Assembly: GCA_016707005.1 (NCBI GenBank) | Contig: JADJIQ010000002.1 | Span: 741,527-805,526 of the forward strand | Direction of reading: 5' to 3' | Origin: Ignavibacteria bacterium | GTDB lineage: Bacteria; Bacteroidota; Ignavibacteria; Kapaibacteriales; Kapaibacteriaceae | Length of the DNA: 64,000 bases | Part shown: positions 1-64,000 of the stretch, one piece after another | Layout of the letters: the number at the start of each line of letters is the position of its first letter | Numbering within the stretch: the first letter of the stretch is position 1 | Notes under the pieces: generated by a model | The model's input: the letters and a program-made list of their open reading frames with translations, nothing else | Database searches by the model: none | Told to the model about the DNA's origin: nothing | Translations under genes and position numbers: made by a program

Positions 1-360
1 ATGATCGAAGATCTGCTCAGACAAACTCCGCCTGCACTTTCTCATGTCGCTATTGCATTGAGAGCTCATCTCGAGCGATTCCCGAACAACAAGACCAAAC
101 TCGGAAGACCCCAAGAACTCGTTGAAGAACTTCTTGCAAGGGGGCTCACCGAACCCGAAGATCTTGTGCAGGCTTTCATCGCCCTCGACGCCAACGTCTA
201 TGGATGGGGCGACGCACAGATCCTACGAGAACGTCGAGCTCTTGAATCAAGGCAGAGCGGCAACATCGCCACCCACATTGGCGGTGTATCACAACGAACA
301 ACGGGCCCGCACTGGCAGTGGGACCCGTTGAAGAGACGACTTGTATGGTCGGAAGAATAG
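1..360 (+). CDS. hypothetical protein, 3' fragment of a gene starting upstream of the window
   Basis: Open frame from base 1 to stop at 358-360; no recognisable motif; convergent with next gene. Confidence 0.3.
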   Translation: MIEDLLRQTPPALSHVAIALRAHLERFPNNKTKLGRPQELVEELLARGLTEPEDLVQAFIALDANVYGWGDAQILRERRALESRQSGNIATHIGGVSQRTTGPHWQWDPLKRRLVWSEE

Positions 361-368
361 TCCGGCTA

Positions 369-2486
369 TCAGCGCGAGATCACAAGAGGGACAGTAAATG
401 CACCCCGTGCATCCATGATCACAACCTGATACATGCCAGCCGACAGTGATTCCAATTGCAAATTCACCATCGAACTCCCCGCAGGGATAGTGAAGCGAGA
501 AGATACATTTCCCTGCAGATCCACGATCGTACACGAAACGGCGCTTTGAAGCGGGCTTGGAAGAACTAGTTTCGCGATATCGGCCGATGGAGTTGGGATG
601 ATGGAGGCCGACGTGATCATCGGCAATTCCTGATCTTCATCCACATCGGAGATTAGTCCATCGCAACCCTCTATCTGAACGGACAACAATTCATGCGTCT
701 GCGCAGAGAAGCCGGTTGAAGAGGTGAATCCTAGATACGCCGCACCATCCTCGCGAAGCCGAAGGATCTGATTCATATCGATGCTATCAACGGTGAGCAC
801 CGGCGTTTCCAATACCGGCGTTGTCCCACAATACACATGCAGGAGCTTACCCTCGAGCTTCACACGTGCATGATACACCGTACCATCGGCAACAAATGGC
901 GGGAATCCCTCCGAGGTGATCCCCTTGAGATATGGCGCCACGTGCCACGGCCTGAGAATGTTTCCATCACCAACCTGCACCGCGATATGACTCGGTGTAG
1001 GATCTGAAAACGCAGCATTCCGATACGCATCGAATTCAATAGCAAGACCATGCGGGATCTCGTTGTATCCGATCCCATCTCCAGGAAGTCCGACTGCAGC
1101 GCGTGTTTCATTCTGAAGAACCATCACCACTCCATCAGCACCCTGAGGGCCATTATCTATCTGCCCATTGTCACTTCCATTGGAAAGTCTGAATGAGAAC
1201 CGTACATCAAAACCACTGGCAACAGGAACGCGATCGCGAACCCAAGCAGCCCCTGCCTGATATGGAATAGACTGCGTCATCTCAAGCCGAGGCGCTTTAT
1301 AGATTGTGCTCCCTATGCGTCGCATCGTTGAAAGCGCAATAGTCGAGCTACCGGCACAGCTATCTTCAAGAACTTCGATGGTAGGGGTGTTCCTGGTAGA
1401 ATAGTCGTTAACAGGAGACAAACCAGAAATGACGAAGGCTCTTGTGCGTCCACTAGCAACTCTAACAACAATCATTTGGGAAAATGCACGCGCATAATTG
1501 AGGGAAGGTGCTACAGACGAGGTATTTGTTGTGAGATCCAACCACTCACATGAGCTACCATACCTTACGTTGTCAAGTAGTCCAGAAGTCACCAACGCCC
1601 GAGAGTCACCCCATGCACCCAATGTGTGCCATTGGCGTCCTTCGATCAAGGTCGGTCCTTTCGCTACCTCTCCTAGGTAGTTAACGATCCAGGTTTTCCT
1701 CGATGTTGTAAAGGGATTTTCACCTGTTGCGCCACTGCAGACAAGCACAGATCCATCTGTTAGTACCGTCAACTTCGGAGCTACAGGTGCATCATCAAAC
1801 TCTAGATCCAATGGCCATGAATCTGTTTGCGAACTGTATCGAATAGACTGCCTTTGCCGGTCGGAATTGGGGCCATAAGCTCGGAACCCCCAGAACGAGG
1901 GTCCTCGCCCTTCTGGATTTATCGATACGGCGGAATTCGCCATTGACGGGAGGTTGGCAATCTTCCGCGATTGGCCGGTTGAAATCGTAAAGATCTCCGC
2001 GCTAGAAGAGCCAAATCCGCCGATGATAAGGACTTCGTCTTCGTTTAGGAAGTCTGCACTGTGTTGTCGTCTGCCATCTTCCATTTGACCTATCACTGAC
2101 CAAGTATTGGTTGCGACATCATAGCGCTCTACAACTTTCGACGGTCCCAAGTTTGAGTTTCCACCGAACACAAGGATATCTCCATCCGGAAGATCCAACG
2201 CGGGGAACTCTGTTCTATATGTGGCCATACTTGGCCCAGGAGTAACTTGACCCGTTTGTAGATCCACGATCTCAGTAGTGTTCGTCGGATTACCATCTAG
2301 GATGCCATAGGAGCCAACATATCCGCCTATGACCAATATTTTGTCGCCATTCAGATATCTTGCGACATGATGGTGCCTACCTTGTTCAAGGTTTGCGAAC
2401 ACCCTCCATTGATCCTGAGCGCTAACGGCTACTGCGAAGAAGCCCAATGCCAAAAGGATACCGATTTGCTTGAATTTCTTTTGCAC
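369..2486 (-). CDS. secreted Kelch-repeat / lectin-like (concanavalin-type) domain protein with T9SS C-terminal sorting domain
   Basis: N-terminal signal peptide MQKKFKQIGILLALGFFAVAVSAQ; Kelch-like repeats (DKILVIGGY..., DGDILVFGGN..., DEVLIIGGF...); central lectin/LamG-like block (GPQGADGVVMVLQNE...GLAIEFDAY...); C-terminal approx 80 aa beta-sandwich typical of type-9 secretion CTD (SAGMYQVVIMDARGAFTVPLVISR). Confidence 0.7.
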   Translation of the reverse strand: MQKKFKQIGILLALGFFAVAVSAQDQWRVFANLEQGRHHHVARYLNGDKILVIGGYVGSYGILDGNPTNTTEIVDLQTGQVTPGPSMATYRTEFPALDLPDGDILVFGGNSNLGPSKVVERYDVATNTWSVIGQMEDGRRQHSADFLNEDEVLIIGGFGSSSAEIFTISTGQSRKIANLPSMANSAVSINPEGRGPSFWGFRAYGPNSDRQRQSIRYSSQTDSWPLDLEFDDAPVAPKLTVLTDGSVLVCSGATGENPFTTSRKTWIVNYLGEVAKGPTLIEGRQWHTLGAWGDSRALVTSGLLDNVRYGSSCEWLDLTTNTSSVAPSLNYARAFSQMIVVRVASGRTRAFVISGLSPVNDYSTRNTPTIEVLEDSCAGSSTIALSTMRRIGSTIYKAPRLEMTQSIPYQAGAAWVRDRVPVASGFDVRFSFRLSNGSDNGQIDNGPQGADGVVMVLQNETRAAVGLPGDGIGYNEIPHGLAIEFDAYRNAAFSDPTPSHIAVQVGDGNILRPWHVAPYLKGITSEGFPPFVADGTVYHARVKLEGKLLHVYCGTTPVLETPVLTVDSIDMNQILRLREDGAAYLGFTSSTGFSAQTHELLSVQIEGCDGLISDVDEDQELPMITSASIIPTPSADIAKLVLPSPLQSAVSCTIVDLQGNVSSRFTIPAGSSMVNLQLESLSAGMYQVVIMDARGAFTVPLVISR

Positions 2487-2537
2487 GATGTCTACCCCTC
2501 GATTGTGCGATAATCTGAACTAAAGGACCTTTAATAC

Positions 2538-3419
2538 ATGCTTACCGGATTGCTCAGATCAATCACCAGATTGTTCCCGATCGAACGAGGGAAGTTTAGG
2601 ATTCTAACTGAGATCTATTTCCGATATGTAGCTCCGACTAGACAAACCTTTGTCTTGACGAAATTACGTTATGGAATTCAAATGCGACTGGATATCACTG
2701 AATTCCTACAAGCTCATCTCTATCTTTTTGGGAGTTACGAGCTACCTACCGTGCGATTTATTCGTTCGGTGCTCAGATCGGGCGATACCGCCTTCGACAT
2801 CGGAGCTCAGATAGGGTACCTAACCCTTGCAATGGGCACTACTCCAGTCAAACCATTGCAAATTGTTTCATTCGAACCCGAGTCACATAACATTGAGCGA
2901 CTCCGCGAGAACGTGGGCTTGAACCCGGGCGTGAAAGTCACCATCGTCGAAAAGGCCGCTTCGAACGTTAACGGAATGTTGCGCCTGTATCTAAGCCATG
3001 ATCACAACTCCGGCACTCATAGTACCATCCAGAATGGCATGAATGTATCATCAGAGTTCGTTGAGATTCCGTCTGTCACTCTTGACACCTACGTGTCCGA
3101 GAACAACATCTCGAGCCTGCGCCTCATGAAGATCGATGTTGAAGGGGGCGAGTTAGAGGTAGTGAAGGGTGCAGCACGAGTCCTGCGCGAGCTTCGACCG
3201 ATAATCGTAATGGAAATGAGTGATGCACTTCAGGCAGCCCGGGGGTTCAGTACACCTGAATTCAAGAAGCTTCTTGCGACTGACGGTTACCACTCATTCA
3301 CTATCAATGATTCCGGGACGTTAAGGCCCTCTGATGTCAATGCGACTCATGCAATGGAGAATGTTGTGTTTCTCCATGAAAGCCAACTTGTTGAAATGGA
3401 TAAGATCATTAGACCTTGA
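2538..3419 (+). CDS. FkbM-family SAM-dependent methyltransferase
   Basis: FkbM domain signature (FDIGAQIGYLTLAMG ... VSFEPESHNIERLRENV ... MKIDVEGGELEVVKGA). Confidence 0.7.
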   Translation: MLTGLLRSITRLFPIERGKFRILTEIYFRYVAPTRQTFVLTKLRYGIQMRLDITEFLQAHLYLFGSYELPTVRFIRSVLRSGDTAFDIGAQIGYLTLAMGTTPVKPLQIVSFEPESHNIERLRENVGLNPGVKVTIVEKAASNVNGMLRLYLSHDHNSGTHSTIQNGMNVSSEFVEIPSVTLDTYVSENNISSLRLMKIDVEGGELEVVKGAARVLRELRPIIVMEMSDALQAARGFSTPEFKKLLATDGYHSFTINDSGTLRPSDVNATHAMENVVFLHESQLVEMDKIIRP

Positions 3420-4456
3420 GCATGATCAACATCCGCCTCCTTTGTCCGTTTCCTCCTCCGTTTGGCGGTGTGGCGCTTCATTGCATTCGGCTCCTAGAGT
3501 CGTTGCGGGCTCATGGAACAGTGGCAACCGGACATTCTTTAGGGGGCGTTCCTGACAACGTTCAAGGCGTAACAAAGCTCGGACTTGGGTTCTTTCTCTC
3601 TCGCACCTTGGTTCATTATCACACCGATGAGGGGAATCATCGGTGGATGCGGTTGTTCTCACGGATCTGGCGGCTGACGCGCACGCCGTACGTTGTTACG
3701 GTACATTCATTCCGATATCGCGCTGAGTTTCAGGATCCTCGGGTGCTTCGCCAACTCTCCGTTGCATTTGCGCATGCCAAGGCTGTGATCGCAATCAGCT
3801 CGGAAGTTGCGGATGCCTTGGAGTCTACACTCGGCTTTCGACACAAACGCACTCGAGTTATTCCGTCGAATCTGCCCCTCAGTGCTTGGGAAGTAGCGTC
3901 GCCACTTCCGACTGATGTGGCAGAAGCTTGGCAACGTGCGCCGGTACGGATCCTTGCCAATGCCGGACGTGTTGTAGCGTATAACGGACGTGATCTGTAC
4001 GGGCTCGATGTACTTGTCTTAGCATTCAGTTCGATCCAAGATCCGGACTCTGCACTTTGCATTGCCGTTGGTGACGTGGTCGATACCGCTCTTTGGCAGA
4101 ACGTACTTGCCATGGCTTCGAATGATGCTCGCATCACCTTTGTGCGCAGCCTCAATGGTCCACTCGCCCCCTTCGTCCAGCACGCACACATTGTGGTTCG
4201 GCCTACACGTACGGAAGGCGGCCCTTCACTCACTCTCAGCGAAGCTCTCGAACTGGGCAGATGGGCTGTTGGGTCCGATGCCGTGCAGCGACCCGACGGT
4301 ACGGTGCTCTTCCGCAATGAAGACCCAGTCGATCTCTCGCGTGCTCTACATCAGTGCATCGCAGATGCACGGCGAGGCCATATGCCCCCGGCGATCACGC
4401 CGAATACCGACGCTGTAGAGAAAATCATGAATCTCTATCAGCGCGTATCAGTGTGA
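3416..4456 (+). CDS. glycosyltransferase family 4 (GT1-type fold)
   Basis: C-terminal GT4 motif IVVRPTRTEGGPSLTLSEALELGRWAVGSD; 4-nt overlap with upstream methyltransferase (operon). Confidence 0.7.
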   Translation: MSMINIRLLCPFPPPFGGVALHCIRLLESLRAHGTVATGHSLGGVPDNVQGVTKLGLGFFLSRTLVHYHTDEGNHRWMRLFSRIWRLTRTPYVVTVHSFRYRAEFQDPRVLRQLSVAFAHAKAVIAISSEVADALESTLGFRHKRTRVIPSNLPLSAWEVASPLPTDVAEAWQRAPVRILANAGRVVAYNGRDLYGLDVLVLAFSSIQDPDSALCIAVGDVVDTALWQNVLAMASNDARITFVRSLNGPLAPFVQHAHIVVRPTRTEGGPSLTLSEALELGRWAVGSDAVQRPDGTVLFRNEDPVDLSRALHQCIADARRGHMPPAITPNTDAVEKIMNLYQRVSV

Positions 4457-4458
4457 AG

Positions 4459-5292
4459 TCAGTTCTTCGTCAAAACCACACACACGCCGGCGGAGGTGTA
4501 GATCTTCATTCCGGACATGGAGATCGGCTTGTCGCTGTAGCTGCCGTGAGCCAGGGCATGTTTGACGGTATTCATTTGCAACAGCGTGCGTGAGATCTTG
4601 CCGAGTCCTGTCTTCCCAACAATGCGGTCGTTGAAGAATGGCTCTTCATAATCACCGAAGTAGACACGCTCCCGCTCAACAAGGCCGGAGGCTTTTACGA
4701 TGCGCTCATTGAATGATGCAACGTCGTAGTGACGTTGGAAGAAGACCGGCTTTGATGTGAACTTCTCGCCGTAGACATCCTGTTGAAGAAACCAATCGCG
4801 AGCGTGGCCTTCGTTCAAGGGAGTTGTAAGCAGATAGATGCCGCCTGGCTTGAGCAGTCGAGCGCTCTTCTCCATTGCGACGGAATCAAGAGCCCCTTCA
4901 AAATGTTCGATCACACTAATGTTGGTGATCACGTCGAATGATTCGGGCTCGAGTTCGGCTTCGAGGAAGTCGCGGACAACCACATGGAATCGCTTTGGGT
5001 CGAGGCCCAATTGCCGTGCGTATTCGTTCTGCTTCTCCACCCAATTGAACTTGTCGAGGCAGGTAACGTCCCAGTTGGTTTTACTGGCTACCCACGATGG
5101 AAAGATGGACGGGCCGGTGCCGATGTCGAGGTATCGAAGGGGCTTATCGAACAACGGCTGCAACTTTTCTGCCAGCAACGGCAGTTCAATGGCGCGCTCG
5201 TAGCCGAAACCTTTGATTCGATACAGAAATCGCAGTCGCTTTGCATGGGCATCGATGCTGCGAAGAAGTTCGGCATTGATAGTAGACATCAT
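4459..5292 (-). CDS. class I SAM-dependent methyltransferase
   Basis: Motif I LDIGTGPSIF and post-I LLKPGGIYLLTTP; 4-nt overlap with surE. Confidence 0.65.
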   Translation of the reverse strand: MMSTINAELLRSIDAHAKRLRFLYRIKGFGYERAIELPLLAEKLQPLFDKPLRYLDIGTGPSIFPSWVASKTNWDVTCLDKFNWVEKQNEYARQLGLDPKRFHVVVRDFLEAELEPESFDVITNISVIEHFEGALDSVAMEKSARLLKPGGIYLLTTPLNEGHARDWFLQQDVYGEKFTSKPVFFQRHYDVASFNERIVKASGLVERERVYFGDYEEPFFNDRIVGKTGLGKISRTLLQMNTVKHALAHGSYSDKPISMSGMKIYTSAGVCVVLTKN

Positions 5293-6044
5293 ACGAATTG
5301 CTCCCGGAGCGTCTCGAGTAGCGCGAAGTTTGTGAGTTCATAATGGATGGGTGTGATCGATGCCCATCCGTTGGCAACCACGATGTCGTCGGCATCCTCA
5401 AGCTCGGTGACGGTAACGAAGTCTCCTGTGAGCCAGTAGTAGGGCTTGCCATGTGGGTCTAAGCGAACGTCATATCGGTCCTTCCACTCACTGTGCCCTT
5501 GACGGGTTACACGTAAGCCTTTGAATTCTGCTTTGGGGATCGGCGGGACGTTTACATTCAACAACGTGCCGAGTGGTAGGTCGAGGCTGTGCAGTCGGGA
5601 CGCAACGTCATAGGCCACTTCTGCCGCCACCGACATATCGGCGGATTCATCGAACGTTGCAAGAGACACAGCCATCGATGGGATGCCCATGAGTGTGCCT
5701 TCTGTTGCCGCACTCACCGTACCTGAGTAGATGGCGTTGACGCTGGTATTCGATCCGTGGTTGATGCCGCTTACGATCATGTCTGGACGCTCGTTCAAGA
5801 GCGTACTCACGCCGAGCTTCACACAGTCTGCCGGTGTGCCGTTGATCGCCCATCCGATCACTTCGCCGTCCCTGCTAAATGGAGTAGCACGTAGGGGGCT
5901 TGCCACGGTCAACGCATGTCCAACGGCACTCTGTTGTCTGTCCGGTGCGATCACAACAACATCGCCGAGCCGACGCATTGCTTGCACCAGAGCGTGAATG
6001 CCGGCCGACTCGATACCATCATCGTTCGTGACAAGAATGCGCAT
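5289..6044 (-). CDS. surE: 5'/3'-nucleotidase SurE
   Basis: N-terminus MRILVTNDDGIESAGIHALVQAMRRLGDVVVIAPDRQQSAVGHALTV matches SurE family. Confidence 0.85.
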   Translation of the reverse strand: MRILVTNDDGIESAGIHALVQAMRRLGDVVVIAPDRQQSAVGHALTVASPLRATPFSRDGEVIGWAINGTPADCVKLGVSTLLNERPDMIVSGINHGSNTSVNAIYSGTVSAATEGTLMGIPSMAVSLATFDESADMSVAAEVAYDVASRLHSLDLPLGTLLNVNVPPIPKAEFKGLRVTRQGHSEWKDRYDVRLDPHGKPYYWLTGDFVTVTELEDADDIVVANGWASITPIHYELTNFALLETLREQFV

Positions 6045-6055
6045 GCAGGAGCCCC

Positions 6056-7423
6056 TTATCGGGTGAGATCGAGATAGAAAACAAAGGCCATGAGGATCAG
6101 CAAGAGTGCGATACCAACTTGCTGGAAGCGGATCTTCACGTTGGTAGAGATCTCTCTGCGGATCACGGCTTCGATACCAACAAAGACAAGGTGTCCGCCG
6201 TCAAGTCCCGGAAGCGGGAGGAGGTTCATCACACCAAGGGAGATCGAGATCAAGGCCATGAACCTGAGGAAGGCCTCGAGTCCAAGGTCAGAGCTGCGGG
6301 AGGCCATCTTTGCGATCTGGATCGGTCCGCCAAAACTCTGCTTCACAGATACAGTACCGCGGAAGACGTGTGTGACCGAGGTGCCGATCATCGCGATGGT
6401 GTTTCCCGTCTCACTCACGGCCATGGTCAATGATTCGAAGACGGCAAAAGTCTCGGTCTTGCGCGGACCAACGTAGGAACCTTCAAGCTGAACACCGATC
6501 GTCGAGTCCGATCCAACGGTAAGGTTCACCGGCATTGGCGTTCCGTTTCGCTCAACATGGAGCGTGATCGGCTTTGATGCATGGGCGCGTACATAGCGCT
6601 GGAACTGAGGGAGAGCACGCACGGGCATGGAGTCTACGGCCAGCACAACATCTCCGGCCTGCACTCCGGCACGTCCGGCAGGCGACAGAGTAACCACACC
6701 ACCGAACACGATCTTCATGTCCGAAGGGTACAGTCCCAAGCCCTGTCCGGCAGCCATCGAACGAACAAGGTCTGCACTTGCAAGCTCGATCGTCCGAGTA
6801 ACACCCTCGCGTTGTACAACCACCTTCCGCATACCGGTGTTGGTTGAGAGACCGAGTTGTTCGGCACAATCTTCCCAAGTAGACACTGCAACACCATCAA
6901 CGGATATCACCTTGTCGCCGGAAGCGAATCCAGATGCAGCAACGGTTGAGGTTGGGTCGACCCATGCGATCTTCGTTGTGGCCATTTCTTCGTGACCATA
7001 GAAGAGCGGCAAGAGCCAGAACACGACGATGGCCAACAAGAAATTCATGATCACGCCGGCACTGAGGACGATGGCCTTCTGCCAATTCTTCTTAGAACGG
7101 AACTCATAGGGTTCGGCCGGACGTCCCGCGAAGTCGGTATCCATGGACTCATCCACCATACCGAGGATCTTCACATATCCGCCGATCGGTAGGGCGCACA
7201 GTCGATAGTCCGTACCGCCGTCGAGCTCTAGGTCTGCGGGGAGTTTGCCAAACGAGAAGCCCGTCTTGGGATTCCATCCCATCACACGCGGACCCATCCC
7301 GATGGCGAAGACATCTGCGCGCATCCCCGTCCAACGAGCCGCAAGGAAGTGCCCAAGCTCGTGAATGAAGACGAGGACGCCGATGACGATGATAAAGGCA
7401 ATTGTTGGCTGTAGAAATTCCAT
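6056..7423 (-). CDS. rseP: RIP zinc metalloprotease RseP (site-2 protease)
   Basis: HELGHFLAARWTG zinc motif near N-terminus, PDZ region, C-terminal LDGG motif; start moved to internal ATG (MEFLQPTIAFIIV...) 6 nt downstream of dxr stop; longer ORF to 7549 would overlap dxr. Confidence 0.8.
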   Translation of the reverse strand: MEFLQPTIAFIIVIGVLVFIHELGHFLAARWTGMRADVFAIGMGPRVMGWNPKTGFSFGKLPADLELDGGTDYRLCALPIGGYVKILGMVDESMDTDFAGRPAEPYEFRSKKNWQKAIVLSAGVIMNFLLAIVVFWLLPLFYGHEEMATTKIAWVDPTSTVAASGFASGDKVISVDGVAVSTWEDCAEQLGLSTNTGMRKVVVQREGVTRTIELASADLVRSMAAGQGLGLYPSDMKIVFGGVVTLSPAGRAGVQAGDVVLAVDSMPVRALPQFQRYVRAHASKPITLHVERNGTPMPVNLTVGSDSTIGVQLEGSYVGPRKTETFAVFESLTMAVSETGNTIAMIGTSVTHVFRGTVSVKQSFGGPIQIAKMASRSSDLGLEAFLRFMALISISLGVMNLLPLPGLDGGHLVFVGIEAVIRREISTNVKIRFQQVGIALLLILMAFVFYLDLTR

Positions 7424-7428
7424 GTCGA

Positions 7429-8613
7429 TCAGCTTTTCCATTGAGTACCGATGATGTATTCTGATGCCCGCCGACGCGCTTCGGCATCGATGGCAACAAC
7501 GTCGTCCAATGACGGATGACCGACGTGTTCTATGTAATTGAGCGTCCACTCAATCGTTTTAGCGATCCCCAGATACGACAACTCCCCCACCAAGAAGGAC
7601 GCTACGGCCACTTCATTGGCAGCATTGATCACGGCACCTGCAGAGCCCCCTGCCGTCAATGCGTCATAGGCAATGCGGAGGCACGGGAATCGGTTCAGAT
7701 CTGGTGCTTCAAATGTGAGACTCCCGATCGTAGCCAGGTCCATTCGAGGTATGTCAAGGGGCATGCGGTACGGGTATGTCAGAGCGTATTGTATGGGAAG
7801 CAACATTGTCGGAAGCCCCATTTGCGCCTTCACGGAACCATCCACAAACTCCACCATGGAATGCACGATCGATTGAGGGTGAATCACTACTTCGATCTTT
7901 TCACCGGGCAGGTCAAAGAGCCAGCGCGCTTCGATCACCTCAAAGCCCTTGTTCATGAGCGTTGCGGAATCGATGGTGATCTTGGCACCCATCGTCCAAT
8001 TGGGGTGTTTCAGCGCCATCGCCGGAGTAACGGAGGCCATTTCCTTGAGACTCAGCGAACGGAATGGACCGCCCGATGCAGTGATAACAAGGCGTGCCAC
8101 GTCTGATGCGCGCTCACCTGCTAGACATTGAAGAATTGCACTATGTTCGGAGTCGACGGCGATCAAGGTTGCACTGTGTTCTGCAGCGGCAGGAACGAGG
8201 ACGGCACCGGCACTGACCAACGACTCTTTGTTGGCAAGTCCGATCACATGACCGGCGCGGATCGCCGCCATCGTTGGCAAGACACCGCTGAATCCGACCA
8301 TTGCGGAGAGGACCACATCATTCTCGGCGTCCGCTGCAGCATCACAGATCCCTTCGTCGCCGCAGAGGACAGGACCTGTGAAATCCGGGAGAGCATTGCG
8401 AAAGGACTGCCATGCCGACTCTTCGCGTATGGCTACGCCATACGGTTGATACCGACGTACCTGCTCAACGAGATCTTGCCATTTGGTATTGCACGTGATC
8501 CACCGAAGTGCGAAACGTTCAGGGTCGCGCGAAACGATATCGAGACCTTGCGTTCCAATGGAACCGGTTGAACCAAGGATCGTCACGTTACGACGTGCGG
8601 CAGTTGGCATCAC
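7429..8613 (-). CDS. dxr: 1-deoxy-D-xylulose 5-phosphate reductoisomerase
   Basis: VTILGSTGSIGTQGLDIV NADPH-binding N-terminus and DXR family body; 4-nt overlap with rng. Confidence 0.9.
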   Translation of the reverse strand: MMPTAARRNVTILGSTGSIGTQGLDIVSRDPERFALRWITCNTKWQDLVEQVRRYQPYGVAIREESAWQSFRNALPDFTGPVLCGDEGICDAAADAENDVVLSAMVGFSGVLPTMAAIRAGHVIGLANKESLVSAGAVLVPAAAEHSATLIAVDSEHSAILQCLAGERASDVARLVITASGGPFRSLSLKEMASVTPAMALKHPNWTMGAKITIDSATLMNKGFEVIEARWLFDLPGEKIEVVIHPQSIVHSMVEFVDGSVKAQMGLPTMLLPIQYALTYPYRMPLDIPRMDLATIGSLTFEAPDLNRFPCLRIAYDALTAGGSAGAVINAANEVAVASFLVGELSYLGIAKTIEWTLNYIEHVGHPSLDDVVAIDAEARRRASEYIIGTQWKS

Positions 8614-10205
8614 AGGTATTGACGTGTGATGTCCTTCGTGTTCGACCCTGCATAGCAGCGGAACTCCCCTGCTTCAATGGTGTCGTCTTCACGAAGTGAA
8701 ACGGACAGGAAATACGTGCGAAGCCACCGGCGCAATGTCGATGCCTTGTTGCGCTCGATGTAGTGGATGATGTACGGATGTGTTGCAACCGTTACACGCA
8801 GGCCCCACGTTTTTGCACGATAGTTCCGTAGCCAACGGTCGATGCCTGCAACAGTGCTGGCTGCTGAGAGAACCCTACCGGTACCCATGCAGAACGGACA
8901 TTCTTCGCTCGTTCGTTCGGCCATGCTCTGACGGATACGCTGCCGCGTGATCTGCATGATGCCGAGTTGGGTGATCGGGTAGACGATGGTCTTTGCCCGG
9001 TCTCGCGAGGTCTCCTTCTTCATTTCCGCATGCAGCTTGCGCCGATTCTCTTCTTGCTGCATATCGATGAAGTCTACCAGCACCATTCCTCCGATGTCAC
9101 GAAGACGAAGTTGTTTTGCAACCTCCTTCATCGCTTCGAAGTTCGACTTCACGGCATTGGCTTCTTGTGTTCGCTCGTTTGATGCGCGACCGGAGTTCAC
9201 GTCCACCACAACCATCGCTTCTGTATGGTCGATGATCAACGATCCTCCGCTCGGAAGCGGAACTCGGCGTGAGTGCGTAAGGTGTACATCTCGTTCGATG
9301 CCGTAGACATCGAACATCGGCTTTGTATCGGCGAAGAACTCGAGCTTCCCATCAAGATGTGGGGCTGTTCGCAACACATAGGTCTTGAGATCGCGGAACA
9401 ACTTCCTGTCGTCCACAACAACCTGTGCTACATCGTCCTTGAAGAGATCTCGGATCACACTATGAGCAACACTGGCTTCTTGATGCAGCAGCATTGGCCC
9501 CTTTGCATCGCGGATCTCTTTCTCCATCTCGCGCCAATCTTCGAGGAGCGAGGCAAAGTCTCTCCCAACGTCGTCGTTTGTTAGGCCCGAAGCAGCGGTA
9601 CGAATAATGCAGCCGATGCCTTCAGGAAGTATCTCGCGAGCGATTGCCCGAAGACGCTTGCGTTCTTTCACAGAGAAGATCTTGCGAGAGACACCAACAT
9701 TCTCTTCGAATGGGAGCAGCACAACGTTTCGTCCGGTGAGGCCGACCTTTGTGGTCACTCGCACACCCTTTTGGTGGTATGCTTCGCGTGTGACCTGCAC
9801 CACAACCATCTGCTTCGCCTGCAGATTGATCGTTACTTGGCCGCTTCGTTTTGTTGTAAACGTTGGGAGGCGTTTTGTGGAACCGGCCTTGGATGTGCGA
9901 AGTGCGACATCAGCGGTTTCAACTGCATGAGAGACCGGACGGTCATCATCATCATCGTCTGTGGACATGCCCTCCATCGTTGAGTCAACATCGCTGAAAT
10001 GCAAGAATGCGTCCTGCTCAAGACCGATGTCGACAAAGGCCGCATTCATTCCCTGGATGATCTTCGTGACCCGTCCGAGGTAGATGTTACCAACGTGGTG
10101 TTCTGTGTCGGGCGTCTCGGTAAAAAGCTCAACGAGTTTACCGTCCTCCGTGATCGCGATCCGGAGGTGTGATGCCGAGGCACTAATGAGAATTCGACGT
10201 ACCAT
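8610..10205 (-). CDS. rng: ribonuclease G / RNase E-G family endoribonuclease
   Basis: N-terminal S1 domain (HHVGNIYLGRVTKIIQGMNAAFVDIG) followed by RNase E/G catalytic core; size typical of Rng. Confidence 0.8.
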   Translation of the reverse strand: MVRRILISASASHLRIAITEDGKLVELFTETPDTEHHVGNIYLGRVTKIIQGMNAAFVDIGLEQDAFLHFSDVDSTMEGMSTDDDDDDRPVSHAVETADVALRTSKAGSTKRLPTFTTKRSGQVTINLQAKQMVVVQVTREAYHQKGVRVTTKVGLTGRNVVLLPFEENVGVSRKIFSVKERKRLRAIAREILPEGIGCIIRTAASGLTNDDVGRDFASLLEDWREMEKEIRDAKGPMLLHQEASVAHSVIRDLFKDDVAQVVVDDRKLFRDLKTYVLRTAPHLDGKLEFFADTKPMFDVYGIERDVHLTHSRRVPLPSGGSLIIDHTEAMVVVDVNSGRASNERTQEANAVKSNFEAMKEVAKQLRLRDIGGMVLVDFIDMQQEENRRKLHAEMKKETSRDRAKTIVYPITQLGIMQITRQRIRQSMAERTSEECPFCMGTGRVLSAASTVAGIDRWLRNYRAKTWGLRVTVATHPYIIHYIERNKASTLRRWLRTYFLSVSLREDDTIEAGEFRCYAGSNTKDITRQYL

Positions 10206-10343
10206 TAAAAAATACAGCCAAGTTGACCGTGGCGCCTTGTACGCATGCTGACCGTTGCTTCCTTCCGGACCTGGCGGGATTGGGCTTGGTACAATCGCAC
10301 GGGACTTGGCCGTGTTGTTCTCATTGCTTGAACCACAAATATA

Positions 10344-11627
10344 CTAGGGTTTTCTGAATTCCGGCACTAAACCTTGCCAGCATTCCCAATAATCGTTTTG
10401 CAGTTCACCGGTTGTCATGGCAAATGCTGTTGGTCTCGACACAAATCGTGTTTCGAACATGAAGGCCATTGTCTCTTCCAGTTTCACCGGCTTGAGTTCC
10501 ACTTCCGTCATGCGCTTGTAGGTATCTGCATCCGGACCATGTCCGCTCATACAATTGTGCAGCGACGATCCGCCCGGAACAAAGCCTCCGCCTTCCTTGG
10601 CATCATAGACGCCGTGGATAAGCCCCATAAACTCATTCATGAAGTTTCTGTGGAACCATGGCGGTCTGAAGGTGTTCTCTGCAACCATCCAGCGTGGCGG
10701 GAAGATCGCAAAATCAATATTGGCTGTTCCTGGCGTATCGCTTGGCGATGTGAGTACCGTATAGATCGATGGATCCGGGTGATCGAACGTGACAGTGTTG
10801 ATACACTGGAACTTGCGAAGATCATACTTGTACGGTGCATAGTTCCCGTGCCATGCCACCACATTCAACGGTGAGTGATCGTAGATGCCTTTCCAGAGAT
10901 TCCCCTGGAACTTCGTGATGACCTCAAACTCTCCCGTTCGCTCTTCATACCAAGCTTCCGGGATCAGGAAGTCGCGAGGATAGGCCAAACCATTCGCACC
11001 GATCGGACCAAGATCCGGGAGTCGGAAAGGGGCTCCATAGTTCTCGATCATATACCCGCGAACCGGACCGTTCACTTCAACACGGAACTTCACGCCGCGC
11101 GGAATAACGCAGATCTCCTGAGGCTCAACGTCAACAATACCCATCTCCGTCAGGATTCTGAGCGACCCCAGTTGCGGCACGATAAGCAGCTCACCATCCG
11201 CATTGTAGAAGAACGTATCCGTCATGGACGTGTTGGCCGCATACACATGGATCGCCGATCCCGAATGTGTAGTGAGGTCTCCCCCACCAGCCATCGTTGC
11301 GATACCCTGAAGCCACGTTGTTGGCGCTGTTGGGAGCGGTAAGGGGCTCCAACGCAACTGATTTGGCGTTGTCTCTACTTCATTGAAGGGCGTAGAGCGG
11401 ATAAGTCCGTTGTCGATACGCTCGTATGGGCGATGCACAACGCTCGGACGAATACGGTACATCCACGACCGCTTGTTTGCAGACCGCGGTGCGGTAAACG
11501 CCGTACCATTGATCTGCTCAACGTACAACCCCAATGGCGGTTTCTGCGGAGAATTCTGCCCTTCCGGCAGTGCCCCCTTTACCGCCTCCGTTGCTACGTC
11601 ATTGCCGAAGCCGCTCATGTAGCCCAT
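10344..11627 (-). CDS. hmgA: homogentisate 1,2-dioxygenase
   Basis: [45 protein letters not shown] matches HGD N-terminus; ORF-track start at 11639 is GTG, first ATG at 11627. Confidence 0.85.
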
Positions 11628-11660
11628 TCCAGACCTCACTGAAGAACAACAACTATTCTG

Positions 11661-11734
11661 CGCGCCCAGCAGGATTCGAACCTGCGGCCCGCAGCTTAGA
11701 AGGCTGCTGCTCTATCCAACTGAGCTATGGGCGC
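11661..11734 (-). tRNA. tRNA-Arg (anticodon TCT)
   Basis: Cloverleaf on minus strand: GCGCCCATAGCTCAGTTGGATAGAGCAGCAGCCTTCTAAGCTGCGGGCCGCAGGTTCGAATCCTGCTGGGCGCG; anticodon loop CTTCTAA; GTTCGAATC T-loop. Confidence 0.85.
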
Positions 11735-11744
11735 AACACACGAA

Positions 11745-11880
11745 GTTACGGAGTTACGGAGTTACGGAGTTACGCAGTTACAGAGTTACGGGGTTACAGG
11801 GTTACGGGGTTACTCTAGCACTCAAACACTCTAGCAATCTCATTAGCACATTAACACACTAGCACATTAGCACATTAACT
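11745..11880. repeat. composite tandem-repeat array: GTTACGGA x about 8 followed by degenerate TAGCACTC / ATTAGCAC units
   Basis: Direct reading: gttacggagttacggagttacggagttacgcagttacagagttacggggttacagggttacggggttact then ctagcactc...ctctagcaatctcattagcacattaacacactagcacattagcacattaact; begins 10 nt from tRNA 5' end. Confidence 0.75.
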
Positions 11881-12123
11881 CGGGACTATCTCAAACGAAC
11901 TCAGCGCTTCGTCGATCACCAGGCGGACGGGGCCGTGCGGGGTAGGGAGGAGGTCGGGGTCTCCGTTTTCACCGCCGGAGAGGAAATGGGACTCTCTACG
12001 TATGTCAGACAGCCAGGCATAGAGGTCCGCGGACACTGCAACCTCCCGGGGTGCCTGTCCGTGTTCATCTACGTACCGTTCGATGGAGGCCATCAGCTCC
12101 TCGAAAGCATCGAACCATTCCAT
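11875..12123 (-). CDS. hypothetical small protein (82 aa)
   Basis: ORF only; stop codon lies inside the repeat (attaact); divergent from rpsA. Confidence 0.35.
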   Translation of the reverse strand: MEWFDAFEELMASIERYVDEHGQAPREVAVSADLYAWLSDIRRESHFLSGGENGDPDLLPTPHGPVRLVIDEALSSFEIVPS

Positions 12124-12190
12124 TTGAGCCTCACTTTCCGTGATCTGTCCGTTCCCATTGATAACAGGAAAAGTCGTGCCAAAGTTACAC

Positions 12191-12218
12191 TTGGGGATAA
12201 AAAATATTCCGTATTTTG
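12191..12218 (+). promoter_or_regulatory. putative Bacteroidota-type sigma-A promoter of rpsA (TTG ... 18 nt ... TATTTTG)
   Basis: ttggggataaaaaatattccgTATTTTG about 98 nt upstream of rpsA ATG; matches -33 TTG / -7 TAnnTTTG consensus known for Bacteroidota. Confidence 0.3.
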
Positions 12219-12315
12219 GCTGTCTTCCCCGGGCCCCAACTTTGTTGCACTATCCCTAATAGGGTCAACACGATGGCGGAGGGCCGCGCCAGCGAGTTGA
12301 CAAGGAGTTTACAAT

Positions 12316-14166
12316 ATGTCGGAACAAAACACGGGCGCAACAGAAGACATCTCTATGGAGACGGTCGCTGCTGCCTCGGAACAACCAGCACAATCAGTCC
12401 TCGGAGAACGCTCAACCAAGCGGTCGGCAATCGCCGCACTGCTCGGCGGAGAACTCGACGGCTCAGCTATGAATGATGCAGCGTTCCTTCAGCTGTTCGA
12501 CACCAAGGTGTCTACGCTCAAGGCAGACGATCTCGTTCACGGTACAGTGGTTTCGGTCACCAAGGACGAGATCCTTGTTGATATCGGTTTCAAGTCTCTC
12601 GGCGTTGTCCCACGCGCTGAATTCGTAGGCGCCGAACTTCTTGCCCCAGGCGAGACAGTAGACGTCTTCGTTGAGAAGATCGAAGACGGCGAAGGCCGCC
12701 TGATGCTCAGCCGCCGTCGCGCTGACTTCATGAAGACATGGGAAGAGATCCTCAAGCTTGCAGAAACGCAAACAGTCACTCCGGTTCGCATCCTTCGCCG
12801 CATCAAGGGCGGTATGGTTGTAGATCTTCTCGGGATCGAAGCGTTTCTTCCTGGCTCGCAGATCGACGTTCGTCCGGTACGCGACTTCGATGCATGGGTA
12901 GGCCGCACGATCGACGTACGCGTCGTGAAGGTTAACCACCCAAGTGAGAACGTTGTTGTCTCCCACAAGGTCCTCCTCGAAGAGCAACTCACGGAACAAC
13001 GCGGCAAGATCCTCGAACTGCTCGAAAAGGGTCTCGTTCTCGAAGGTACCGTCAAGGCAATCTCGGACTTCGGTGTATTCGTCGACCTCGGCGGCGTGGA
13101 CGGCCTCGTTCACATCACAGACCTTTCGTGGGGCCGCGTAGCTCATCCGAGCGAGATCGTTCAACTCGACCAACAGGTCAAGGTTGTTGTTCTCGATTTC
13201 GACGAGAACCGCAAGCGCATTTCCCTTGGCATGAAGCAGCTCACGTCGCACCCATGGGACCAGATCGGCGAGAAGTACGAGCCGGGCACAAAGGTTCGCG
13301 GAAAGGTTGTCTCCCTTACGGACTACGGTGCATTCATCGAGATCGAAAAGGGCGTGGAAGGCCTCATCCACATCAGCGAAATGAGCTGGACGCAACACGT
13401 CAAGCACCCATCACAAGTGGTTTCGCTTGGTCAAATGGTTGACGCCGTTGTCCTCAACATCGATAAGGGCGATCGCAAGCTTGCCCTCGGCATGAAGCAA
13501 CTCGAGCCGGATCCATGGAACGATCTCATGGCCAAGTATCCTATCGGATCGGTCCATAAGGGTGAAGTTCGCAACCTGACGAACTTCGGCGTCTTCATCG
13601 AACTCGAACCAGGCGTTGATGGCCTCGTGCACATCAGTGACCTCTCGTGGACGAAGAAGATCCGTCACCCGGGTGAGTTCGTGAAGAAGGGCGACAGCAT
13701 TCAAGTTGTTGTTCTTGCCGTCGATAACGAGCATCGTCGTATCTCCCTTGGTCACAAGCAGATCAGCGAAAACCCATGGGATGTGTTTGAAGGTGAATTC
13801 GGCGTTGGTACTGAGACAGAAGGCAAGATCGTCCGTCTCATCGACAAGGGTGTCATCGTCGAAATGCCGCAAGGCGTAGATGGCTTCGTCCCTGTCTCCC
13901 AACTCTCCTTCGCTCCTGTCCGCGTCATCGCCGACTTCTTCAACGTTGGAGACAATCTCCCGTTGAAGGTTGTTGAGTTCGACAAGGAACAGAAGAAGAT
14001 CGTTCTCTCTGTAGTTGAATACCTCCGCGCACGCGGCGACGAAGAAGTGGCGAAGTATAACGCCAACCATCCCGTCCCGAATGCCGACAAGTACAACGCA
14101 GATGGATCGGCCAACGCAAACACAACGATCGAAGACCTGGAAGACAGCGAACCGATCGCAGAATAA
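12316..14166 (+). CDS. rpsA: 30S ribosomal protein S1
   Basis: Six consecutive S1 RNA-binding domains (e.g. GTVVSVTKDEILVDIGFK, GTVKAISDFGVFVDLGG, GKVVSLTDYGAFIEIEKG). Confidence 0.9.
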   Translation: MSEQNTGATEDISMETVAAASEQPAQSVLGERSTKRSAIAALLGGELDGSAMNDAAFLQLFDTKVSTLKADDLVHGTVVSVTKDEILVDIGFKSLGVVPRAEFVGAELLAPGETVDVFVEKIEDGEGRLMLSRRRADFMKTWEEILKLAETQTVTPVRILRRIKGGMVVDLLGIEAFLPGSQIDVRPVRDFDAWVGRTIDVRVVKVNHPSENVVVSHKVLLEEQLTEQRGKILELLEKGLVLEGTVKAISDFGVFVDLGGVDGLVHITDLSWGRVAHPSEIVQLDQQVKVVVLDFDENRKRISLGMKQLTSHPWDQIGEKYEPGTKVRGKVVSLTDYGAFIEIEKGVEGLIHISEMSWTQHVKHPSQVVSLGQMVDAVVLNIDKGDRKLALGMKQLEPDPWNDLMAKYPIGSVHKGEVRNLTNFGVFIELEPGVDGLVHISDLSWTKKIRHPGEFVKKGDSIQVVVLAVDNEHRRISLGHKQISENPWDVFEGEFGVGTETEGKIVRLIDKGVIVEMPQGVDGFVPVSQLSFAPVRVIADFFNVGDNLPLKVVEFDKEQKKIVLSVVEYLRARGDEEVAKYNANHPVPNADKYNADGSANANTTIEDLEDSEPIAE

Positions 14167-14202
14167 TTACCGCACTCCATGCACATCTGTGCAGTCAACG
14201 AA

Positions 14203-14228
14203 GGCCCGCCATTGGCGGGCCTTTTTTT
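14203..14228 (+). terminator. rho-independent terminator after rpsA
   Basis: GGCCCGCC att GGCGGGCC followed by TTTTTTT. Confidence 0.6.
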
Positions 14229-14239
14229 ATGTTCCCACT

Positions 14240-15538
14240 ATGGACCTGAAACCCATTCTTGATGAATTGTTCGCGATGACGTTCCATGCCGGCATCAGAC
14301 CCGGCTTGGAGCGCATCACGGAGCTGTGCTCGCACCTTGATGAACCACATCTGCGCTATCCCGTCATCCACGTTGCCGGCACAAATGGCAAGGGCTCTAC
14401 CTGCTCCATGTTAGCCTCGATCCTCACCCACGCCGGGTACAAGGTTGGCCTCTACACCTCGCCGCACATCAGGCAGTTCAACGAACGTATTCGCATCAAC
14501 GGTACAATGATCTCCGATGAGGACGTGGCTCGTCTGGCTCGCCCCTTAATGGACCAGGCAAAGTCGTTCGGTGGAACGTTCTTTGAGGTCACCACAGCAA
14601 TGGCATTCCAATACTTTGCCGAGCGCAGAGTTGAGGTTGCGATCATTGAGACGGGGCTTGGCGGACGTTTTGATGCAACGAACATCGTACAGCCATTCCT
14701 GAGCATCATCACGCAGATCGATATCGACCACACGGAATACCTCGGCACAACACTTCCGCAGATCGCCGGCGAAAAGGCCGGGATCATCAAACAGGGGGCT
14801 CCTGTCGTGATCGGACATCGTTCCGGCATTGTGGTAAATGGACGGCCCGTTCCCGACATCCGAGATGTCTTCGTTCGTAAGGCAGAGTCCGCCAATACTC
14901 CGATCTCGTTCGCAGAAGACACGATCTATGTGGAAATGGATGCGATCCACCCCGACCTTACGATGACGGTGAGTGTTACGAATGACGCGGATCGCAAGTA
15001 CTACACAACCGACCTCTGTGGTCAGCATCAAACGAGCAACATCGCCACAGTGATCGCTGCCCTGCCGGCCATCAGTGAACTGTACTTCGTCGAAGAGCCA
15101 CACATACGAGAAGGACTGCTTCGCGTGAAGTCAACCTCTGGACTTTACGGACGATGCGACCTCATCAATGTAGATCCTTTCACAGTGATCGATGTATCGC
15201 ACAATCCCGGAGGCATTGCTGCCCTGCGAGACACGCTCATCGCCTCCGGCAAAACGCCGAACAGCATGCAGGTGGTCTTTGGTGCGATGTCCGATAAGGA
15301 CGTGGCTGGTATGATCGACGCCATCGCCCCGCTTGCACACACCCTACACCTATGCTCTCCTGCTCTCCCGCGCGCCCTTGCTGTGGAAGAGCTCCTCAAC
15401 CTGGCCCTGTCACGAGGCATCATGAACGCCGTAGCCCATTCGAGCGTGGCTCACGCCTACAAGGCAGCAATAGCTCATGGCCCAACCGTTGTGTGCGGGA
15501 GTTTCCATGTGATCGATGAAGTCATGCTAATGTGCTAA
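14240..15538 (+). CDS. folC: folylpolyglutamate synthase / dihydrofolate synthase
   Basis: P-loop VIHVAGTNGKGST, Mur-ligase family body; start moved to ATG at 14240 (MDLKPILDELF) right after terminator; last 4 codons and TAA stop lie inside ATGTGCTA repeat. Confidence 0.8.
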   Translation: MDLKPILDELFAMTFHAGIRPGLERITELCSHLDEPHLRYPVIHVAGTNGKGSTCSMLASILTHAGYKVGLYTSPHIRQFNERIRINGTMISDEDVARLARPLMDQAKSFGGTFFEVTTAMAFQYFAERRVEVAIIETGLGGRFDATNIVQPFLSIITQIDIDHTEYLGTTLPQIAGEKAGIIKQGAPVVIGHRSGIVVNGRPVPDIRDVFVRKAESANTPISFAEDTIYVEMDAIHPDLTMTVSVTNDADRKYYTTDLCGQHQTSNIATVIAALPAISELYFVEEPHIREGLLRVKSTSGLYGRCDLINVDPFTVIDVSHNPGGIAALRDTLIASGKTPNSMQVVFGAMSDKDVAGMIDAIAPLAHTLHLCSPALPRALAVEELLNLALSRGIMNAVAHSSVAHAYKAAIAHGPTVVCGSFHVIDEVMLMC

Positions 15539-15880
15539 TGTGCTAATGTGCTAATGTGCTAATGTGCTAATGTGCTAATGTGCTAATGTGCTAATGTGCT
15601 AATGTGCTAATGTGCTAATGTGCTAATGTGCTAATGTGCTAATGTGCTAATGTGCTAATGTGCTAATGTGCTAATGTGCTAATGTGCTAATGTGCTAATG
15701 TGCTAATGTGCTAATGTGCTAATGTGCTAATGTGCTAATGTGCTAATGTGCTAATGTGCTAATGTGCTAATGTGCTAATGTGCTAATGTGCTAATGTGCT
15801 AATGTGCTAATTTCGTGTATTAGCTCGTTAGCTAATTAGCACATTAGCACATTAGCACATTAGCACATTAGCACATTAAC
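15524..15880. repeat. foldback tandem array: ATGTGCTA x about 36 (15524-15810), 22-bp spacer, inverted ACATTAGC x 5 (15833-15880)
   Basis: Direct reading; right arm is exact reverse complement unit of left arm; array ends on the base before purH ATG. Confidence 0.9.
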
Positions 15881-17404
15881 ATGACCGCCCTCCTCTCCGT
15901 CTCCGACAAAACCGGCATACTTGAACTGGCTCGTGAACTTCATGGTTTAGGGGTTCGAATCATTTCTACAGGAGGCACGGCGAAGGCCATTGCCGATGCC
16001 GGCATTCCGGTGACAAAGGTTGCAGATATCACGGGATTCCCGGAGATCATGGATGGCAGAGTGAAGACGTTGCATCCGAAGATCCATGGCGGACTCCTTG
16101 CTGTGATGGATAATGAGGAACATCTGCGCCAAATGCATGAGCACGGCATTGAGAAGATCGACCTTGTGTTTGTGAATCTCTATCCGTTCGAGCAGACCGT
16201 TGCTCGAGAGGGGGCTTCGTACGACGAGATCATTGAGAACATCGACATCGGCGGTCCGGCCATGGTGCGCGCTTCTGCGAAGAATCATCGATTCACAACG
16301 ATCGTTGTCAACCCGGCACACTACAACACAGTGATCGATCATCTGCGATCGAACAATGAAGTGCCCCTTTCATTCCGACAACAACTGGCAATGGAAGCGT
16401 ACTCCCACACAGCTCATTACGACGCCTGTATTTCAGAGTACTTTGCCAAACACTTGCACTCTGGCTTTTTGTCGGAGACCGCAGTGCCATTACGTGCCGA
16501 TCAGCACCTACGGTATGGAGAGAATCCGCATCAGACCGCAATGCTGTACGGATCGTTCACAACGATCTTCCGTCAGCTCCACGGCAAAGAACTTTCCTAC
16601 AACAACATTCTCGATATCGATGCCGCATCAAAGCTGTGCCTTGAATTCGATGAGCCCACGGTTGTGATCGTCAAGCACAACAATCCATGTGGTGTTGGTT
16701 CCGGCAACGACCTGGTAGATGCCTATCGCAAGGCCTTTGCAACAGATACAGTGAGCCCGTTTGGAGGGATCATCGCCGTGAATCGCACGGTGGATCTCGC
16801 CTATGCCAACGAGGTACACTCTCTCTTTGCCGAGGTGATCATCGCACCTTCCTTCGATGAAGATGCGCTTGCAGTACTTACCAAGAAGAAGGATCGCCGC
16901 CTGATGGTGGTGGACACAGCAAAGCTTCGATCATCACTTGCGATGGATCTTCGGTCTGTTGCAGGGGGCTATCTGGCACAACACACGGATTCGATCCTCT
17001 TCAATGAGGCAGACCTTCGTGTTGTTACAGCACAGACACCAACGGACGAACAACGTCAAGCAATGCTCTACGCATGGAAGATCGCAAAACACGTTAAGAG
17101 CAATGCCATAGTGTATGCATCGCATGACCGCTCACTGGCCATTGGTGCCGGACAGATGTCGCGCATCGATTCCGCACGCATCGCTGTTCGCAAGGCGCAG
17201 GATGCCAGCATCGACCTGACGGGTTGCGCTGTTGCCTCTGACGCATTCTTCCCGTTCGCCGACGGATTGCTGCAGGCGGCAGAAGCCGGCGCATCATGCG
17301 TGATCCAGCCCGGCGGTTCGGTTCGCGATGAAGAAGTGATCGCAGCCGCCAACGAGAAGGGGCTTTCTATGATGTTCACCGGGACACGTCACTTCCGACA
17401 TTAA
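15881..17404 (+). CDS. purH: bifunctional AICAR transformylase / IMP cyclohydrolase
   Basis: MGS-like N-domain ([30 protein letters not shown]) and AICARFT domain; 507 aa. Confidence 0.9.
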
Positions 17405-17411
17405 TACGTTA

Positions 17412-17440
17412 GCACACGCATGCGTTATCGCGTGCGTGAG
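17412..17440. terminator. hairpin between convergent purH and lon-like gene (possible bidirectional terminator)
   Basis: CACGCATGCG ttatcg CGTGCGTG; stop codon of minus-strand gene sits in the loop. Confidence 0.35.
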
Positions 17441-19848
17441 GCTTCGTGCAGAACGTCGAGGTTGGACTGCACCTTGGCAAACACCGTGTTGGCCGGGAAC
17501 TTGCCATCCTTGCCGATCTTTCCTGCAGGGAGTTCCATCATAAGCTCAACGGCTTCTTCGAGTCGAGAGACTGGATAGATGGAGAACTTGCCATTCTTTA
17601 CAGCATCGATCAGCTCGTCCGACAGCATAAGGTCATCCACGTTCTGGATCGGCATCACGATACCTTGTTTGCCGGTAAGCCCCCTATCCTTACAAACCTC
17701 AAAGAAGCCGGTGATCTTTTCATTCAATCCGCCCACCGCCTGAATGTCACCCTTTTGATTGATCGATCCGGTGATAGCTCTGTCCTGTCGGACAGGAACG
17801 TTGGAGATGGCACTTAGAAGGGCAATGATCTCAGCAGCCGATGCACTGTCTCCGTCCACACCTCCGTACGATTGCTCAAAAGCAATACTGGCCGAGAAGG
17901 AGATCGACTGTGCACGCGAGAATAATGATCGAAGCAGACCGGAAAGAATGAGAACACCCTTTGAGTGGATGGGTCCGCTCATTTGAACTTCGCGCTCAAT
18001 GTTGATGATGCCGGCATTGCCAGCGCTTACTGTGGCTGTGATACGCGCCGGCTTCCCGAAGGACACAATACCGCTGCTATACACGGTGAGACCATTGATC
18101 TGACCTACGCGCGAACCCTTTACGTCGATGAGGAGGGTTCCCTTTGCGATGGTCTCGCGGATGGCTTCGTCTGCACGATTACTCCTGCGATGACGCATCG
18201 AGATAGCATGTTTGACGTGTTCTGCGCGAATGATCCGCGCTTTCTTCTGCTGTGCAAAGTGCGAGGCCTCGCGCAGAAGATCAGCCGCATAGCTGAATTG
18301 AAGAGTGATCTTCTTCTTGGACTCGGTGAATGCAACGGCCCATTCGATGATGGCAGCGGCAGCACCGCGATCACAGTGCAGGAGTTTCTCTTCCGTTGAG
18401 ATCTGTGAGATGAAGGAGCAGTAGTGCCTGATCATCTCCGTGGATCGTTTCGTCTCCGCATCAAACTCAGCATGGACCTTGAACATCTTGTGGAAGTCTT
18501 CATCTGCAGCCCACATTGCCAGGTATACAGCAGGGTCTCCAAGAAGAATGATCTTCACATCAATGTTGATGTAGTCCGGCTTGAGGTTGTTGAGCTGGAA
18601 TTGCGAGTCGAGCGATTGGATGTCGAGTCGACCATACAGCATCACCTTCTTCAGAGACATCCATATGTTGGGGTCAACCAAGACGTCCATGGCATTGAGC
18701 ACGATGTAACCGCCATCGGCTCTGAGTAGGGCTCCGGCGCGGATATGCGTGAAGTCGCTCACAGCGAACCCACGCGCATCAACGCGACGTTCAATAGTGC
18801 CAAAGAGCGACGTATACGTTGGAACGGTTTCAACGATGATCGGGGCGACCTTGGCATCGTAGTTGTCTACGATGAGGTTCACAGATGTCATTCGCTCAAG
18901 TTGTCGGGCCAGCTCTTCTGTTGCTTCATCAACAACACCGGCCTGTTTTGCTTGGTATACACGAACGTAATCTTCAAGTCGCTCAAGAATGTGCGTTGTG
19001 ATACCGTTGAGGAACTCCGTTACGCGATCACGAGGGAAACTGCCACGGATATCTTCGAAGATCGATTTCAACAGTACACCAACAGCAGCTTGATCGTGCT
19101 TCGATAGCTCCTTGCGGAAGTCAACCATCACGCGCATCGATCGTCGTCCGATCTCTGTGAGCTCATCGCGATGGGTGGCATAAGCATCATTGAGAGCCTG
19201 AGCCTTCTCCACCGCCATCTTCCCCTCTTGCACAAGAGTATCCAGCTCTTCAATAGCCACCGGTTTCCCGTCGATCAGCGGAAAGATCTCTGTTCGCGAG
19301 GTTCCGTCTTCTTCCTGCAATTGACCAACAACAAATCCTGTTGGCCGGATCTTGGTATCGAATTCCGCCAACAGTTTCTTCTCTCGAGCTTGATATCGTT
19401 GGATGATCTCCTTCCGCTCAGATTGGAACTGCTCTTCTTCAAACAATTGCGGGATCCGACGTCGGACCACTGTGAGTGCCTCGTCGATCATGCGTGTGAA
19501 GACGCGTCCTTCACCGGCTGAGAATCGAAGCAGGACAGGAGCTTCAGGCTGACGGAAGTTGTTGACGTAGGCAAAGTCATGCAGCGTTACCTTCTGATGC
19601 TTGAGGTCATCCAGGATCTGCCGTACGGTTGTCATTCGCCCCGTACCTACAACGCCCGATGCCCAGATGTTATAGCCCTGACTTCTCAGGCGAGCGCCCA
19701 ACTCTAGTGCTTCAATGGCACGTTCTTGTCCTACGATCCTACCAAGGGGCTTGAGTTCCTTTGTCGACGTCTTAAATGGCAAGGACGACGGAGCACACTT
19801 CCAACGAAGGTCGGAAGGTAGTAGTTGTTTAGGCGTTTGACGTTTCAT
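17425..19848 (-). CDS. Lon-related ATP-dependent protease (AAA+ domain with large helical insert plus S16 peptidase domain)
   Basis: Walker A ASGVVGTGRMT, Lon C-terminal protease domain (PIHSKGVLILSGLL...DGDSASAAEIIALLSAISNVPVRQDRAITGSINQKGDIQAVGGLNEKI with catalytic Ser and Lys). Confidence 0.7.
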   Translation of the reverse strand: MKRQTPKQLLPSDLRWKCAPSSLPFKTSTKELKPLGRIVGQERAIEALELGARLRSQGYNIWASGVVGTGRMTTVRQILDDLKHQKVTLHDFAYVNNFRQPEAPVLLRFSAGEGRVFTRMIDEALTVVRRRIPQLFEEEQFQSERKEIIQRYQAREKKLLAEFDTKIRPTGFVVGQLQEEDGTSRTEIFPLIDGKPVAIEELDTLVQEGKMAVEKAQALNDAYATHRDELTEIGRRSMRVMVDFRKELSKHDQAAVGVLLKSIFEDIRGSFPRDRVTEFLNGITTHILERLEDYVRVYQAKQAGVVDEATEELARQLERMTSVNLIVDNYDAKVAPIIVETVPTYTSLFGTIERRVDARGFAVSDFTHIRAGALLRADGGYIVLNAMDVLVDPNIWMSLKKVMLYGRLDIQSLDSQFQLNNLKPDYINIDVKIILLGDPAVYLAMWAADEDFHKMFKVHAEFDAETKRSTEMIRHYCSFISQISTEEKLLHCDRGAAAAIIEWAVAFTESKKKITLQFSYAADLLREASHFAQQKKARIIRAEHVKHAISMRHRRSNRADEAIRETIAKGTLLIDVKGSRVGQINGLTVYSSGIVSFGKPARITATVSAGNAGIINIEREVQMSGPIHSKGVLILSGLLRSLFSRAQSISFSASIAFEQSYGGVDGDSASAAEIIALLSAISNVPVRQDRAITGSINQKGDIQAVGGLNEKITGFFEVCKDRGLTGKQGIVMPIQNVDDLMLSDELIDAVKNGKFSIYPVSRLEEAVELMMELPAGKIGKDGKFPANTVFAKVQSNLDVLHEASRTR

Positions 19849-22800
19849 TGTTCGGCGTTCTCTTGGTCAATAGGTTGTTCGATCACGCCCCAATGTTCAC
19901 GTCGGCACAAATCCGGATAGGAGCAGTAGGTACACGCCTCCTTCGAGGGACGCACGGGATATGCACCGCTACGAAGATCGATGAAAGCCGGGGATATCCG
20001 TTGAATGATGACCTCCACCTGTTCTGCAAGGGGCAAGGGGGGCGGGTCCTTCTTTGATCTGCGGATCGGGATCGGGAAACTCTCGTCGGCCAGCATCACT
20101 TGATACATCGACTTCTCCGGTGACCGCAGTGCCGTGCCGAACATTCGATACACAGCAGCAGCAGGACGAGCGTCGATCTCCTTCTCGCGGAAGAAGGCGG
20201 CCACCGCGGCGAGATACATCGGCATTTGTGTTGCCTTGCCGGCCTTGATCAATGGACGTGTTGCCGTTCCCGGAAGGTTTGCTTTGTAGTCGTTGACAAC
20301 AAACTCAAGCACGGAATCCACCATGGCAACATCCACTCTGTCGATGCGGGTCTTGACCTTCATCTTCTGCATCACATCGCCTACCGGAACGTCGATCTCC
20401 GTATCGATCTCGATCTCAAAGAGGACAGGCAAGAACCCTGTTGTTTGCTGATACGCGATCTCATTGGCAAGCCATCGACGCAGGAGACCAACGCGCATGC
20501 TTGTGCCAACGAGGGCTCGACGCTCAACTTCGGCATAGAGATGGTCCGGACGCATTTCGTGGAGAAGCTCATCAAGTAGATCGCAAAGTCTCTTCCAATG
20601 ATCTTCGAAAGGGGCTTTCCGGAGATCGACGCAATAAGCGGATAGTTCTTCGGCACTCGCGAATTGTAGTTCTTCATTGGGTTGGTAAGATCGATAGAAC
20701 CGCTGGACGAGTTCGTGCAACAAGATGCCGCGTTCGATCGACGTCATCTGCGTGTCGTTCTCACCACCATCGTCCTCCAGACGGAGAGTCTTGCTCGCAT
20801 GATACTTGAACGGACACTGGATCACCACGTCGAGGCGTGAAGGACTCATGGGTCTGTTCACGTCCTCATCAAATAGAGCAGCAGTTTCTTCATCAAGTCC
20901 GACTCGAACTTCACCTTCCTGCGAATCGTCGATAAAGGGCGAGAATTCACTTCGAATTCGCAGATCGCGTTGATCGAGCAGGATCGTTCGTTGCGGATCA
21001 AGCGACTCCCAGTGTTCGTTTGGTTCCGAGACCGTTGATACGCGATCAAGAAGTGATGACGAGAGAACCATCGACCCATCCAACGATTCAGGATAGGTAC
21101 AAAGAAGCATACCATCCGATGCAACCGATGCCACAATGTCTGCCATTGACTCAATGGCCATAGCCTCGCGAAGTCCGGGCACAAGATCTTCATCGAGCAT
21201 GTCCTGCGATGTCCGTGGAAACTCTCCCTCGATACAACCCACGACAACAACAAGTTTGCGCTTACGTCCGCGAAGTTCAGCCGGACGAACGATGCTGAGT
21301 CCGGTCGAAAATCCACTCTCTGACGATACGCTCACACTTTGAACAAGCATCCACCACACCCGGGTATGCTCCGCGAATGGTACGGGTGGCAGCCGGTGAT
21401 CCTTTGCTACAGCACAATACGAGGAAAGTGACTCTTCCAATGCCGCAACTGCCACACGTTCATACGTCGCAGCAGCGTCGAAGATCCCTAGACCGTTCCC
21501 GATATTCTGCCGAATGATCGACGAGAATCGTTCCGCATCCATGGCGTGTTCTGCTTGCACTTCGAGTCTGCTACGCAGAGACGAGATCGCACGTATCGCG
21601 CGCTCATATCGCGTGCGCTTTGCCTCCCACTCTTCGGCATTATCCGGATCTGCGCGCGCGAACGAGATCGCGTCGGAACGTTTGCGCTCACATCGTTGAT
21701 GCCAAGCGTTCGGCCCCTCGCCCCCTACGATACGATCCTCCCTCGCAACACGAAGAAGATGCGCCACATCGGGCACGGCATCACGAACGAACGGATCGCG
21801 CAACAGTCTTTCAACATCACTGCGAAGCCATCCACCACCGATGACTGTGCATGCCGAAAGCACAGCCGATGCTGCGCGTGTTGATGCAAGTGAGATGTCG
21901 GCATCAAGATCGATCGGGATACCGCTCGATGTGGCGAGTTCCCGAATGATTCGCATATAGTCAGATGAGCCCGGGACACATATCGCCATTTCAGAAAGAG
22001 GAGTCCCACGTCCTAGTGCTTCCTTGATAAGAGCCAGTGCACGACGGACCTCTTCACTGCGGGTCGAGAACGAGCGTTGAAGAAGTGTTGAATCGGAGTT
22101 CACATTGATTATGGATGCCGTTGGAGTACTACTGATCCATCCATGGGAAACGAACCACATGTGGTCTGTGCGGGACCTCCGAGAAGCCCCTTCTTCTACT
22201 CCGGGCAATTCAGGAGAGAATGCGATTGCAACATCCCAGTCACATCTACAAAGCGCATGAAGCAACATCCTGTCCACAAAGGTCACACCATGCGTATCGA
22301 GCACGAGCAAACGATCAACAACGGCACCGGATGGACGGAGGAGTTTGAAAGAGCTGCGACGGGAGATCTCGTCTGCTACAAAACCGCTATAGGTTCCTCT
22401 GTCGCATGCACGTCGTCCGACCAGATCGAGGAGTTCGAACCACACGTTTGCTACTGTCTGAAGGTGTTTCCTTCGTCGTTGTCCTTCTACTCGCCCCGAC
22501 AACTGTCGAACGAGTCCGGGCGAGAGTCCCTCTTGCGCCCAGCGTGCAAGACGCGATGCTTGCATTCTAACAGCGCCCGGACGTGTCTTTGCCGCATAAG
22601 CAGCATAACGAAGAAGAACATCGACCGACGCATCGGGCATGATCCGCGGACCATCCGGCAACACTTGCTGTCCAACCGCTCTGATGAATCCTGCCATTGT
22701 GAGGATCTCAGGGGGCTCCCCTCTGCCATGAGCTTGAGCCCAAGCAACCAGCACCTCGCTCCGTTGCCTCGCCGTTGGCACAACGATCACAAGCGGCCCC

Positions 22801-22892
22801 TCCGGCAACGCCGCTATCCGCGATGTCAACGTTTGTGCCTGTACAACGGGCTGCAGTACAGAGTTGGGGATCGAAGTGGTCCAAAGCGGCAT
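19845..22892 (-). CDS. PD-(D/E)XK nuclease superfamily protein, AddB/RexB-like (inactive-helicase N-region plus C-terminal RecB-type nuclease with Cys cluster)
   Basis: 1015 aa; C-terminus ...CTYCSYPDLCRREHW (Fe-S Cys motif typical of AddB nuclease domain); 4-nt overlap with Lon-related gene. Confidence 0.55.
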   Translation of the reverse strand: MPLWTTSIPNSVLQPVVQAQTLTSRIAALPEGPLVIVVPTARQRSEVLVAWAQAHGRGEPPEILTMAGFIRAVGQQVLPDGPRIMPDASVDVLLRYAAYAAKTRPGAVRMQASRLARWAQEGLSPGLVRQLSGRVEGQRRRKHLQTVANVWFELLDLVGRRACDRGTYSGFVADEISRRSSFKLLRPSGAVVDRLLVLDTHGVTFVDRMLLHALCRCDWDVAIAFSPELPGVEEGASRRSRTDHMWFVSHGWISSTPTASIINVNSDSTLLQRSFSTRSEEVRRALALIKEALGRGTPLSEMAICVPGSSDYMRIIRELATSSGIPIDLDADISLASTRAASAVLSACTVIGGGWLRSDVERLLRDPFVRDAVPDVAHLLRVAREDRIVGGEGPNAWHQRCERKRSDAISFARADPDNAEEWEAKRTRYERAIRAISSLRSRLEVQAEHAMDAERFSSIIRQNIGNGLGIFDAAATYERVAVAALEESLSSYCAVAKDHRLPPVPFAEHTRVWWMLVQSVSVSSESGFSTGLSIVRPAELRGRKRKLVVVVGCIEGEFPRTSQDMLDEDLVPGLREAMAIESMADIVASVASDGMLLCTYPESLDGSMVLSSSLLDRVSTVSEPNEHWESLDPQRTILLDQRDLRIRSEFSPFIDDSQEGEVRVGLDEETAALFDEDVNRPMSPSRLDVVIQCPFKYHASKTLRLEDDGGENDTQMTSIERGILLHELVQRFYRSYQPNEELQFASAEELSAYCVDLRKAPFEDHWKRLCDLLDELLHEMRPDHLYAEVERRALVGTSMRVGLLRRWLANEIAYQQTTGFLPVLFEIEIDTEIDVPVGDVMQKMKVKTRIDRVDVAMVDSVLEFVVNDYKANLPGTATRPLIKAGKATQMPMYLAAVAAFFREKEIDARPAAAVYRMFGTALRSPEKSMYQVMLADESFPIPIRRSKKDPPPLPLAEQVEVIIQRISPAFIDLRSGAYPVRPSKEACTYCSYPDLCRREHWGVIEQPIDQENAEQ

Positions 22893-22951
22893 CGTGATGG
22901 CTGTGCGGTGAGGGGTCGGTATCTTCGTGCACTTCTGTGCACGGACTCAAT

Positions 22952-23623
22952 ATGACCGCCCCTTTCCACCTGTGCAAATCATACATTCTCAGCGCACCTG
23001 CTGCACTGCTCATCATGGCTCTGGCCGGCTGCGGTTCCGGTCAGCCCGTGCGCGTACTCTCCGAAGGAGAGACAACGATCAATGCCTCCCTTGGCGGACC
23101 GATCGTTCCGTCAAGCTCACCGGTGGGCTTTGTTCCGTACATCACCGCCGGTGCTACTCACGGCCTCAACAATGACATCTCTGTCCACGGGAACCTACAC
23201 CTGTTGATGTCGGCATTTGCCGTGGGTGGACTCGACCTTGGTGCCAGCGCCCGTCTGATCCGTCAAGACAACGTTATCCCGGAGCTCACTCTGGGCGCGC
23301 GACTCATCGGCTTCATGAAGTTCGGCGACCCTGTTGCCCCTCGATTGTATCCGGACGTCTCTCTCAATGGCAGCTGGGAGATCGCTGATCGAACACTTGT
23401 CTATGCCGGTGCGCACGGCACATTTCAATGGAAGCCTGGCGCATTCTACCTCAGTCCGTTCGTTGGCCTACAGTTTCCTCTTTCTACCTCCTTCAGCCTT
23501 CAAACAGAACTCATCTGGCAGGCATCGAATCATGATACACGCGTAGGGATCTTTGAAGGGGAATCATCCATTGGCGGCATGGGCTCATTCGGCGCCTTTG
23601 TAGCAGGAGTGATCACGCTATGA
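22952..23623 (+). CDS. hypothetical lipoprotein
   Basis: Lipobox LIMALAG-C after ATG at 22952; no other motif. Confidence 0.4.
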   Translation: MTAPFHLCKSYILSAPAALLIMALAGCGSGQPVRVLSEGETTINASLGGPIVPSSSPVGFVPYITAGATHGLNNDISVHGNLHLLMSAFAVGGLDLGASARLIRQDNVIPELTLGARLIGFMKFGDPVAPRLYPDVSLNGSWEIADRTLVYAGAHGTFQWKPGAFYLSPFVGLQFPLSTSFSLQTELIWQASNHDTRVGIFEGESSIGGMGSFGAFVAGVITL

Positions 23624-24444
23624 GAACTCTACTGCTGTCTCTTGCTACATGCTTCATCGCAACGTCCTGCACGATGGACAGTTTTCTGTTCAATGCAGAG
23701 CCCCTTACCGAATACGTTCTCCGCACCACAGTCATCCCCGACACCAGTAGAGTAGAAGTAGCACTCCTATCCGATGGTGAAACGATCTACGGATATTTTG
23801 TGCGTCAGACAGATTCGTTGCGGGTGAAGCCCCATCCCACGATCATCTACCATCATGGCAACCGCGATCACCTGCAGTACTATTGGGACCGTGTTGAACT
23901 TCTGTATCAGGCAGGATTCGATGTCTTCATCTACGACTATCGTGGCTTTGGTAAGAGCACCGGAACCAGCTCCGAACAAGGCTTGAGGGCCGATGCACGT
24001 GCCGCACTCTCCTACGTGATGAGCAGAGCCGATGTAGATACAACGCAGATCGTCCACTACGGATTTTCGCTAGGGGGCTTCCCTGCGCTCTATTCTGCAA
24101 CTGAACTTCACAGTCCAAAGACGTTGATCACAGAGAGCATTTTTGCCTCCGGCGAAACACTCGTTCAAAGCGGCACACTCCTCAATGTTCCCGGTTCCTA
24201 CCTTTTGGAGGGGGCGTTTGACAATATGGTCCCGATGCAGAAAAGAACATGTCCGGTTCTGATCATCCATGGAACAAACGACACCTTTATCGGTGTTGAC
24301 GCCAATGGTCAACGACTGTACGATGTGGCACGTCAGCCACGGAGCTTCGTGCGCATCGAAGGTGCAGACCATAACAACGTTCCGTACGTCTATGGGACGC
24401 AGAACTATATCGACCTCATCACCACATTCATCCGAGGCAACTGA
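23620..24444 (+). CDS. alpha/beta hydrolase (dienelactone hydrolase / S9-like)
   Basis: HGNRDH...YDYRGFGKSTG, nucleophile elbow GFSLGG, C-terminal HG...D...H triad elements. Confidence 0.7.
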   Translation: MRTLLLSLATCFIATSCTMDSFLFNAEPLTEYVLRTTVIPDTSRVEVALLSDGETIYGYFVRQTDSLRVKPHPTIIYHHGNRDHLQYYWDRVELLYQAGFDVFIYDYRGFGKSTGTSSEQGLRADARAALSYVMSRADVDTTQIVHYGFSLGGFPALYSATELHSPKTLITESIFASGETLVQSGTLLNVPGSYLLEGAFDNMVPMQKRTCPVLIIHGTNDTFIGVDANGQRLYDVARQPRSFVRIEGADHNNVPYVYGTQNYIDLITTFIRGN

Positions 24445-24446
24445 GC

Positions 24447-25043
24447 GTGTTCACAGGATTGATCGAAGAGACAGGCGTGGTCACGTCAACGGTTGACCAA
24501 GCAGATGGCAAGCGCATCACGATCGCCGCTTCGCTAACGTTGGAAGATCTTGAGATCGACAACAGTATCGCCGTCAACGGAGTCTGCCTTACAGTGGTGG
24601 AGCGAACACCGAACACCTTTGATGTTGACGTGGTTGCTGAGACGCTGCGAAAGACAACCATCGGAATGCTTCGTCCGGATTCCGCTGTGAACCTCGAACG
24701 CGCCGTACGACTCAGCGATCGCCTTGGTGGTCACATCGTGCAAGGGCATGTAGATGCAACCGGCATCGTTGACACCATCCGCACCGGCGACGCAGGCTGG
24801 GAGATGTGGATCAGATTCCCTGCCGAGTATCGCAAGTGGCTTATTCCCGTTGGATCCGTCTGTATCAACGGCATTTCGTTGACCGTGGCAGAACTCGAGC
24901 CAGAACGATTCAAGGTGGCCATCATTCCACACACACTTTCCGTTACAACGCTCTCAACGTTGAACGAGAAGGACTCCGTCAATCTCGAATTCGACGTCCT
25001 CGCCAAATACATCGAAAACATCGCCACCTACAGAACATCATGA
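24447..25043 (+). CDS. ribE: riboflavin synthase (alpha subunit)
   Basis: MFTGLIEETGVV... duplicated lumazine-binding halves (SIAVNGVCLTVV / SVCINGISLTVA); GTG start. Confidence 0.85.
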   Translation: MFTGLIEETGVVTSTVDQADGKRITIAASLTLEDLEIDNSIAVNGVCLTVVERTPNTFDVDVVAETLRKTTIGMLRPDSAVNLERAVRLSDRLGGHIVQGHVDATGIVDTIRTGDAGWEMWIRFPAEYRKWLIPVGSVCINGISLTVAELEPERFKVAIIPHTLSVTTLSTLNEKDSVNLEFDVLAKYIENIATYRTS

Positions 25044-26536
25044 GCCTCCCAACAACGATCGGCGAGCTGAAGGCAGCAGGATATCAATACGAGTCTGTGA
25101 AGGACGAGCTACGTCGCAACGTGATCGAACGACTGCGAACCAACACGCCCATCTTCTCCGGCATCATCGGATTCGATGACACCGTGATACCGCAGATCGT
25201 GAACGCCATTCTTGCAAAGCACGATATTCTCTTGCTCGGTCTACGCGGTCAGGCAAAGACGCGCATCGCACGTCAACTCACCACGCTACTCGACGAATTC
25301 ATCCCTGTTGTCAAGGGCTCCGAGATCAACGATCATCCGTTGCGCCCCGTGTCCTACCAGGCCGTGCAGCTCGTTGCCGAACACGGAGATGCTACACCGA
25401 TCGAATGGCGTCCGCGCGAGGAACGCTATGGCGAGAAGCTTGCAACTCCAGACGTTAGTGTGGCCGACCTCATCGGAGACATCGATCCGATCAAGGCTGC
25501 CTCGCAACGTCTGCATTATGCACATGAGGGCGCCATCCACTTTGGGATCATTCCGCGCTCCAACCGAGGCATCTTTGTCATCAACGAAGTACCCGATCTT
25601 CAGCCTCGCATTCAAGTAGCGTTGTTCAACATTCTACAAGAGCGCGATATTCAGATAAGGGGCTTTAATGTTCGCCTCCCGATGGACATCGTGATGGTGT
25701 TCACGGCCAACCCTGAAGACTACACCAATCGTGGATCCATCGTTACGCCACTTAAGGACCGCATTCAGTCGCAGATCCTCACGCACTATCCGCGCAGCAT
25801 CGAAGACGGCATGGCCATCACTGCACAAGAATCATGGGTTGAGCGCTCGGGAATGCCCCTTATCATCCCTACGTATCTCAGCCAGGTTGTTGAGTCCGTT
25901 GCCATGATCGCTCGCACGAGCGAATACATCGATCAAACCAGCGGCGTTAGTGCGCGACTCACCATCTCCACGATGGAGAACATGGTCTCCAATGCCGAAC
26001 GTCGCGCCTACATCACCGGCGAGATGATCGTAGCCCCCCGACTCTGCGACCTTGGTCAGGCACTTGCAGGCATCACCGGCAAGGTGGAACTCGTCTTTGA
26101 GGGCGAAGAAGAAGGACCGCAGAAGGTTGCACGAGCACTCATCGGCAAGGCCGTGCGCGAGGTCTTCCGTCTTTCCATGCCTGATCCGAATGTGCGCAGA
26201 GCTCGTAAGGGAACTGCTGAAGAGAAACCCGATCCCTATCAGGCCATCGTCCGGTGGTTCGAACAAGGTCACGTTGTGAACATCGATGACCGAATGACAA
26301 ACGAGGAATTCTACAACGCCCTCATCGCCGTCCCCACACTCGCTCAGCTCGCATCCGTCTCGTTCCATGTAGAGACGTCAGACACTATTCGTCTAGCAAC
26401 CGCTATGGAATTCATTCTGGATGCACTGCATCAACATTCCAAGCTTGCAAAAGACGACAACAGCATGCAGACCACGTACAGAGATCTGGTGGGAAGCATT
26501 TTTACGCCGCCTTTGTCGATGACAGAGGACGAATAG
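25040..26536 (+). CDS. AAA+ ATPase, Mg-chelatase/Lon-related N-domain-like (no protease domain)
   Basis: ATG overlaps ribE stop (ATGA); Walker A LLLGLRGQAKTRIARQL, Walker B GIFVINEVPDL, sensor region; architecture resembles N-terminal ATPase part of the Lon-related protein at 17425; stop TAG is first triplet of the TAGTTAC array. Confidence 0.5.
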   Translation: MSLPTTIGELKAAGYQYESVKDELRRNVIERLRTNTPIFSGIIGFDDTVIPQIVNAILAKHDILLLGLRGQAKTRIARQLTTLLDEFIPVVKGSEINDHPLRPVSYQAVQLVAEHGDATPIEWRPREERYGEKLATPDVSVADLIGDIDPIKAASQRLHYAHEGAIHFGIIPRSNRGIFVINEVPDLQPRIQVALFNILQERDIQIRGFNVRLPMDIVMVFTANPEDYTNRGSIVTPLKDRIQSQILTHYPRSIEDGMAITAQESWVERSGMPLIIPTYLSQVVESVAMIARTSEYIDQTSGVSARLTISTMENMVSNAERRAYITGEMIVAPRLCDLGQALAGITGKVELVFEGEEEGPQKVARALIGKAVREVFRLSMPDPNVRRARKGTAEEKPDPYQAIVRWFEQGHVVNIDDRMTNEEFYNALIAVPTLAQLASVSFHVETSDTIRLATAMEFILDALHQHSKLAKDDNSMQTTYRDLVGSIFTPPLSMTEDE

Positions 26537-26627
26537 TTACTAGTTACTGGTTACTAGTTACTAGTTACTGGTTACTGGTTACTAGTTACTAGTTACTGGT
26601 TACTAGTTACTGGTTACTATTTACTAG
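26534..26627. repeat. tandem array TAGTTAC / TGGTTAC x about 13 (left arm of 4HB cassette 1)
   Basis: Direct reading tagttactagttactggttactagttac... Confidence 0.85.
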
Positions 26628-26691
26628 GTCTGGCGAAGGAGAAGTTTATTGAGGCGTGTCACGTACTGACGTGTTGAGAGCACGTAGCAGG

Positions 26692-27090
26692 ATGGGTCAT
26701 GAACGAGATATCATAAAAGAGCGACTTGTCGCTAGTCCACTGCACATCCTTTCAATCGAGTTTTCTCGAGAGGTGCGCAGTCTTGTACGGAAGGCATTCC
26801 AACATCAGGTTGTTGAGCGAATGCCACTTGATCAACTGTATCGTTCGGGGTCCTCGGTTGGAGCGAATATCCGTGAGAGCAGATATGCAGAATCTCCAAA
26901 GGACTTTGTACATAAGCTCAAGATCGCGGAGAAAGAGCTGGGTGAATTCTTCTATTGGATTGGATTGCTGTCGTCGAAACACGACATTTTTGATGAAGAC
27001 GCTGCCGCTGCCTGCGTCAACAAAGGCACACAAGTCCAAAAGCTACTTTCTTCGATCATTGTAACAACGAAACGCAACAACAGTTTGTAA
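26692..27090 (+). CDS. four-helix-bundle protein (TIGR02436 / 23S rRNA intervening-sequence protein family)
   Basis: Family core ...VVERMPLDQLYRSGSSVGANIRESRYAESPKDFVHKLKIAEKELGEFFYWIGLL; first ATG at 26692 (ORF-track start 26656 is GTG). Confidence 0.65.
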   Translation: MGHERDIIKERLVASPLHILSIEFSREVRSLVRKAFQHQVVERMPLDQLYRSGSSVGANIRESRYAESPKDFVHKLKIAEKELGEFFYWIGLLSSKHDIFDEDAAAACVNKGTQVQKLLSSIIVTTKRNNSL

Positions 27091-27123
27091 TCTCTTACGA
27101 ATTGCAATTCAACGAGGTATGGT

Positions 27124-27152
27124 GTAACTAGTAACTAGAAACTAGTAACTAG
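27124..27152. repeat. inverted array GTAACTA x 4 (right arm of 4HB cassette 1)
   Basis: gtaactagtaactagaaactagtaactag = reverse complement of left-arm unit; ends 2 nt before stop codon of convergent peptidase gene. Confidence 0.85.
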
Positions 27153-27154
27153 AC

Positions 27155-28705
27155 TTACTCTTCAAATCCCGCCGGAACATACGTTCCTCTTGGCATCTGA
27201 GTGGCAGTCCACATAACGTGGGTTGCGAGGCGTGTGATGCCAACGAGATCTGCCATGTTGATCTTCGATATCTCGTCGCCGGGCTTATGATAGTCTTTGT
27301 GTTCGCCGGTGAAGTAGAAGATCACGGGGATGCGTTTCATTGCAAAGGATGCTTGATCGCTGCGGAAGAAGTACTGCTCGATGTCGTAGGCAAGGTTGAA
27401 GGGTTTGGCGAGTGATGTGTTTGCTTCTTCATTGAGCTTCATGAGATCCGGACAGCGTTCGTTGCCGCCGATGGAGAGTTTGTTCGTTTCGCATCTGCCG
27501 ATCATGTCCATGTTGGACATCGCAACACACTTCGAGAGTGGAAGGGGCGAAGCACGCACATAGGCTTTGGAGCCGAGGAGCCCCTTTTCTTCGCCGGAGA
27601 AGGCAACGTAGACAATACTTCGTGACGGACGCTGAGTGCTTGCTGCGAGTGCTTGTGCCGAAAGCAGGAGTCCGGTAGTGCCGGAGCCGTTATCATCCGC
27701 TCCGTTATAGATAGAGTCACCTTCTGCATTGGCCTTCCCTACACCAACGTGATCATAATGCGCACCGATCACGGCATATTCGTCCGGTGTTTCGGAGCCG
27801 CGTAGGAGACCAACAACATTGCGGACCTTTACGATCTCGTGGTCAAGGGCAACAGAACATGAGAAACGAACTCCGGCGATCTCTCGTGAGCGCGGGATGA
27901 GGGTTGAGTCGATCGCACGTGTTATCGATACTACACCGGCGAGGGAGTCAAACAACAGAATAGCCGGGCGTTCTCCGATGTGGATGGACGGGATACGTTT
28001 TGTGCTATCCGGCAATTGTAGGGGGCGGGATGCACGCGAGAGGTTTGGGAAGACCGATGGCCATGGATATCCGGAAACGAATGGTTTGCGGAGCGTGCGA
28101 AGGGCATCGATGACGAGCAGTCCTACTGCGCCTTTGGAACGTGCGAGTTTTAGCTTCTCACTGTTTGAGCCGTGGCGGGTGAATTGTTTGCCACGGAAAC
28201 GGGTGGTGTCTGCATTGTCGGGCTCGCCTCGCAAGACAACGACCACTGCCCCCTTTACATCGATACCGGCGTAGTCATCGTATGAATACTCCGGTGCAGT
28301 GATCCCATATCCGGCAAATACAACACGTGCGTTGGTGATGACTCCTTCGCCCGTCTGTTCAAAGGGCATAAAATCGGTCTTGACGGAGAACGCAAAAGTG
28401 TCTGTGCCTCTTGTGAAATACATCGATGTTGGGAGACGAAGATCGAGGCGTTCGAGATCGTAGACCTGATCATAGGAACCATTGATCGGCTCAAGACCGA
28501 TACGTTTGAATTCCGATACGATGTAATCGGCGGCCTGCTCGAGTTCTCGTGAAGGTGTGTCTCTGCCGCGCATTTCGTCTGAGGACAGAAATGCAAGGTG
28601 ACGTCTTGCAGCAACCGTATCGAAATACAGCTCTGCATCCGGTGGGAATGGTCGGGGCTCTGATGCGCCACCGATGGCCAATGCGAGGAGAAGAGAGAGG
28701 ATCAT
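27155..28705 (-). CDS. M28-family peptidase with PA domain (aminopeptidase)
   Basis: Zn ligand motifs IGAHYDHVG, NGADDNGSGTTGLL, VAFSGEEKGLLGS; signal peptide. Confidence 0.8.
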   Translation of the reverse strand: MILSLLLALAIGGASEPRPFPPDAELYFDTVAARRHLAFLSSDEMRGRDTPSRELEQAADYIVSEFKRIGLEPINGSYDQVYDLERLDLRLPTSMYFTRGTDTFAFSVKTDFMPFEQTGEGVITNARVVFAGYGITAPEYSYDDYAGIDVKGAVVVVLRGEPDNADTTRFRGKQFTRHGSNSEKLKLARSKGAVGLLVIDALRTLRKPFVSGYPWPSVFPNLSRASRPLQLPDSTKRIPSIHIGERPAILLFDSLAGVVSITRAIDSTLIPRSREIAGVRFSCSVALDHEIVKVRNVVGLLRGSETPDEYAVIGAHYDHVGVGKANAEGDSIYNGADDNGSGTTGLLLSAQALAASTQRPSRSIVYVAFSGEEKGLLGSKAYVRASPLPLSKCVAMSNMDMIGRCETNKLSIGGNERCPDLMKLNEEANTSLAKPFNLAYDIEQYFFRSDQASFAMKRIPVIFYFTGEHKDYHKPGDEISKINMADLVGITRLATHVMWTATQMPRGTYVPAGFEE

Positions 28706-29118
28706 CAGCGGAAGTATTTGATCATGACCGTCGTGCCCGGATCGGCGCGACGGAATTCGACCACATCAGCGAGGTGGCGAATGAGAAAAACCCCTCTGCC
28801 CCCTTCACGAAGGAGATTTTCGGGGAGTCGAGGGTCGGGTACGGCGTCAGCATCAAAACCACTACCGAAATCGCGGACCAACACGATGATCTCGTGAGCG
28901 GAGATCTGAATGTCCACGTGTACAGCGATCTCAGCGATGCAGTGGTGTGCGTGGATGATGGCATTATTCACCGCTTCCGTAACGGCAACATGCATATCGT
29001 GGAAGCGGCTGGGTCCAAGCGATTGCAGTTCGTTGACGGAACGCAGGAATGGCTCCACCATCGTGATACAGGAGCGTTCACTTGGCACACGAAGGGAATA
29101 TGTGTTGACCTGGCTCAT
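28705..29118 (-). CDS. anti-sigma regulatory factor, RsbW-type Ser/Thr kinase (GHKL ATPase)
   Basis: EAVNNAIIHA (N-box), VRDFGSGF, GGRGVFLI (G-boxes); start at ATG 29118 rather than ORF-track 29181. Confidence 0.65.
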   Translation of the reverse strand: MSQVNTYSLRVPSERSCITMVEPFLRSVNELQSLGPSRFHDMHVAVTEAVNNAIIHAHHCIAEIAVHVDIQISAHEIIVLVRDFGSGFDADAVPDPRLPENLLREGGRGVFLIRHLADVVEFRRADPGTTVMIKYFR

Positions 29119-29122
29119 GGTA

Positions 29123-31033
29123 TCAGAGTCGAACGACAGCTCGCAATAAAAGGTTCGGCAATTCCCGTCGCCCCGTGACATTTATGCGTTGAAATTCGTA
29201 CCACCCCGTGAGTGAAAGCAGCGATCCATCGTTGGCAATGAACCGAAGAACCACTTCCGGACCAACAGATTCCACGGAACCGATGCTGACCGGTGGTGCT
29301 CCGGCAAGAATGGACCGTTGGTTCATGGTATAGAGTCGAACTCCGGCTCCAATGCTCCATTGCCTGCTGGGCTGGGAGAAGATAAGCAGTTTGGCAAGGT
29401 ACTCAAGGCTTCCGGTCTCGGGAGTTTCTGCGAATTCCGACCATTGCAAGGTAGCGCGTTCATAGTAGCGAAGCAGGATCTGGGATTCGGCGTGCAAAAC
29501 AGGCGTGAGTTGAACGCGGATGGAGTCGCGGTACGACAGCTGCCTGAAGCTGAACGACCGCACCGACGAGGCGGTGCCCTCGTAGTCATAGACCGTGTAG
29601 TTGGCAAGGATCTCGAACTGTGGCTGCATCCGAACCACGCTGCCGGTCACATGGAACGATGGGGAAAACCGTAATACGCGGTTCTCGTTGTTCAAGGCGC
29701 TGCGTGTTGCTTTCAGGAAGACAAGGTGCAGGTATTGCCCTGACAAGCCAAGGCTCATAGAGAGGATGTCCGATAGTCTGCGTGCATAGGTGATCGTTGC
29801 CACCGTGGCCAGTTCGTCGCGATCATCGTCATTGGATTGGCTCGGAGTATCATACCGAAGCAGCCAGCCGGTCACGTCAAGCCGGACCGTATCGATATCT
29901 GAGGGATACCACTCGCCCCTTCCAAACATCCTACTCCTGAACGTCTCATTATCGCGTTGAAACTCTTGGGATCGGATCGCTTCCAGATCGTCCTCCGAAA
30001 GTCCGTGAAGATTGGACACACCATTCTGTTCGCTTCGCTGATAGACAGCTCCACCCGCCATAAACGTCAGCCTCGGCAGATGGATCTGAGCATAGGCTTC
30101 TACATCGAACAGCAGCTCTCGAAGCTGACGTTCAACGGCTGTGAGGGAGATAGTTGACACCGCCTCTTCGTACGAGCGATTCACACCAGCCGAGGAAAGG
30201 GACGTGATCAGACCTAGCGTTAAAGAGGAAGTAACGGCATAGGACACGTCGCCACCGAAGACCAACCGGCGTTCTGATCGTTGCTCTACGTCGAGTGGCT
30301 GTGTGGGGTCGATCACCGTGTAGAACTCACGTCCAAGATTCACCGACTCTATGGAAAGTCGGAGCGTAGACCCTTCGGCAAGAGACCGCACCACTTGGGC
30401 ACGCAGGTCGAGATCGGTATTGGTGCGTTGGGCATCCAGGAGTTGCCAATCCGCCAGCCCCGTACCGCTGATCATCCAATCTTCCGCGTCAAAGTTGGAG
30501 AGTCGACCCGATATCCCGGCTAGGGGGCCTGTGGCTCGCACACCCAGCTGGGAAGAGGCCTCTACGCCGGCGATCGCCTCCACCATTGCCACCGGACTAG
30601 GCTCATAGTGCAGTCCGGCGGCGATATTCAGTCGCTCCAGCGAGTTCAGCCCCACGCTGCGGGAATCTCGGGAGAGGATCCAGCCTTGTCGGGCCACTGC
30701 CTGCAGACCATCCCCTATCGGATGCATCCACGAGAGCTGCATTTGCTGGTCGTCTCGGGTGGCCAAGGTACTTGTCCGAAAGGCCGAGGAACGGTAGACA
30801 TTGTACAATCGGAACTGGCCCAGATCCGTGCTGACATCGACATCCGCATTGCCGATCCACACAAACGTGTTGGTGATCTTGTCCACGCCGAACTCAATCC
30901 CCTTGCCAAAACGGGTCTCTGGGGCATGTAACAAAGGGGCGATTTGTTGAGCATATCCGGATAGGGGGCTGAATAGGTAAAAACCCAGTAAGACAGCCAA
31001 TAGAGGCCAAATTCGACTGTTTCGGCCACTCAC
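29123..31033 (-). CDS. hypothetical outer-membrane beta-barrel protein
   Basis: Signal peptide only if translation starts at GTG 31033 (SGRNSRIWPLLAVLLGFYLFSPLSGYAQQ); alternating amphipathic beta-strand pattern; upstream 450 nt of track ORF rejected. Confidence 0.5.
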   Translation of the reverse strand: MSGRNSRIWPLLAVLLGFYLFSPLSGYAQQIAPLLHAPETRFGKGIEFGVDKITNTFVWIGNADVDVSTDLGQFRLYNVYRSSAFRTSTLATRDDQQMQLSWMHPIGDGLQAVARQGWILSRDSRSVGLNSLERLNIAAGLHYEPSPVAMVEAIAGVEASSQLGVRATGPLAGISGRLSNFDAEDWMISGTGLADWQLLDAQRTNTDLDLRAQVVRSLAEGSTLRLSIESVNLGREFYTVIDPTQPLDVEQRSERRLVFGGDVSYAVTSSLTLGLITSLSSAGVNRSYEEAVSTISLTAVERQLRELLFDVEAYAQIHLPRLTFMAGGAVYQRSEQNGVSNLHGLSEDDLEAIRSQEFQRDNETFRSRMFGRGEWYPSDIDTVRLDVTGWLLRYDTPSQSNDDDRDELATVATITYARRLSDILSMSLGLSGQYLHLVFLKATRSALNNENRVLRFSPSFHVTGSVVRMQPQFEILANYTVYDYEGTASSVRSFSFRQLSYRDSIRVQLTPVLHAESQILLRYYERATLQWSEFAETPETGSLEYLAKLLIFSQPSRQWSIGAGVRLYTMNQRSILAGAPPVSIGSVESVGPEVVLRFIANDGSLLSLTGWYEFQRINVTGRRELPNLLLRAVVRL

Positions 31034-31160
31034 CAAATTCGCACAACCACGCCAGTTTGCAGCTTGTAACAAAACGGAGCAATTCGTAGCGGTGTTGGAG
31101 AATAGGCCCGGTAAATTGCATTCAGAATTACAGCCCAATCCGTTCGAGTCCGAGAAGCAC

Positions 31161-32255
31161 ATGTCACAGTCACCCCGCACAATCCTGCTGATCGATGCTG
31201 ATGCATCGCGTCGCACTGAGACCGCCCGCCAGATCATGGTGCACGACGTTTCTGTCCTGCTGGCTTCAGACATGGTAACGGCACAATCCCTCGTACGCCA
31301 CCACCGGCCGTCAGCCGTGGTCGTCGATGCTGCCTTCATCCGGCAACCGGACCTGCGTGAAAAACTGTACATCCATGGCCTTAACATTGACACACCCTTC
31401 ATCGTCTTGGCAGACGAACGCGAGCCCCTTGCAGAGACATCAGCCCCGTATGGAGTGATCTCTCGTCCGCTCACCGACGCCGGCATTCAGTCTCTGCTCA
31501 CCATTCAAGGCCTGCCGGTATACGGCGAAACGCCTCCCTTGGTGAATCAGAATCAGTCCACACAGCCTTCCTTGTTGTATGCGCTGCCACACGAATATCG
31601 CACGCCACTGACGGACATCATCGGTCAGGCATCATTTCTTCACGGTCATGCCACAGAAGTTCCGGTAGAAGACATCCGCGACGTGAGTGCTGAGATCCTC
31701 TCCGCCGCCCGCAGATTGCTCCGCACAACAGACAACTTCCTCATGTATGCCCAGATCGAGACACTTGCCGAGAGTCCGCTCCATGTTGAGCGGATGCGTC
31801 AATGTACATCGCGCGAGCCAGCCATGATCGTCTACGACGCTGCGATCCAGCGTGCGTTGGCACATCAGCGTCAGGGCGACATGTCGGTTGCTCTTGATAT
31901 TGAGGGAGTGCCCCTTGCTATGATGGAGCAGCATCTCGACAAGATCATGACCGAACTCGTCGACAACGCCTTGTACTACAGTCGCCTTGGCACCCCGGTC
32001 AGCGTAAACGCCACCGCCACCACCCGCGACGTAGTCTTCACCATCCGCGACCACGGTGTTGGGATGCAAGAACAAGAACTCATGCAGATCGGCGCCTACC
32101 GTCAGTTCCGCCGTCAGTCACAGGAACAACAAGGCATCGGCCTTGGCCTCATCATAGCCAAGCGCCTCGTTGAACTCCACGGCGGAACGTTCACGGTAAG
32201 CAGCGCCTTGGGTATGGGGACGAGTGTGACGTTCTCGATACCTAGAGCCGCTTAG
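31161..32255 (+). CDS. hybrid response-regulator receiver / histidine kinase
   Basis: REC domain (ILLIDADASRR ... AVVVDAAF), H-box LPHEYRTPLTDI, HATPase_c (LVDNALYYS, IRDHGVGM, GIGLGLIIAKRLV); stop TAG at 32253. Confidence 0.7.
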   Translation: MSQSPRTILLIDADASRRTETARQIMVHDVSVLLASDMVTAQSLVRHHRPSAVVVDAAFIRQPDLREKLYIHGLNIDTPFIVLADEREPLAETSAPYGVISRPLTDAGIQSLLTIQGLPVYGETPPLVNQNQSTQPSLLYALPHEYRTPLTDIIGQASFLHGHATEVPVEDIRDVSAEILSAARRLLRTTDNFLMYAQIETLAESPLHVERMRQCTSREPAMIVYDAAIQRALAHQRQGDMSVALDIEGVPLAMMEQHLDKIMTELVDNALYYSRLGTPVSVNATATTRDVVFTIRDHGVGMQEQELMQIGAYRQFRRQSQEQQGIGLGLIIAKRLVELHGGTFTVSSALGMGTSVTFSIPRAA

Positions 32256-32389
32256 GCTTTTTAAGCGCCTTTGTAAGCGCCTTCTTCAAGCGCCTTTGTA
32301 AGCGCCTTTGTAAGCGCCTTCTTCAAGCGCCTTTGTAAGCGCCTTTGTAAGCGCCTTTGTAAGCGCCTTCTTCAAGCGCCTTTGTAAGC
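32256..32389. repeat. tandem array of 12/13-bp units AAGCGCCTTTGT / AAGCGCCTTCTTC x about 10 (left arm of 4HB cassette 2)
   Basis: Direct reading. Confidence 0.85.
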
Positions 32390-32440
32390 TGAGTCACGTT
32401 TAAGGGTTGTGAGAGTACGAAGAGGTTTTAGGGGAACCCT

Positions 32441-32899
32441 ATGTCTCTTCTTCAACTCCGCATGTATAAACGGGCCGGCGAGATCTCTGATGAGGTTGCT
32501 CTGTTTGCAAGTGCATGGCCGCACATCCATCGGAACACGATCGGAGATCAGATCATTAGAGCGGCGGATTCGATCTCAAACAACATTGCTGAAGGGTATG
32601 GCAGAACAGCAACAGGAGAACGCATCCAGTTTCTGATGTATGCCGATGGCTCGATCTCAGAAACAAGAAACTGTCTACATAGAGCATTCGGCCGGAACCT
32701 CATCGACGCAGACACCAACGCTCGACTTCAACAGCGCCTCGTATCATTGTCGATTAGTATCGTAGAGTTCGCACATGCTATAATTGAAAGAGACCCATCA
32801 TACAAGGGTCCATTCCGCGAACGAATCGCAAAACGCCGCGCCTGGCTTGTGAAGAAGCTCGCCAAGAACGGCGCAGCTCCCCCAAACGAACAATCTTAA
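32441..32899 (+). CDS. four-helix-bundle protein (TIGR02436 / 23S rRNA intervening-sequence protein family)
   Basis: Canonical family motif ...IIRAADSISNNIAEGYGRTATGERIQFLMYADGSISETRNCLHRAF...; ATG start; 152 aa. Confidence 0.8.
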   Translation: MSLLQLRMYKRAGEISDEVALFASAWPHIHRNTIGDQIIRAADSISNNIAEGYGRTATGERIQFLMYADGSISETRNCLHRAFGRNLIDADTNARLQQRLVSLSISIVEFAHAIIERDPSYKGPFRERIAKRRAWLVKKLAKNGAAPPNEQS

Positions 32900-33160
32900 A
32901 GAAGGCGCTTGCAGAAGGCGCTTGCAGAAGGCGCTTGAATAAGGCGCTTGAATAAGGCGCTTGAACAATGCGCTTGAACAAGGCGCTTGAACAAGGCGCT
33001 TGAACAAGGCGCTTGAACAAGGCGCTTGAACAAGGCGCTTGAACAAGGCGCTTAACGAAGGCGCTTAGAGAAGGCGCTTGAACAAGGCGCTTAGAGAAGG
33101 CGCTTGAACAAGGCGCTTGAACAAGGCGCTTAACGAAGGCGCTTGCAGAAGGCGCTTACA
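32900..33160. repeat. inverted tandem array of 13-bp units (A/G)AAGGCGCTTGAAC and variants x about 20 (right arm of 4HB cassette 2)
   Basis: Reverse complement GTTCAAGCGCCTT matches left-arm unit family; last unit overlaps the pcrA stop codon (cttaca). Confidence 0.85.
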
Positions 33161-35468
33161 AAGCCTCCAGCCTAGCAAACGCAACCATCAACTGCTTCCT
33201 TTGACCGTTATCAAACAGCACGGTGGCCTTTTCACTCTGACCTGTGCCGCTTACGGAGCTGATGGTGCCGGCGCCGAACATGGGGTGTTTGACGCGCTGA
33301 CCTACCTTGACGGATGAAGGGCCTTCTGGGGCCGGACCTTGCACGCCACGGGCCTTGGGTTGGCTGACGCTGGTATAGCGCTTTGGCATTGGCAGCTGTG
33401 AATACGACTCACCCTGCGCCACCTGAGAATACGAGGATTGTTTTGGTGATGAGGGGGCTGTTCGTGGCGCTGCTTCCCGTGCATTGTTGCCGGTCATACT
33501 GCGTGCAGATGGTGCAAGGGTGTCCTTGTCGATCTCACCTAAGAACATGGATGGACGGGAGAAGACGAGTTCGCCAAAACGGTACCGACGTTCTGCGTAG
33601 GAAAGAACGAGCTGCTCACGTGCGCGTGTGATGCCCACATAAAGGAGTCTGCGTTCTTCCTCCTGCTCCATCATGTCGGTCTCTGCCTTTGCCAACGGGA
33701 ACAAACCTTGTTCGAGTCCGGCAATAACAACGAGGGGAAACTCAAGCCCCTTAGCAGCATGCATGGTCATCATGGCGATACGTTCTGTTCCAAGCTTTGG
33801 ATCATCAGCATCACTGAGCAAGGCGATCTGCTCGAGGTAGTTGATGAGGGTCATGTTCTCATCAAGCTCTTGCTGCTCGGCGATGTGATCGAGGAGACGT
33901 TCAATGTTGTTCCATCGATCGAGTGCTTCTTCCGACTGTTGAAGCTTGTACATCTGGGGGAGCCCCGTTGCCTCGATATAGGCCTGGGCAAGTGATGCAG
34001 GAGCAAGCTCGGGCATCATCTCCTGGTAACGAGCGATGATCCCAACGAAGTCCTTGACGGCCTTTGCCGTGCGGGCCTGCATCATGGGGACGGTTTCGAT
34101 GTTTGATAGGACTTCGAAGACCGGACTGTTGGTTCGGACAGCAAACTCTTGAACGCGTTCAAGGGTTGTAGCGCCAATACCACGCGCAGGCTCATTGATG
34201 ACGCGGAGGATGCTCTCGGTGTCGTTGGGGTTGACGAGGAGTCGCAGATAGGCGAGGACGTCTTTCACTTCCTTACGCTTATAGAAACTCACTCCGCTCA
34301 CGATATGGTATGGAGTGTTCCCTCTACGCAGTGCATCTTCCAATGCTTGCGATTGAGCGTTGGTGCGATACAGAATGGCCACGTCCTTGTACGAGTATCC
34401 GTACTTCTCAACGCGTGAACGTATCGTCCGTGCGATCATGTCGGCTTCTTCGCGGTCATCTCTGCACGCAAGAACAGTGATCTTTTCGCCTTCGATGTTG
34501 TCGGTGAAGAGCGACTTCTTCAGCTGCTTGGTGTTGCGCTTGATCACGCTATCTGCCGCCGCAAGAATGGTCTTGGTTGACCGGTAGTTTTGCTCGAGAC
34601 GGACAACCTTTGATTCGGGATAGTCGCGCTCAAAGTCGAGGATGTTGCGGATATCCGCACCACGCCACCGGTAGATACTCTGCGCGTCATCGCCCACAAC
34701 ACAAAGGTTGCGGTACTTCCGCGCCAACATCGTCACCACTTGATACTGTGCACGGTTGGTGTCTTGATACTCATCCACCAGCAGATATCGGAATCTATCC
34801 TGCAACGACTCGAGCACGTCGGGATGATGTTCAAGAAGTCTGATGGTATTGAGCAACAGATCATCAAAGTCCATCGCATTACTCTGCGCCAGACGTTTCT
34901 CGTACTCCTCAAAGATCTGTCCGGTCTGCTTCTCAAGAACAGAGTCTGCACTTCGCACATACTCCTGCCACGAGATCATGGAGTTCTTCGCACTCGAGAT
35001 CCGTCCACGTACACCATTCACCGGCACAACCTGCTGCGAAACACCAAGCTGATTCATCACAGCCTTGATCGCTGCGGCTTGATCGTCGGTATCGTAGATC
35101 GTGAACGATGATGTGTAGCCGATCCTATCAGCGAACTGACGAAGGATCCTTGCGAACACCGAGTGGAATGTACCGGCCATCATTGATCGTGCTATGCCCC
35201 CTCCCACAAGATGAGAGATGCGTTCCTTCATCTCCTGGGCGGCCTTGTTGGTAAAGGTCAGCGCAAGAACGTGAGATGGGTTCACACCCAAACGCAAAAG
35301 GTAGGCGATGCGGAAGGTGAGAACGCGTGTTTTACCGGAGCCCGCACCGGCAATGATGAGGACCGGACCTTCTGTGGTGCTCACGGCTTCTGCTTGAGCG
35401 GCGTTGAGTCCGTTGAGAAGATCACCGGCCGGCGTGCCATCACCCATTGGCGTTAGAGTAAGGGTCAT
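33156..35468 (-). CDS. pcrA: ATP-dependent DNA helicase PcrA/UvrD
   Basis: LNAAQAEAVSTTEGPVLIIAGAGSGKTRVLTFRIAYLL and all UvrD helicase motifs; 770 aa. Confidence 0.85.
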   Translation of the reverse strand: MTLTLTPMGDGTPAGDLLNGLNAAQAEAVSTTEGPVLIIAGAGSGKTRVLTFRIAYLLRLGVNPSHVLALTFTNKAAQEMKERISHLVGGGIARSMMAGTFHSVFARILRQFADRIGYTSSFTIYDTDDQAAAIKAVMNQLGVSQQVVPVNGVRGRISSAKNSMISWQEYVRSADSVLEKQTGQIFEEYEKRLAQSNAMDFDDLLLNTIRLLEHHPDVLESLQDRFRYLLVDEYQDTNRAQYQVVTMLARKYRNLCVVGDDAQSIYRWRGADIRNILDFERDYPESKVVRLEQNYRSTKTILAAADSVIKRNTKQLKKSLFTDNIEGEKITVLACRDDREEADMIARTIRSRVEKYGYSYKDVAILYRTNAQSQALEDALRRGNTPYHIVSGVSFYKRKEVKDVLAYLRLLVNPNDTESILRVINEPARGIGATTLERVQEFAVRTNSPVFEVLSNIETVPMMQARTAKAVKDFVGIIARYQEMMPELAPASLAQAYIEATGLPQMYKLQQSEEALDRWNNIERLLDHIAEQQELDENMTLINYLEQIALLSDADDPKLGTERIAMMTMHAAKGLEFPLVVIAGLEQGLFPLAKAETDMMEQEEERRLLYVGITRAREQLVLSYAERRYRFGELVFSRPSMFLGEIDKDTLAPSARSMTGNNAREAAPRTAPSSPKQSSYSQVAQGESYSQLPMPKRYTSVSQPKARGVQGPAPEGPSSVKVGQRVKHPMFGAGTISSVSGTGQSEKATVLFDNGQRKQLMVAFARLEAL

Positions 35469-35701
35469 TCACCTTCTCCGGAACCCGAGCCGGACTTCTT
35501 CACGTAGTCGGTATGGTAGAATCCGCCGCCCTTGTAAATGATGCCGCTTCCGCCGGTGATGCGACGTTCCACATGCCCCTTCCCTTTTTCCGGTTGATCG
35601 CAGATCTCTGCCGGACAGGTAGTAAGGGGCTCCTCCTTCATCGCTTGCATGTACTCAAAGTTCTTGCCGCACGTTGTGCAGACGTAGTCATAGGTTGGCA
35701 T
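35465..35701 (-). CDS. FmdB-family zinc-ribbon protein
   Basis: MPTYDYVCTTCG...CPAEIC double CxxC ribbon; Gly/Ser-rich tail; 4-nt overlap with pcrA. Confidence 0.65.
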   Translation of the reverse strand: MPTYDYVCTTCGKNFEYMQAMKEEPLTTCPAEICDQPEKGKGHVERRITGGSGIIYKGGGFYHTDYVKKSGSGSGEGE

Positions 35702-35713
35702 TGTGATGTGTCC

Positions 35714-36724
35714 TTACAATTCAACGAAACCGGTCTTCTTGTAGACCTTGCGAAGGACCTTACGTGCACGATCGCGTGCATGCTCGGCACCTGCCTTGAG
35801 CGTTGCCTTGAGCGACTCTTCGTCCGAGCGAAGCGCAGTGTAGCGCTCTCTCACCGGACGAATGAACGCAACCAACGCTTCGCCTACAGCTTCCTTGAAT
35901 TCCGCATAACCGAGTCCGGCAAAGTCTGCTTGAATCTCGGCGATGCTTTTTCCTGTTGTGATATGATGAATGGTCATGAGGTTGGCCACGCCCGGACGCT
36001 TTTCGGCATCGTAGACGATATCTGTTCCGCTATCGGTAACGGCGCGTTTGATCTTTGACATGATCACGTCATCGGAATCGATGAGGAAGACCGTTGCCTT
36101 GTCGTTGGCGTCCGACTTGGACATCTTCTTTTCCGGCTCCTGCAGCGACATGATCTTGGCCCCAACCTTCGGGATGAACGGTTCGGGCACGGTGAACGTA
36201 GGCGAGTAGTGGAAGTTGAATCGTTCGGCAAGATTGCGTGTGAGTTCAAGATGCTGACGTTGGTCTTCCCCTACCGGCACAAGGTCGGCGTTATAGAGCA
36301 AGATGTCAGCGGCCATCAGCACAGGATAGGTGAAGAGTCCAACATTCACATTGTCCGCATGCTGCGCACTCTTGTCCTTGAACTGCGTCATCCGAGACAC
36401 CTCACCAAACCCAGCCAGACAATTCAGGACCCATGCAAGCTGGGCGTGTTCAGGGACGTGACTCTGGATGAACAACGTAGAGACGTTCGGGTCGATCCCG
36501 GCCGCCATATACATCGCCGCCACATCCAGCGAACGCTTCCGCAGTTTGGCCGGTTCCTGGCGCACCGTGATGGCGTGTAGGTCCACCACACAGAACAGAG
36601 AATCATACTCGTGCTGCAATTCCACCCAGTTCTTGAGCGCACCGGCGTATTGGCCAAAGGTGAGGTCGTTGGTGGGCTGCATCCCCGAAAGGATCGTCTT
36701 TTTTTGTGGTGTGGTTGTTTCCAT
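35714..36724 (-). CDS. trpS: tryptophan--tRNA ligase
   Basis: SGMQPTNDLTFGQY class I motif and KMSKS; start at ATG 36724 (METTTPQKKTILSG). Confidence 0.9.
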   Translation of the reverse strand: METTTPQKKTILSGMQPTNDLTFGQYAGALKNWVELQHEYDSLFCVVDLHAITVRQEPAKLRKRSLDVAAMYMAAGIDPNVSTLFIQSHVPEHAQLAWVLNCLAGFGEVSRMTQFKDKSAQHADNVNVGLFTYPVLMAADILLYNADLVPVGEDQRQHLELTRNLAERFNFHYSPTFTVPEPFIPKVGAKIMSLQEPEKKMSKSDANDKATVFLIDSDDVIMSKIKRAVTDSGTDIVYDAEKRPGVANLMTIHHITTGKSIAEIQADFAGLGYAEFKEAVGEALVAFIRPVRERYTALRSDEESLKATLKAGAEHARDRARKVLRKVYKKTGFVEL

Positions 36725-36772
36725 AGCTCGCGAAAATACCGACCTCTTGAGTGAATGACGCATTTTTGCAGG

Positions 36773-37330
36773 ATGTTCACTCAAATGCGCCTTGCCGCCG
36801 CCCTTCTGATGACGTTGATAAGCGTCGGAATGTCCACCGCCCAGGAAGAAATGGGTGATGAACCCCAACCGTCAGGTTCGTGGACGATGCTCTCTGTTCA
36901 TCGTACCTGGTCACCCCAAGAACGTGACTTTCCGAACGGAGGTTTTGGGATCCAGTCCTTTGTGGATCTAGATAAGCCCCGTAGATGGTGGCTCGGTTTT
37001 GCCCTTCGCGGGACAGGCGTCTCAAAACGCGACGTGCTCTCGCTCATGATCGGTCCGGGCGTCTATCTGGCGGGTGACTCGCGCCTCGGACTCTTTGCAT
37101 ACGTGCATACCGGCCTAGCAATGGGCTCTTCGCAAGGTCTTGGTGGGTTCGACGTCTTTTCCGACCCTTCCACCACGTACGGACTTTCAACCGTGGGTGG
37201 CATTGGCGGCAACATCGAGGTCAGCAAATGGCTTCGTCTGCATGCGGCCTTGGTTGGCTCCTGGTTCACAGCCGAGCGCGGACAAACTCCCTACGGCGTT
37301 CAGATCGGCATAACCTTTGGCGGCAGATGA
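36773..37330 (+). CDS. hypothetical secreted / outer-membrane small protein
   Basis: Signal peptide MFTQMRLAAALLMTLISVGMSTAQ; Gly/aromatic-rich beta pattern. Confidence 0.45.
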   Translation: MFTQMRLAAALLMTLISVGMSTAQEEMGDEPQPSGSWTMLSVHRTWSPQERDFPNGGFGIQSFVDLDKPRRWWLGFALRGTGVSKRDVLSLMIGPGVYLAGDSRLGLFAYVHTGLAMGSSQGLGGFDVFSDPSTTYGLSTVGGIGGNIEVSKWLRLHAALVGSWFTAERGQTPYGVQIGITFGGR

Positions 37331-38772
37331 TCGACTCTCTTTCACCTACACGAACAGGATCAGATATGGCAGGGGGCTTGGGTTTCGGGTGTTATCGCGT
37401 GAGTCAGAGTGATCCCGTCCACGACGAGGCAATGCGTCAAGCACTTGCCCACGGCGTTGATATGGTGGACACCTCGTCCAACTACAGCAACGGCAAGAGC
37501 GAGATGTTGGTTGGCACGGTACTGGCCTCCATCCCGGAAGCGAAGCGTCCGACGGTAGTGACAAAACTCGGCTACATCCAAGGAGACATGCTGGATCTGG
37601 CCAAGGCACGCGCTTCCATGGGCGACGAACTCGCAGACGTTGTGAAACTCTCCGATTCTGCCTGGCACTGCATTCATCCGGACTTTCTCGAAGAAGCACT
37701 TTCCACTTCTTTTGAACGCATCGGCATCACGCCTATCGATGTAGTTCTGCTGCACAACCCCGAGTATTATCTGCAGATCGCTCATCAGAGCGGAACGTCA
37801 CTTGATGAGGCACGCACAGAATTCTACCGTCGCATAGAACTCGCCTTCGCGTGGCTGGAACGTGCTGTTACCGATGGTCGCATCAAATCCTATGGCATCT
37901 CCTCCAACACCTTTGCTAATGCAACAGACGCACCCGATGCCGTTTCTCTAGAACTCTGTTTTGCGTGTGCGGAACGAGTCGGTAATAGTGGGCATCATTT
38001 CACTACCGCCCAGATGCCAATGAATGTTGTTGAACATGGCGCTGCAACAACAACGAACCAAGCCGGAGGTACGTCCACCACGTTGGAACGAGCCGTTCAG
38101 CTGGGGGTGAAGGTCATCGTCAACCGACCGTTGAATGCGATCGTCGACAGCGACCTCATCCGACTCGTCTCCCACCCCATGCCATCGCATATCGTCCACC
38201 CCGACGATGTAGAACAACGCATACATGCCCTTGAGACCATCGAGCACGACCTCGTGAATTCCATCATGGCAGGGGGCTCCTTGTCTGAACGGGAGACGCA
38301 AGTAGCGCAGGAAGCGTTCCGCATCGCCGGCGCGTTATGTTCTGCATGGACAAAGTTCCAGGGTCTACCGCACTGGCGAGACGTGCGTGCCACCTATCTC
38401 GATCCACGGCTCGAAGCGGCAGCGATGTTCGCAGACCGCGCACCTGACCCTGCAGCTGTACACTCGTATTTGCATGACGTAGAACACGTGCTGATCGACA
38501 TCGACGTGGTGTATGCCGCGGAAGAGAATGCTTCGCTAGAAGAGCTCCGTCAGATCCTTGCTGACGAATTCGGCATGCCGATCGACACTCCCCTTCAGCA
38601 TATTGCCGTACAGTCACTACGGTGCACTCCCGGCGTGGACCATGTTCTTGTGGGAATGCGACGTCCCGAATACGTAGAAGACATTCTCTCCGTCTTTGAG
38701 TTGCCCGAACCAACCTATCATCGAGCAACATGGCAACGCGTTGCAGAACACTTGGCACGACTTTCGCAGTGA
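37327..38772 (+). CDS. aldo/keto reductase with approx 150-aa C-terminal extension
   Basis: GFGCYRV...VDMVDTSSNYSNGKSEMLVG AKR N-terminus; ATGA overlap with upstream gene. Confidence 0.7.
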   Translation: MIDSLSPTRTGSDMAGGLGFGCYRVSQSDPVHDEAMRQALAHGVDMVDTSSNYSNGKSEMLVGTVLASIPEAKRPTVVTKLGYIQGDMLDLAKARASMGDELADVVKLSDSAWHCIHPDFLEEALSTSFERIGITPIDVVLLHNPEYYLQIAHQSGTSLDEARTEFYRRIELAFAWLERAVTDGRIKSYGISSNTFANATDAPDAVSLELCFACAERVGNSGHHFTTAQMPMNVVEHGAATTTNQAGGTSTTLERAVQLGVKVIVNRPLNAIVDSDLIRLVSHPMPSHIVHPDDVEQRIHALETIEHDLVNSIMAGGSLSERETQVAQEAFRIAGALCSAWTKFQGLPHWRDVRATYLDPRLEAAAMFADRAPDPAAVHSYLHDVEHVLIDIDVVYAAEENASLEELRQILADEFGMPIDTPLQHIAVQSLRCTPGVDHVLVGMRRPEYVEDILSVFELPEPTYHRATWQRVAEHLARLSQ

Positions 38773-38794
38773 CAACAATCATAAAGCACACATC

Positions 38795-39448
38795 ATGATC
38801 CAGATCGCCCCTTCCCTCCTCGCTTCAGACCTCCTGCGCATTGGAGACGATGTGCGTGCTTGCGAACGTGCAGGTGCAGACGTGTTGCATGTGGATGTGA
38901 TGGATGGGCACTTTGTTCCTCCCATCACCTTTGGGCCTGCATTTGTTCAGCAGCTCAAGCGCATCACCTCCATGCCGCTTGATGTCCATCTGATGGTGAC
39001 GAACCCCGACCATCAGGTAGAGCAGTTTGCCGAGGCCGGTGCAGATTGGATCAGTGTTCATGCAGAGGTGGCACCACACCTCCATCGCACACTTGCACGG
39101 ATCAAGAGTCACGGCTGCAAAGCCGGCGTTGTGCTCAACCCCGCAACTCCCCTTGAGTATGCCTTTGAGGCAGCCGGAGAATCGGACTTCATCCTCCTCA
39201 TGAGCGTCAACCCCGGATATGGCGGTCAGTCATTCATCCCAAGTTTCCTTACGCGTTGCGAGCGACTCCGCGCATGGCTCGATGCCAATGGTCACAGCAA
39301 CGTTCAGATCGAAGTGGACGGCGGCATCAAGATCGACAATGCACGTCAGGCCGTTGACGCCGGCGCATCGATCCTTGTATCAGGCAGTGGCCTTTTTGCC
39401 GGAGATCTTGGGGCGAATATTGGTGAGATGAAGAAGGTTGTCGCTTAG
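38795..39448 (+). CDS. rpe: ribulose-phosphate 3-epimerase
   Basis: MIQIAPSLLASDLLRIGDDVRACERAGADVLHVDVMDGHFVP matches Rpe. Confidence 0.85.
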   Translation: MIQIAPSLLASDLLRIGDDVRACERAGADVLHVDVMDGHFVPPITFGPAFVQQLKRITSMPLDVHLMVTNPDHQVEQFAEAGADWISVHAEVAPHLHRTLARIKSHGCKAGVVLNPATPLEYAFEAAGESDFILLMSVNPGYGGQSFIPSFLTRCERLRAWLDANGHSNVQIEVDGGIKIDNARQAVDAGASILVSGSGLFAGDLGANIGEMKKVVA

Positions 39449-39515
39449 CTAAGTTGACTTCTCCTTAGCCCTTTTGCATGTTGCATGTCACGTTTCCCTT
39501 CAACGGAGGCACTAC

Positions 39516-39782
39516 ATGATCATGGTCAATATGCACACAGCAAAGTCAACCCTCTCACAGCTCGTAGAGGAAGCTCTCATGGGAGAGGATGTGGTTATTG
39601 CCCGCAACGGCAAGCCCGTCGCAAGGCTTGTGGCTTTCATTCCGGTTGACACATCGAAGCTTCGTCCCATTGGACTTGGGTGCACAGGAGTGCCGTTAAT
39701 CGACAATTCTGAGTTTGAGCTTTTGTCAGCCACAAACCCAGATGTCTACGAAGAGAACCCCAACGATCCGTTGAACGAATGA
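39516..39782 (+). CDS. type II antitoxin, Phd/YefM family
   Basis: MVNMHTAKSTLSQLVEEALMGEDVVIARNGKPVARLV; 4-nt overlap with downstream PIN gene. Confidence 0.7.
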   Translation: MIMVNMHTAKSTLSQLVEEALMGEDVVIARNGKPVARLVAFIPVDTSKLRPIGLGCTGVPLIDNSEFELLSATNPDVYEENPNDPLNE

Positions 39783-40174
39783 ACAAGTCACTTCTCGTTG
39801 ACACTCATACTCTTCTCTGGTACGACGATGAACCAGACAAGCTATCGGGTGCGGTTCGCAAGGTGCTTCGCAACCCCAATGCGACAATATTTGTTTCTCC
39901 TATAAGCCTCTACGAGATCGCTCAGAAGGTGCGTCGCCAATCATTGCCATCGGCAACGCATCTCGTCAACGAGATCCACGTTCGCCTTCGTTTGTATGGG
40001 TTTACTATTCTACCGGTCAATGATCACCATGCACTCCGAGCCGCTAACCTCGATTGGGATCACCGTGATCCATTTGATCGAATGATCGCAGCTCAAGCAC
40101 TCGAAGAACATTGCGTCCTCGTTACAAAGGATGTTGCCTTCGCGGGCGTGAGCGGGCTGAAGACACTTTGGTGA
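39779..40174 (+). CDS. vapC: type II toxin VapC (PIN-domain RNase)
   Basis: LLVDTHTLLWY (Asp1), ...SLYEI..., FDRMIAAQALEEHCVLVTKD (distal acidic residues). Confidence 0.8.
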   Translation: MNKSLLVDTHTLLWYDDEPDKLSGAVRKVLRNPNATIFVSPISLYEIAQKVRRQSLPSATHLVNEIHVRLRLYGFTILPVNDHHALRAANLDWDHRDPFDRMIAAQALEEHCVLVTKDVAFAGVSGLKTLW

Positions 40175-40198
40175 CGGAGCGCTTTACCCCCATGACTA

Positions 40199-40291
40199 CG
40201 TCATGGGCTAGCGAACTTTCGCCCCTACGGGGCTGATCGAATGTTCGCTATTCGCTATTCGCTGCCTCGACTTCGCTCGGCATGACGTTCG
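40199..40291. repeat. perfect 8-bp-stem palindrome (CCCATGAC tac GTCATGGG) followed by TAGCGAAC / hairpin GCCCCtacGGGGC / degenerate TTCGCTA x 5
   Basis: Direct reading between convergent vapC and the 40292 gene. Confidence 0.5.
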
Positions 40292-41107
40292 CTAACGCAG
40301 CATCAGCTCCATCTCATCCCTCGTTGCACTATCCAATCCGCCCCCTACCACTTGGAGGAGGGCGAGAGAGAGGTTGCGGTAGAGATCTCGTTCTTCCGGT
40401 GGGATACTCTCGAACTGACGTCGCACGCCGTCTACATCGCCGCGCATGAGGGGGCCGGTAATGGCAAAGGGGAGATTCTTCTCCAGTGCTTCGGATGCAT
40501 TCTTCAACGTGCGCTGCATGATGGGAATGAGAAAGACATCTGCGGGGATGTCTGCATCATCGGCAAGTCGGCGCGCTAACTCATACGCTGCATAGGTAAA
40601 GTTCGATGCAGCAACTGCAGCTGCATGATATCGGCGCTTCCGCTCATGAGACATGTCGGTCATCAACCACGGGATACCGCCGAGGAGCTCAACGAACTCG
40701 CGCGTACGATGCCACGCCGCATCATCACACTGCACGCCCCATCCTATCGCATCGAGGGCTGACGGATCGTCATTGCCAAATGTTTGGAACGGATGTGCGG
40801 CTGCAGCAAGTGCACCAACATCATGAACGGGGCTTAGCAATTCGGTGCCGAGTGAACCATTGACGTGGAGCACGAGAACGTTCTGAAGGTCGTTGCCGCG
40901 CTTCTCTACGATGCGATCTACCACTGCGCGGAGCACGTCGTCCTTGGTGGCAACGATGATGATGTTGCCGATGGGATCCGTGCTATTGCACCAAGCATCA
41001 AAACCATCCCGACGTACAACAGTAACCGCAACACCACGCTCGTTGAGTCGATGATGGATTGCACCACCAACTCGACCTCGACCAACGATGGTAACGTGCG
41101 TGATCAT
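40292..41107 (-). CDS. Rossmann-fold NAD(P)-binding protein (DUF2520-like putative oxidoreductase)
   Basis: N-terminal VTIVGRGRVGGAI dinucleotide-binding motif; 4-nt overlap with cysS. Confidence 0.5.
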   Translation of the reverse strand: MITHVTIVGRGRVGGAIHHRLNERGVAVTVVRRDGFDAWCNSTDPIGNIIIVATKDDVLRAVVDRIVEKRGNDLQNVLVLHVNGSLGTELLSPVHDVGALAAAAHPFQTFGNDDPSALDAIGWGVQCDDAAWHRTREFVELLGGIPWLMTDMSHERKRRYHAAAVAASNFTYAAYELARRLADDADIPADVFLIPIMQRTLKNASEALEKNLPFAITGPLMRGDVDGVRRQFESIPPEERDLYRNLSLALLQVVGGGLDSATRDEMELMLR

Positions 41108-42564
41108 GCCATTGGTTCGAGTGTGTAGGAGTCCTTCCCATCATTCATCGTCCAGCCAAGAGCAGTTAGCTGCGCACGCAGTCTGTCGCTCTCCGCCCAA
41201 TCCTTGGCCGAACGTGCAGTCCAACGCTGCTCTGCGATAGATGCTACATCATCAGGGATTACGATCACCGGACGATCAGCGATCTCGAAGACTGCAAGGA
41301 CGTCGTTGATCTCCGCGAGGACACCGAGAACAGACGACGCTTCGTCTGGAGTAAGACTTGATGCTGCGTGCTGACCGATGAACGAGAACAACGCCGCAAG
41401 TGCTTTTGGTGTGTGGAGATCGTCAGCAAGTTCGGTGAAGACAGAGGTGCGGAGCTCACTCGCAAGGGCGCTACTCCCGGAACTCGCAGTGGAGCGTTCC
41501 TTCACATCATAGATGTAGTCTTGGATCTTGGTGCGGGCAGCAGAAGCCCCTTTCACTCCATCGAACGTGAAGTTATAGACCGTGCGGTAATGTGCCTGGA
41601 GCATTGCGAAACGTACGTCGAGTGGGTCGATGCCCTTTGCTACAAGGTCTCGCATGGTGTAGAAGTTGCCAAGCGACTTCGACATCTTCTTGCCTTCTAC
41701 TTCGAGGAATTCGTTGTGCACCCAGAACGTTGCTTGGTCGTGCTCGTGATATCCAGCCGTGCACTGCGCAAGTTCATCTTCGTGATGCGGGAAACGCAGG
41801 TCTACACCGCCCGTATGGATATCGAACGGCAATCCAAGAATGTCCTTTGACATCGCAGAGCATTCGATGTGCCATCCCGGACGTCCGGGAAGGTTTGTGC
41901 CGTTAACGTCGTAGTCCCAATACGGTTCGCCTTCCTTGCGCGCCTTCCAAAGAACGAAGTCGCTCACCGACTCACGATCATATTCATCTGCATCAATGCG
42001 CACACCTTCTCGGAAGTGTTCCGTGTCGATGGCAAAGAGTCTGCCATACGCATGATCCTTAGCATAGGCGGCAACATTGAAGTACACGGAGCCATCACTT
42101 GCATACGCATACCCAGCCGCCAGGATATCGTTGATCAGCGCCTGCATCTGCGGGATGTAGTCTGTGGCAAGGGGCTGAGCAGCAAAGTGATCTTTGACGA
42201 TGTTGAACGACGCAAGATCGCGATGAAACTCCTCTGCATAGAACGCCGTGAGCATCTTCAGATTTGCGAGTGCATCTGTGGTTTGTGTGCCCATTTCTGG
42301 TCGCCACTTCTCAGAACCAACTGCGCTATCACGGATCGTTTTGTCATCGATATCTGTGATGTTCATCACCCACGAAACATCAAAGCCCCCTACCACTCGC
42401 AGTGTCCGTTGCAGCAGGTCGGGCAAAAGAAACGCCCGCATGTTTCCAATGTGTGCCACATCATAGACCGTTGGTCCGCACGAGTACATTCGCACACGAG
42501 TAGGGTCTAACGGGCTGAACGCATCAATGCGTTTGGTGAGCGTGTTGAAGAGTCGGATGTTCAT
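41104..42564 (-). CDS. cysS: cysteine--tRNA ligase
   Basis: HIGNMRAF (HIGH), KMSKSLGN, Zn-binding Cys; 486 aa. Confidence 0.9.
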   Translation of the reverse strand: MNIRLFNTLTKRIDAFSPLDPTRVRMYSCGPTVYDVAHIGNMRAFLLPDLLQRTLRVVGGFDVSWVMNITDIDDKTIRDSAVGSEKWRPEMGTQTTDALANLKMLTAFYAEEFHRDLASFNIVKDHFAAQPLATDYIPQMQALINDILAAGYAYASDGSVYFNVAAYAKDHAYGRLFAIDTEHFREGVRIDADEYDRESVSDFVLWKARKEGEPYWDYDVNGTNLPGRPGWHIECSAMSKDILGLPFDIHTGGVDLRFPHHEDELAQCTAGYHEHDQATFWVHNEFLEVEGKKMSKSLGNFYTMRDLVAKGIDPLDVRFAMLQAHYRTVYNFTFDGVKGASAARTKIQDYIYDVKERSTASSGSSALASELRTSVFTELADDLHTPKALAALFSFIGQHAASSLTPDEASSVLGVLAEINDVLAVFEIADRPVIVIPDDVASIAEQRWTARSAKDWAESDRLRAQLTALGWTMNDGKDSYTLEPMA

Positions 42565-42573
42565 GCTGCAAAG

Positions 42574-43440
42574 TTACCCCACCACAAACGATCTCATACT
42601 CACACTGCCAAGATCGATCTGTTCATTGAAGAATGTGAGGCTTTCGTTCTTCTCTGCCATCGATAGGGCGTAGATCATGGGAAGATAGTGTTCATCGGTT
42701 GGGATGGCCATCTGGGCGGCGGTGCCGAGCGAACGATAGTTGGCGAGAGAGGCGATGTCTCGTGATTCAATGAGGCGTTTGGATGTGGCGTCGAACTCCA
42801 GGGCCCAGTCGAAAGGAGCCCCTTCCATCTTCATCCGACGGAGGTTGTGGACGATGTTTCCGCTACCGATAACAAGGACACCCTTGGTTCGCAAGAGTGC
42901 GAGGTCCTTGGCAAGGTCACTGTGCTGCTGGGGTGTGAGATTCACATCGAGACTGAGCTGGAGGACGGGGATGGTGGCCTTGGGATACATGCGCACAAGA
43001 ACCGACCACGTGCCGTGATCCAAACCCCATTCGTGATCGAGCTCGATGGTCTTCTTTGTAAGCTTGGCTATCTCATCAGCAAATGCGGGTGAGCCGGGTG
43101 CAGGATATTGCACGGCGAAGAGTTCATCGGGGAAACCACCGAAGTCGTGGATGGTCTTGGGGTGCTCCATCGCCGTCACCTTGGTCCCGCGCGACTGCCA
43201 ATGTGCACTCACACAGAGAATGGCCTTGGGCATTGGAAGCTCCCTGCCAAACTTCTCCCAGACACGAGCAAACGTGTTGTCGGTGATGGCATTCATCGGA
43301 TTGCCATGTCCCACAAACATCACCGGCATGCGAGGTGTGGAAGGGGCTCCAGCAAACGTCTTAGCAAAGGTTGGGAGATCGAGCATGGATCCTGCTCCAA
43401 TGGTAACGAGTGACGTGATGATGGTGCGACGGTCGATCAC
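42574..43440 (-). CDS. class III extradiol dioxygenase, 4,5-DOPA-dioxygenase (YgiD/LigB) family, with Tat-like N-terminal extension
   Basis: MPVMFVGHGNPMNAI...LCVSAHW family signature; N-terminal MIDRRTIITSLVTIGAGSM resembles twin-arginine signal. Confidence 0.7.
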   Translation of the reverse strand: MIDRRTIITSLVTIGAGSMLDLPTFAKTFAGAPSTPRMPVMFVGHGNPMNAITDNTFARVWEKFGRELPMPKAILCVSAHWQSRGTKVTAMEHPKTIHDFGGFPDELFAVQYPAPGSPAFADEIAKLTKKTIELDHEWGLDHGTWSVLVRMYPKATIPVLQLSLDVNLTPQQHSDLAKDLALLRTKGVLVIGSGNIVHNLRRMKMEGAPFDWALEFDATSKRLIESRDIASLANYRSLGTAAQMAIPTDEHYLPMIYALSMAEKNESLTFFNEQIDLGSVSMRSFVVG

Positions 43441-44675
43441 GAGACCTCAGTGCCTCCGACCCATACACCCCAGACGTGATTGACGCCGAAGTGGTAGACG
43501 ATGTCCTTATACGATGGCACGTCATAGACCACAACATCTGCGAACTTTCCTACTTCGAGCGAACCAAGATCATTGGCAAGTCCGAGCGCAGCCGCACCAT
43601 GCAGCGTTGACGCAACAATGGCTTCCTCAATACTCATTCCCATGTTGATGCAGGAGAGTGAGAGAATGGTCTGCATGTTCTCGGTAAAACACGACCCGGG
43701 ATTACAGTCTGTAGCGAGGGCAACAACTGCCCCCTCATCGATCATCGTCCTTGCATCGGGATATGGGAGTCGGAGCGTATAGGCTGTCCCCGGCAGAAGC
43801 GTACACACAACACCGGCATCACGCAGAGCTTGTATCTCTGTGATGGTACTGTGCTCAAGATGATCGGCACTGATACATCCAACACGTGCAGCCATGGTGG
43901 ATGCACCAACAAGAGCGATTTCATCGGCGTGGATCTTGAGTCGCAACCCATGCTCCCGTGCGGCATTGAGGATGCGCTCTCCTTGAGCTTCGGCAAAGAA
44001 CCCTGCATCAACAAACACATCACAGAACGATGCTGTGCCCTGCTCACGTACACGTGGCAACATTTCGTTGACCACAAGATTCACATAGGCTTCAGGGTCG
44101 TGCTTGTATTCAGGGGGCACAGCATGGGCGCCGAGGAACGTTCCCACAACACGTGCTTCGTGACCCAATTGTAGCTGACCTATGGCGTCGAGGAGTCGGA
44201 GCTCACTCTCAACATCCAACCCATACCCACTCTTGATCTCTGCTGTGGTTGTGCCATGCTGCAGGGCCGACGTGAGGAGTGCATCCCCTACGTCGATGAG
44301 TGATTCAACATCTGCTTCGCGCACGGCACGCATGGTGGTGAGAATACCGCCGCCCTCAGCTGCGATCTCGGCGTACGAAGCACCTGCAAGCCGACGGGCA
44401 AACTCACCGGAACGTGAGCCGGCAAAGACCATGTGTGTATGCGAGTCTACAAACCCAGGCATCACGGTCTTACCCGAACAGTCAACAACCTCGACATCTG
44501 CTGATAGATGCTGTTTTGCTTCCGACGTTGGACCGATCCAAAGGATCCGCTCATCAAAGAGCATGGCGGCATTGGTGAGTTCACCCACATCTCGCATGGA
44601 TGAACCGGTCTTCGACAACGATCCATCAGCACTCACGGTCACCAGCGAGTCGATATTCATCAGAAGGGTCTTCAT
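43437..44675 (-). CDS. hutI: imidazolonepropionase
   Basis: PGFVDSHTHMVFAGSRSGEFARRLAGASYAEIAAEGGGIL matches HutI; 4-nt overlaps both sides. Confidence 0.8.
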   Translation of the reverse strand: MKTLLMNIDSLVTVSADGSLSKTGSSMRDVGELTNAAMLFDERILWIGPTSEAKQHLSADVEVVDCSGKTVMPGFVDSHTHMVFAGSRSGEFARRLAGASYAEIAAEGGGILTTMRAVREADVESLIDVGDALLTSALQHGTTTAEIKSGYGLDVESELRLLDAIGQLQLGHEARVVGTFLGAHAVPPEYKHDPEAYVNLVVNEMLPRVREQGTASFCDVFVDAGFFAEAQGERILNAAREHGLRLKIHADEIALVGASTMAARVGCISADHLEHSTITEIQALRDAGVVCTLLPGTAYTLRLPYPDARTMIDEGAVVALATDCNPGSCFTENMQTILSLSCINMGMSIEEAIVASTLHGAAALGLANDLGSLEVGKFADVVVYDVPSYKDIVYHFGVNHVWGVWVGGTEVS

Positions 44676-45007
44676 GCGTCGTCTCCTTCTGAGCGTTGGT
44701 GTTCTGCGCGAGTACGCGCCTTGGCGAGTTGACGTTCAATGATGAGCTCAGCGATCAGCTCTGGTACGTCCGGCGGGATCGCTGTTGCGAAAATCTCATT
44801 CACCACTGCTTCTTGAACATCGATGCGATAGAGAATGGCCATGAGCTTTTCAGGATTGGCATTCAACAGATGAATGATCCGACTCACAAGTTCTTCGCGG
44901 ATCTGCTGCAGGATGTCGTGCTCCGTGAGCCCATGACCTTCATCGATATCAAAGGCAATGGCGATGCGGTCTGCCGCACTGCGCGCGAGGGCATCAGAGG
45001 ACGTCAC
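44672..45007 (-). CDS. hypothetical protein (111 aa), operon-embedded
   Basis: Overlaps hutI start by 4 nt and the upstream gene stop by 14 nt; no motif. Confidence 0.4.
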   Translation of the reverse strand: MTSSDALARSAADRIAIAFDIDEGHGLTEHDILQQIREELVSRIIHLLNANPEKLMAILYRIDVQEAVVNEIFATAIPPDVPELIAELIIERQLAKARTRAEHQRSEGDDA

Positions 45008-46073
45008 GTCTGCCCTCCGCTCGTAGTGTGGTGACGATCTTCTTCACATCCTGCGCACGGTCCTTGGGACAGATCAACGTTGCATCATTCGTTACCACCA
45101 CGACCAAGTCTTCGATACCAATGGTCGTTACGACATGCGAGCCGCTATGAGCATTGACGATCACCGAACCTTCCGAATCGATCACCACCGACTCACCTTG
45201 CACAACATTGCGATGGTCATCAAGGGGTTGCATACGCTCCAAAGCATCCCACGACCCAACATCATCCCACGGGAAGGAGGCCGGCACAACGAACACGTTC
45301 TTTGCACGCTCCATGATTCCGTAGTCGATGGAGATGTCCGGCATCTCTGCAAAGGTTGCAGCCAAGGAACCTCTGTCTCCCGCAGCGATCGATGCAGCCA
45401 TCACCTCGATCTTTTTTCCTACGTCGGGAAGCAGTGCGAACATTGCTTCACGCAACGTGTTGGTGCGCCAGAAGAACATCCCGCTGTTCCACACATACCG
45501 TCCGCTCAGTACATACTCACGAGCTGTTTCGAAATTTGGTTTCTCTTTGAACGCCGCCACACGCGACACTTCACCTTCAGCGATACGTTCCGCAACGTTG
45601 ATATAGCCATAGCCCGTCTCTGGCCTTGTTGGCGGAATACCCATCGTCACCAACGCATTATGCGTCTCTGCATAGGTCAACGCCGTTGACACATCATTAC
45701 GGAATGCACTAGCATTTCCGATGAAATGATCCGCCGTGAGAACGGCCATTAGTGCATCGCCCCCTTCACGCTGATCGATCACACTGCAGGCCAATGCCAA
45801 ACACGGCGCGGTGTTGCGTTTTGATGGTTCGGCAATGACGTTGTTCGGCGGGAGTTTCGGCAGCGCGTCAATGATCGGCTGTCTCAACACCTCACTCGTG
45901 ATGATCAAGATCCTCTCAAGCGGGATAAGGGGCTCCACACGCGCGATGGCCTCTTCCAACATTGTGATGTCGGGCGAAGTAAGCTTGAGAAGTTGCTTTG
46001 GCCTCTTCATGCGTGAGAGCGGCCAGAAACGTTCGCCGGATCCGCCGGCCATGATGACAACGTAGGAGTTCAT
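44994..46073 (-). CDS. mannose-1-phosphate guanylyltransferase (nucleotidyltransferase domain only)
   Basis: VVIMAGGSGERFWPLSRMKRPKQLL. Confidence 0.8.
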   Translation of the reverse strand: MNSYVVIMAGGSGERFWPLSRMKRPKQLLKLTSPDITMLEEAIARVEPLIPLERILIITSEVLRQPIIDALPKLPPNNVIAEPSKRNTAPCLALACSVIDQREGGDALMAVLTADHFIGNASAFRNDVSTALTYAETHNALVTMGIPPTRPETGYGYINVAERIAEGEVSRVAAFKEKPNFETAREYVLSGRYVWNSGMFFWRTNTLREAMFALLPDVGKKIEVMAASIAAGDRGSLAATFAEMPDISIDYGIMERAKNVFVVPASFPWDDVGSWDALERMQPLDDHRNVVQGESVVIDSEGSVIVNAHSGSHVVTTIGIEDLVVVVTNDATLICPKDRAQDVKKIVTTLRAEGRRDVL

Positions 46074-47053
46074 TGGCGCTCTGCTAGTGTTTCAAGGATC
46101 TGAACCGCGTTTGTTGCAGCCCCTTTTCGAAGATTGTCGGCCACGATCCACATCAAGACGCCGTTCTCAACGGATTCGTCCTTGCGGATACGTCCAACAT
46201 AGACCGGATCCGTATCGTTGGAGACCTTTGGCGTTGGGTAGACGGCATGGACGGGATTGTCCATCACAACGATGCCGGGAGTGGACGAGAGAAGAGCGCG
46301 CACATCAACATCGGTGCATGGACGCAACGTCTCAACCGCTACAGATTCTCCGTGACCGCCCAAGACCGGCACTCGAACACACGTTACGGCAAGGGGCAGA
46401 TCCGGCAGGTGCATGATGCGTCGTGTCTCGCGGATCATCTTTGTTTCTTCTTCCGACGATTCTCCAACACCACCGATGGTGTGGAAGACCGTATTCCCGG
46501 CCAGCGTATGACCGGTGATGCGAACTGTTGGCTCGTTACCGGCAAGTTCTGCATTGAGCTGGTCAAGCCCCTTCTGTCCAGCACCGCTTGGTGTTTGATA
46601 CGTACTCACAACAACACGCTTGAGTCCAAAAGCATCGCTGATCGGTTTCAGAGCAACAACCATCTGGATCGTACTGCAGTTCGGATTGGCGATGATGCCC
46701 TTGTGGAGGAAGGCATCTGAGGCATTCACCTCCGGGACAACCAACGGAACATCTGGGTCCATCCGCCAAGCGCTTGAGTTGTCGATCACCGTGCACCCTG
46801 CGGCCGCAGCTATCGGCGCATATTCCTTGCTAAGAGCACCACCGGCACTGAACAGCGCAACGTCGAGGCCGTTGAAGCTCTCAGGTTTGAGCTCCTTCAC
46901 AACCAGGTCCTGACCACGGAACGGTATCACCGTGCCGGCACTTCTGCCCGAGGCGAGCAAGGTGAGGGAGGAAAGTGGCGTTTCTCGCTCTTCGAGAACG
47001 CGGATCATGGTTCGGCCAACAAGTCCTGTTGCGCCTACGATAGCGATGTTCAT
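46070..47053 (-). CDS. asd: aspartate-semialdehyde dehydrogenase
   Basis: MNIAIVGATGLVGRTMIRVLEER and the catalytic Cys region; start at ATG 47053. Confidence 0.85.
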   Translation of the reverse strand: MNIAIVGATGLVGRTMIRVLEERETPLSSLTLLASGRSAGTVIPFRGQDLVVKELKPESFNGLDVALFSAGGALSKEYAPIAAAAGCTVIDNSSAWRMDPDVPLVVPEVNASDAFLHKGIIANPNCSTIQMVVALKPISDAFGLKRVVVSTYQTPSGAGQKGLDQLNAELAGNEPTVRITGHTLAGNTVFHTIGGVGESSEEETKMIRETRRIMHLPDLPLAVTCVRVPVLGGHGESVAVETLRPCTDVDVRALLSSTPGIVVMDNPVHAVYPTPKVSNDTDPVYVGRIRKDESVENGVLMWIVADNLRKGAATNAVQILETLAERQ

Positions 47054-47082
47054 AGCTGACGAAGATACGGTCACCACTACAT

Positions 47083-47808
47083 TTGCACATGCACCGACTC
47101 TTGCTCGTCGTCCTCTTCGCTACAACCTGCTCCCTCTCGGCACAAGACTGCGGCAACCTCCCATGGGAGGCCAACCTCACGTATCGAGCGAACAGCATCG
47201 AAAGCGCCTTTCTACGGGACATGTCCAAGGTAACCTCCGATGCTCTGCTGCCCCTTGCCATTGGTGTACCGGTTGGACTCTATGTGTACGGCATGATCGC
47301 ACCGGAAGGGAGCAACCTTGCAGACAAACGGTATGCTGCGGAATCCGGACTCCAGACGTTTGTGACCATGGGCCTCACGTATGGCGTTGTGATCGTTCTG
47401 AAGAACGTGATCGACAGACCAAGGCCGTATGAAGCGTATCCCGGATGCATTCAGAACTACCGTAATGATTCCGACGGATCCATGCCTTCCGGACACTCTG
47501 CCGGCTCGGCGGCCCTTGCCACCTCGCTCATTCTCAGATATCCGCAGTGGTATGTGGTAGCCCCTTCCGTTGCCTATGCCCTCTATACCGGTTTTGCCCG
47601 ACTCAATCTTGGCATGCATTATCTCACCGATGTGCTCGTGGGCTACGCAATCGGCATAGGAATCGCGCTTGGTGTGAACGCCCTCAACAATGAGTTGTTT
47701 GACCTGGCCGATCCAATTCTGCCCAATGCCGCTAACTCACAAACGATATTGTTGAACTTCACGCCAACACAGTCCATTCCTGTCTTCTCGATGAGCATCC
47801 CGCTATGA
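47083..47808 (+). CDS. PAP2-family phosphatase
   Basis: KxxxxxxRP (KNVIDRPRP), PSGHS, SRxxxxxHxxxD (ARLNLGMHYLTD). Confidence 0.7.
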   Translation: MHMHRLLLVVLFATTCSLSAQDCGNLPWEANLTYRANSIESAFLRDMSKVTSDALLPLAIGVPVGLYVYGMIAPEGSNLADKRYAAESGLQTFVTMGLTYGVVIVLKNVIDRPRPYEAYPGCIQNYRNDSDGSMPSGHSAGSAALATSLILRYPQWYVVAPSVAYALYTGFARLNLGMHYLTDVLVGYAIGIGIALGVNALNNELFDLADPILPNAANSQTILLNFTPTQSIPVFSMSIPL

Positions 47809-48593
47809 TGCGCCTCGCTACCGTACAGTTCTGTCCCGCGTACAGAGATCCGGATGCCAATACCGACTTCATTGTGGAGACCATTGCCAGTACTGAAGCG
47901 GACGTCATCGTCTTTCCCGAACTCGCCACCAGCGGATATTTCTTTGTCACCCGCGAAGAAGTAGGGGGCATTGCAGAGCCCCTTACCGGACCTCATATCA
48001 CCCGCATCATCAACGCTGCAAAAACTCACGGTCGCATAGTGATCTGCGGTTTTGCTGAGCGTGATGGAGACCGTCTCTTCAACTCAGCGGTGATTGCCGG
48101 ACCGAACATCGAAACACAGGTCTATCGCAAAACGCATCTGTTCTACAAGGAGACGCTGTGTTTTGACGAGGGCGATAGCGGTTTCTCCGTTGTTCATCTA
48201 CCCCATCTCGATTGCAATCTCGGCGTGATGATCTGCTACGACTGGCGTTTTCCTGAAAGTGCCCGGACCCTTGCACTCAAGGGAGCTGACGTGATCGCCT
48301 GCCCATCAAACCTCGTCACCCACATCTGGCGCATGGCCATGCCCGTACGCGCCCTCGAGAACAAGGTCTACCTGGCAGTGGCCAACCGCTACGGCACAGA
48401 ATCCAACACCGAAGAAGACGTCACCTTCAACGGCCAAAGCGTGATCTACTCCTACAACGGAGACGTACTGGCAAGCGCCGATGCAGTTGGCACAACCACA
48501 CTCATCACCGAGATCGACCCCACCGCCACCCGCAACAAGACATTCAATTCTGTTAATGACATCCTTGCCGATCGCCGCCCAGAGAGATACTAG
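47805..48593 (+). CDS. carbon-nitrogen hydrolase (nitrilase superfamily)
   Basis: Glu in FPELATSGY, Lys, Cys in ICYDWRFPE; ATGA overlap with PAP2 gene; stop TAG is first triplet of the downstream repeat. Confidence 0.8.
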   Translation: MMRLATVQFCPAYRDPDANTDFIVETIASTEADVIVFPELATSGYFFVTREEVGGIAEPLTGPHITRIINAAKTHGRIVICGFAERDGDRLFNSAVIAGPNIETQVYRKTHLFYKETLCFDEGDSGFSVVHLPHLDCNLGVMICYDWRFPESARTLALKGADVIACPSNLVTHIWRMAMPVRALENKVYLAVANRYGTESNTEEDVTFNGQSVIYSYNGDVLASADAVGTTTLITEIDPTATRNKTFNSVNDILADRRPERY

Positions 48594-48717
48594 TTACTGG
48601 TTACTAGTTACTGGTTACTAGTTACTTGTAACTGGTAACTGGTAACTACTAACTAGTAACTAGTAACTAGTAACTGGCAACTAGTAACTAGTACTTAGTA
48701 ACTAGTAACTTGCAACT
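48591..48717. repeat. foldback tandem array: TAGTTAC/TGGTTAC x 5 then inverted TNGTAAC x about 13, no cargo
   Basis: Direct reading; centre at about 48626; ends on base before murC ATG; same unit family as array at 26534. Confidence 0.9.
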
Positions 48718-50085
48718 ATGACGTTTTCCTCCGTTCGACACATCCACTTCGTTGGCATTGGTGGCATTGGCATGAGCGGGATCGCCGAGATCCTTCTTTC
48801 GCAGGGGTTTGTTGTCAGTGGCTCAGACCTTAACCGAAGTGAAGTAACGGACCACCTTGCAACTCTTGGGGCGCGCATCTGCATTGGGCATGATGCACAA
48901 CACGTAGATAACGCCGAGGTAGTGGTCTACTCCAGTGCCGTTCGTCCACAGGAGAACCCCGAGACGTTGTTCGCCTTGGAGCGCAAGATCCCGATCATCC
49001 GTCGGGCAGAGATGCTCAGCGAGGTCTCCCGACTGAAGTATTGTCTGGCCATTGCCGGCACTCACGGCAAGACAACCACCACGTCCATGTGTGGCATCGT
49101 GATGATGAAGGCTGGCATGGACCCAACGGTCATTGTTGGCGGACGTCTCAAGGGACTTGGTGGCACGAATGCCCGGCTTGGACAGGGCGACTGGATCGTA
49201 CTCGAGGCCGATGAATACGACCGTTCCTTCCTCCAGCTCTTGCCCACCATTGCTGTGATCACGAATGTAGAGGCGGATCACCTTGACATCTATAGTGACC
49301 TCGACGATATAAAGGGGGCGTTCATCGAGTTCTCAAACAAGGTGCCGTTCTATGGCACTGCAGTGGTCTGCTTAGATGATCCGGGCGTGCGCGCCATCCT
49401 GCCGTCCATCAAACGGGTGGTTGTCACCTACGGCATGTCTGCGCAGTGTGATGTGCGCGCTGCAGACATCAGCTACAACGAACGCTCCTCCACCTATACA
49501 CTCGTACACAAGGGGAGCCCCCTTGGAGAGATCGAGCTTCACGTACCGGGTGACCACAACGTCCGCAATTCCCTTGCTGCTTGCGCAACTGCTCTTTTGT
49601 GCGGTGTTCCGTTCGATGTGATCAGGGATGGTCTTGCAGAGTTCGGAGGCGTGTTCCGTCGGTTCGAAGTCAAGGGAGAGGTAGGGGGCATCCTGGTCGT
49701 AGACGACTATGCCCACCACCCTACCGAGATCCGCTCAACGCTCACCGCGGCCCGACGTGGTTGGAAGCGTCGGATCGTTGCCGTGTTCCAGCCGCACACC
49801 TATACCCGAACCAGGGATTTCTACGCCGAGTTCGCCACTTCCTTTGACGAGGCCGATGTTTTGATCCTCACAGACGTTTATCCGGCACGCGAAGAGCCAA
49901 TTCCGGGGGTCAATGGGAAGCTTATCGCGGACGCTGCCAGGGATGCCGGACACCGCAACGTGCACTATGTAGAAGCGCCTGCAGACATCCCGGCACTGCT
50001 CAAGACCCTGGTTTTGGAGGGCGATATGGTGCTCACAATGGGTGCCGGAGATATATGGAAAGTAGGGTCGGCACTGCTCGCCTGA
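48718..50085 (+). CDS. murC: UDP-N-acetylmuramate--L-alanine ligase
   Basis: HFVGIGGIGMSGIAEIL and Mur ligase motifs. Confidence 0.9.
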   Translation: MTFSSVRHIHFVGIGGIGMSGIAEILLSQGFVVSGSDLNRSEVTDHLATLGARICIGHDAQHVDNAEVVVYSSAVRPQENPETLFALERKIPIIRRAEMLSEVSRLKYCLAIAGTHGKTTTTSMCGIVMMKAGMDPTVIVGGRLKGLGGTNARLGQGDWIVLEADEYDRSFLQLLPTIAVITNVEADHLDIYSDLDDIKGAFIEFSNKVPFYGTAVVCLDDPGVRAILPSIKRVVVTYGMSAQCDVRAADISYNERSSTYTLVHKGSPLGEIELHVPGDHNVRNSLAACATALLCGVPFDVIRDGLAEFGGVFRRFEVKGEVGGILVVDDYAHHPTEIRSTLTAARRGWKRRIVAVFQPHTYTRTRDFYAEFATSFDEADVLILTDVYPAREEPIPGVNGKLIADAARDAGHRNVHYVEAPADIPALLKTLVLEGDMVLTMGAGDIWKVGSALLA

Positions 50086-50149
50086 CTATTTTTGTGGTTC
50101 GGGCGTCTGTGACCCCCGTATCCACTCACAATCCCAGTGTACCCATTTC

Positions 50150-52288
50150 ATGACGATCTCCGCCATGACGACGAATTCTCGTGTTCTCTCGATCGCTCTC
50201 GGTCTTGTGTGCATCGCTTCTATCGCGTCAGCCCAGAAAAGCAAAAAGTCGGCAACACCGGCAAAAACGTCAACCCCTTCCACCGTGATCGCCACGGTTG
50301 GAACAGAGAAGATCCTTCTCTCCGACGTTGAGCGCGCATTTCAAAAAAACTTGTCGCGTCGGGATACGAAGCTTACTTCAGTGCCACGAGACACCGCCCT
50401 TGAATTCCTGCGCCTCTACACGAACTATCGATTGAAGGTGCAGGACGCACACGATCGTGGTCTCGACAAGGACTCCGCAGTGAAGGTAGACCTTGCGAAC
50501 AATCGCAAGCTCCTTTCAGAGACGTTCTTCTATGACAAGGCAGTAGCTGACTCGCGAGTGGATCAGCTGTCACGTCGTAGAATGAAGGAGCTCCAGATCG
50601 GCATCATCTTGTGCGCGATCGCCGATCCGCAGACCAAACAATGGGATACGGTTGGAAGCAAGCTCAAGGCAGAACGTCTTATCGCACAACTCAACGCCGG
50701 TGCTGACTTCGAGAAGATCGCTCGTGATTCATCGGACGATAAGGAGACCGCTGCGAACGGAGGGATCCTTCCGTGGATCTCCGGCGGTTCGATCATCAAG
50801 GCCGTAGAAGACGAAGCATATTCTTTGAAGGCTGGGCAAGTGAGCCCGAAGCCCGTGAACTCGCGTTTCGGATACTTCGTGGTGAAGGTCTTCCGTGAGG
50901 AGCCCCGTGACCAAGTGAAGTTCCGTCACATCCTTCTTTCCGCAAAAGATGGCAGAGACTCAGCCGCAACAGATCGTTTTGCAGACACGCTCATCACCAT
51001 CCTCAAGATGAAGCCGGCTCAACAAGCAGCTGCATTGCGTGCGATGAAGATCGAGCCAACGGGCGATGCCTTTTCTGACCTGGCAAAGGCCGTGTCGGAC
51101 GACAAGACGTCCGCTGCCAAGGGCGGCTTCCTCGGCTCATCATATTCCCGCTCCGGCGGAATGGATGCCAATGGTTCCCGTCTTGTACCGGCCTTTGAGA
51201 ACGCGGTGTTTGCACTCAAGGATGGCGAGCTCTCCGGCAAGGTCAAGACGATCTACGGAACACACATCATGATCCGTGATTCCACCAAGAAGCCTGATGC
51301 TGTGGCGGAGCGCGACGCGGCAAAGCGCACCTATCGCAGACTTTACTTCGAAGAAGACAAGAGGATCGTTCTCGATTCTGTGAAGAAGCACCTTGGATAT
51401 CAGTGGATGGATCAAACATTGATCATGTTTATGAGTGCGATCGATACCACGAAGAACACACAAGACACAACGTGGTCACGCTCACTCACACCGTATCAAT
51501 CAGAACAGATCATCTACAAGATGCCACGCGGCCCGATCACAGTAGGCCAATTCCGCGACTCACTTCGCCTGCGCATCGATATGCGAGGATACTCGCTCAA
51601 CCGTGCCGGGCTTGAGCGTGCAATGAATCGCATCGCAGACCCACTTGCCCTAGAGCAGGCCACTGCAGACCTCGAAACGAAGTATCCGGAGTTTGCCTCG
51701 TTGATGCAAGAATTCAATGACGGCATCTTGCTCTTCAAGGTAGAAGAGAAGGAAGTCTGGAGCAAGCTACGATTTGACACTACCGATGCGCGGGTCTTCT
51801 ATGACTCAACCAAGTCGCGTTGGATGACCGAGCAGAAGTACGACCTCACCGAGCTCTACGTACTCAGCGACTCCCTTGCAAAGGCCTTGAGCGATAGAAT
51901 CAAGAAGGGCGAGAACATTGCCACACTTGCCGCACAACACACGCAACGCGAAGGTGGCAGGGATAAGAACGGCGCTGTGAAGTCGGCATCACCTAAGACC
52001 TCAAAGGTTGCAGCGAAGATCACTGCCACAACAAAGGTTGGGGACATCATCGGTCCGTTTGCAGCCGACGCCGGTTGGGCGGTCATCCGCCTTGATGCCG
52101 TTGTTCCGCCACAACAGAAGTCCTTTGAAGCAGCACTCAGTGAGCTCGCTCCGGCCTATCAGGATGCGCTGCAGAAGCGTCTCACCGAGAACTGGCTCTC
52201 CGGTGTGCGCAAGCTTCACCCTGTTGTGTATGACACCGCTGTTATCGACAAGATATGGGGCAAGGCCTCGTCAGTGAAAACGAAATGA
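50150..52288 (+). CDS. periplasmic peptidyl-prolyl isomerase, SurA/PpiD-like with several parvulin domains
   Basis: Signal peptide; repeated parvulin cores (FGYFVVKV, YGTHIMIRD, ...). Confidence 0.7.
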   Translation: MTISAMTTNSRVLSIALGLVCIASIASAQKSKKSATPAKTSTPSTVIATVGTEKILLSDVERAFQKNLSRRDTKLTSVPRDTALEFLRLYTNYRLKVQDAHDRGLDKDSAVKVDLANNRKLLSETFFYDKAVADSRVDQLSRRRMKELQIGIILCAIADPQTKQWDTVGSKLKAERLIAQLNAGADFEKIARDSSDDKETAANGGILPWISGGSIIKAVEDEAYSLKAGQVSPKPVNSRFGYFVVKVFREEPRDQVKFRHILLSAKDGRDSAATDRFADTLITILKMKPAQQAAALRAMKIEPTGDAFSDLAKAVSDDKTSAAKGGFLGSSYSRSGGMDANGSRLVPAFENAVFALKDGELSGKVKTIYGTHIMIRDSTKKPDAVAERDAAKRTYRRLYFEEDKRIVLDSVKKHLGYQWMDQTLIMFMSAIDTTKNTQDTTWSRSLTPYQSEQIIYKMPRGPITVGQFRDSLRLRIDMRGYSLNRAGLERAMNRIADPLALEQATADLETKYPEFASLMQEFNDGILLFKVEEKEVWSKLRFDTTDARVFYDSTKSRWMTEQKYDLTELYVLSDSLAKALSDRIKKGENIATLAAQHTQREGGRDKNGAVKSASPKTSKVAAKITATTKVGDIIGPFAADAGWAVIRLDAVVPPQQKSFEAALSELAPAYQDALQKRLTENWLSGVRKLHPVVYDTAVIDKIWGKASSVKTK

Positions 52289-53577
52289 AAAGCCCCATGC
52301 GCACACTCAACATCTTCTTCATGTGCCTCCTTGTACTTGGCATCCCTACCTCTGTTTGGGCCCAAGACTCCATGGAAGGTATCATTGCCATCGTTGGTCG
52401 TGAGATCGTTCTCAAGTCCGATGTAGACGGTCAGATGGAGATGTTGGCCCAGCGTGATCCGCGCGTAGACCGCAAGGACGTCAAACTGCGTCAAGCAATC
52501 CTCGATCAGCTCATCAACGAGCGCCTCATCATGACCAAGGCCATAGAGGACAGCATTGAGGTAACAGATGAAGAGATCACGCAGCGCATGGAATATCAGA
52601 TCCAAACACTGATCCAGCAATTCGGCTCAGAGAAGCGTATCGAAGACATGTACGGCATGAGCATGATGCGCATCCGACGTGAATTCCGCGATGAGATCCG
52701 CAAACGTCTTCTCGTGGAGAAGATGCAACAGAAGCAATTCGGTCAGGTCAAGGCCTCCCGTGCAGATGTGGAAGCGTTCTACGCCAAATACCGCGACTCC
52801 TTGCCTAAGGTACCGGAACGTGTAGACCTCTTCCACATCGTGAAGTACGTGAAGGCCTCCGACGAAAAGAACAAGGAAGCATACACCCTTGCCATGCGTA
52901 TCAGAGACTCCATCGTAAAAGGGGGCTCCTTCAGCGACTTCGCACGCAGGTATTCCGGAGATCCGATCTCTGCATCGAACGGTGGCGACCTCGGAACCGT
53001 TGATCGCGGCAAATTTGTCCCGGCTTTCGAAACCGCTGCATTCAACCTGTCCCCTGATGAGATCTCTCAACCAGTCGAGACGCCGTTCGGATGGCACGTT
53101 ATTCAGCTCATCAGCAAGACAGCAACCTCGATGACTGCGCGACACATCCTCATTCGCGTAGGTCAGAGCGACGAAGACCGAGAACGCGTTAAGACCGAAC
53201 TCGTTGCACTCAAACAACGTGTTGAAAAGGGCGAGAACTTTGAGACACTCGCTCGTGAATTCAGTGATGAAAAAGAGACCCAAGGCTTCGGTGGATCAAT
53301 GGGTCAGATCGAACTCGCCCGTCTTCCGGAAGAGATGCAAACATCTCTCAATGCCATGAAGGACGGTGCTGTCTCCGACCCTTCACCGTATGCCGCAGAC
53401 CCAACTAAGCCCGGCTTCCACATCCTCTACCGCAAGCGCATCATCCCTGCTCACACCCCGTCCGTCGACGAAGACTACAAACAACTCGAACAAATGGCAT
53501 CCTTCGAAAAGAAGCAACGCCTCGAACAAGAGTGGGTGCAGAAGCTGCGGAAAGAGTTGTATTGGGAAACGCGTTAG
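52285..53577 (+). CDS. surA: SurA-type chaperone / peptidyl-prolyl isomerase
   Basis: Signal peptide MKSPMRTLNIFFMCLLVLGIPTSVWAQ; SurA N-domain plus two parvulin domains (FGWHVIQLI, GFHILYRK); ATGA overlap; stop TAG is in the repeat. Confidence 0.75.
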   Translation: MKSPMRTLNIFFMCLLVLGIPTSVWAQDSMEGIIAIVGREIVLKSDVDGQMEMLAQRDPRVDRKDVKLRQAILDQLINERLIMTKAIEDSIEVTDEEITQRMEYQIQTLIQQFGSEKRIEDMYGMSMMRIRREFRDEIRKRLLVEKMQQKQFGQVKASRADVEAFYAKYRDSLPKVPERVDLFHIVKYVKASDEKNKEAYTLAMRIRDSIVKGGSFSDFARRYSGDPISASNGGDLGTVDRGKFVPAFETAAFNLSPDEISQPVETPFGWHVIQLISKTATSMTARHILIRVGQSDEDRERVKTELVALKQRVEKGENFETLAREFSDEKETQGFGGSMGQIELARLPEEMQTSLNAMKDGAVSDPSPYAADPTKPGFHILYRKRIIPAHTPSVDEDYKQLEQMASFEKKQRLEQEWVQKLRKELYWETR

Positions 53578-53618
53578 AGTGCTAGAGTGCTAGATTGTTA
53601 GAGTGCTAGATTGTTAGA
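53573..53618. repeat. tandem array of units TAGAGTGCTAGATTGT x about 3 (arm of 4HB cassette 3)
   Basis: gttagagtgctagagtgctagattgttagagtgctagattgttag. Confidence 0.85.
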
Positions 53619-53621
53619 CCC

Positions 53622-53990
53622 TCATCTGGTTTTTGGGGGTCGTTGTTGATTGCGAACTGCGGTAGATATAGACGAACTCATCAGCCGTCCAAGCTCATCA
53701 AGAAGACCATCGATCGTTTGTTTCCATGAGCTTGGCACTCCATTTCTTTCGGTGAAATGGATAGAGAGAGATTCGGCTTCTCGTAACTCCTTATGAGCAA
53801 GCTTCAGTTTGTGTATGAGGTCTCGCCGACTTTGGCAGCTCTGCGCTTCAGAGATGTTATTCATGACAGCTAGGGCGACACCCTCCGTCTGATTTCCAAG
53901 ACGAAACAGATGTTGACTGTTTACGATCCTCACAACTTCTAACAGATAGATCGATAACAGACGCGATTTTATCATTGATGGGGACGTCAT
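53622..53990 (-). CDS. four-helix-bundle protein (TIGR02436-like, divergent)
   Basis: ...NSQHLFRLGNQTEGVALAVMNNISEAQSCQSRRDLIHKLKLAHKELREAESL aligns with the NIAEG...F..L.IA.GS..E motif region of the other two copies; track start 54032 is a GTG inside the repeat, first ATG at 53990. Confidence 0.55.
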   Translation of the reverse strand: MTSPSMIKSRLLSIYLLEVVRIVNSQHLFRLGNQTEGVALAVMNNISEAQSCQSRRDLIHKLKLAHKELREAESLSIHFTERNGVPSSWKQTIDGLLDELGRLMSSSISTAVRNQQRPPKTR

Positions 53991-54024
53991 CCTTCTATGT
54001 GCTACTAACACCACAGAACGTGAC

Positions 54025-54068
54025 TCTAGCACTCTAACAATCTAGCACTCTAACAATCTAGCACTCTA
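54025..54068. repeat. inverted array CTCTAGCACTCTAACAAT x about 2.5 (other arm of 4HB cassette 3)
   Basis: Exact reverse complement of 53573 array unit; ends 6 nt before stop of OMP gene. Confidence 0.85.
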
Positions 54069-54074
54069 TCGAGA

Positions 54075-56042
54075 TTACCAACTTCGAGAAACAGTGAGAC
54101 GCACAATGCTCTCCTGATACCCTCCACCCAACACCGGTGGTGTGAGGCGTTCGTTGAAGAGGGTGCGTTCTGCACGGAGGTCTACGTCTGCGAAGTTGCC
54201 GAGGCGGGCGGTAACGCCGAGGAAGAAGCCGGTGCGGTCTCCGTAGGTGTCATCAAGTGCAAGGGTGAGTCCACCACTGGCGGTGAGGATGTCGGAGAGG
54301 ATGTACGAAGCGGAGCCATCGATGGTGATGATAGTTGTGCTTGGAGATGCCACTGCTTCTTGATGGATCCATCCGATGCCGGCTGTGAGCGAGAGAGGGA
54401 TGAGCAACGTGACGGATTGACTGGCGATCACGGATGTGACGGCATAATCATAGAGGTTGTTCTTTGTTGCCGCGTCCTGTCGAGCAAAGGTAACGTTGGT
54501 GCTAGCACTGAGATCGCCGATGCGATATGCATAGCCCCCTGACGCATTCCACATGGTCGTACGATTCACGTATTGGAGAAGAGTGTCGGTTGCGTCACTT
54601 TGTTGAACGTACGGTGAGTACGAAACGCGGAGATATGGCAGTCCGCGGAAGTTGAGACCAAGTGTTGCGCCGATAGAGAGCAAGGTAGAAGTAGAACGCT
54701 TGATCGGAATGAGATTGTCGCGATCCTGCCGGGCAAAGAGTCCGATCGACATTTGGCGTTTCAGAAGTGCCTGATCCACTTTTACATCAAAACGCAGTAC
54801 GTCCACACGGAGGTTTGGGACTCCCAGCGCTCGATATCCGGCACCGATGCGGCGGATACTGCCACTAAACCGTGTGCCACTGCTTCGAATGTTCACGGCA
54901 GTACTTGCAGTTGCAGACCAATCAACATACGATGAAGCATTGGAGTCTGCTACATTCAAGAGGAAGTCAGGAACACTCGTTGTTCCAAACTGAGGTGCAT
55001 TAAGATCTCCGATGGTAAGGGAGCCCCCTACTTCACCTTCAAATGACCATATACCCGGGATGAGTTCTACACGGAAATCGATCGTTGAGAGGATGTTTTT
55101 TTGAGGCGTAAGAGCTGAGAGAGTATCAACCACGGTAAGGCTGGCCTTATCATCAATGGTATAGACTCCAGTGATTGTTACGTGGTCTGCCGTGATGGAA
55201 CCAAGGCCAATACGACCACCATAGAGTTTGCGTCCAAAGTCAGAGTTGTCAGAGGTGCGATAGATGGTTGTATCTGTGCGTGTAGAATCAATGCGCGAGA
55301 GGGGGCGTTGTGTTGTTCCATACACTGCATGCAGATAGAACGCACCGCCGGGGTTCCATTCGAGATTCCCACCAACAATACGCGCTCCGCTGAGGGTAAG
55401 TGGCGTGAACGTTGGGAAGACCGTGCCCACACCGATCTTTGGGAGCGAGGCCATCACACTCTCAACATCACTCATAACACCGATCTTGGTGAGCACATCT
55501 TCGTAGTTGGTGATGTTGCCGTTCGAGACATCGCGCAACTGTTCTACTTGTCGCATGGCCTCAAGTTGTTCGAGCTGTTCAGGATCATATTGCTTAAGAG
55601 AGTCTTTCACACTCTCGTACTCTCCCAGCATCCATCCGGCCTCAGACATCGCATAGGACTCGAGTTCGCGATACGCACGCTGCGTAACAATGCGCTTTAC
55701 GGCATCAGGATCAAGTGAAACAGAAAAGGCATTGATGTTCTGACGAATATCTTGCTGTTCAGAACTCATCAAGAGATTTGCCGTGATGGGCACGCCGTAG
55801 ATGATGGCCGATGGTGTGAATTCAACACGCCAGAAGTCAGGGGGCTTCTCCTGAAACGATCCCGACCTATTCGACGTTTGACCAAGCACACGATACCCGC
55901 CGGTGAAGATCACGGGCGCATCACCTTGGTCGGAACCAAAGACAACAAATGGTGATCCTGTTTGTGGTGCAGGCTGTGCTGTTGCGATCACCGATGCAAC
56001 TGCTAGTGTCACCAACACGATCAGGTTACTCGCACGTATCAT
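54075..56042 (-). CDS. hypothetical outer-membrane beta-barrel protein (655 aa)
   Basis: Signal peptide MIRASNLIVLVTLAVASVIATAQ; long amphipathic beta-strand rich body; 4-nt overlap with RCC1 gene. Confidence 0.5.
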   Translation of the reverse strand: MIRASNLIVLVTLAVASVIATAQPAPQTGSPFVVFGSDQGDAPVIFTGGYRVLGQTSNRSGSFQEKPPDFWRVEFTPSAIIYGVPITANLLMSSEQQDIRQNINAFSVSLDPDAVKRIVTQRAYRELESYAMSEAGWMLGEYESVKDSLKQYDPEQLEQLEAMRQVEQLRDVSNGNITNYEDVLTKIGVMSDVESVMASLPKIGVGTVFPTFTPLTLSGARIVGGNLEWNPGGAFYLHAVYGTTQRPLSRIDSTRTDTTIYRTSDNSDFGRKLYGGRIGLGSITADHVTITGVYTIDDKASLTVVDTLSALTPQKNILSTIDFRVELIPGIWSFEGEVGGSLTIGDLNAPQFGTTSVPDFLLNVADSNASSYVDWSATASTAVNIRSSGTRFSGSIRRIGAGYRALGVPNLRVDVLRFDVKVDQALLKRQMSIGLFARQDRDNLIPIKRSTSTLLSIGATLGLNFRGLPYLRVSYSPYVQQSDATDTLLQYVNRTTMWNASGGYAYRIGDLSASTNVTFARQDAATKNNLYDYAVTSVIASQSVTLLIPLSLTAGIGWIHQEAVASPSTTIITIDGSASYILSDILTASGGLTLALDDTYGDRTGFFLGVTARLGNFADVDLRAERTLFNERLTPPVLGGGYQESIVRLTVSRSW

Positions 56043-58864
56043 GGCATTGCGAGACGTTCAACACGCAGTGGTCCGATCGGTGGATCTGCAGGCACCGGTA
56101 CGAGATTGATCACGGGTCCTTCACCCATTTGTCCAAGTCCGTTCTGGCCCCACGTCCACAATGATCCGTCGGCCCGTACTGCCATGGCATGTGCACCTCC
56201 GGCAACGATGCCTTGTACGGCATCAACGCGCGACACCTTCACGGGCGTAAGTCTGCCAAGCCTTGTACCGTCACCACATTGACCGAGGATGTTGTTGCCC
56301 CACGCCCACACTACTCCTGATGAGTCGAGTGCGAGGCAGAAGGAGCCCCCTGCCGCAATGGCACGGATATTCTTGAGTGCCTCAACCTTCTTCGGAACGT
56401 GTCTGTCGGTAGTTGTTCCATCACCAAGCTGTCCACTCGCATTACTCCCCCACACGAACACTTCACCGGTGTTTGTCAATGCCATTGAGTGAGCATCACC
56501 GGCTGCGATGTCGATAACAGCCTTTACACGCTTGATGCCCGGGCTTCCGCCGAGGTCCATGGCGATCGGAAGTGGGATGGGAACGAACGGGAAGTCATCA
56601 TCGAATCCAGCCTGACCGTTGCCGTTCACTCCCCAACCGGCAACTACACCCGACATCGTTAGTGCAAGAGAATGTGAGTGGCCACAGGCAATGGCGCGGA
56701 TGCCTTTGAGCATCGGATGTTTGCGAGGTGTTGGAGGGTTATCGATCCCGTCGAGCTGTCCGGTAGTTACGTTGATCTTTCCGCCAAAGAATCCATTCTC
56801 AAACGTTCTGTTGTAGCCCCACACATAGACGTCGCCCTTACTCGTCAACGCCATTGCATGACGTGAACCGGCTGCAACATCGATCACACCCGTAAGTCCG
56901 GGGAGTGACGTTGGTTCACCCTTCGTGATCCGGTCGTTCACGCCCAGTTGCCAATAGTCGTTGAAGCCCCATCCTTTTACAACGCCGCCTTTTTCAACAG
57001 CGAATGACATGTCCATCCCTGCTGCAAGCGCCAGGACGTTGCTCACCTTGGCCAGCTTCTTCGGCTCGGATACTACGCTCGGATAGGCTTTTGTGATGGC
57101 GTAACGGAGATTATCGCCCCAGCCCCACACGATGTTCTTTGGATCGAGTGCCGCAAGTGGGAAGCCCTTCATGTAGGTGCCGGCGCCGCCTGACTGCTTC
57201 ATGTCCGTCACGTCGTAATCAACCTGACCGCCTTCTGTCTGTCCTTCTTGTTTCTGTGCCACGTAGGAACTTGCCCAACTTTTCTTTGCCTTGATGCCAG
57301 TTGCTACCTGGTTGATCGTTGCATCGGTGAAGAGGCCATTACTACCTGCTTTTAGATCGGCTGCGCTGATACTGAGTTCTTTTACGAGTTTCAGGGGGCT
57401 TTTCTCTTCCGGAGTAGCAACGAGAGAGTGTCGTTCTCCGGCGGCCATCACAAGCACGGGGAGCTTGATCGAGTCGAGCTTCTCGCGGTCAAAGAACCGG
57501 AAGTTGTCAACGTTCACATGCGCCATCTTCGAGCTGTCCTTTACTACGAGGTACGAAGCTCGATTGATGTACCGCACCACATCCCACTCCACCGGAACAA
57601 GGCGTTCGCTCGCAGCGGCGCGCGCAGATGGAAGGCCTGTAGAATATGCCAAGTAGAATTCACCGGGGAGCCCAGGCAGTTTCCGAACCGGAAGTTTGAA
57701 CGTATCCTTTGCTGTGCGCTCAACATAGAGCTCAACAGCTGCGTCGGGTGATAGAGAGCCCCCTACCACAAAACCGATCATACTTGTTTGAATGCGGAAT
57801 TCCTGCGATTGCATTCTGCCGAGTGCTTCATCGCCGATGAGCACTCCGTATGAGGTGACCCAATACCGACCGTTCTGACCTAGACTTCCAAGAACCGGGT
57901 GATCGTCCTTCACCGGATCATTCTTGAATGCTTCACCTTCTACCGTCCAACAGGCAAGCGATCCGATCTCAAAGTCCCAGTTCTCTCCGGGGCAGACATC
58001 CGTGAGTTCGGCAGCAACGGTAGGTGGCTTTGGCCTGTCTGGGGGCGTTGTATCACCGCGGAACGGACGGAAGACAAACGTCCACACCTCGCTAACGCCA
58101 AGGTTGATGATGCTCGAACCGCTTTCTTCATAGGCAGAGACCACCCATGCATACTTCTGTCCGACTGTGAACTTCCGCGCTGAAACAGGATACTGCAGGA
58201 TCGTTCGGGAGAGATCGCGTACATCCAAGAACGCCGGGTTGCGAGATACAGCGTCTTGGGGCGTCTGTGTAGCGAACATCTCATGGATGCGCACCTGATA
58301 CAGGATGCGCTGTCCGGGACCGGGAGGAACCGATGACATCCACGTGAACACCGGATAATCCATCGGCACTTCAGATTCATCGGGTGGCGCGATCAGGATC
58401 GGCTGCGAGAGCCTGTTCACAGTTGTGAACTTGCAATCTTTACCGAGGATCTGGTCTGTCTCTGCGCTGATCACTTCGCAGCAGATCTGGTAGTCGCCCG
58501 TGGGTACGGTTCCGGTACGCAGAAGGGCGTCGCGATATTTTGGGTTGTACTCCCCAATCTTCACCGGTTGAACCATGGTACCAGTTACCACAGTCTGGCC
58601 ATTCGGGATCTCGATGACCTTCGTTGTGGCGTCGGCAATGATGCCGTCAGGGATCGATGACTCCTCGGCAGTGCCATGTAAATAAACCTTAACAGGTCTG
58701 CCCGAGGTATTTGTGAGGTAGACCTTCCACAGGTCTGCAACTCGCAATTGATTGGGAGGGGGCTGAGAAAGACGGATGCTCACCATTTCGGGTGATTGTC
58801 CGAAGAGGCTACCGGCACTGCAGATGAGCACCAAGGCAATTACGAACGTCAACGTGCGAGTCAT
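56039..58864 (-). CDS. secreted RCC1-repeat (beta-propeller) domain protein, 941 aa
   Basis: Signal peptide; seven RCC1-type repeats (VWGWGDN, GWGFNDYWQLG, VYVWGYN, GWGVNGNGQAG, VFVWGSNASGQLG, WAWGNNILGQCG, WTWGQNGLGQMG). Confidence 0.7.
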   Translation of the reverse strand: MTRTLTFVIALVLICSAGSLFGQSPEMVSIRLSQPPPNQLRVADLWKVYLTNTSGRPVKVYLHGTAEESSIPDGIIADATTKVIEIPNGQTVVTGTMVQPVKIGEYNPKYRDALLRTGTVPTGDYQICCEVISAETDQILGKDCKFTTVNRLSQPILIAPPDESEVPMDYPVFTWMSSVPPGPGQRILYQVRIHEMFATQTPQDAVSRNPAFLDVRDLSRTILQYPVSARKFTVGQKYAWVVSAYEESGSSIINLGVSEVWTFVFRPFRGDTTPPDRPKPPTVAAELTDVCPGENWDFEIGSLACWTVEGEAFKNDPVKDDHPVLGSLGQNGRYWVTSYGVLIGDEALGRMQSQEFRIQTSMIGFVVGGSLSPDAAVELYVERTAKDTFKLPVRKLPGLPGEFYLAYSTGLPSARAAASERLVPVEWDVVRYINRASYLVVKDSSKMAHVNVDNFRFFDREKLDSIKLPVLVMAAGERHSLVATPEEKSPLKLVKELSISAADLKAGSNGLFTDATINQVATGIKAKKSWASSYVAQKQEGQTEGGQVDYDVTDMKQSGGAGTYMKGFPLAALDPKNIVWGWGDNLRYAITKAYPSVVSEPKKLAKVSNVLALAAGMDMSFAVEKGGVVKGWGFNDYWQLGVNDRITKGEPTSLPGLTGVIDVAAGSRHAMALTSKGDVYVWGYNRTFENGFFGGKINVTTGQLDGIDNPPTPRKHPMLKGIRAIACGHSHSLALTMSGVVAGWGVNGNGQAGFDDDFPFVPIPLPIAMDLGGSPGIKRVKAVIDIAAGDAHSMALTNTGEVFVWGSNASGQLGDGTTTDRHVPKKVEALKNIRAIAAGGSFCLALDSSGVVWAWGNNILGQCGDGTRLGRLTPVKVSRVDAVQGIVAGGAHAMAVRADGSLWTWGQNGLGQMGEGPVINLVPVPADPPIGPLRVERLAMP

Positions 58865-59023
58865 CGGGCTACCTCCCCGAAAATGAAATTGTGCGACTCA
58901 AGTTCACACACCCCTGCGAGGCTCCAAACATACAACTACCAATGAAATACGAAAAAATACTTTCAACATCTCTTTGCATTGTCCTTCGGTTGACGTTGTT
59001 TTGCCGTCTGGTTATACGGCGTC

Positions 59024-62000
59024 ATGTACCAAGGAAGGGGTGGGACAATGAACCGACAACGGCTTTCGCTCTCATCATTGAAGCGCTCGCTCGTCCCGCG
59101 GATTCCAACAGAGCAACGCTCGGTTGCCACCGTCGTGGAGCGACCAGAAGCCTTTGGGCTTTCGCGCAGACATGCGATCAAACTCGCCGGCGCACTTACT
59201 CTTGCAGCCGCACCTCTTGCCGGGATCGTCCAGGCCGCGGTCAGCACTTCGTATGTCATGGTCCGTCGCGGACGGCGCATCGTCTTCCTCGTTGCCGGCG
59301 TGGAACGCTGGTCTGTGGATCCTGACCTCTTCGATGGAACGCCAAGCGTTCACGCATCAGAGACCGATGCCGGGATCGTCGTCACGCTGCGTGATGCTCT
59401 CTTCCCCGGCACCCAGATCAGAGCCGACGTTGAAGCCCATATCTCACGAGGGATCAGCGCTCAGGCCACATTCCGCTTTGCAGCACTTGGGGCCACAGAG
59501 AGCGTTGACTTCGTTCAGTGGCTTCTCGACACGTCAGCAGCACACCTGCTGCGCACGTCTGCCATTCATTCGCACATCGGCGCAGATGCATCCGTTGCGA
59601 TCGCTTCTGGAGTGGCATCGTTCCGACCATCATGGGTTTTGACATTTGCCTCAGCATCAATGCTCACGGCAGACAAACGCACGCTCCTTGGTTCACGCTG
59701 CTCAGTAATGGCTCTGGCAAAGGATGCCCCCTCTCTCACAACCGGTGCCAATGGGAAACGGTCCTTGGTTCGCGTTGAGCGCGGAGATCAACCGTGGGAG
59801 GTAAAGATCGATCCAACCGGTCTTGCAGACTGGCAGCTCGTGTCGAACAGCACCTCGTTCGATGCGTGCTCCTTGGAGATACGATCGGACGGTCAAGCAA
59901 CTGGGATGATGGAGGCAGCACGTGAGGGGGCAACATTTCTCAACGTAGCAGAAGCCGGGATCACACTTCCTCTCCGTGACCTTCGTTACGCATGGGCTAT
60001 GACGGAGAAGGGGCGCCATGACGGCCTTGTAGCACGATATGCGAAGGGTGCCGAGTGGACACATATCGAAGGTGTCTCCGTTGAATTGGGTGACCGAGAA
60101 GGTATTCCACCGCTCGAGATCGAGCGCAGGGGCCAGGAGATCACGAGGCTTATTGTTGCGCCGGGTCTGAAGAGATATGTGATCCCCGTATCCGGGGCCG
60201 TCACGGAACCCACAACAACACATCCTCTCTACCAGCTTGCCTTGTTAACGAAGTCCGTAAAGCCCTCGGCGTTGCCTAAACCGCACATGCATCTGGCATC
60301 GCTGCAGGTGGACCTCAAACAGACGATGTCTGTGCAGTCGCAGGTAAAGGATCCAACCGTCACCGGCACGGTGAAGAAATCACTCGGAAAACTTGGCAAG
60401 GCCAAGTTCACCATGCCGAACAATCCTCGTGTTACGGTGATCCGTCCTGACGACTTGCTGGTGTTGACCTTTGAGTTTCAGAATATCACACTCAACAAAT
60501 CCGGCGGAACATTCTCCGGCGGCGGCAGCGGGTCTCGACTCATCGTTCATTTCCAACCGCAGCACATCGCCGAACGCGCATTCTTCTATACGGGTGACAA
60601 ACCCGCCGATCAATCGGCCTATCCTCCCGGAGATCAATCGAAGAAGACGAGCAGCGACGAACCATTGCTCGATCCGCCGATCGATGCAGCGATGGCTCAT
60701 CCGTCGCGGCTTTCGTTCCAGCTTCCTTCCGGGTATTCCGGCAAGTACAGTATTGAAGGTTTGCTCGACTGGAAGAAGTTCACTCTTGCTGTTTCACCGA
60801 GTGCCAAACCCCCTGCTGTTGAATCGATCTACTCTTCATTGGCATCAAGCACCTTCTTGAAGTATGCGTCTGTTGGCGACTCAGAAGTAAAGGATGCGAA
60901 GAGTTCGATGCTCTATGTAAAGAAGAAGGGCATCAGCACGGGCAAGAAGTACACGGTGAATGCCGGTGCATCAAGCAGGTTAACGTCGAAGAAACAGTCA
61001 CGCGTGAAGTCGGCGTTCGAATCACAGGCAGACCTTGCAACATCACTTGCCGACTCAACGATCAGCGACATCCTTGCTGCTGCACTCGTAAAGCCCCCTA
61101 TCAAATGGCCGGAGCTCGACGAAACAGCGATCGAATATCCGTACCGTTTGTTCCTTTCGCCGAACAAATACGCCGGATTCGCCCACCGCACGTCAAGCGG
61201 GCTTACGCCTGACCAACGCAAGGTAGAGCTGTGGCACACCCGTCTTGGTGTTCGCCACACGGACGGATCGGTGAATGAGAACGCAGAGTACTTCCGCACG
61301 GTTCGTGCTATTTGGTCGCCCGATTACGGCACAGCACGCACGATGCAGCCCATCTTCAAAGAACGTCCGTTCCGCACCTCACTCAATCGCAGAGACCGCA
61401 GTGAGATCGTAGACCTTACATCCAATTACGGGCTGAAGTTCACCGAAACCGAACCCGTCAAGGTGAAACGACTGATGCTCACGTCGCTTGGCGCATGGAT
61501 GGATGGCACCGGTTCGTGGGATCCGCATCCGGATGATGATCTCGAGGTAGAAGGTTGGGTACAACGCGGCGCACAGGGAAGAGACACGTTTGTTCGCGTT
61601 GCCTACAAAGGATACCTCTATCCGTTCGGGAACAGAGCAACGCTGATCAAGGAGACCGAACGCAAGTTCGTGCGGACACCACGCGGAGACATGGCGGCAT
61701 ATCTCATGCAGCGCATGTTCATCATTCTCAAGGAGCCCGTTCGCGAGTTTCCGGCTGACGGACTCGACGGCATGGAGTATGAAGGCAGAGAGTTCCCGTT
61801 CCGTCGCGTAACCATCACAACGAAGATGACGCCGAACTTGGAGCTCCCAAAGCCCCTTATTGAATCAGATGACACACTGTTCTCCAGCAACAGCTTCTGG
61901 CCGATGTTCAGCATTGGCGGCGGAGCGCCGCAAGATGTGCGATGGAACTGCATCGCAACGGACTGGGACAACAACACCGTTCAGTTCAGTGTGCCCCTAG

Positions 62001-64000
62001 CCTTCCTCACTTCGCCAGACTGCGCGGGTTCGGGCAGCGTGAGCAAGTTGCAAACGTTCAGTGGCAACAAGAATGGCTCTGGCGATGCAAGTTCGTATGT
62101 AAAGCAGATGTCACGCAGAACCGTAGAGATCAACGGTCAGAAGGTTGCCTTTGCTCCGTCGATCAAACGTGGCGACACCTCCTTCCCCACGGCGAAGTTC
62201 TACCTTCACGGATATGCGAACAACGAGATCCCGGTGAACACACCGCGGTTCTTCCCGCGCATGGAGAAGTCGACGGTTGCCATCGAGAAGGTCCAAGAAC
62301 TCCTCGGCACCAGCGGCACAAACACCGTCAAGTTCTACGAGAAATACCTCGCCCATGCCTTCGAGGCCGGGGCCGCCGTTGCCAAGGGCGCAAGCGTCAA
62401 CGTCAACGACATCAAGAATCCAACACAGATGTTCCTTGCGCTTCAAGACGCATTGAACATGGACTTCGGAGCTCAGTCGGATAAGGGAGGGGGCTTGGCA
62501 GCACCAAGCATTGGTGTTGATGCACTCTCTCGTTTGATGGGGCCGATCCAAGGCAAGGTGAATGACCTTGCGAACTCTGCTGCCGCAGTGGGGAACTTCG
62601 ATCCGATGGAGTATTTCGCCGGCTTGCTGAACAGCAAGATCTTGGGCGACATCACTCTCAAGGACGTCCTTGATTTTGTTCAGGGCATTCTGAACAACAT
62701 GGACAAGATGCCTGGCCTTGATAAGAAGGACGACTTCGGGATCAAGGACGACATTGATGATATCAAGGCCAAGGCAGATGAAGTAAAGGCAGAGGCGGAG
62801 AAACTCGTTGCTGATGTCGCGGCAGAAGTCAACGCCGCAAAGGCTGCACTCAAGGCCGAAGTTGATGCCGTGAAGAGCGAGATCCAAGGCTACATCAATG
62901 CAGGAAAGAAGGCCGCTGAAGATCGCATCAAGGAATGGAAAAAACGGATCGACGATAAGATCAATGAACTCAAGTCCGAGATCGATAAAGCCCTGGAGCC
63001 CCTTATCGAGGCCGGTAACGAGGCAGCAGAGAAATACAAAGAAGTTGCAGGTGCACTCGAAGGGTTGAAGAAGGGTCTTCAACTTGTGTACGAATGGCAG
63101 ACGGAGATCAAGGGTTCCCCTGGCAACATTCTGATGCCACGTGATCCGGGAGCAACCGATAAGGACGACAAAGCTATTCTGTATCTCAAGGCTGAGTTCA
63201 TCAAGAAGCTCAACCTCGATCCGCCGGAAGTGAAACTCTACGGATCGCTGTCGAACTTTATCATCAACCTCATCGGTGATGGTGCTGCACAGTTCCTCAT
63301 CATCACGTTCAACAAGCTGTCGTTCTCGGCGAAGATCGGTGAGAAACCATCGATCAACCCCGACATTGCAAGTGTGGAGTTTGCAGGCCCCCTCTCCTTT
63401 GTCAACAAGCTCAAGGATCTCATTCCAAAGGGCGGCGGCGGCGGTGGGGTTGGCTTCTCATTCGACTTCAACGTATTGCCATCAGGCATCACGGCCTCCC
63501 TTACGATCGGTCTGCCCAATGTGACCGTTGGCGTGTTCTCTCTGCAGAACATGGCCTTCATCATGAGCATCACCATTCCGTTCGATGGACGTCCGTTCTC
63601 CGCCTACTTCGCATTCTGCACCAAGGACAATCCGTTCCGCCTGACGATCATGATGTTTGCAGGGGGCGGATTCTTCGGCATCGAGATCACACCGTCCGGC
63701 GTGCGTATGCTCGAAGCTGCATTTGAATTCGGTGGCAACTTCGGATTCGACTGCGGCGTGGCCTCCGGCGGTGCAAGTGTGATGGCCGGCGTCTATTACA
63801 AACTCGAATCGAAAGAGATCGAAGGCAAGATGGTAGAACAGTCCGAACTCACGGGCTACTTCCGTCTCACGGGAAATCTTTCCATACTTGGTTTGATTCG
63901 CATAAGCCTTCTCTTTGAATTGAAGCTCACGTGGCAAAGCAACGGCAAGGTCTTTGGTGTTGCCACGATCGAAGTGGAGATCGAGATCCTCTTCATCAGC
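59024..64000 (+). CDS. giant Tat-signal protein of unknown function (more than 1658 aa, continues past window end)
   Basis: Frame-2 ORF uninterrupted from stop at 58991 to 64000, verified codon by codon; not in supplied track because no stop in window; ATG at 59024 or 59048; twin-arginine-like motif GLSRRHAIKLAGALTLAAAPLAG; long Ala/Lys/Glu coiled-coil block (aa approx 1240-1340) and Gly-rich hydrophobic C-terminal region (KGGGGGGVGFSFDF...MFAGGGFFGIEI...). Confidence 0.6.
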   Translation, partial: MYQGRGGTMNRQRLSLSSLKRSLVPRIPTEQRSVATVVERPEAFGLSRRHAIKLAGALTLAAAPLAGIVQAAVSTSYVMVRRGRRIVFLVAGVERWSVDPDLFDGTPSVHASETDAGIVVTLRDALFPGTQIRADVEAHISRGISAQATFRFAALGATESVDFVQWLLDTSAAHLLRTSAIHSHIGADASVAIASGVASFRPSWVLTFASASMLTADKRTLLGSRCSVMALAKDAPSLTTGANGKRSLVRVERGDQPWEVKIDPTGLADWQLVSNSTSFDACSLEIRSDGQATGMMEAAREGATFLNVAEAGITLPLRDLRYAWAMTEKGRHDGLVARYAKGAEWTHIEGVSVELGDREGIPPLEIERRGQEITRLIVAPGLKRYVIPVSGAVTEPTTTHPLYQLALLTKSVKPSALPKPHMHLASLQVDLKQTMSVQSQVKDPTVTGTVKKSLGKLGKAKFTMPNNPRVTVIRPDDLLVLTFEFQNITLNKSGGTFSGGGSGSRLIVHFQPQHIAERAFFYTGDKPADQSAYPPGDQSKKTSSDEPLLDPPIDAAMAHPSRLSFQLPSGYSGKYSIEGLLDWKKFTLAVSPSAKPPAVESIYSSLASSTFLKYASVGDSEVKDAKSSMLYVKKKGISTGKKYTVNAGASSRLTSKKQSRVKSAFESQADLATSLADSTISDILAAALVKPPIKWPELDETAIEYPYRLFLSPNKYAGFAHRTSSGLTPDQRKVELWHTRLGVRHTDGSVNENAEYFRTVRAIWSPDYGTARTMQPIFKERPFRTSLNRRDRSEIVDLTSNYGLKFTETEPVKVKRLMLTSLGAWMDGTGSWDPHPDDDLEVEGWVQRGAQGRDTFVRVAYKGYLYPFGNRATLIKETERKFVRTPRGDMAAYLMQRMFIILKEPVREFPADGLDGMEYEGREFPFRRVTITTKMTPNLELPKPLIESDDTLFSSNSFWPMFSIGGGAPQDVRWNCIATDWDNNTVQFSVPLAFLTSPDCAGSGSVSKLQTFSGNKNGSGDASSYVKQMSRRTVEINGQKVAFAPSIKRGDTSFPTAKFYLHGYANNEIPVNTPRFFPRMEKSTVAIEKVQELLGTSGTNTVKFYEKYLAHAFEAGAAVAKGASVNVNDIKNPTQMFLALQDALNMDFGAQSDKGGGLAAPSIGVDALSRLMGPIQGKVNDLANSAAAVGNFDPMEYFAGLLNSKILGDITLKDVLDFVQGILNNMDKMPGLDKKDDFGIKDDIDDIKAKADEVKAEAEKLVADVAAEVNAAKAALKAEVDAVKSEIQGYINAGKKAAEDRIKEWKKRIDDKINELKSEIDKALEPLIEAGNEAAEKYKEVAGALEGLKKGLQLVYEWQTEIKGSPGNILMPRDPGATDKDDKAILYLKAEFIKKLNLDPPEVKLYGSLSNFIINLIGDGAAQFLIITFNKLSFSAKIGEKPSINPDIASVEFAGPLSFVNKLKDLIPKGGGGGGVGFSFDFNVLPSGITASLTIGLPNVTVGVFSLQNMAFIMSITIPFDGRPFSAYFAFCTKDNPFRLTIMMFAGGGFFGIEITPSGVRMLEAAFEFGGNFGFDCGVASGGASVMAGVYYKLESKEIEGKMVEQSELTGYFRLTGNLSILGLIRISLLFELKLTWQSNGKVFGVATIEVEIEILFIS

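Follow-up and report, generated by a model that had tools for sequence, protein, structure and literature searches.

The window, by which we mean the whole 64,000-nt stretch of DNA analysed here, belongs to an Ignavibacteria/Kapaibacterium-like bacterium and carries, at 11660-11734 on the minus strand, a tRNA-Arg gene with anticodon TCT (ARAGORN; Rfam RF00005, 73.4 bits) that lies beside hgmA in 21 related genomes. Upstream of it is ORF82 (11875-12123, minus strand), a conserved 82-aa gene whose stop codon opens an array of short repeats. The stretch at 11740-11877 is the whole intergenic spacer, from the ORF82 stop codon to the putative tRNA-Arg(UCU) promoter, and it is made up of three adjoining stretches (blocks) of 8-nt short tandem repeats, for which TRF reports period 8 with 9.2, 3.6 and 4.6 copies. 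In tRNA sense the order is the stop codon, a TAATGTGC block, a TAGAGTGC block, a GTAACNCC block and the tRNA; we refer to the blocks in that order as B, C and E, and all three are described on the minus strand.

Block E (11745-11811) holds eight full units and a partial one, GTAACTCC/GTAACCCC in tRNA sense and GTTACGGA on the plus strand, where the order is GTTACGGA three times, GTTACGCA, GTTACAGA, GTTACGGG, GTTACAGG, GTTACGGG and a partial GTTAC. An initial annotation of this DNA had described eight GTTACGGA-type units starting 10 nt from the tRNA 5' end, and these are present where it placed them. Block C (11812-11840) comprises about 3.6 units, of TAGAGTGC type in tRNA sense and ACTCTAGC type on the plus strand, which reads ACTCTAGCACTCAAACACTCTAGCAATCT over this interval. 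Block B (11841-11877) comprises about 4.6 units, of TAATGTGC type in tRNA sense and CATTAGCA type on the plus strand. The stop codon of ORF82, a TAA complementary to 11875-11877, falls inside the terminal CATTAAC unit, which is the first block B unit in tRNA sense, and this bears out the earlier remark that a small gene terminates within the array. The three blocks are not mutually complementary, so that no stem is possible at the tRNA site; no inverted partner of the composite was found within 11000-12600 (1.6 kb), and its predicted RNA fold is not significant (z=-1.1).

More than 20 related genomes conserve ORF82 in syntenic position, which makes it a real gene; tblastn identities are 42-95% in L007-L030. 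The exact protein occurs on 23 contigs, mostly from activated-sludge genome assemblies, and it matched no Pfam or NCBIfam family. Relatives labelled Ignavibacteria, Kapaibacterium or Melioribacter were returned by a scan with the neighbouring homogentisate dioxygenase. The order purH-folC-S1-ORF82-tRNA-Arg-hgmA-rng is kept across the clade, in more than 20 related genomes.

The consensus of the '-7' promoter element of Bacteroidetes is TAnnTTTG. An octamer resembling it in position and form, TAACTTCG, is found at 11741-11748 (read from 11748 to 11741 on the minus strand), or positions -14 to -7 relative to the tRNA 5' end. Of 22 species compared, 20 carry a TAnnTTnn box at -13 to -17 relative to the 5' end of the mature tRNA. 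The motif TAnnTTTG occurs 10 times in the window against about 31 expected, and the occurrences that were checked lie upstream of genes. Given the Bacteroidetes consensus and this positional conservation, the TAACTTCG box is probably the tRNA-Arg promoter element. The array shows no -33 TTTG element, and a scan of 11600-12350 for sigma-70 promoters and intrinsic terminators returned nothing, its consensus being probably wrong for this phylum. The box is also the final, degenerate unit of block E, from which it differs by one base; the block E units are near-copies of the 8 nt that hold the box, with TAACTCCG as the perfect unit. A reading of block E as a Rho-utilisation site (C-rich, G-poor) was considered and discarded, because blocks B and C and the arrays of most relatives are not C-rich. 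At gathering thresholds Rfam matched only the tRNA and an SRP RNA, and no rRNA, in the window.

Arrays of related units elsewhere in the window

The composite is one of many such arrays. TRF detected 11 short-period arrays in the 64-kb window, totalling 1,190 bp, against none in 20 locally shuffled versions; their units are 7-13 nt long, all 11 lie between ORFs, and most constitute the complementary arms of stem-loops. No arrays were found in the 10 kb past the left edge of the window, and array density is therefore patchy.

Four of the other repeat loci are as follows. At 15525-15878, a stem-loop without an ORF consists of 36 perfect copies of TGCTAATG followed by 7.5 inverted copies of CATTAGCA, and spans the interval from the stop codon of a folC-like gene to 3 nt before the purH start codon. 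At 53573-54068 (minus strand), a PF05635 gene (53622-54032, minus strand; Pfam E=3.8e-11) lies between inverted TAGAGTGC/ACTCTAGC arrays, whose arms pair to form a stem of about 40 bp enclosing the ORF (53565-54075, z=-5.9). The protein of this gene, tried with two alternative starts, returned no record in an exact-sequence look-up, and the cassette occurs in four other assemblies (located there via the neighbouring gene) in which it is uncalled as a gene. The third locus, at 26534-27152 (plus strand), holds a PF05635 gene (26656-27090) between 13 copies of TAGTTAC and four of GTAACTA. The fourth, at 48589-48718, is a stem-loop of TAGTTAC followed by GTAACTA, without an ORF, that begins at the upstream gene's stop codon and reaches the ATG of a murC-like gene; this pair folds at -65.8 kcal/mol (48585-48720, z=-7.8). 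TRF assigns period 7 to the arrays at 26534, 27124 and 48589. A further PF05635 ORF (32441-32899) has arrays of 12-13-nt units (AAGGCGCTTGAAC type) on both sides, so that all three PF05635/TIGR02436 genes of the window (26656, 32441 and 53622) lie between inverted arrays. PF05635/TIGR02436 is the family of the '23S rRNA intervening sequence', or four-helix-bundle, proteins.

The arrays are placed and oriented in a consistent manner with respect to the flanking genes. Away from the tRNA, the families occupy intergenic gaps from end to end. Arrays start at, or a few nucleotides from, the stop codons of flanking genes, and arrays also lie right beside the start codons of purH and of the murC-like gene. 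Read along the flanking gene, TAATGTGC, TAGAGTGC and TAGTTAC follow stop codons, the stop usually lying inside the first unit, and the complementary forms CATTAGCA and GTAACTA precede start codons; this rule comes from some nine junctions within a single window. Blocks B and C are oriented like arrays that lie after stop codons elsewhere, and block E like those ahead of start codons. Since the composite thus joins two 'after-stop' blocks to one 'before-start' block, all of different families, its blocks cannot pair.

Membership of these families was assessed by alignment, which the initial annotation had named as the appropriate check when it placed the CTCTAGCA-type block in the family of the 53573 array and the CATTAGCA-type block in that of the inverted arm at 15833. 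Both assignments held, the scores of blocks B and C exceeding every one of 500 shuffles. Block C scored 18-20 when aligned with the arrays at 53573-53618 and 54023-54068. Its controls peaked at 16 among 500 dinucleotide shuffles and at 18 among 500 random genomic segments, and no control attained the observed score. The segment 11841-11880, containing block B, scored 31 against 15525-15878, and none of its controls came to that value (maximum 17 in 500 dinucleotide shuffles and 8 in 500 random genomic segments). Within the window, CTAGCACTC is restricted to the composite and the 53573/54023 arrays. For block E the score against GTAACTA arrays was marginal, and was matched by 23 of the 500 shuffles.

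We give almost no credence to the suggestion that the composite arose as chance low-complexity sequence or as an error of assembly. Assemblers can collapse or expand short-period repeats, and the contig of one relative (L017) ends inside such an array. Against this, the composite is identical base for base in six other independent assemblies, from which we conclude that it is not an assembly artefact, and the empty shuffled windows, the family scores above 500 of 500 shuffles and the orthologous architecture in other species likewise oppose an origin by chance.

Turnover of the spacer among species and strains

To follow the history of the spacer, the 260-nt stretch ahead of tRNA-Arg was compared among 21 related species. 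In two sister species (L007 and L008; HgmA 96% identical) the three-block order is retained while the units have changed. The first block is TGCTAGTG/TGCTAATG in L008 and of GTTAGANT type in L007; the middle block is of AGAGTGCT/AGATTGTT type, although it is clear only in L008; and the tRNA-proximal block is GTAACTG/GTAACTA in both. This orthologue of block E belongs to the family present in the window at 26534, 27124 and 48589, and all three blocks of the composite therefore come from families used elsewhere. Each block is drawn from a small genome-wide repertoire of 7-8-nt unit families. The initial annotation had read the mosaic of unit families as a sign of repeated insertion, excision or recombination. 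Its premise is sound, in that the families recur at other sites beyond chance expectation, but recent serial insertion does not follow, because a three-block layout common to sister species must be old and evolving in place. That three species share the block order could be due to function and not to common ancestry.

Across the related species, arrays at this position are frequent and heterogeneous. Approximately 12 of the 21 related species have arrays in the gap between ORF82 and the tRNA, comprising at least seven unrelated unit types; units unrelated to those of the composite include GTAATTCNA, AAACCCA, GGAACCT, CAGCGAA plus GTCATTG, GTAATCA, CTAATTCATT and GGCACNT. In array occurrence this gap outranks by far every other gap of the 13-kb neighbourhood. 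There is no array in the outgroups L009, L011 and L012, where a single CCGTAACTTTCG (...TCCTCCGTAACTTTCG...) stands ahead of the tRNA, nor at the tRNA site of L023 and L027. In L018 the site holds a hairpin array without an ORF (GATTACG/GTAATCA), and in four relatives (L013, L015, L016 and L087) the gap between the ORF82 stop codon and the tRNA is occupied exactly by a PF05635 gene with inverted heptamer arrays on its two sides.

Change is also seen among close strains. The composite is unchanged across six strains (L001-L006) that are 98.6-99.98% identical over 20 kb; one of these, L004, has an insertion at 16835-17377 that is unrelated to the arrays. In a further strain (L172, 99.04% identity), block E has gained three units (24 nt) and shows several unit substitutions, and blocks B and C together show a single substitution. 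The folC-purH gap, which contains the perfect array of the window, ranges from 94 to 366 nt among strains of about 99% or higher identity; one example has 5.5 and 6.9 copies in its two arms compared with 36 and 7.5 in the window. Gain and loss of whole units, rising with repeat perfection, is the signature of slipped-strand mispairing. At the level of unit sequence, TAATGTGC predominates in the window and TAGTGTGC in L008, each at both the tRNA and the purH sites, which hints at homogenisation or exchange of arrays between loci, as far as two loci in two genomes can indicate.

Genes for tRNA are established targets of integration, and integrases target or duplicate the 3' part of the tRNA. The initial annotation had appealed to this when it described the locus as a classic integration hotspot, and the corresponding explanation would treat the repeats as att scars left by phages or genomic islands. 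Hypervariability of the spacer across the clade is what such an explanation would expect, and the comparison of the tRNA-Arg flank that had been proposed as a check did uncover recurrent array growth. What the same comparison does not show is integration. The array adjoins the 5' end of the tRNA, on its promoter side, and includes no stretch of tRNA sequence; no integrase or island genes are adjacent; the flanking hgmA, rng, S1, folC and purH are syntenic in more than 20 genomes; and a tRNA adjoins only 3 of the 80 metagenome array/PF05635 loci described below. We consider tRNA-targeted integration very improbable, and the composite is not an integrase attachment site. The idea of a site of recurrent change survives in another form, since the spacer is a hotspot of array growth, and occasionally of cassette presence, though not in the integrase sense.

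Origin of the composite and its relation to PF05635 cassettes

Metagenomes were scanned with an alignment of a three-protein PF05635 subfamily; the 80 loci obtained cover this subfamily and relatives at 39-56% identity. A short-period array lies within 350 nt of the PF05635 gene at 65 of the 80 loci, and of the 58 loci whose flanking sequence is long enough to left and right, 29 have arrays on both sides, which are mostly mutual reverse complements. Array density is 2.44 per kb near the gene and 0.42 per kb farther off, a 5.8-fold enrichment. Of 125 nearby arrays, 94 have an 8-nt period, and the unit sequences differ. Arrays far from the PF05635 gene share the cassette unit in 61% of cases, compared with 26% between contigs. 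Adjacency to a tRNA, confined to the three loci already mentioned, was rejected as a general rule for cassettes.

One explanation for the composite is accordingly that it is the footprint of such cassettes. A PF05635 gene and one arm would have been deleted, or cassettes would have recombined in and out, leaving the B and C arms orphaned beside block E. Several observations are congenial to this: a cassette fills this very spacer in four relatives, L018 has an apparently 'empty' hairpin array there, the arrays on both sides of the 53622-54032 PF05635 gene in this genome are of family C, and distant metagenome arrays tend to carry the units of their cassette. A comparable loss may be visible nearby, between purH and folC, where L008 and several outgroups have a 1.3-kb gene (PAS plus UbiA-like in L008). 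In L008 this gene separates a B arm from a C arm; the window lacks it, and there the arms abut. At the tRNA site itself, however, there is neither a remnant of a PF05635 ORF nor a complementary arm; L007 and L008 share the ORF-less layout, so any loss would be old; cassettes elsewhere are stable among strains; and the cassettes of L013, L015 and L016 are built of unrelated GGTTTTG-type units. We regard a cassette footprint as possible though unlikely.

An alternative of a functional kind supposes that the units act in trans, either by binding multimeric PF05635 proteins or another factor, or by pairing with arrays in other transcripts, so that the composite would provide multi-input control of tRNA-Arg(UCU) or of ORF82. 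The composite unites all three short-unit families of the window directly upstream of the promoter box, and its block order is kept in three species. The enrichment of arrays at PF05635 genes, with a conserved 8-nt period and variable sequence, is as would be expected of a protein-site pair, and a Xanthomonas S23p homologue, as cited in PMC4990558, is a homopentamer. Set against these points, unit sequence turns over rapidly, even from strain to strain; L009, L011, L012, L023 and L027 have no array here, so that tRNA expression requires none; and the PF05635 gene at 53622-54032 is uncalled in public annotations. Trans-acting control of this kind seems to us distinctly improbable.

We favour the interpretation, to which we attach a probability of roughly 60%, that the composite is a spacer of orphan arms driven by slippage and bounded by a stop codon at one end and a promoter box at the other. 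Units are gained, lost and replaced in place, and this is observed at both species and strain level. The changes would proceed by slipped-strand mispairing. Block E may have grown by iteration of the 8 nt around the tRNA's own -7-type box, with which the single CCGTAACTTTCG of the outgroups fits, and recombination or gene conversion may keep blocks B and C similar to arrays at other loci, as the two loci compared in two genomes suggest. The parts most likely to be functional are then those at either end, namely the TAA within the first B unit and TAACTTCG as the last E unit, and the interior would be a tolerated, fast-evolving spacer.

A broader reading is more speculative, and we offer it as a tentative and rather unlikely proposition: that PF05635 genes lying between inverted arrays of 8-nt units are widespread, undescribed stem-loop cassettes resembling the intervening sequences (IVS) of 23S rRNA but situated among ordinary genes, with unit families private to each genome that the cassettes or their proteins spread or homogenise over intergenic sites, and that the composite is a junction of three such families, either as a record of cassette traffic at a hotspot or as a multi-input binding site by which the cassette proteins would affect expression of tRNA-Arg(UCU). 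In a search of mainly open-access literature, no account of such an architecture came up, and the only association of PF05635/S23p with tandem or inverted repeats was a note on Coxiella heptamers. Taken alone, this hypervariable spacer of repeats ahead of a tRNA is little more than a curiosity, and its value is as an entry point. The metagenome link is strong at 80 loci and, if upheld, would open experiments on the function of PF05635 proteins. Even near-identical strains differ in these arrays, which also break assemblies, and the arrays could therefore serve as strain markers for activated-sludge Kapaibacteria.

Comparison with known repeat systems

Enterobacterial REP/BIME elements resemble the arrays of the window in being dispersed, family-structured intergenic repeats that form hairpins, frequently where genes converge or run in the same direction, and that do not occur in coding sequence. 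A REP, however, is a single imperfect palindrome of about 35 nt mobilised by RAYT, whereas the elements here are tandem units of 7-13 nt, and no RAYT was seen with the window arrays. Simple sequence repeat (SSR) contingency loci share with the composite a change in copy number between strains by slippage and the position of an array beside a promoter element, but the units here are imperfect and no on/off logic is evident. A phase-variable SSR locus was rejected as an identity for the composite, given that the tract lies wholly between the ORF82 stop codon and the -7 box, and not in a reading frame or a promoter spacer.

Closer parallels exist among intergenic heptamer arrays. The STRR sequences are short tandem repeats of heterocystous cyanobacteria. 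Arrays of TAACTGA-type heptamers that abut start codons, and in which strains differ by indels in 7-nt steps, have been described in Beggiatoaceae, Cyanobacteria and a few Bacteroidetes (MacGregor 2015, PMC4679880). The likeness extends to units of 7-8 nt that lean towards AT and have a TAACT core (TAACTAG, TAACTGG and TAACTCCG in the present case), to a strictly intergenic location with several copies per set and related units mixed, to 'forward' arrays that stop a few nucleotides from a start codon, to whole-unit indels between strains and absence from the same site in some close relatives, and to occurrence in Bacteroidetes-related lineages. The exact TAACTGA unit is not the one used here: TAACTGATAACTGA occurs at none of the loci, and the units have just the TAACT core in common with it. 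The arrays described here differ in having mostly 8-nt units with several unrelated families side by side, and in the commonness of long inverted arm pairs, a single indirect repeat having been reported for the BOGUAY genome (PMC4679880). They also flank PF05635 genes; neither these genes nor inverted pairing as a rule are mentioned in PMC4679880. One of the arrays precedes a tRNA gene, the sole mention of tRNA in that paper being the name of a tRNA-ligase gene. With an array ahead of a tRNA gene, a role for such repeats in translation alone is harder to maintain, and a single lineage that re-uses a few 7-8-nt families under consistent orientation rules makes the STRR/TAACTGA puzzle more tractable.

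The second comparison is with the intervening sequences of 23S rRNA that encode S23p/PF05635 proteins in Coxiella, Leptospira and Salmonella (PMC4990558). The S23p ORF of Coxiella sits within a stem that RNase III cuts, and ahead of it are tandem GACAGAT heptamers in numbers that vary between strains, the cut falling at the first heptamer repeat (PMC4990558). Similarly, the three PF05635 genes of the window lie between inverted repeats, a long stem encloses the ORF in the cassette at 53565-54075 (z=-5.9), and the unit families found in such arms recur in blocks C and E of the composite. The window elements differ from IVS in lying between protein-coding genes and not in 23S rRNA, and their arms consist wholly of tandem units. 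The composite itself was rejected as an IVS, in that its only ORF is ORF82, which is without a Pfam or NCBIfam match, it has no inverted partner, and its fold is weak (z=-1.1); without a PF05635 ORF or a stem, and outside rRNA, it is at most a relative of IVS arms. The composite is best placed as an intergenic short tandem repeat that links repeats of this kind to PF05635 stem-loop cassettes, and the use of the same families as arms around PF05635 genes ties intergenic repeats to the equally unexplained proteins of the IVS.

Inverted arrays around PF05635 genes

The window contains three PF05635/TIGR02436 genes, members of the family of 23S rRNA intervening sequence or four-helix-bundle proteins. 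Each is flanked by inverted tandem arrays, and the resulting cassette in each case lies between convergent genes. The length of the repeated unit differs among them, being 7 nt in the first cassette (26534-27152), 12-13 nt in the second (32257-33157) and 8 nt in the third (53573-54068). On folding, the arms of the third cassette form a stem of approximately 40 bp that encloses an ORF on the minus strand (53622-54032), and this is a PF05635 homologue (Pfam E=3.8e-11). Four public assemblies from this species lack the gene call, and a look-up of translated sequences found neither of two alternative translations of the ORF on record.

Array variation among strains and species

[quoted passage not shown] Across strains at least 99% identical to the window this gap ranges from 94 to 366 nt, and in a sister species (L008) its two arms are separated by a gene encoding a 418-aa PAS and UbiA-like protein. 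A separate insertion of approximately 540 nt, seen in one strain between surE and a methyltransferase gene (L004, 16835-17377), contains two small uncharacterised ORFs and is without arrays.

Block E, the 8-nt tandem units beside the 5' end of tRNA-Arg(TCT), has GGGG/GGG runs at 8-nt spacing on the plus strand (11777-11811); such runs are more numerous in the 99.04% identical strain (L172, about 650-720). The block E unit, AGTTACGG, also forms an array at a different locus in a relative with 85% HgmA identity (L017, 7309-7336), where the contig ends inside the AGTTACGG array; short-read assemblies are probably broken by such tandem arrays.

Promoter-like boxes

The putative promoter element TAnnTTTG occurs 10 times on both strands of the whole window, against approximately 31 expected from length, a scarcity consistent with avoidance of the motif within genes. 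One box lies approximately 32 nt upstream of a bacterial-type small SRP RNA (10213-10311, minus strand; Rfam 63.8 bits), whose neighbours are hgmA on one side and the RNase G gene on the other. The TAGTTAC/GTAACTA hairpin array (48589-48718) terminates in ...GTAACTTGCAACTATG and therefore places a TAnnTTnn-like box 13 nt before the murC-like ATG, which could, as one possible meaning, indicate a leaderless transcript.

PF05635 loci in metagenomes

Inverted arrays also surround PF05635 genes at metagenome loci from numerous environments (L087-L166), the period of 8 nt being conserved and the sequence variable; our literature search found no published description of this arrangement. Many upstream arms are rich in purines and resemble Shine-Dalgarno sequences (TAGAGGAT, AGAGGATT), and many downstream arms are CCTCC-like. 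The CCCAAAA/GGTTTTG arrays of one such locus (L087) and of a relative (L013) are telomere-like in appearance.

Follow-up and report, generated by a model that had tools for sequence, protein, structure and literature searches.

Tandem repeat arrays flush with gene ends in an Ignavibacteria genome are arms of an intergenic cassette family associated with PF05635 genes

Introduction

REP/BIME and REPIN-RAYT elements are repeats outside genes that cluster downstream of stop codons and in convergent junctions. REP units are imperfect palindromes of 20-40 nt, and the associated RAYT is a single-copy Y1 transposase (IS200/IS605-like); in REPIN-RAYT systems the gene is flanked by inverted copies of its associated repeat, the transcripts of which form hairpins. 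Correia/NEMIS and ERIC MITEs are small inverted-repeat junction elements that are co-transcribed, can be cleaved by RNase III and sometimes alter gene ends, and they are characterized by unique terminal inverted repeats, a TA target duplication and a known transposase ancestry. PF05635 is a family of four-helix-bundle proteins first found inside 23S rRNA intervening sequences (IVSs).

IVSs with an S23p ORF have been described in Leptospira, Coxiella, Xanthomonas and Brucella, located in helix 25 or 45 of the 23S rRNA (PMC4990558). The ORF has the same sense as the host transcript, and the loop in which it lies is closed by a terminal stem of 28 bp. Tandem heptamers of strain-variable number are positioned at the element end, and RNase III has been shown to cut the IVS out of the transcript; it is seen as a selfish element, with its spread left unexplained (PMC4990558). 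Intergenic direct repeats of the heptamer TAACTGA have been reported in Beggiatoaceae, Cyanobacteria and some Bacteroidetes (MacGregor, 2015, PMC4679880). Their largest class ends 1 nt before an ATG (the modal distance), and 13-14 sets share bases with the stop of the preceding ORF. Each of the three frames contains stops, and few Shine-Dalgarno sequences are present; strains differ in unit steps, and the corresponding gaps of relatives are shorter and without repeats. A single inverted set was reported, with its associated gene unnamed and its origin left open (PMC4679880). As the TAACTGA repeats were described with it, the flush pattern reported below is already known; the cassette of inverted arms and a PF05635 gene appears to be undescribed.

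Arrays and gene ends in the window

The window is a stretch of 64,000 nt from an Ignavibacteria bacterium, in which an Rfam scan detected only one tRNA and the SRP RNA. Gene ends were read directly from the sequence, and the gene map was carried over from MAG gene calls. Between 10 and 56 kb, tandem arrays with units of 7-13 nt make up the entire gap at six gene junctions, with only 0-6 nt of other DNA (5, 2, 2, 1, 0 and 6 nt). The first-pass annotation had counted seven array loci, but the arrays at 26534 and 27124, 32257 and 32902, and 53575 and 54023 are paired arms of single elements.

At the first junction, the composite array A1 (11740..11877), consisting of ACGGAGTT x9, ACTCTAGC x3.6 and CATTAGCA x4.6, starts 5 nt from the 5' end of tRNA-Arg(TCT) (11660..11734, minus strand) and reaches the stop of a conserved 82-aa ORF (11875..12123, minus strand). 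The TAA of this ORF (TTA at 11875-11877) is the last 3 nt of A1 and, read on the strand of the ORF, begins a TAATGTGC unit. The second junction follows folC (14240..15538, plus strand). The left arm of A2 (15525..15811) is a perfect array of TGCTAATG x36, and the right arm (15819..15880), ATTAGCAC x7.5, is its reverse complement; the array encodes the last four codons of folC, MLMC, and its stop TAA (15536-15538), which lies inside the second unit, while the ATG of purH (15881) stands about 0-2 nt downstream of the right arm.

The stop TAG (26534-26536) of an AAA+ ATPase gene (25040..26536, plus strand) is the first 3 nt of the left arm of A3 (26534..26627, TAGTTAC x13). A PF05635 gene (23S rRNA IVS protein/four-helix-bundle; 26692..27090, plus strand) and the right arm (27124..27152, GTAACTA x4) follow, and the minus-strand stop of an M28 peptidase gene (27155-27157) lies 2 nt beyond. 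The A4 left arm (32257..32389), with CTTTGTAAGCGC 12/13-mers in a 37-nt higher-order repeat, begins 1 nt after the TAG of HisK (32253-32255); a PF05635 gene (32441..32899, plus strand), the closest match to PDB 2gsc (XCC0516), separates it from the right arm (32902..33157, AAGGCGCTTGAAC x20). The minus-strand pcrA stop (33156-33158) overlaps the end of this arm at 33157, and the pcrA end GCTTTGTAAGCGCC is one array unit.

At A5, a CN-hydrolase (nitrilase-family) gene (47805..48593, plus strand) obtains its TAG (48591-48593) from inside the first unit of the left arm (48589..48626, (AC)TAGTTAC/TGGTTAC x5), and the A of the murC ATG (48718) is the last base of the right arm (48627..48718, GTAACTA/GTAACTG x13). 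At A6, the TAG (53575-53577) of a SurA-like gene (52285..53577, plus strand) coincides with nucleotides 1-3 of the TAGAGTGC array forming the left arm (53575..53618; TAGAGTGC / TAGATTGT, 16-nt higher-order unit). The loop gene is a minus-strand PF05635 gene (53622..54032; the MAG call covers 53622-53933, 103 aa), the right arm (54023..54068) consists of ACTCTAGC / ACTCTAAC, and the minus-strand stop of a 655-aa gene (54075-54077) is found 6 nt further on.

Thus the flush arrays and donated stops of the first-pass annotation are borne out by sequence and gene map, including the two convergent stops 2 to 6 nt past an array and the overlap with the pcrA stop. An array TAG or TAA indeed serves as the stop of five upstream genes, although not always from the first unit, as folC illustrates; purH and murC likewise start within 0-2 nt of an array. 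The further claim of stop triplets in several frames and on both strands for every unit type holds only in part: ACGGAGTT has no plus-strand stop, the 12-mer has stops in one frame on the plus strand and none on the minus strand, and the 13-mer has none on the minus strand. With units of 7 or 8 nt, a single stop triplet inevitably closes each of the three frames within 8 codons, and any frame that enters the array therefore meets a stop automatically. The non-trivial part is the coincidence of native ORF ends with array edges.

Cassette architecture and association with PF05635

The arrays are the arms of an intergenic repeat cassette family, and each arm repeats a unit of 7-13 nt in tandem. 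Read from either strand, an element has the form 5'-(TAATGTGC / TAGAGTGC / TAGTTAC / TAAGCGCCTTTG)n ... (reverse complement)n-3'. The arms enclose a PF05635 gene at three window loci (A3, A4 and A6); two others have lost the loop, leaving the arms side by side, and one further locus is the composite of three unit types. Being mutually reverse-complementary, the arms can pair into a long stem. The predicted stem of A5 has -69 kcal/mol (z = -6.9), that of A6 comprises about 35 bp between the arms (z = -7.8), and A2 to A4 are likewise predicted to fold. A1 has non-complementary unit types and only a weak predicted fold (-22 kcal/mol), with no long hairpin; the hairpin is therefore not universal.

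The association with PF05635 extends to other genomes. Among 80 independent comparison loci, picked through one PF05635 clade, 77 of 87 related PF05635 genes (confirmed with Pfam) have an array within 300 nt, against a background density of 1.4 arrays per 10 kb; 48 of the 87 have arrays on both sides, with inverted-related units in 34. The cassette design is also found in Bacteroidota and Kapabacteria, and unit cores persist over phylum-level distances together with a fixed polarity and the inverted pairing of arms; at one comparison locus (L075), all four codon boundaries are flush. Inside the same genomes, the repeat period tracks the PF05635 subfamily (8-mers versus 7-mers, Fisher p = 6e-5), and a PF05635 protein and its nearest protein relative have the unit class in common in 38 of 42 cases, although this covariation of unit and protein may be mere linkage. 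Neither the inverted arms and PF05635 cassettes nor the cross-species site occupancy and the exchangeable, invertible contents described below were part of the first-pass annotation.

Both systems with heptamers resemble the cassettes in part. Like the TAACTGA repeats, the TAGTTAC/GTAACTA arrays at 26534, 27124 and 48589 are tandem intergenic 7-nt units, and arrays here end at starts (purH and murC) and overlap upstream stops (five). Stops in each frame, strain differences in unit steps and shorter, repeat-free gaps in relatives are further points in common. Unlike in the TAACTGA repeats, the heptamer here is TAACTAG/TAACTGG (one mismatch), TAATGTGC, TAGAGTGC and other units also occur, including 8-, 12- and 13-nt units, the arrays form inverted pairs around PF05635 genes and are present in Kapabacteria, and start-facing positions are outnumbered by stop-facing or convergent ones. 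As in the 23S rRNA IVSs, the termini are complementary, with predicted stems for A2-A6 but none for A1, three window PF05635 genes lie between arms, and PF05635 is sense to the host transcript, being co-oriented with its neighbors at 16 of 16 tandem junctions elsewhere. Tandem heptamers in strain-dependent number are a further common trait. Here, however, the cassettes are hosted by junctions of protein-coding or tRNA genes, tandem arrays of up to 36 units make up the long arms, and empty, loop-less versions exist. With REP elements and REPIN-RAYT systems the cassettes share the preference for stops and convergent junctions, a gene set between inverted repeat copies and a predicted hairpin. 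In contrast to REP sequences, the units are only 7-13 nt long, tandem and individually non-palindromic, and in contrast to REPIN-RAYT systems, the enclosed genes are PF05635 genes and multiple cassettes occur, with a separate unit for each.

Gene ends and junctions in relatives

The first-pass annotation further proposed that gene ends are being rewritten by the repeats. Alignment of the affected C-termini with orthologues upholds this for donated stops and short tails but not beyond them: stops stay within 0-4 codons of their native positions, with the array coding only short tails. Protein length is unchanged in array-free orthologues of the M28 peptidase, PcrA, HisK, SurA and the 82-aa protein, and the 655-aa protein has the same length across cassette variants. 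The array-coded FolC tails are DEV-MLMC* in the window and DEV-VLEC* at L093, compared with DEV-MLVR* and DEA-VSEYKCQSK* in array-free relatives; the nitrilase has lost 1-4 residues, and the acidic tail of the AAA ATPase varies. The 82-aa ORF of L094 has the same length and ends in TGA, and a unique 78-nt spacer is found in this relative where A1 stands in the window.

Several array-free junctions are tight. The empty A5 site between the nitrilase gene and murC (L104 and L105) is an ATGA stop/start overlap, the empty A3 site is a 3-nt gap (TAG-GGG-CTA), and the folC/UbiA junction is a TTAG overlap. Relatives carry a UbiA-family gene, lost in the window species, between the two A2-site arrays. 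Unit-like sequence is retained in L094 folC and L096 pcrA, and L096 looks like a case of excision of the whole A4 cassette, with the HisK stop apparently removed too. Array-free 'empty' sites may therefore partly be scars of lost arrays, which makes a pre-existing tight junction insecure for some sites. At L093, an array stands exactly at the purH ATG in a gap of 168 nt with the conserved leader upstream intact; this looks like a positional preference, for which erosion plus selection would be an incomplete account. The already-overlapping junctions, the replacement of the 78-nt spacer and the published TAACTGA precedent (PMC4679880) are likewise additions to the first-pass annotation.

Turnover, exchange and inversion

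The same sites are occupied in species of about 80% nucleotide identity, with different contents. Array content has been replaced and copy number varied between strains with the neighbors unchanged; A2, for example, differs in copy number among strains. The SurA site has two cassette alleles within one species. The A6 cassette is found inverted in L013, from another species, and another allele takes its place in L001 and L003-L006; the inverted cassette has a dS of 0.24, versus 1.4 for the adjacent gene, with a dN/dS of about 0.2. One or two TAGAGTGC units stay at the outer edge where the remaining array is TAATGTGC. These comparisons show that the arms act as portable homology, by which cassettes are swapped or inverted between strains and species while the outermost, junction-bearing units stay fixed.

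Placement of arrays relative to codons

Set against random placement, distances to codons are enriched near zero both in the window and in the 80 loci of other genomes. In the latter, 101 of 154 stop-facing edges contain the stop or lie within 10 nt of it, compared with a null expectation of 0.076; offsets between stop and array edge range from -31 to +10 nt, the most frequent being a stop formed by the first 3 nt of the array. Element junctions comprise 51 tandem, 22 convergent and 1 divergent, versus 496, 77 and 92 among controls (p = 3.5e-7), so that divergent junctions hold 1 of 74 elements against 14% expected. Elements favor sites after stop codons and between convergent genes and are almost never divergent.

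Origin of the flush placement

We consider it fairly probable that the cassette arms as a whole owe their flushness to a compact genome, spacer replacement, donated stops and in-place turnover. The genome is very compact, and before arrays arrived, several of the junctions now occupied consisted of stop/start or stop/stop overlaps or of gaps of 3 nt. The comparisons among relatives suggest that spacers were replaced, likely by deletions that started in the unstable array or hairpin and ran outwards until purifying selection halted them at the first needed codon, and that microhomology between the TAA or TAG of a unit and the stop of the gene itself may have favored in-register joints. As nearly every unit has TAA or TAG, a frame without its own stop closes within 8 codons; arrays thereby donate stops and rewrite 0-4 terminal codons with protein length kept. 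In a read-through transcript, pairing of the arms would produce a stem with the upstream stop and the downstream start side by side at its base. Judging from rRNA intervening sequences, this stem is probably a substrate of RNase III, whose cleavage would free the PF05635 mRNA and leave the insertion harmless to the neighbors. No enzyme for the first colonization of a new site was found.

Alternatively, the arrays might be host regulatory repeats of the TAACTGA type, selected directly upstream of starts, where they replace the Shine-Dalgarno region; overlap with the preceding stop would then result only from gene closeness, and PF05635 genes would be incidental neighbors. We regard this as rather unlikely, even though the same geometry has been reported (MacGregor, 2015, PMC4679880), the right-arm heptamer TAACTAG/TAACTGG is 1 nt off TAACTGA in the same 'forward' orientation to murC, and at 30 of 82 start-facing edges in the 80 loci of other genomes the first in-frame ATG follows within 10 nt, often as ..GCACATTA-N2-5-ATG. 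A start-codon function predicts neither the excess of stop-facing over start-facing edges (154 versus 82) nor the convergent enrichment. Moreover, inverted array pairs enclose PF05635 genes, the unit period follows the subfamily of the enclosed gene and not the host, and content and copy number change at strain level without change in the neighbors.

Only a small chance is given to a MITE-like non-autonomous transposon that targets stop-codon-like sites (TA, CTAG or TTAG), the arrays being its terminal inverted repeats and the flushness a direct product of target choice. Elements start with TAG/TAA and end with CTA/TTA, units contain CTAG, TTAG or CTAA, ATGA, TTAG and TAG..CTA junctions are among the sites, several loci of a single genome share unit types, and the L093 array lies exactly at an ATG in a long gap. 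Against this, the offsets are spread over about 40 nt and not fixed, no identical full-length copy is common to two loci, and the enclosed genes are only PF05635 or the host UbiA. No transposase was seen within or next to the cassettes, and no plasmid or phage matches to the elements were obtained. Nor was a consistent target duplication seen, although a TA duplication is indistinguishable from TAG..CTA ends and filled/empty pairs are strongly diverged. Specificity for stop codons or TA-containing target sites, as suggested in the first-pass annotation, is not supported in the form of a single target site, given the same offsets and with no consistent duplication seen and no transposase found in or near the elements; although Correia/NEMIS and ERIC elements are likewise small inverted-repeat elements of gene junctions, the unique termini, TA duplication and transposase ancestry that mark them were not found in the cassettes. 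Occupation of a site across species with changing contents fits in-place recombination better than repeated transposition.

Similarly improbable is random insertion or birth of arrays followed by purifying selection only, with flushness as a by-product of tiny junctions. Arrays occupy six of the 38 junctions between 10.2 and 56 kb; at 21 of the 38 the non-array DNA does not exceed 6 nt, and at 11 the genes overlap by 4 nt. If junctions are equally likely whatever their length, both sides fall within 6 nt with P 0.55 per site, giving an overall P of only 0.028 for the six window sites, and the empty A5 and A3 sites are an overlap and a 3-nt gap. Uniform insertion into intergenic DNA, in contrast, yields P 0.046 per site and ~1e-8 for 6/6 per nucleotide of tolerated target. 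Selection for ORF-sparing insertions, the other suggestion of the first-pass annotation, holds insofar as surviving arrangements leave ORFs intact, but pure selection on random insertions fails: arrays avoid 1125 nt of array-free intergenic DNA in this region as well as divergent junctions, the 78-nt spacer was replaced at A1, and the L093 array abuts the purH ATG within its 168-nt gap. In less compact genomes, too, 66% of stop-facing edges lie within 10 nt, versus 7.6% expected.

Slippage microsatellites, phase-variation (contingency) repeats or an assembly artefact are highly improbable. Copy number varies between strains and Nanopore assemblies show noisy units, but the same arrays are present in independent Illumina and Nanopore assemblies, and unit cores are conserved at phylum-level distances, with fixed polarity and inverted pairing. 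The arrays do not match phase-variation repeats inside an ORF or promoter spacer, as they follow stops or precede starts and every frame is closed within 8 codons; because all frames close, a 7- or 8-nt change in an array after a stop cannot switch the upstream ORF. Nor do they match a CRISPR array, the units being head-to-tail without spacers.

No reverse transcriptase, template repeat or variable repeat was found in the window. The diversity-generating retroelement accessory protein bAvd (Pfam PF22296) belongs to the same four-helix-bundle fold family as PF05635, and weak bAvd-like matches, under the Pfam cut-off, were obtained with the heptamer-associated PF05635 proteins.

Arrays and enclosed genes

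Tandem Repeats Finder located arrays with units of 7, 8 and 12/13 nt at 11740-11877, 15525-15878, 26534-26627, 27124-27152, 32257-32389, 32902-33157, 48589-48718, 53575-53618 and 54023-54068. The first-pass annotation had counted seven independent array loci, and reading of the sequence reduced these to six elements, several of the arrays being pairs: A1 (tRNA-Arg/82-aa ORF), A2 (folC/purH), A3 (AAA+ ATPase/M28 peptidase), A4 (HisK/pcrA), A5 (nitrilase/murC) and A6 (SurA/655-aa gene). Three of the six consist of an inverted array pair enclosing a small gene (TAGTTAC with GTAACTA, CTTTGTAAGCGC with AAGGCGCTTGAAC, and TAGAGTGC with ACTCTAGC), two consist of inverted arrays abutting each other (A2, TGCTAATG x36 followed by ATTAGCAC x7.5; A5, TAGTTAC x5 followed by GTAACTA x13), and A1, which adjoins tRNA-Arg, carries three unit types in series. 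Each of the three enclosed genes is a member of Pfam PF05635, the family of the 23S rRNA intervening-sequence protein, no other PF05635 gene was found within the window, and one of the encoded proteins matches the solved four-helix-bundle protein XCC0516 (PDB 2gsc). Together with the comparisons below, these observations showed that the arrays are arms of PF05635 cassettes, or what is left of such cassettes once the loop is gone, and that they occupy gene junctions, chiefly after stops.

Stable secondary structure is predicted for most elements. The predicted fold of A5 reaches -69 kcal/mol (z = -6.9), the gene in A6 is closed by a predicted stem of ~35 bp (z = -7.8), and the arms of A2-A4 are likewise predicted to pair into long stems; no such long stem was predicted on folding of the composite A1. 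CRISPR, phase variation and assembly artefact were all rejected as accounts of the arrays, which are not artefacts because they recur in independent Nanopore and Illumina assemblies, with copy numbers differing at A2, A4 and A5. MurC and PurH proteins identical to those of the window are found in a set of wastewater MAGs, and their orthologues are labelled Candidatus Kapabacteria and Ignavibacteria. A reading of the left-arm units as Bacteroidetes -7 promoter boxes (TAnnTTTG) was set aside by reasoning, since the internal spacing of TAATTTGC is wrong and TAATGTGC is a poor match. The left arm of A4 (32257-32389) has a 37-nt higher-order repeat made of two 12-mers and one 13-mer, and the last two codons and stop of pcrA plus GCGCC (33151-33164, minus strand) are identical to one A4 unit; local birth of this unit from the pcrA end was considered and dropped, since array-free relatives retain unit-like remnants and copying may have run either way.

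Codon boundaries at array edges

The array-codon boundaries proposed in the first-pass annotation were all borne out by sequence reading, with minor corrections. The stops of the AAA+ ATPase and SurA genes are bases 1-3 of their respective arrays, the nitrilase stop falls within unit 1, folC enters its array by four codons (MLMC) and stops in unit 2, and the stop of the 82-aa ORF is formed by the final three bases of its array. The HisK stop lies 1 nt ahead of the array and the pcrA stop overlaps it, while the M28 peptidase and 655-aa genes stop 2 and 6 nt beyond an array edge, respectively. On the start side, the purH ATG lies 2 nt past the array, and the final array base is the A of the murC ATG. 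The related claim, that every unit type has stop triplets in several frames of both strands, is true of most 7- and 8-mers and fails for other unit types; wherever the unit length is not divisible by three, one stop triplet is enough to close every frame within eight codons, which is arithmetic rather than biology.

We mapped 38 junctions between 10.2 and 56 kb by gene calls transferred from closely related assemblies. The non-array DNA left at the six array junctions amounts to 5, 2, 2, 1, 0 and 6 nt, and the array-free junctions total 1125 nt. Compared with random placement in the window, a uniform insertion would lie within 6 nt of both neighbours with P = 0.046, and all six of six would do so with a probability of ~1e-8. 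When junctions are drawn irrespective of length, 21 of the 38 are equally tight, giving a probability of 0.028. Because chance probabilities are low under both placement models, the flush pattern is real; in part it stems from the high compactness of the genome, where 4-nt overlaps make up 11 of the 32 array-free junctions.

Sites without arrays in related species

Syntenic contigs of related species were found via graded orthologues of PurH, the 636-aa protein and MurC, and the direction of change at several sites was judged from two to four relatives. Where the array is missing, nitrilase and murC share an ATGA stop/start overlap (two species), the AAA+ ATPase and M28 peptidase genes meet as TAG-GGG-CTA in L096, and folC and a UbiA-family gene have convergent stops overlapping as TTAG in L094. 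In L097 (11776-11838) the AAA/M28 junction is a 39-nt gap with mini-arrays (AGAGATGA x5 and GTAATTN x3), the 8-mers of which encode an acidic tail of the ATPase, RDEETE*. In L094 the 82-aa gene and tRNA-Arg are separated by a unique 78-nt spacer. At this site (11735-11880) the window has arrays in place of the whole spacer, up to 5 nt from the tRNA 5' end, so that the tRNA must either have its promoter within the repeats or be transcribed together with the 82-aa gene. In L093, inside a 168-nt gap, a conserved leader is followed by an array that runs exactly up to the purH ATG. The 78-nt spacer and the 168-nt gap indicate that tiny junctions are not the whole picture.

Loss of DNA is suggested at two sites. 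Relatives carry a UbiA-family gene of ~420-450 aa between folC and purH (L093 459-1932; L094 4620-5984; L095 4626-5882), flanked in L093 by one array on each side; at 15525-15880 of the window this gene is absent and two inverted arrays stand in its place. The synteny suggests that the host UbiA gene was lost from between the arms, with the 'empty' palindrome A2 as what is left. At the HisK/pcrA site, L096 (7388-7963) has the window sequence minus the whole cassette and the HisK stop, and its HisK frame, lacking a stop, runs ~160 nt into antisense pcrA, which suggests excision of a cassette. Unit-like remnants persist at some array-free sites (the folC end in L094, the pcrA end in L096), and such sites may be scars rather than virgin sites. 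In L103, a relative with 95% MurC identity, the nitrilase/murC palindrome (6866-6915) has a non-repeat centre of ~50-70 nt between its arms, which may be the remnant of a former loop.

Exchange and inversion of cassettes

The SurA/655-aa gene site was compared between the window (53575-54068), L001-L006 (14860-15400), L013 (3795-4329) and L014 (9890-10413). In the window and in one strain, this site is filled by a TAGAGTGC cassette whose gene lies on the minus strand; in five further strains of that species it holds a TAATGTGC cassette, whose PF05635 gene lies on the plus strand and shares 48% identity with the former. A species whose flanks are ~82% identical at the nucleotide level has the window's cassette at 91% identity; the gene there is inverted, and the outer junctions are as in the window. 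The second cassette type is found in another species, likewise in the opposite orientation. Between the window and the inverted-cassette species, the PF05635 gene has a dS of 0.24 (dN 0.05) and the adjacent 655-aa gene a dS of 1.4 (dN 0.054), and the far lower dS of the cassette implies that it is much younger than its site. The cassette is under purifying selection.

Where one array type has been replaced by another, the outer edge still has one or two of the former units, so recombination takes place inside the arms, with the codon junction inherited unchanged. Arrays were thus shown to vary, swap and invert through events inside the arms. In addition, the repeat period tracks the PF05635 subfamily even within one genome, octamers going with the query-like clade and heptamers with a second clade (Fisher p = 6e-5); within the window, three unit types go with three PF05635 subfamilies, and nearest protein relatives have the same unit class in 38 of 42 cases. 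Gene and arms were thereby shown to travel together, which does not prove recognition of the arms by the protein.

The same architecture in other genomes

A one-genome-per-species scan with an alignment of three PF05635 proteins yielded 80 loci, mostly from Bacteroidota; these were ascertained via one PF05635 clade, and their gene calls are ORF-based with uncertain start codons. A short-period array lies within 300 nt of 77 of the 87 PF05635 genes with enough flank, against a background of 1.4 arrays per 10 kb. Pfam membership was confirmed; arrays stand on both sides in 48 of the 87, with reverse-complement units (at most 2 mismatches) in 34, and polarity is constant, the left arm reading T[AG]AT[GT]TGN, to which the right arm is complementary. 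In L075, a Bacteroidia contig, every one of the four boundaries is flush: the upstream TAA is the first unit, the left arm is followed by the PF05635 ATG, the TAG of the PF05635 gene falls in unit 1 of the right arm, and the downstream ATG overlaps the last unit.

Stop-facing outer edges, scored with stop-to-stop ORFs of at least 150 codons only, have a stop in the array or within 10 nt at 101 of 154 (expected 7.6%); in the modal case the stop is bases 1-3 of the array, and 39 edges have an array-coded tail. As open frames necessarily begin at an array, start flushness was scored by the first in-frame ATG, which falls within 10 nt at 30 of 82 start-facing edges. Tandem, convergent and divergent junctions number 51/22/1 for elements versus 496/77/92 without arrays (p = 3.5e-7), and the PF05635 gene is co-oriented with its neighbours in 16 of 16 tandem junctions.

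Several Cytophagia/Flavobacteriia MAGs (L051 8176-8729, L052 8151-8689, L038, L086 and L019) carry two cassettes ~1.5 kb apart: octamer arms mark one, and in the other, heptamer arms (TAACTTC/GAAGTTA type) enclose a gene that resembles PF05635 strongly and bAvd weakly. Among the carriers, L056 comes from the cultivable Ancylomarina sp. DW003; in Flavobacterium columnare, a gmk-4HB-nadD locus is tightly spaced. The cassette family also occurs in L013 (DATGWS010000039.1, 'Candidatus Didemnitutus sp.') and L016 (CAYXQJ010000015.1, 'Hyphomicrobiales'); L013 looks mis-binned or mis-named, being syntenic with the Kapabacteria window at ~82% nucleotide identity. A metagenome scan with the protein of the 13-mer cassette returned only the self-match, and the A6 protein had no tblastn match among plasmids and phages.

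Effect on neighbouring proteins

Alignment of orthologue C-termini qualified the earlier claim that gene ends are being rewritten by the repeats, which holds for the short tails of FolC and the nitrilase. FolC ends in array-spelled tails in the window (DEV-MLMC*) and L093 (DEV-VLEC*) and in DEV-MLVR* or DEA-VSEYKCQSK* in relatives without the array, and the nitrilase ends in RRPERY* as against RRPEFYS* and RRPNLYSSQS*. Length is conserved in the M28 peptidase (YVPAGFEE*), PcrA (ARLE[AT]L*), HisK (TFSIPRAA*), SurA (ELYWE[TVI]R*) and the 82-aa protein (FEI[VI]PS*), and in the 655-aa protein (SRSW*) across cassette variants. Stop positions were thus shown to lie within 0-4 codons of the ancestral ones, with the arrays donating TAA or TAG, and the arrays change the proteins very little.

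Relation to known repeats and a proposed explanation

Direct repeats of the heptamer TAACTGA have been described in Beggiatoaceae, Cyanobacteria and five Bacteroidetes (MacGregor, 2015; PMC4679880). They lie mostly just upstream of start codons at a modal distance of 1 nt, overlap the upstream stop in 13-14 sets, contain stops in all frames and have few Shine-Dalgarno sites, and a translational role or a mobile repeat-binding protein was proposed for them (PMC4679880). The heptamer of the window is one base off TAACTGA in the same orientation. Arrays flush with codons and donating stops are therefore a further case of a known, published phenomenon. The TAACTGA repeats included one inverted set only and no associated gene was named (PMC4679880), whereas five of the six window elements are inverted pairs, three of them around PF05635 genes. 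In rRNA intervening sequences with the same gene family, a 28-bp stem closes the termini, tandem heptamers vary in number between strains and the ORF runs in the sense of the host transcript; RNase III has been shown to cut these elements (PMC4990558). REPIN-RAYT systems and hairpin MITEs are similar in placement and shape, but the cassettes have neither the RAYT gene nor the palindromic units of the former, and no transposase in or beside them and no consistent target duplication, as in the latter, was seen. No description of PF05635 genes between tandem-array arms, or of the unit sequences, was found in the freely accessible literature searched. The cassette architecture appears to be undescribed and links TAACTGA-type flush repeats to rRNA intervening sequences.

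The comparisons suggest that flushness may be the joint result of three factors: already tight junctions would be occupied, deletions spreading from unstable arrays would remove spacer until selection on coding sequence halts them, and stop-rich units would act as a buffer. By analogy with rRNA intervening sequences, the arms may pair in read-through transcripts and then be cut by RNase III, which would neutralise the insertion. We further put forward, as a tentative and on balance rather unlikely proposal, that a PF05635 gene and its array arms form one self-propagating unit, in which each subfamily recognises a repeat of its own (7, 8 or 13 nt), at the level of DNA or RNA, and maintains, spreads or exchanges the arms, and that rRNA intervening sequences, TAACTGA-type intergenic repeats and these cassettes have a common origin. 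If so, the flush, stop-donating geometry would be a way of living in operons without harm, the stem base rejoining stop and start and the loop being excised.

These results provide a testable context for a very large protein family of unknown function (PF05635/S23p, related to DGR Avd), and likewise for short repeats between genes of Bacteroidota, Cyanobacteria and Beggiatoaceae that have lacked an explanation. Repeat DNA can make up gene ends and start contexts. Exchange and inversion of cassettes are driven by the arms, as are the apparent loss of a host gene between them (UbiA) and, occasionally, that of the stop codon of a neighbour. In annotation, starts and stops within such arrays are to be taken as real, and short-read assemblies break at the arrays.

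Other features of the window

Rfam matches in the window were confined to tRNA and SRP RNA; the latter, a bacterial small SRP RNA (10213-10311, minus strand), is separated by 7 nt from the start of the RNase E/G gene, which is on the same strand. A PhdYeFM antitoxin/PIN toxin pair with a 4-nt overlap (39516-40174) is kept in all strains and in L096.

Follow-up and report, generated by a model that had tools for sequence, protein, structure and literature searches.

The DNA between the folylpolyglutamate synthase gene folC and the purine gene purH of an uncultivated bacterium is occupied by a short unit repeated in tandem and then, after a brief interruption, by the same unit in inverted orientation. 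What kind of element this is, and what it does to the two genes that it joins, is the question addressed here. An earlier note on this DNA had offered three readings, namely an emptied or never-filled cassette site, a strong hairpin terminator for folC and a repeat-number-dependent controller of purH. We followed these up within the window, by which we mean the whole stretch of 64,000 nucleotides that was analysed, and in related genomes. The element looks like untranslated mRNA sequence built from repeats around the purH promoter, neither an on/off switch nor an emptied cassette. The window originates from a wastewater MAG of Kapabacteria/Ignavibacteria type.

Architecture of the folC–purH foldback

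Tandem Repeats Finder resolved the element into a first array with the unit ATGTGCTA (15525-15811; period 8, 35.9 copies, 100% matches, score 574) and a second one whose unit is the reverse complement of ATGTGCTA (15819-15878; period 8, 7.5 copies, 90% matches). The inverted arms 15521-15587 and 15819-15885, each 67 nt long and 93% complementary, agree with these arrays. The repeat element of 357 bp in total is a foldback without a gene inside, fused to the stop of folC and the start of purH, as the earlier note had described it. Two details of that description required correction. The "22 bp" between the pure arrays consist of a 7-nt loop followed by two degenerate inverted units, and the array reaches the purH ATG with a degenerate copy, ACATTAAC, as its last reverse unit (Table 1). 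The stem extends past the arrays into both genes, since a GTCATG within folC is complementary to the CATGAC at the purH start. Position 15523, next to the array, is a C in the window and a G in strain L004.

This head-to-tail array of a short unit in non-coding DNA lies beyond chance: a two-unit ATGTGCTA probe with one mismatch allowed gave 39 matches in the window, compared with 0 in 100 shuffles. A second site of the unit is located at 11841-11877. The units are 8 nt long, contiguous and free of spacers, unlike the 23-50-nt repeats and unique spacers that define CRISPR arrays. No Rfam family matched the foldback; in the window solely tRNA-Arg and the SRP RNA reached the gathering score.

Table 1 Repeat arrays, genes and sequence elements located in the window
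Feature	Positions	Strand	Remarks
Three adjacent 8-mer arrays, ACGGAGTT x9, ACTCTAGC x3.6 and CATTAGCA x4.6	11740-11877		Between tRNA-Arg(TCT) and an 82-aa ORF
folC, folylpolyglutamate/dihydrofolate synthase	14240-15538	+	Pfam Mur_ligase_M and Mur_ligase_C; NCBIfam TIGR01499, E = 4e-104
GTCATG inside the folC CDS	15521-15526	+	Complementary to CATGAC (15880-15885) at the purH start; arms of the inverted pair
Forward arm	15524-15811	+	About 36 perfect ATGTGCTA copies; TAA stops in every frame; AUG-UGC-UAA mini-ORFs chained through UAAUG overlaps
Candidate -7 box TAATTTCG	15808-15815	+	5-of-6 match to the Bacteroidota -7 box TAnnTTTG; runs from the forward arm into the loop; purH ATG 73 nt downstream
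Unique 7-nt loop TTCGTGT	15812-15818	+	Identical in every complete allele of the ATGTGCTA unit family recovered
Reverse arm	15819-15880	+	7.5 ATTAGCAC copies (5 perfect, 2.5 degenerate), ending ...CATTAAC right before the purH ATG
purH, AICAR transformylase / IMP cyclohydrolase	15881-17404	+	Pfam MGS and AICARFT_IMPCHas, E = 9e-116
PF05635 gene between inverted TAGTTAC x13 and GTAACTA x4 arrays	26534-27152		
PF05635 gene between inverted arrays of a 12-mer and a 13-mer	32257-33157		
Second cargo-less foldback, heptamer TAGTTAC/GTAACTA	48589-48718		Begins at the stop of a CN-hydrolase gene; last base adjoins the murC ATG
PF05635 gene (four-helix-bundle / 23S rRNA IVS protein) between inverted TAGAGTGC / ACTCTAGC arrays	53575-54068		

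The genes on either side and the junction in relatives

In public assemblies folC is annotated as a gene of 432 aa, and its final codons ATG CTA ATG TGC TAA are in register with the repeat. The earlier note had derived the whole MLMC end and its TAA from the repeat. In an array-free relative folC ends ...GTG ATG CTC GTG CGT TAG (VMLVR*), so that the Met-Leu is ancestral and it is the last two codons and the stop that come from the repeat. Downstream of the conserved GSFHV motif, the tail equals that of the array-free relative in residue number; with its length being ancestral, a FolC C-terminus made by the repeat is ruled out beyond those two codons. The start of purH is backed by N-terminal conservation among relatives, and the PurH protein is identical in nine contigs.

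Related species differ in what they carry at this position. Three of them (L128, L167 and L169) have a folC-purH junction without arrays, and in array-free relatives both genes are normal. Two others (L134 and L168) contain a short foldback of the same unit family. In L127, a trailer array and a leader array, with units that differ on the two sides, surround a ubiA-like gene.

Variation of the array between strains

Among same-species assemblies with identical FolC, the forward arm comprises 38, 37, 35, ~24, ~18, 8, 5 and 5 units, with the loop common to all, and the reverse-arm copies vary too, from 5 down to 4 and 2 in the assemblies compared. The irregular units of L002 and L003 resemble indel errors of long reads, since 6-9 gaps are also present in the flanks of these two, and the copy numbers of both are therefore approximate. 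The earlier note had named an invariant length as evidence against a role of repeat number; the length is instead polymorphic between strains, from 5 to 38 forward units, and the array is a hypermutable simple-sequence tract whose copy number depends on the strain, as seen between assemblies. An assembly artefact can be excluded, as more than 10 independent assemblies, from both long and short reads, contain the array, and the short-read contigs break within it. A metagenome scan with the folC 3' end returned one contig, which likewise ended inside the array.

Strain L004 has flanks that are 99.95% identical to those of the window, yet its foldback at folC-purH is built from a different octamer. 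This is the TAGAGTGC / ACTCTAGC unit family, which also forms the arms of the cassette at 53.5 kb in the window. Hypervariability is not a property of all arrays: three other sites in the window (11.7, 48.6 and 53.5 kb), with degenerate arrays, are identical between strains.

A repeat family with a fixed orientation

Many loci, from several lineages, contain the unit. Three exact tandem copies of ATGTGCTA occur in at least 120 genome stretches, which with few exceptions come from Bacteroidota plus Ignavibacteria, and in viral contigs, on which a control octamer of the same composition was compared, ATGTGCTA gave 8 matches and the control 0. Cultured organisms with these arrays include Longitalea arenae and Hymenobacter saemangeumensis. 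The arrays have a direction relative to their neighbours. The ATGTGCTA strand follows stops, where forward arrays overlap or abut the stop codon, and the AUG-free, G-poor TAGCACAT strand precedes starts, where reverse arrays abut the start codon. Read in the sense of the neighbouring gene, 58 arrays after a stop were forward and 12 reverse, and 28 before a start were reverse and 7 forward, with gene boundaries taken from a crude ORF caller and MAG fragments selected for containing an array. Reverse arrays ended between -4 and +7 nt from the ATG in 21 of 55 cases.

Where two arrays form a pair, the forward-then-reverse order prevails over the opposite one (16 versus 1 in the sampled loci). The orientation rule is not a mere by-product of this polarity, which is excluded by the solo arrays: these have no partner, make up 94 of the 138 family members and are oriented in the same manner (31/8 and 3/15, p = 1.7e-5). 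Unrelated 7-9-mer arrays showed a corresponding composition, with G exceeding C after stops and C exceeding G before starts (p = 2e-6). The bias persisted in arrays clear of the codon (p = 3e-4 after exclusion of those overlapping it), so it is not an artefact of arrays that supply stops. Among the sampled loci, 35 foldbacks were cargo-less, with gaps below 250 nt, and 8 bore cargo, and the loops differed between loci.

The folC-purH array thus belongs to a little-described, phylum-wide class that fills untranslated DNA from stop to start in a fixed orientation. Constraints on leaders alone do not account for the forward preference after stops. Simple slippage accounts neither for an exact octamer common to the whole phylum nor for the use of one unit by both arms, from one family in the window and from another in L004. 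Literature searches on the unit sequence and on PF05635 together with tandem repeats returned nothing directly relevant, and no account turned up, in the literature that could be searched, of the same octamer array across Bacteroidota, of a strand rule with G>C after stops and with C>G and no AUG before starts, or of a consistent flanking of PF05635 genes by arrays.

A candidate promoter in the loop and a candidate leader

Array-free relatives contain a conserved box of the TAnnTTTG type, GGTATCTTTG, at -45 to -49 from the purH ATG, and in L127 the GGTATCTTTG box is located upstream of the reverse array. At the place of TAATTTCG in the window, which has a C where the consensus has a T, strain L004 carries the perfect box TAATTTTG. 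The loop boxes accordingly read GGTAATTTTG in L004 (perfect match) and GCTAATTTCG in the window (5 of 6). TAnnTTTG is rare in the window, with ten occurrences, five or six of them upstream of genes in sense orientation. No TTTG element at -33 was visible with the -7 box of the window. Because of this and of the C in place of a T, purH may be transcribed solely from upstream. Inspection by eye of eight other foldback loops revealed no clear TAnnTTTG box. We therefore no longer consider such a box common to foldback loops, and the promoter reading applies to this junction specifically.

The earlier note had held that the promoter and the ribosome-binding region of purH must lie inside repeat DNA. 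This needs adjusting on both counts, as the best promoter candidate is the loop, the sole non-repeat DNA, and the lineage largely does without Shine-Dalgarno sequences; an SD-like motif was present for only 12 of the 39 genes in the window. Bacteroidetes are known to lack Shine-Dalgarno sites, to tune initiation by mRNA structure and an A at -3, and to be depleted of AUG near start codons (PMC6847099). In the reverse arm AUG, GUG and UUG are all absent, C outnumbers G and the base at -3 is an A. Folded alone, it reached -12.2 kcal/mol (z = -1.1), no better than its shuffles.

The RNA of the whole foldback is predicted to fold into a hairpin of -169 kcal/mol (z = -13). The strength of the hairpin that the earlier note had proposed as a terminator for folC is thus borne out by the prediction. 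Its function as a canonical terminator is ruled out by the absent U-tract, the stem being followed by CATGACCGCC, and by a terminator scan of 15520-15890, which detected no terminator-like site. The same scan found a canonical terminator at 14200-14224.

A proposed trailer, promoter and leader

We propose, with modest confidence that it is right, a model in which the element comprises the trailer of folC, a promoter in the loop and the leader of purH, with a hairpin in read-through RNA and a near-neutral expansion. The element would be a locally expanded member of the widespread arrays of 7-8-nt period in FCB-group bacteria, its orientation set by gene direction. The forward arm, (AUGUGCUA)n, would represent the 3' trailer of folC and provide its stop codon, while the 7-nt loop together with the last forward unit may be a remnant of the -7 box of the purH promoter. 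The reverse arm, (UAGCACAU)m, would then be the 5' leader of purH, AUG-free, G-poor, weakly structured and with its A at -3; such a leader suits a lineage in which initiation proceeds without Shine-Dalgarno sites.

A purH mRNA begun in the loop would contain the reverse arm only and stay open. Read-through from folC, on the other hand, would yield a transcript with both arms, in which a predicted perfect duplex of 42-60 bp buries the purH AUG, so that the long hairpin would exist in read-through RNA only. Since the AUG would be buried, this RNA is predicted to be poorly translated for purH and to be a likely substrate of RNase III. The rise from about 5-8 to 35-38 forward units would reflect replication slippage in a pure array, and this expansion is probably close to neutral, because it alters no reading frame and no promoter spacing.

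At folC-purH, such a layout would take the place of the switch and of the empty cassette. The strains provide a natural allele series, with 5 to 38 copies and one allele of a different unit, that could be used for effects on expression. If the strand rule holds genome-wide, it informs how untranslated regions are tolerated and shaped in bacteria that lack Shine-Dalgarno sites, would explain assembly breaks at gene boundaries and might reveal associations of PF05635 proteins outside retroelements.

Alternative explanations

Selection could act on the hairpin itself, as an intercistronic RNA structure similar to REP/BIME in which the duplex of a folC-purH operon transcript shields the 3' end of folC, undergoes RNase III cleavage and determines how strongly purH is expressed relative to folC. 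The very stable stem entering both coding sequences fits this idea, as do the recurrence of foldbacks at the junction in species with 74% FolC identity, the L109 locus, where both arms carry one variant unit, and the number of short-gap foldbacks in the sampled loci. The solo members nevertheless obey the orientation rule and form the majority, the arms are usually so unequal (36 versus 7.5 here; 4.5 versus 17.6 in L088) that the greater part of the repeat has nothing to pair with, roughly half of the arm pairs show a one-base difference in each unit, and array-free relatives do without the element; we therefore regard a selected hairpin as unlikely. At the other extreme, the array could be a functionless product of slippage with no role at the RNA level, its regularities being no more than what purifying selection on the adjacent genes lets through. 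Array-free relatives with normal folC and purH genes and an about seven-fold range of length that leaves the flanking proteins unchanged point in this direction, but we give it very little credence, given that the exact unit is conserved across the phylum, that the forward orientation is preferred after stops though both orientations give stop codons, and that arrays persist at the same two spacers across species. A contingency locus, in which changes in repeat number switch or tune purH between cells, is highly improbable as well. It would be favored by a long, pure, strain-polymorphic array directly upstream of the purH start, which resembles the AGAT repeats that tune uspA2 from its 5' UTR in Moraxella catarrhalis, an example of a phase-variable locus in the account given by PMC4679880. 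The anatomy speaks against it and against the phase-variable controller of the earlier note: with folC stopping in the first unit and purH starting beyond the array, no change in copy number can shift a reading frame, and the periodicity of the array keeps the sequence beside the loop box constant at any copy number. With the tract neither in frame nor between promoter elements, a frame or spacing switch was rejected. Moreover, strong variation is confined to the arm farther from purH, in the trailer of the upstream gene, the variation is seen between assemblies, and purH is a housekeeping purine gene rather than a surface or restriction-modification gene.

The foldback may also be the gene-less remnant of, or a landing pad for, a hairpin-loop cassette with a PF05635 gene, related to it as a MITE is to an autonomous element or an ORF-less rRNA IVS to an ORF-bearing one. 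Gene-bearing versions of the architecture do exist in the same genome: profile matches identify three PF05635 genes of the window (26.5, 32.3 and 53.6 kb) between inverted arrays of the same style, and they have a common leader motif. Cassettes with arms of the ATGTGCTA unit family occur in other Bacteroidota (L113 and L097), the unit family of the 53.5-kb cassette forms the L004 foldback at the junction, and PF05635 ORFs sit in the hairpin loops of 23S rRNA IVS, described as selfish elements (PMC4990558). All 7 PF05635-like ORFs of the data set are flanked by arrays, an association inflated by the sampling of loci for containing arrays. The junction itself offers little to this reading, which we find decidedly doubtful. 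The arms enclose a 7-nt loop with no PF05635/TIGR02436 ORF and no gene remnant, and the loop resembles the native purH promoter, not cassette sequence. No PF05635 cassette was present at this junction in the related species examined, where there is nothing, a short foldback or the ubiA-like gene instead, and cargo-less foldbacks outnumber cargo-bearing ones, which together disfavor the emptied or never-filled site of the earlier note. No presence/absence polymorphism of cassettes was seen between the strains compared, and neither a recombinase nor a target-site duplication was evident. A MITE would likewise not be expected to look like this element, whose arms are inverted but vary in copy number, whose loops differ between loci and whose stop/start junctions lack target-site duplications. 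A recent horizontal spread of one PF05635 cassette is unsupported, as the proteins are only 27-56% identical to each other. A broader and quite unlikely scenario would be an undescribed FCB system of repeat-built untranslated sequence, in which a few conserved 7-8-nt units (core UAGCAC / UAAC) are bound by a conserved RNA- or DNA-binding factor, arrays run in one orientation from stop to start, and foldbacks are the landing pads or the gene-less form of mobile PF05635 cassettes. Its folC-purH copy would be active and expanding, and the exchange of units between strains as similar as L004 and that of the window would be a templated rewriting of the arms, not ordinary recombination.

Comparison with known repeat systems

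REP/BIME sequences are enterobacterial intergenic hairpin repeats at gene 3' ends that affect mRNA stability, the REP being a single imperfect palindrome mobilised by RAYT transposases. Drosophila foldback elements are eukaryotic transposons with long inverted arms of short tandem repeats and, in most copies, without a coding centre; the resemblance to folC-purH is a structural analogy only. Cyanobacteria contain the STRR, lineage-specific heptamer tandem repeats in non-coding DNA whose copy number slips and which also form arrays inside a hairpin of the RNase P RNA. We know of no description of a stop-to-start placement rule or an inverted-arm architecture for the STRR, and the folC-purH array differs from them in phylum and units. 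It shares with them, and with the long simple sequence repeats of Mrazek et al. 2007 as far as these are summarised in PMC4679880, the character of a lineage-specific non-coding tandem repeat of the 7-nt class with copies changed by slippage.

The closest likeness in placement is to the TAACTGA heptamer direct repeats of Beggiatoaceae, Cyanobacteria and a few Bacteroidetes (MacGregor 2015, PMC4679880). These too are intergenic tandem arrays of a 7-8-nt unit, oriented to the downstream gene and often ending a few nt from its start. Their arrays can likewise number tens of copies in Bacteroidetes, the host genomes contain few Shine-Dalgarno sites, contigs often break in them, and distant lineages have the same unit with no known mechanism of transfer (PMC4679880). 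The unit here is ATGTGCTA/TAGCACAT, which places the array outside the MacGregor family in the strict sense, and it forms a foldback of unit and complement, of which PMC4679880 has one inverted set among 170. That report describes no complementary orientation after stops and no G/C strand rule, and it contains neither a link to PF05635 nor a strain-level allele series.

BrickBuilt, a minisatellite-containing MITE of Porphyromonas gingivalis with promoter activity inside the element (Klein 2015, PMC4596501), is similarly an intergenic element of Bacteroidota with spacer-free tandem units of variable copy number. It differs in its 23-nt direct units, leader and tail subunits, short terminal inverted repeats, distance of 49-591 nt from coding sequences and restriction to one species (PMC4596501). 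The 23S rRNA IVS of Coxiella and Leptospira contain an S23p/PF05635 ORF, ORF-less versions exist, and excision of the stem by RNase III has been shown only for Coxiella (Warrier 2016, PMC4990558). The gene-in-loop layout is the same at the three PF05635 sites of the window, and folC-purH is this layout minus the gene. The present elements differ by lying between protein-coding genes and by stems of tandem octamers or heptamers.

Other arrays in the window

The PF05635 family also includes Avd, the accessory protein of diversity-generating retroelements. In the cassette at 26534-27152 (Table 1), the stop codons of both flanking genes come from the arrays. The cassette at 53575-54068 has an equal length in four assemblies, and the second cargo-less foldback, at 48589-48718, in five. 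The adjacent arrays at 11740-11877 end in GCACATTAAC, are identical in sequence in five assemblies and supply the stop codon of the 82-aa ORF.

Architecture of the folC–purH junction

The junction between folC and purH is occupied by a foldback of 357 bp, in which a long array of an 8-nt unit is followed by a short loop and by a second array of the reverse-complement unit. A two-unit probe gave 39 matches in the window, compared with none in 100 shuffles. The upstream ORF encodes FolC, with the Mur-ligase M and C domains (TIGR01499, E = 4e-104), and the downstream ORF encodes PurH; identical proteins carry the names of Ignavibacteria and Candidatus Kapabacteria MAGs from wastewater. The TAA stop codon of FolC lies within the first full repeat unit, while the reverse arm, ending in ...CATTAAC, directly abuts the purH ATG at 15881. 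The longest inverted pairing (67 nt, 93%) extends into both genes, with GTCATG at 15521 complementary to CATGAC at 15880. Either arm provides stop codons in all three frames. Read from the sequence, the forward unit forms a chain of AUG-UGC-UAA mini-ORFs joined through UAAUG overlaps, whose use by ribosomes is speculation.

Coordinates of the features in the window and in related loci
Feature	Locus	Position	Description
Forward arm	window	15525-15811	35.9 perfect tandem copies of the 8-nt unit ATGTGCTA
Loop	window	between the arms	7 nt, unique, TTCGTGT
Reverse arm	window	15819-15878	7.5 reverse-complement units, 2.5 degenerate, then 5 perfect
PF05635/TIGR02436 ORF	window	26534-27152	between homologous inverted 7-mer arrays
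PF05635/TIGR02436 ORF	window	32257-33157	between homologous inverted 12/13-mer arrays
PF05635/TIGR02436 ORF	window	53575-54068	between homologous inverted 8-mer arrays
Cargo-less heptamer foldback	window	48589-48718	(TAGTTAC)~4, then (GTAACTA)~14
Intrinsic terminator	window	14200-14224	11-bp stem, T7 tail
Small SRP RNA, bacterial	window	10213-10311	minus strand
tRNA-Arg(TCT) spacer	window	11740-11877	three consecutive arrays of different 8-mers
tRNA-Arg(TCT) spacer arrays	L134	1477-1554	8-mer arrays
tRNA-Arg(TCT) spacer arrays	L127	4-122	8-mer arrays
ubiA-family gene	L127	3817-5073	PAS_9 + UbiA, opposite strand
ubiA-family gene	L128	5275-6639	PAS_9 + UbiA, opposite strand
9-nt tandem array	L128	3761-3828	GAGTCTACT x7.6, 98% matches
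Loop box	window	-73	GCTAATTTCG, 5/6 match to TAnnTTTG
Loop box	L004	-65	GGTAATTTTG, perfect TAnnTTTG match
Loop box	L134 and L168	corresponding place	GGTAATTTGCC, related sequence

The foldback RNA has a predicted energy of -169 kcal/mol, compared with -109 ± 4.6 for shuffled sequences (z = -13). As a purH leader, the reverse arm has an A at -3 and lacks a start codon, and alone it is no more stable than its shuffles (-12.2 kcal/mol, z = -1.1). Combined with just five forward units, it yields a 42-bp stem of -75.6 kcal/mol (z = -13.9). Further upstream, only about 6 nt separate the end of an intrinsic terminator from the start codon of folC, whose expression must therefore rely on read-through or on a promoter inside rpsA.

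Strain variation at the junction

We compared the alleles of assemblies encoding exactly the same FolC or PurH as the window. The loop and the reverse arm are common to these alleles, while the number of forward units differs: 38 in GCA_016704805.1, 37 in GCA_963853545.1, 35 in the window, 8 in GCA_016703055.1 and 5 each in GCA_017989025.1 and GCA_020047475.1. Two further assemblies carry ~24 and ~18 units, with indel noise in their arrays and flanks. Across assemblies, the reverse arm ranges from 5 down to 2 units, and several short-read contigs as well as one JGI contig end inside the array. The strain-to-strain invariance that the earlier note had named as part of a refutation was thus not observed, array length spanning 5 to 38 forward units. 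Three other array sites, on the other hand, show no difference among the assemblies recovered: the arrays at 11.7 kb and the heptamer foldback at 48.6 kb, both impure, and the cassette at 53.5 kb. The array at the folC–purH junction is therefore real and unstable, its instability is local, and purity together with length predicts instability, which is what slippage should produce.

In strain ERZ27280359 (locus L004), the same junction carries a foldback of a different octamer, TAGAGTGC/ACTCTAAC, between flanks that are 99.95% identical to those of the window. All differences within ~4 kb on either side cluster at the array (L004:5859-6156 versus window 15523-16036), one of them immediately to the left of it and the other three within the opening 156 bp of purH. 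In the window, GTCATG owes its perfect complementarity to the CATGAC of purH to a C at 15523. This short divergent patch could be a recombination tract or a palindrome-templated correction.

A repeat family with a fixed orientation

The folC–purH locus is in itself of moderate interest, the regularities at the level of the family being more surprising. A search of a species-representative genome collection for exact (ATGTGCTA)x3 returned at least 120 stretches, which, among the matches listed, belong almost entirely to Bacteroidota of many orders, plus one Ignavibacteria MAG. Eight putative viral contigs (L135-L142, IMG/VR) carry the same exact triplet, whereas a control unit of equal composition gave no match there. 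The 8-kb blocks around such loci contain, among the matches listed, 479 short-period arrays with a period of mostly 7 or 8. In a typical copy, the stop codon of a gene is followed by (TAATGTGC)n, a short loop of unique sequence, (GCACATTA)m and finally a start codon. Among the matches listed, inverted pairs of related arrays in these blocks have arm distances of <60 nt (22 pairs), 60-250 nt (13) or 250-900 nt (8), and their polarity is nearly fixed, with 16 forward-then-reverse pairs versus 1 reverse-then-forward.

A MAG labelled Candidatus Didemnitutus (Verrucomicrobiota; L016, L046, L105) contains the unit families of the window (ATGTGCTA, ACTCTAGC x14.8 and AACTAGT x22.9), which suggests either mis-binned Kapabacteria-like contigs or inter-phylum transfer. 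In Hymenobacter saemangeumensis (L109:4456-4592), both arms use the variant unit TGATGTGC/CATCAGCA and another perfect palindrome, of unrelated sequence (GAACGTCATGCTGAGCGAAGTCGAAGCATC...), sits in the loop; hairpin elements can thus be nested within the centre of a foldback.

Orientation was counted in the sense of the neighbouring gene, among the matches listed. The ATGTGCTA orientation prevails after stop codons (58 vs 12) and the TAGCACAT orientation before start codons (28 vs 7). Forward arrays overlap or abut the stop in 38/70 cases (within -22 to +4 nt), and reverse arrays abut the start in 21/55 (within -4 to +7 nt). That the array is fused both to the stop of folC and to the start of purH, as the earlier note had pointed out, is confirmed; given these counts, such fusion is the norm for the family. 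Because foldback polarity alone would produce this rule automatically, solo arrays, defined as having no inverted partner within 700 nt, were tested. They obey the rule as well: among the matches listed, forward outnumbers reverse 31 to 8 after stop codons, and reverse outnumbers forward 15 to 3 ahead of start codons (Fisher p = 1.7e-5).

Unrelated units of 7-9 nt in loci L007-L126, among the matches listed, also follow a strand rule: G exceeds C on the sense strand after stops (40 vs 10), and C exceeds G before starts (17 vs 4), with p = 2e-6, or p = 3e-4 when arrays overlapping the codon are removed. ATG, GTG or TTG occurs in 4/27 units before starts versus 28/67 after stops, among the matches listed. 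Bacteroidetes have been described as devoid of Shine-Dalgarno sites, with initiation tuned by mRNA structure and an A at -3 and with AUG depleted close to start codons (PMC6847099), and the orientation rule fits these features. An SD-like motif precedes just 12/39 genes of the window. We have not seen an earlier description of a general G/C strand rule for short tandem repeats.

Gene-bearing cassettes

Three ORFs of the window, each enclosed by inverted arrays, encode four-helix-bundle proteins of the 23S rRNA IVS protein family (PF05635/TIGR02436). At least at 26.5 and 53.6 kb, the cassette lies between two convergent genes whose stop codons are supplied by the arrays. All three share an upstream leader motif, GTCACGT...GTGTTGAGAGCACGTAG, i.e. 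GTCACGT-N(6-8)-GTGTTGAGAGCACGTAGMAGG. Neighbouring arrays enclose 45 ORFs with a minimum length of 90 aa, of which only 7 are PF05635-like: the three window cassettes and those in L084, L090, L097 and L113. Homologous inverted arms surround six of the seven, the exception being L090, where the flanking arrays do not form an inverted homologous pair. All PF05635-like ORFs in the data set (7/7) are array-flanked, an association inflated by the choice of loci for containing arrays. The proteins share 27-56% mutual identity, and the three window copies 27-36% where they can be aligned at all. No presence/absence polymorphism of a cassette was found between the strain assemblies recovered.

It is reasonable to regard the folC–purH foldback as a gene-less form of this recurring architecture. 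As for an emptied or never-filled cassette site, there is no sign that the junction ever held such a gene. The window contains a second cargo-less foldback, impure and almost loopless, which fills the stretch from the TAG stop codon of a CN-hydrolase gene up to the nucleotide preceding the murC ATG and has the same length in five strain assemblies.

History of the junction and a candidate purH promoter

The junction was compared with those of relatives at decreasing FolC identity. In L127 (86%), the stop of folC carries a TAGAGTGY array, which is followed by a ubiA-like gene and by a GCACATTA array upstream of purH, so that arrays from two different unit families bracket the ubiA-like gene. 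L134 and L168 (74%) carry a short degenerate foldback of the window's unit family and no ubiA. Arrays are absent from L167 (72%) and L169/L170 (67%), where the folC–purH spacer falls within 99-123 nt, and from L128 (71%), where a ubiA-like gene on the opposite strand lies between folC and purH. This ubiA-family gene is missing between folC and purH in the window (15538-15881), L134, L167 and L169, a distribution which, set against FolC identity, needs more than one loss or gain. FolC ends in VMLVR* in array-free L128 and in VMLMC* in the window; of the four terminal codons previously ascribed to the repeat, only the last two, together with the stop, derive from it, the Met-Leu also being present in L128.

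GGTATCTTTG is conserved in all array-free relatives, at positions -45 to -49 relative to the ATG of purH, and L127 has it upstream of its purH leader array. It perfectly matches TAnnTTTG, the -7 promoter box of Bacteroidota. The window has few copies of this motif (10 vs about 31 expected), and 5 or 6 of the 10 lie upstream of genes in sense orientation. Since the loop boxes stand at the place of the relatives' conserved box, we read the loop as a probable purH promoter remnant, the forward arm then being the trailer of folC and the reverse arm the leader of purH.

Other observations concern neighbouring sites. A TAnnTTTG box lies just upstream of the small SRP RNA gene. As in the window, 8-mer arrays occur in L134 and L127 in the spacer that separates tRNA-Arg(TCT) from a conserved 82-aa ORF of no known family; array occupancy can thus outlast the units themselves. 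In L128, a 9-nt array lies just upstream of folC; sister contigs of its species (L129, L130, L133) have a 643-646-aa ORF across this region, L128 itself has no ORF called there, and the window's counterpart is a 616-aa S1 gene.

Possible working of the foldback and comparison with known elements

From the observed anatomy, polymorphism, family, orientation rule and promoter box of the relatives, we infer how the foldback may work. The purH mRNA would start just downstream of the loop and carry the open reverse-arm leader only. RNA reading through from folC would carry both arms, with the stem burying the purH AUG; from such RNA purH would be poorly translated. RNase III could plausibly cut this RNA too, just as it excises the stems of 23S rRNA intervening sequences (PMC4990558). 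Expansion of the forward arm would represent slippage of little consequence, since copy number alters neither the reading frame nor the sequence beside the loop box. For the same reason, a frame or spacing phase switch is excluded, and the phase-variable control of purH suggested by the earlier note is not supported. Nor is its strong hairpin terminator for folC: the foldback is not a canonical terminator, since it has no U-tract and gave no match in the terminator scan, the textbook terminator being the one upstream of folC. The foldback matches no Rfam family and is not a CRISPR array. By the usual criteria it is not a MITE either, as its arms are variable, loops are unrelated between loci and no target-site duplication is present.

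A literature search found no paper on the unit ATGTGCTA or on its link to PF05635. The closest published description is that of the TAACTGA heptamer repeats by MacGregor, which have an orientation, frequently stop just 1 nt short of a start codon, occur in up to 43 copies in Beggiatoaceae, Cyanobacteria and five Bacteroidetes, and whose function and transfer route are not known (PMC4679880). The octamer element shares their array behaviour. However, it is built from another unit, which it pairs with its complement across a spacer; its arrays show a complementary orientation rule at stop codons; and it has a strain-level allele series at folC–purH and an architectural link to PF05635 genes.
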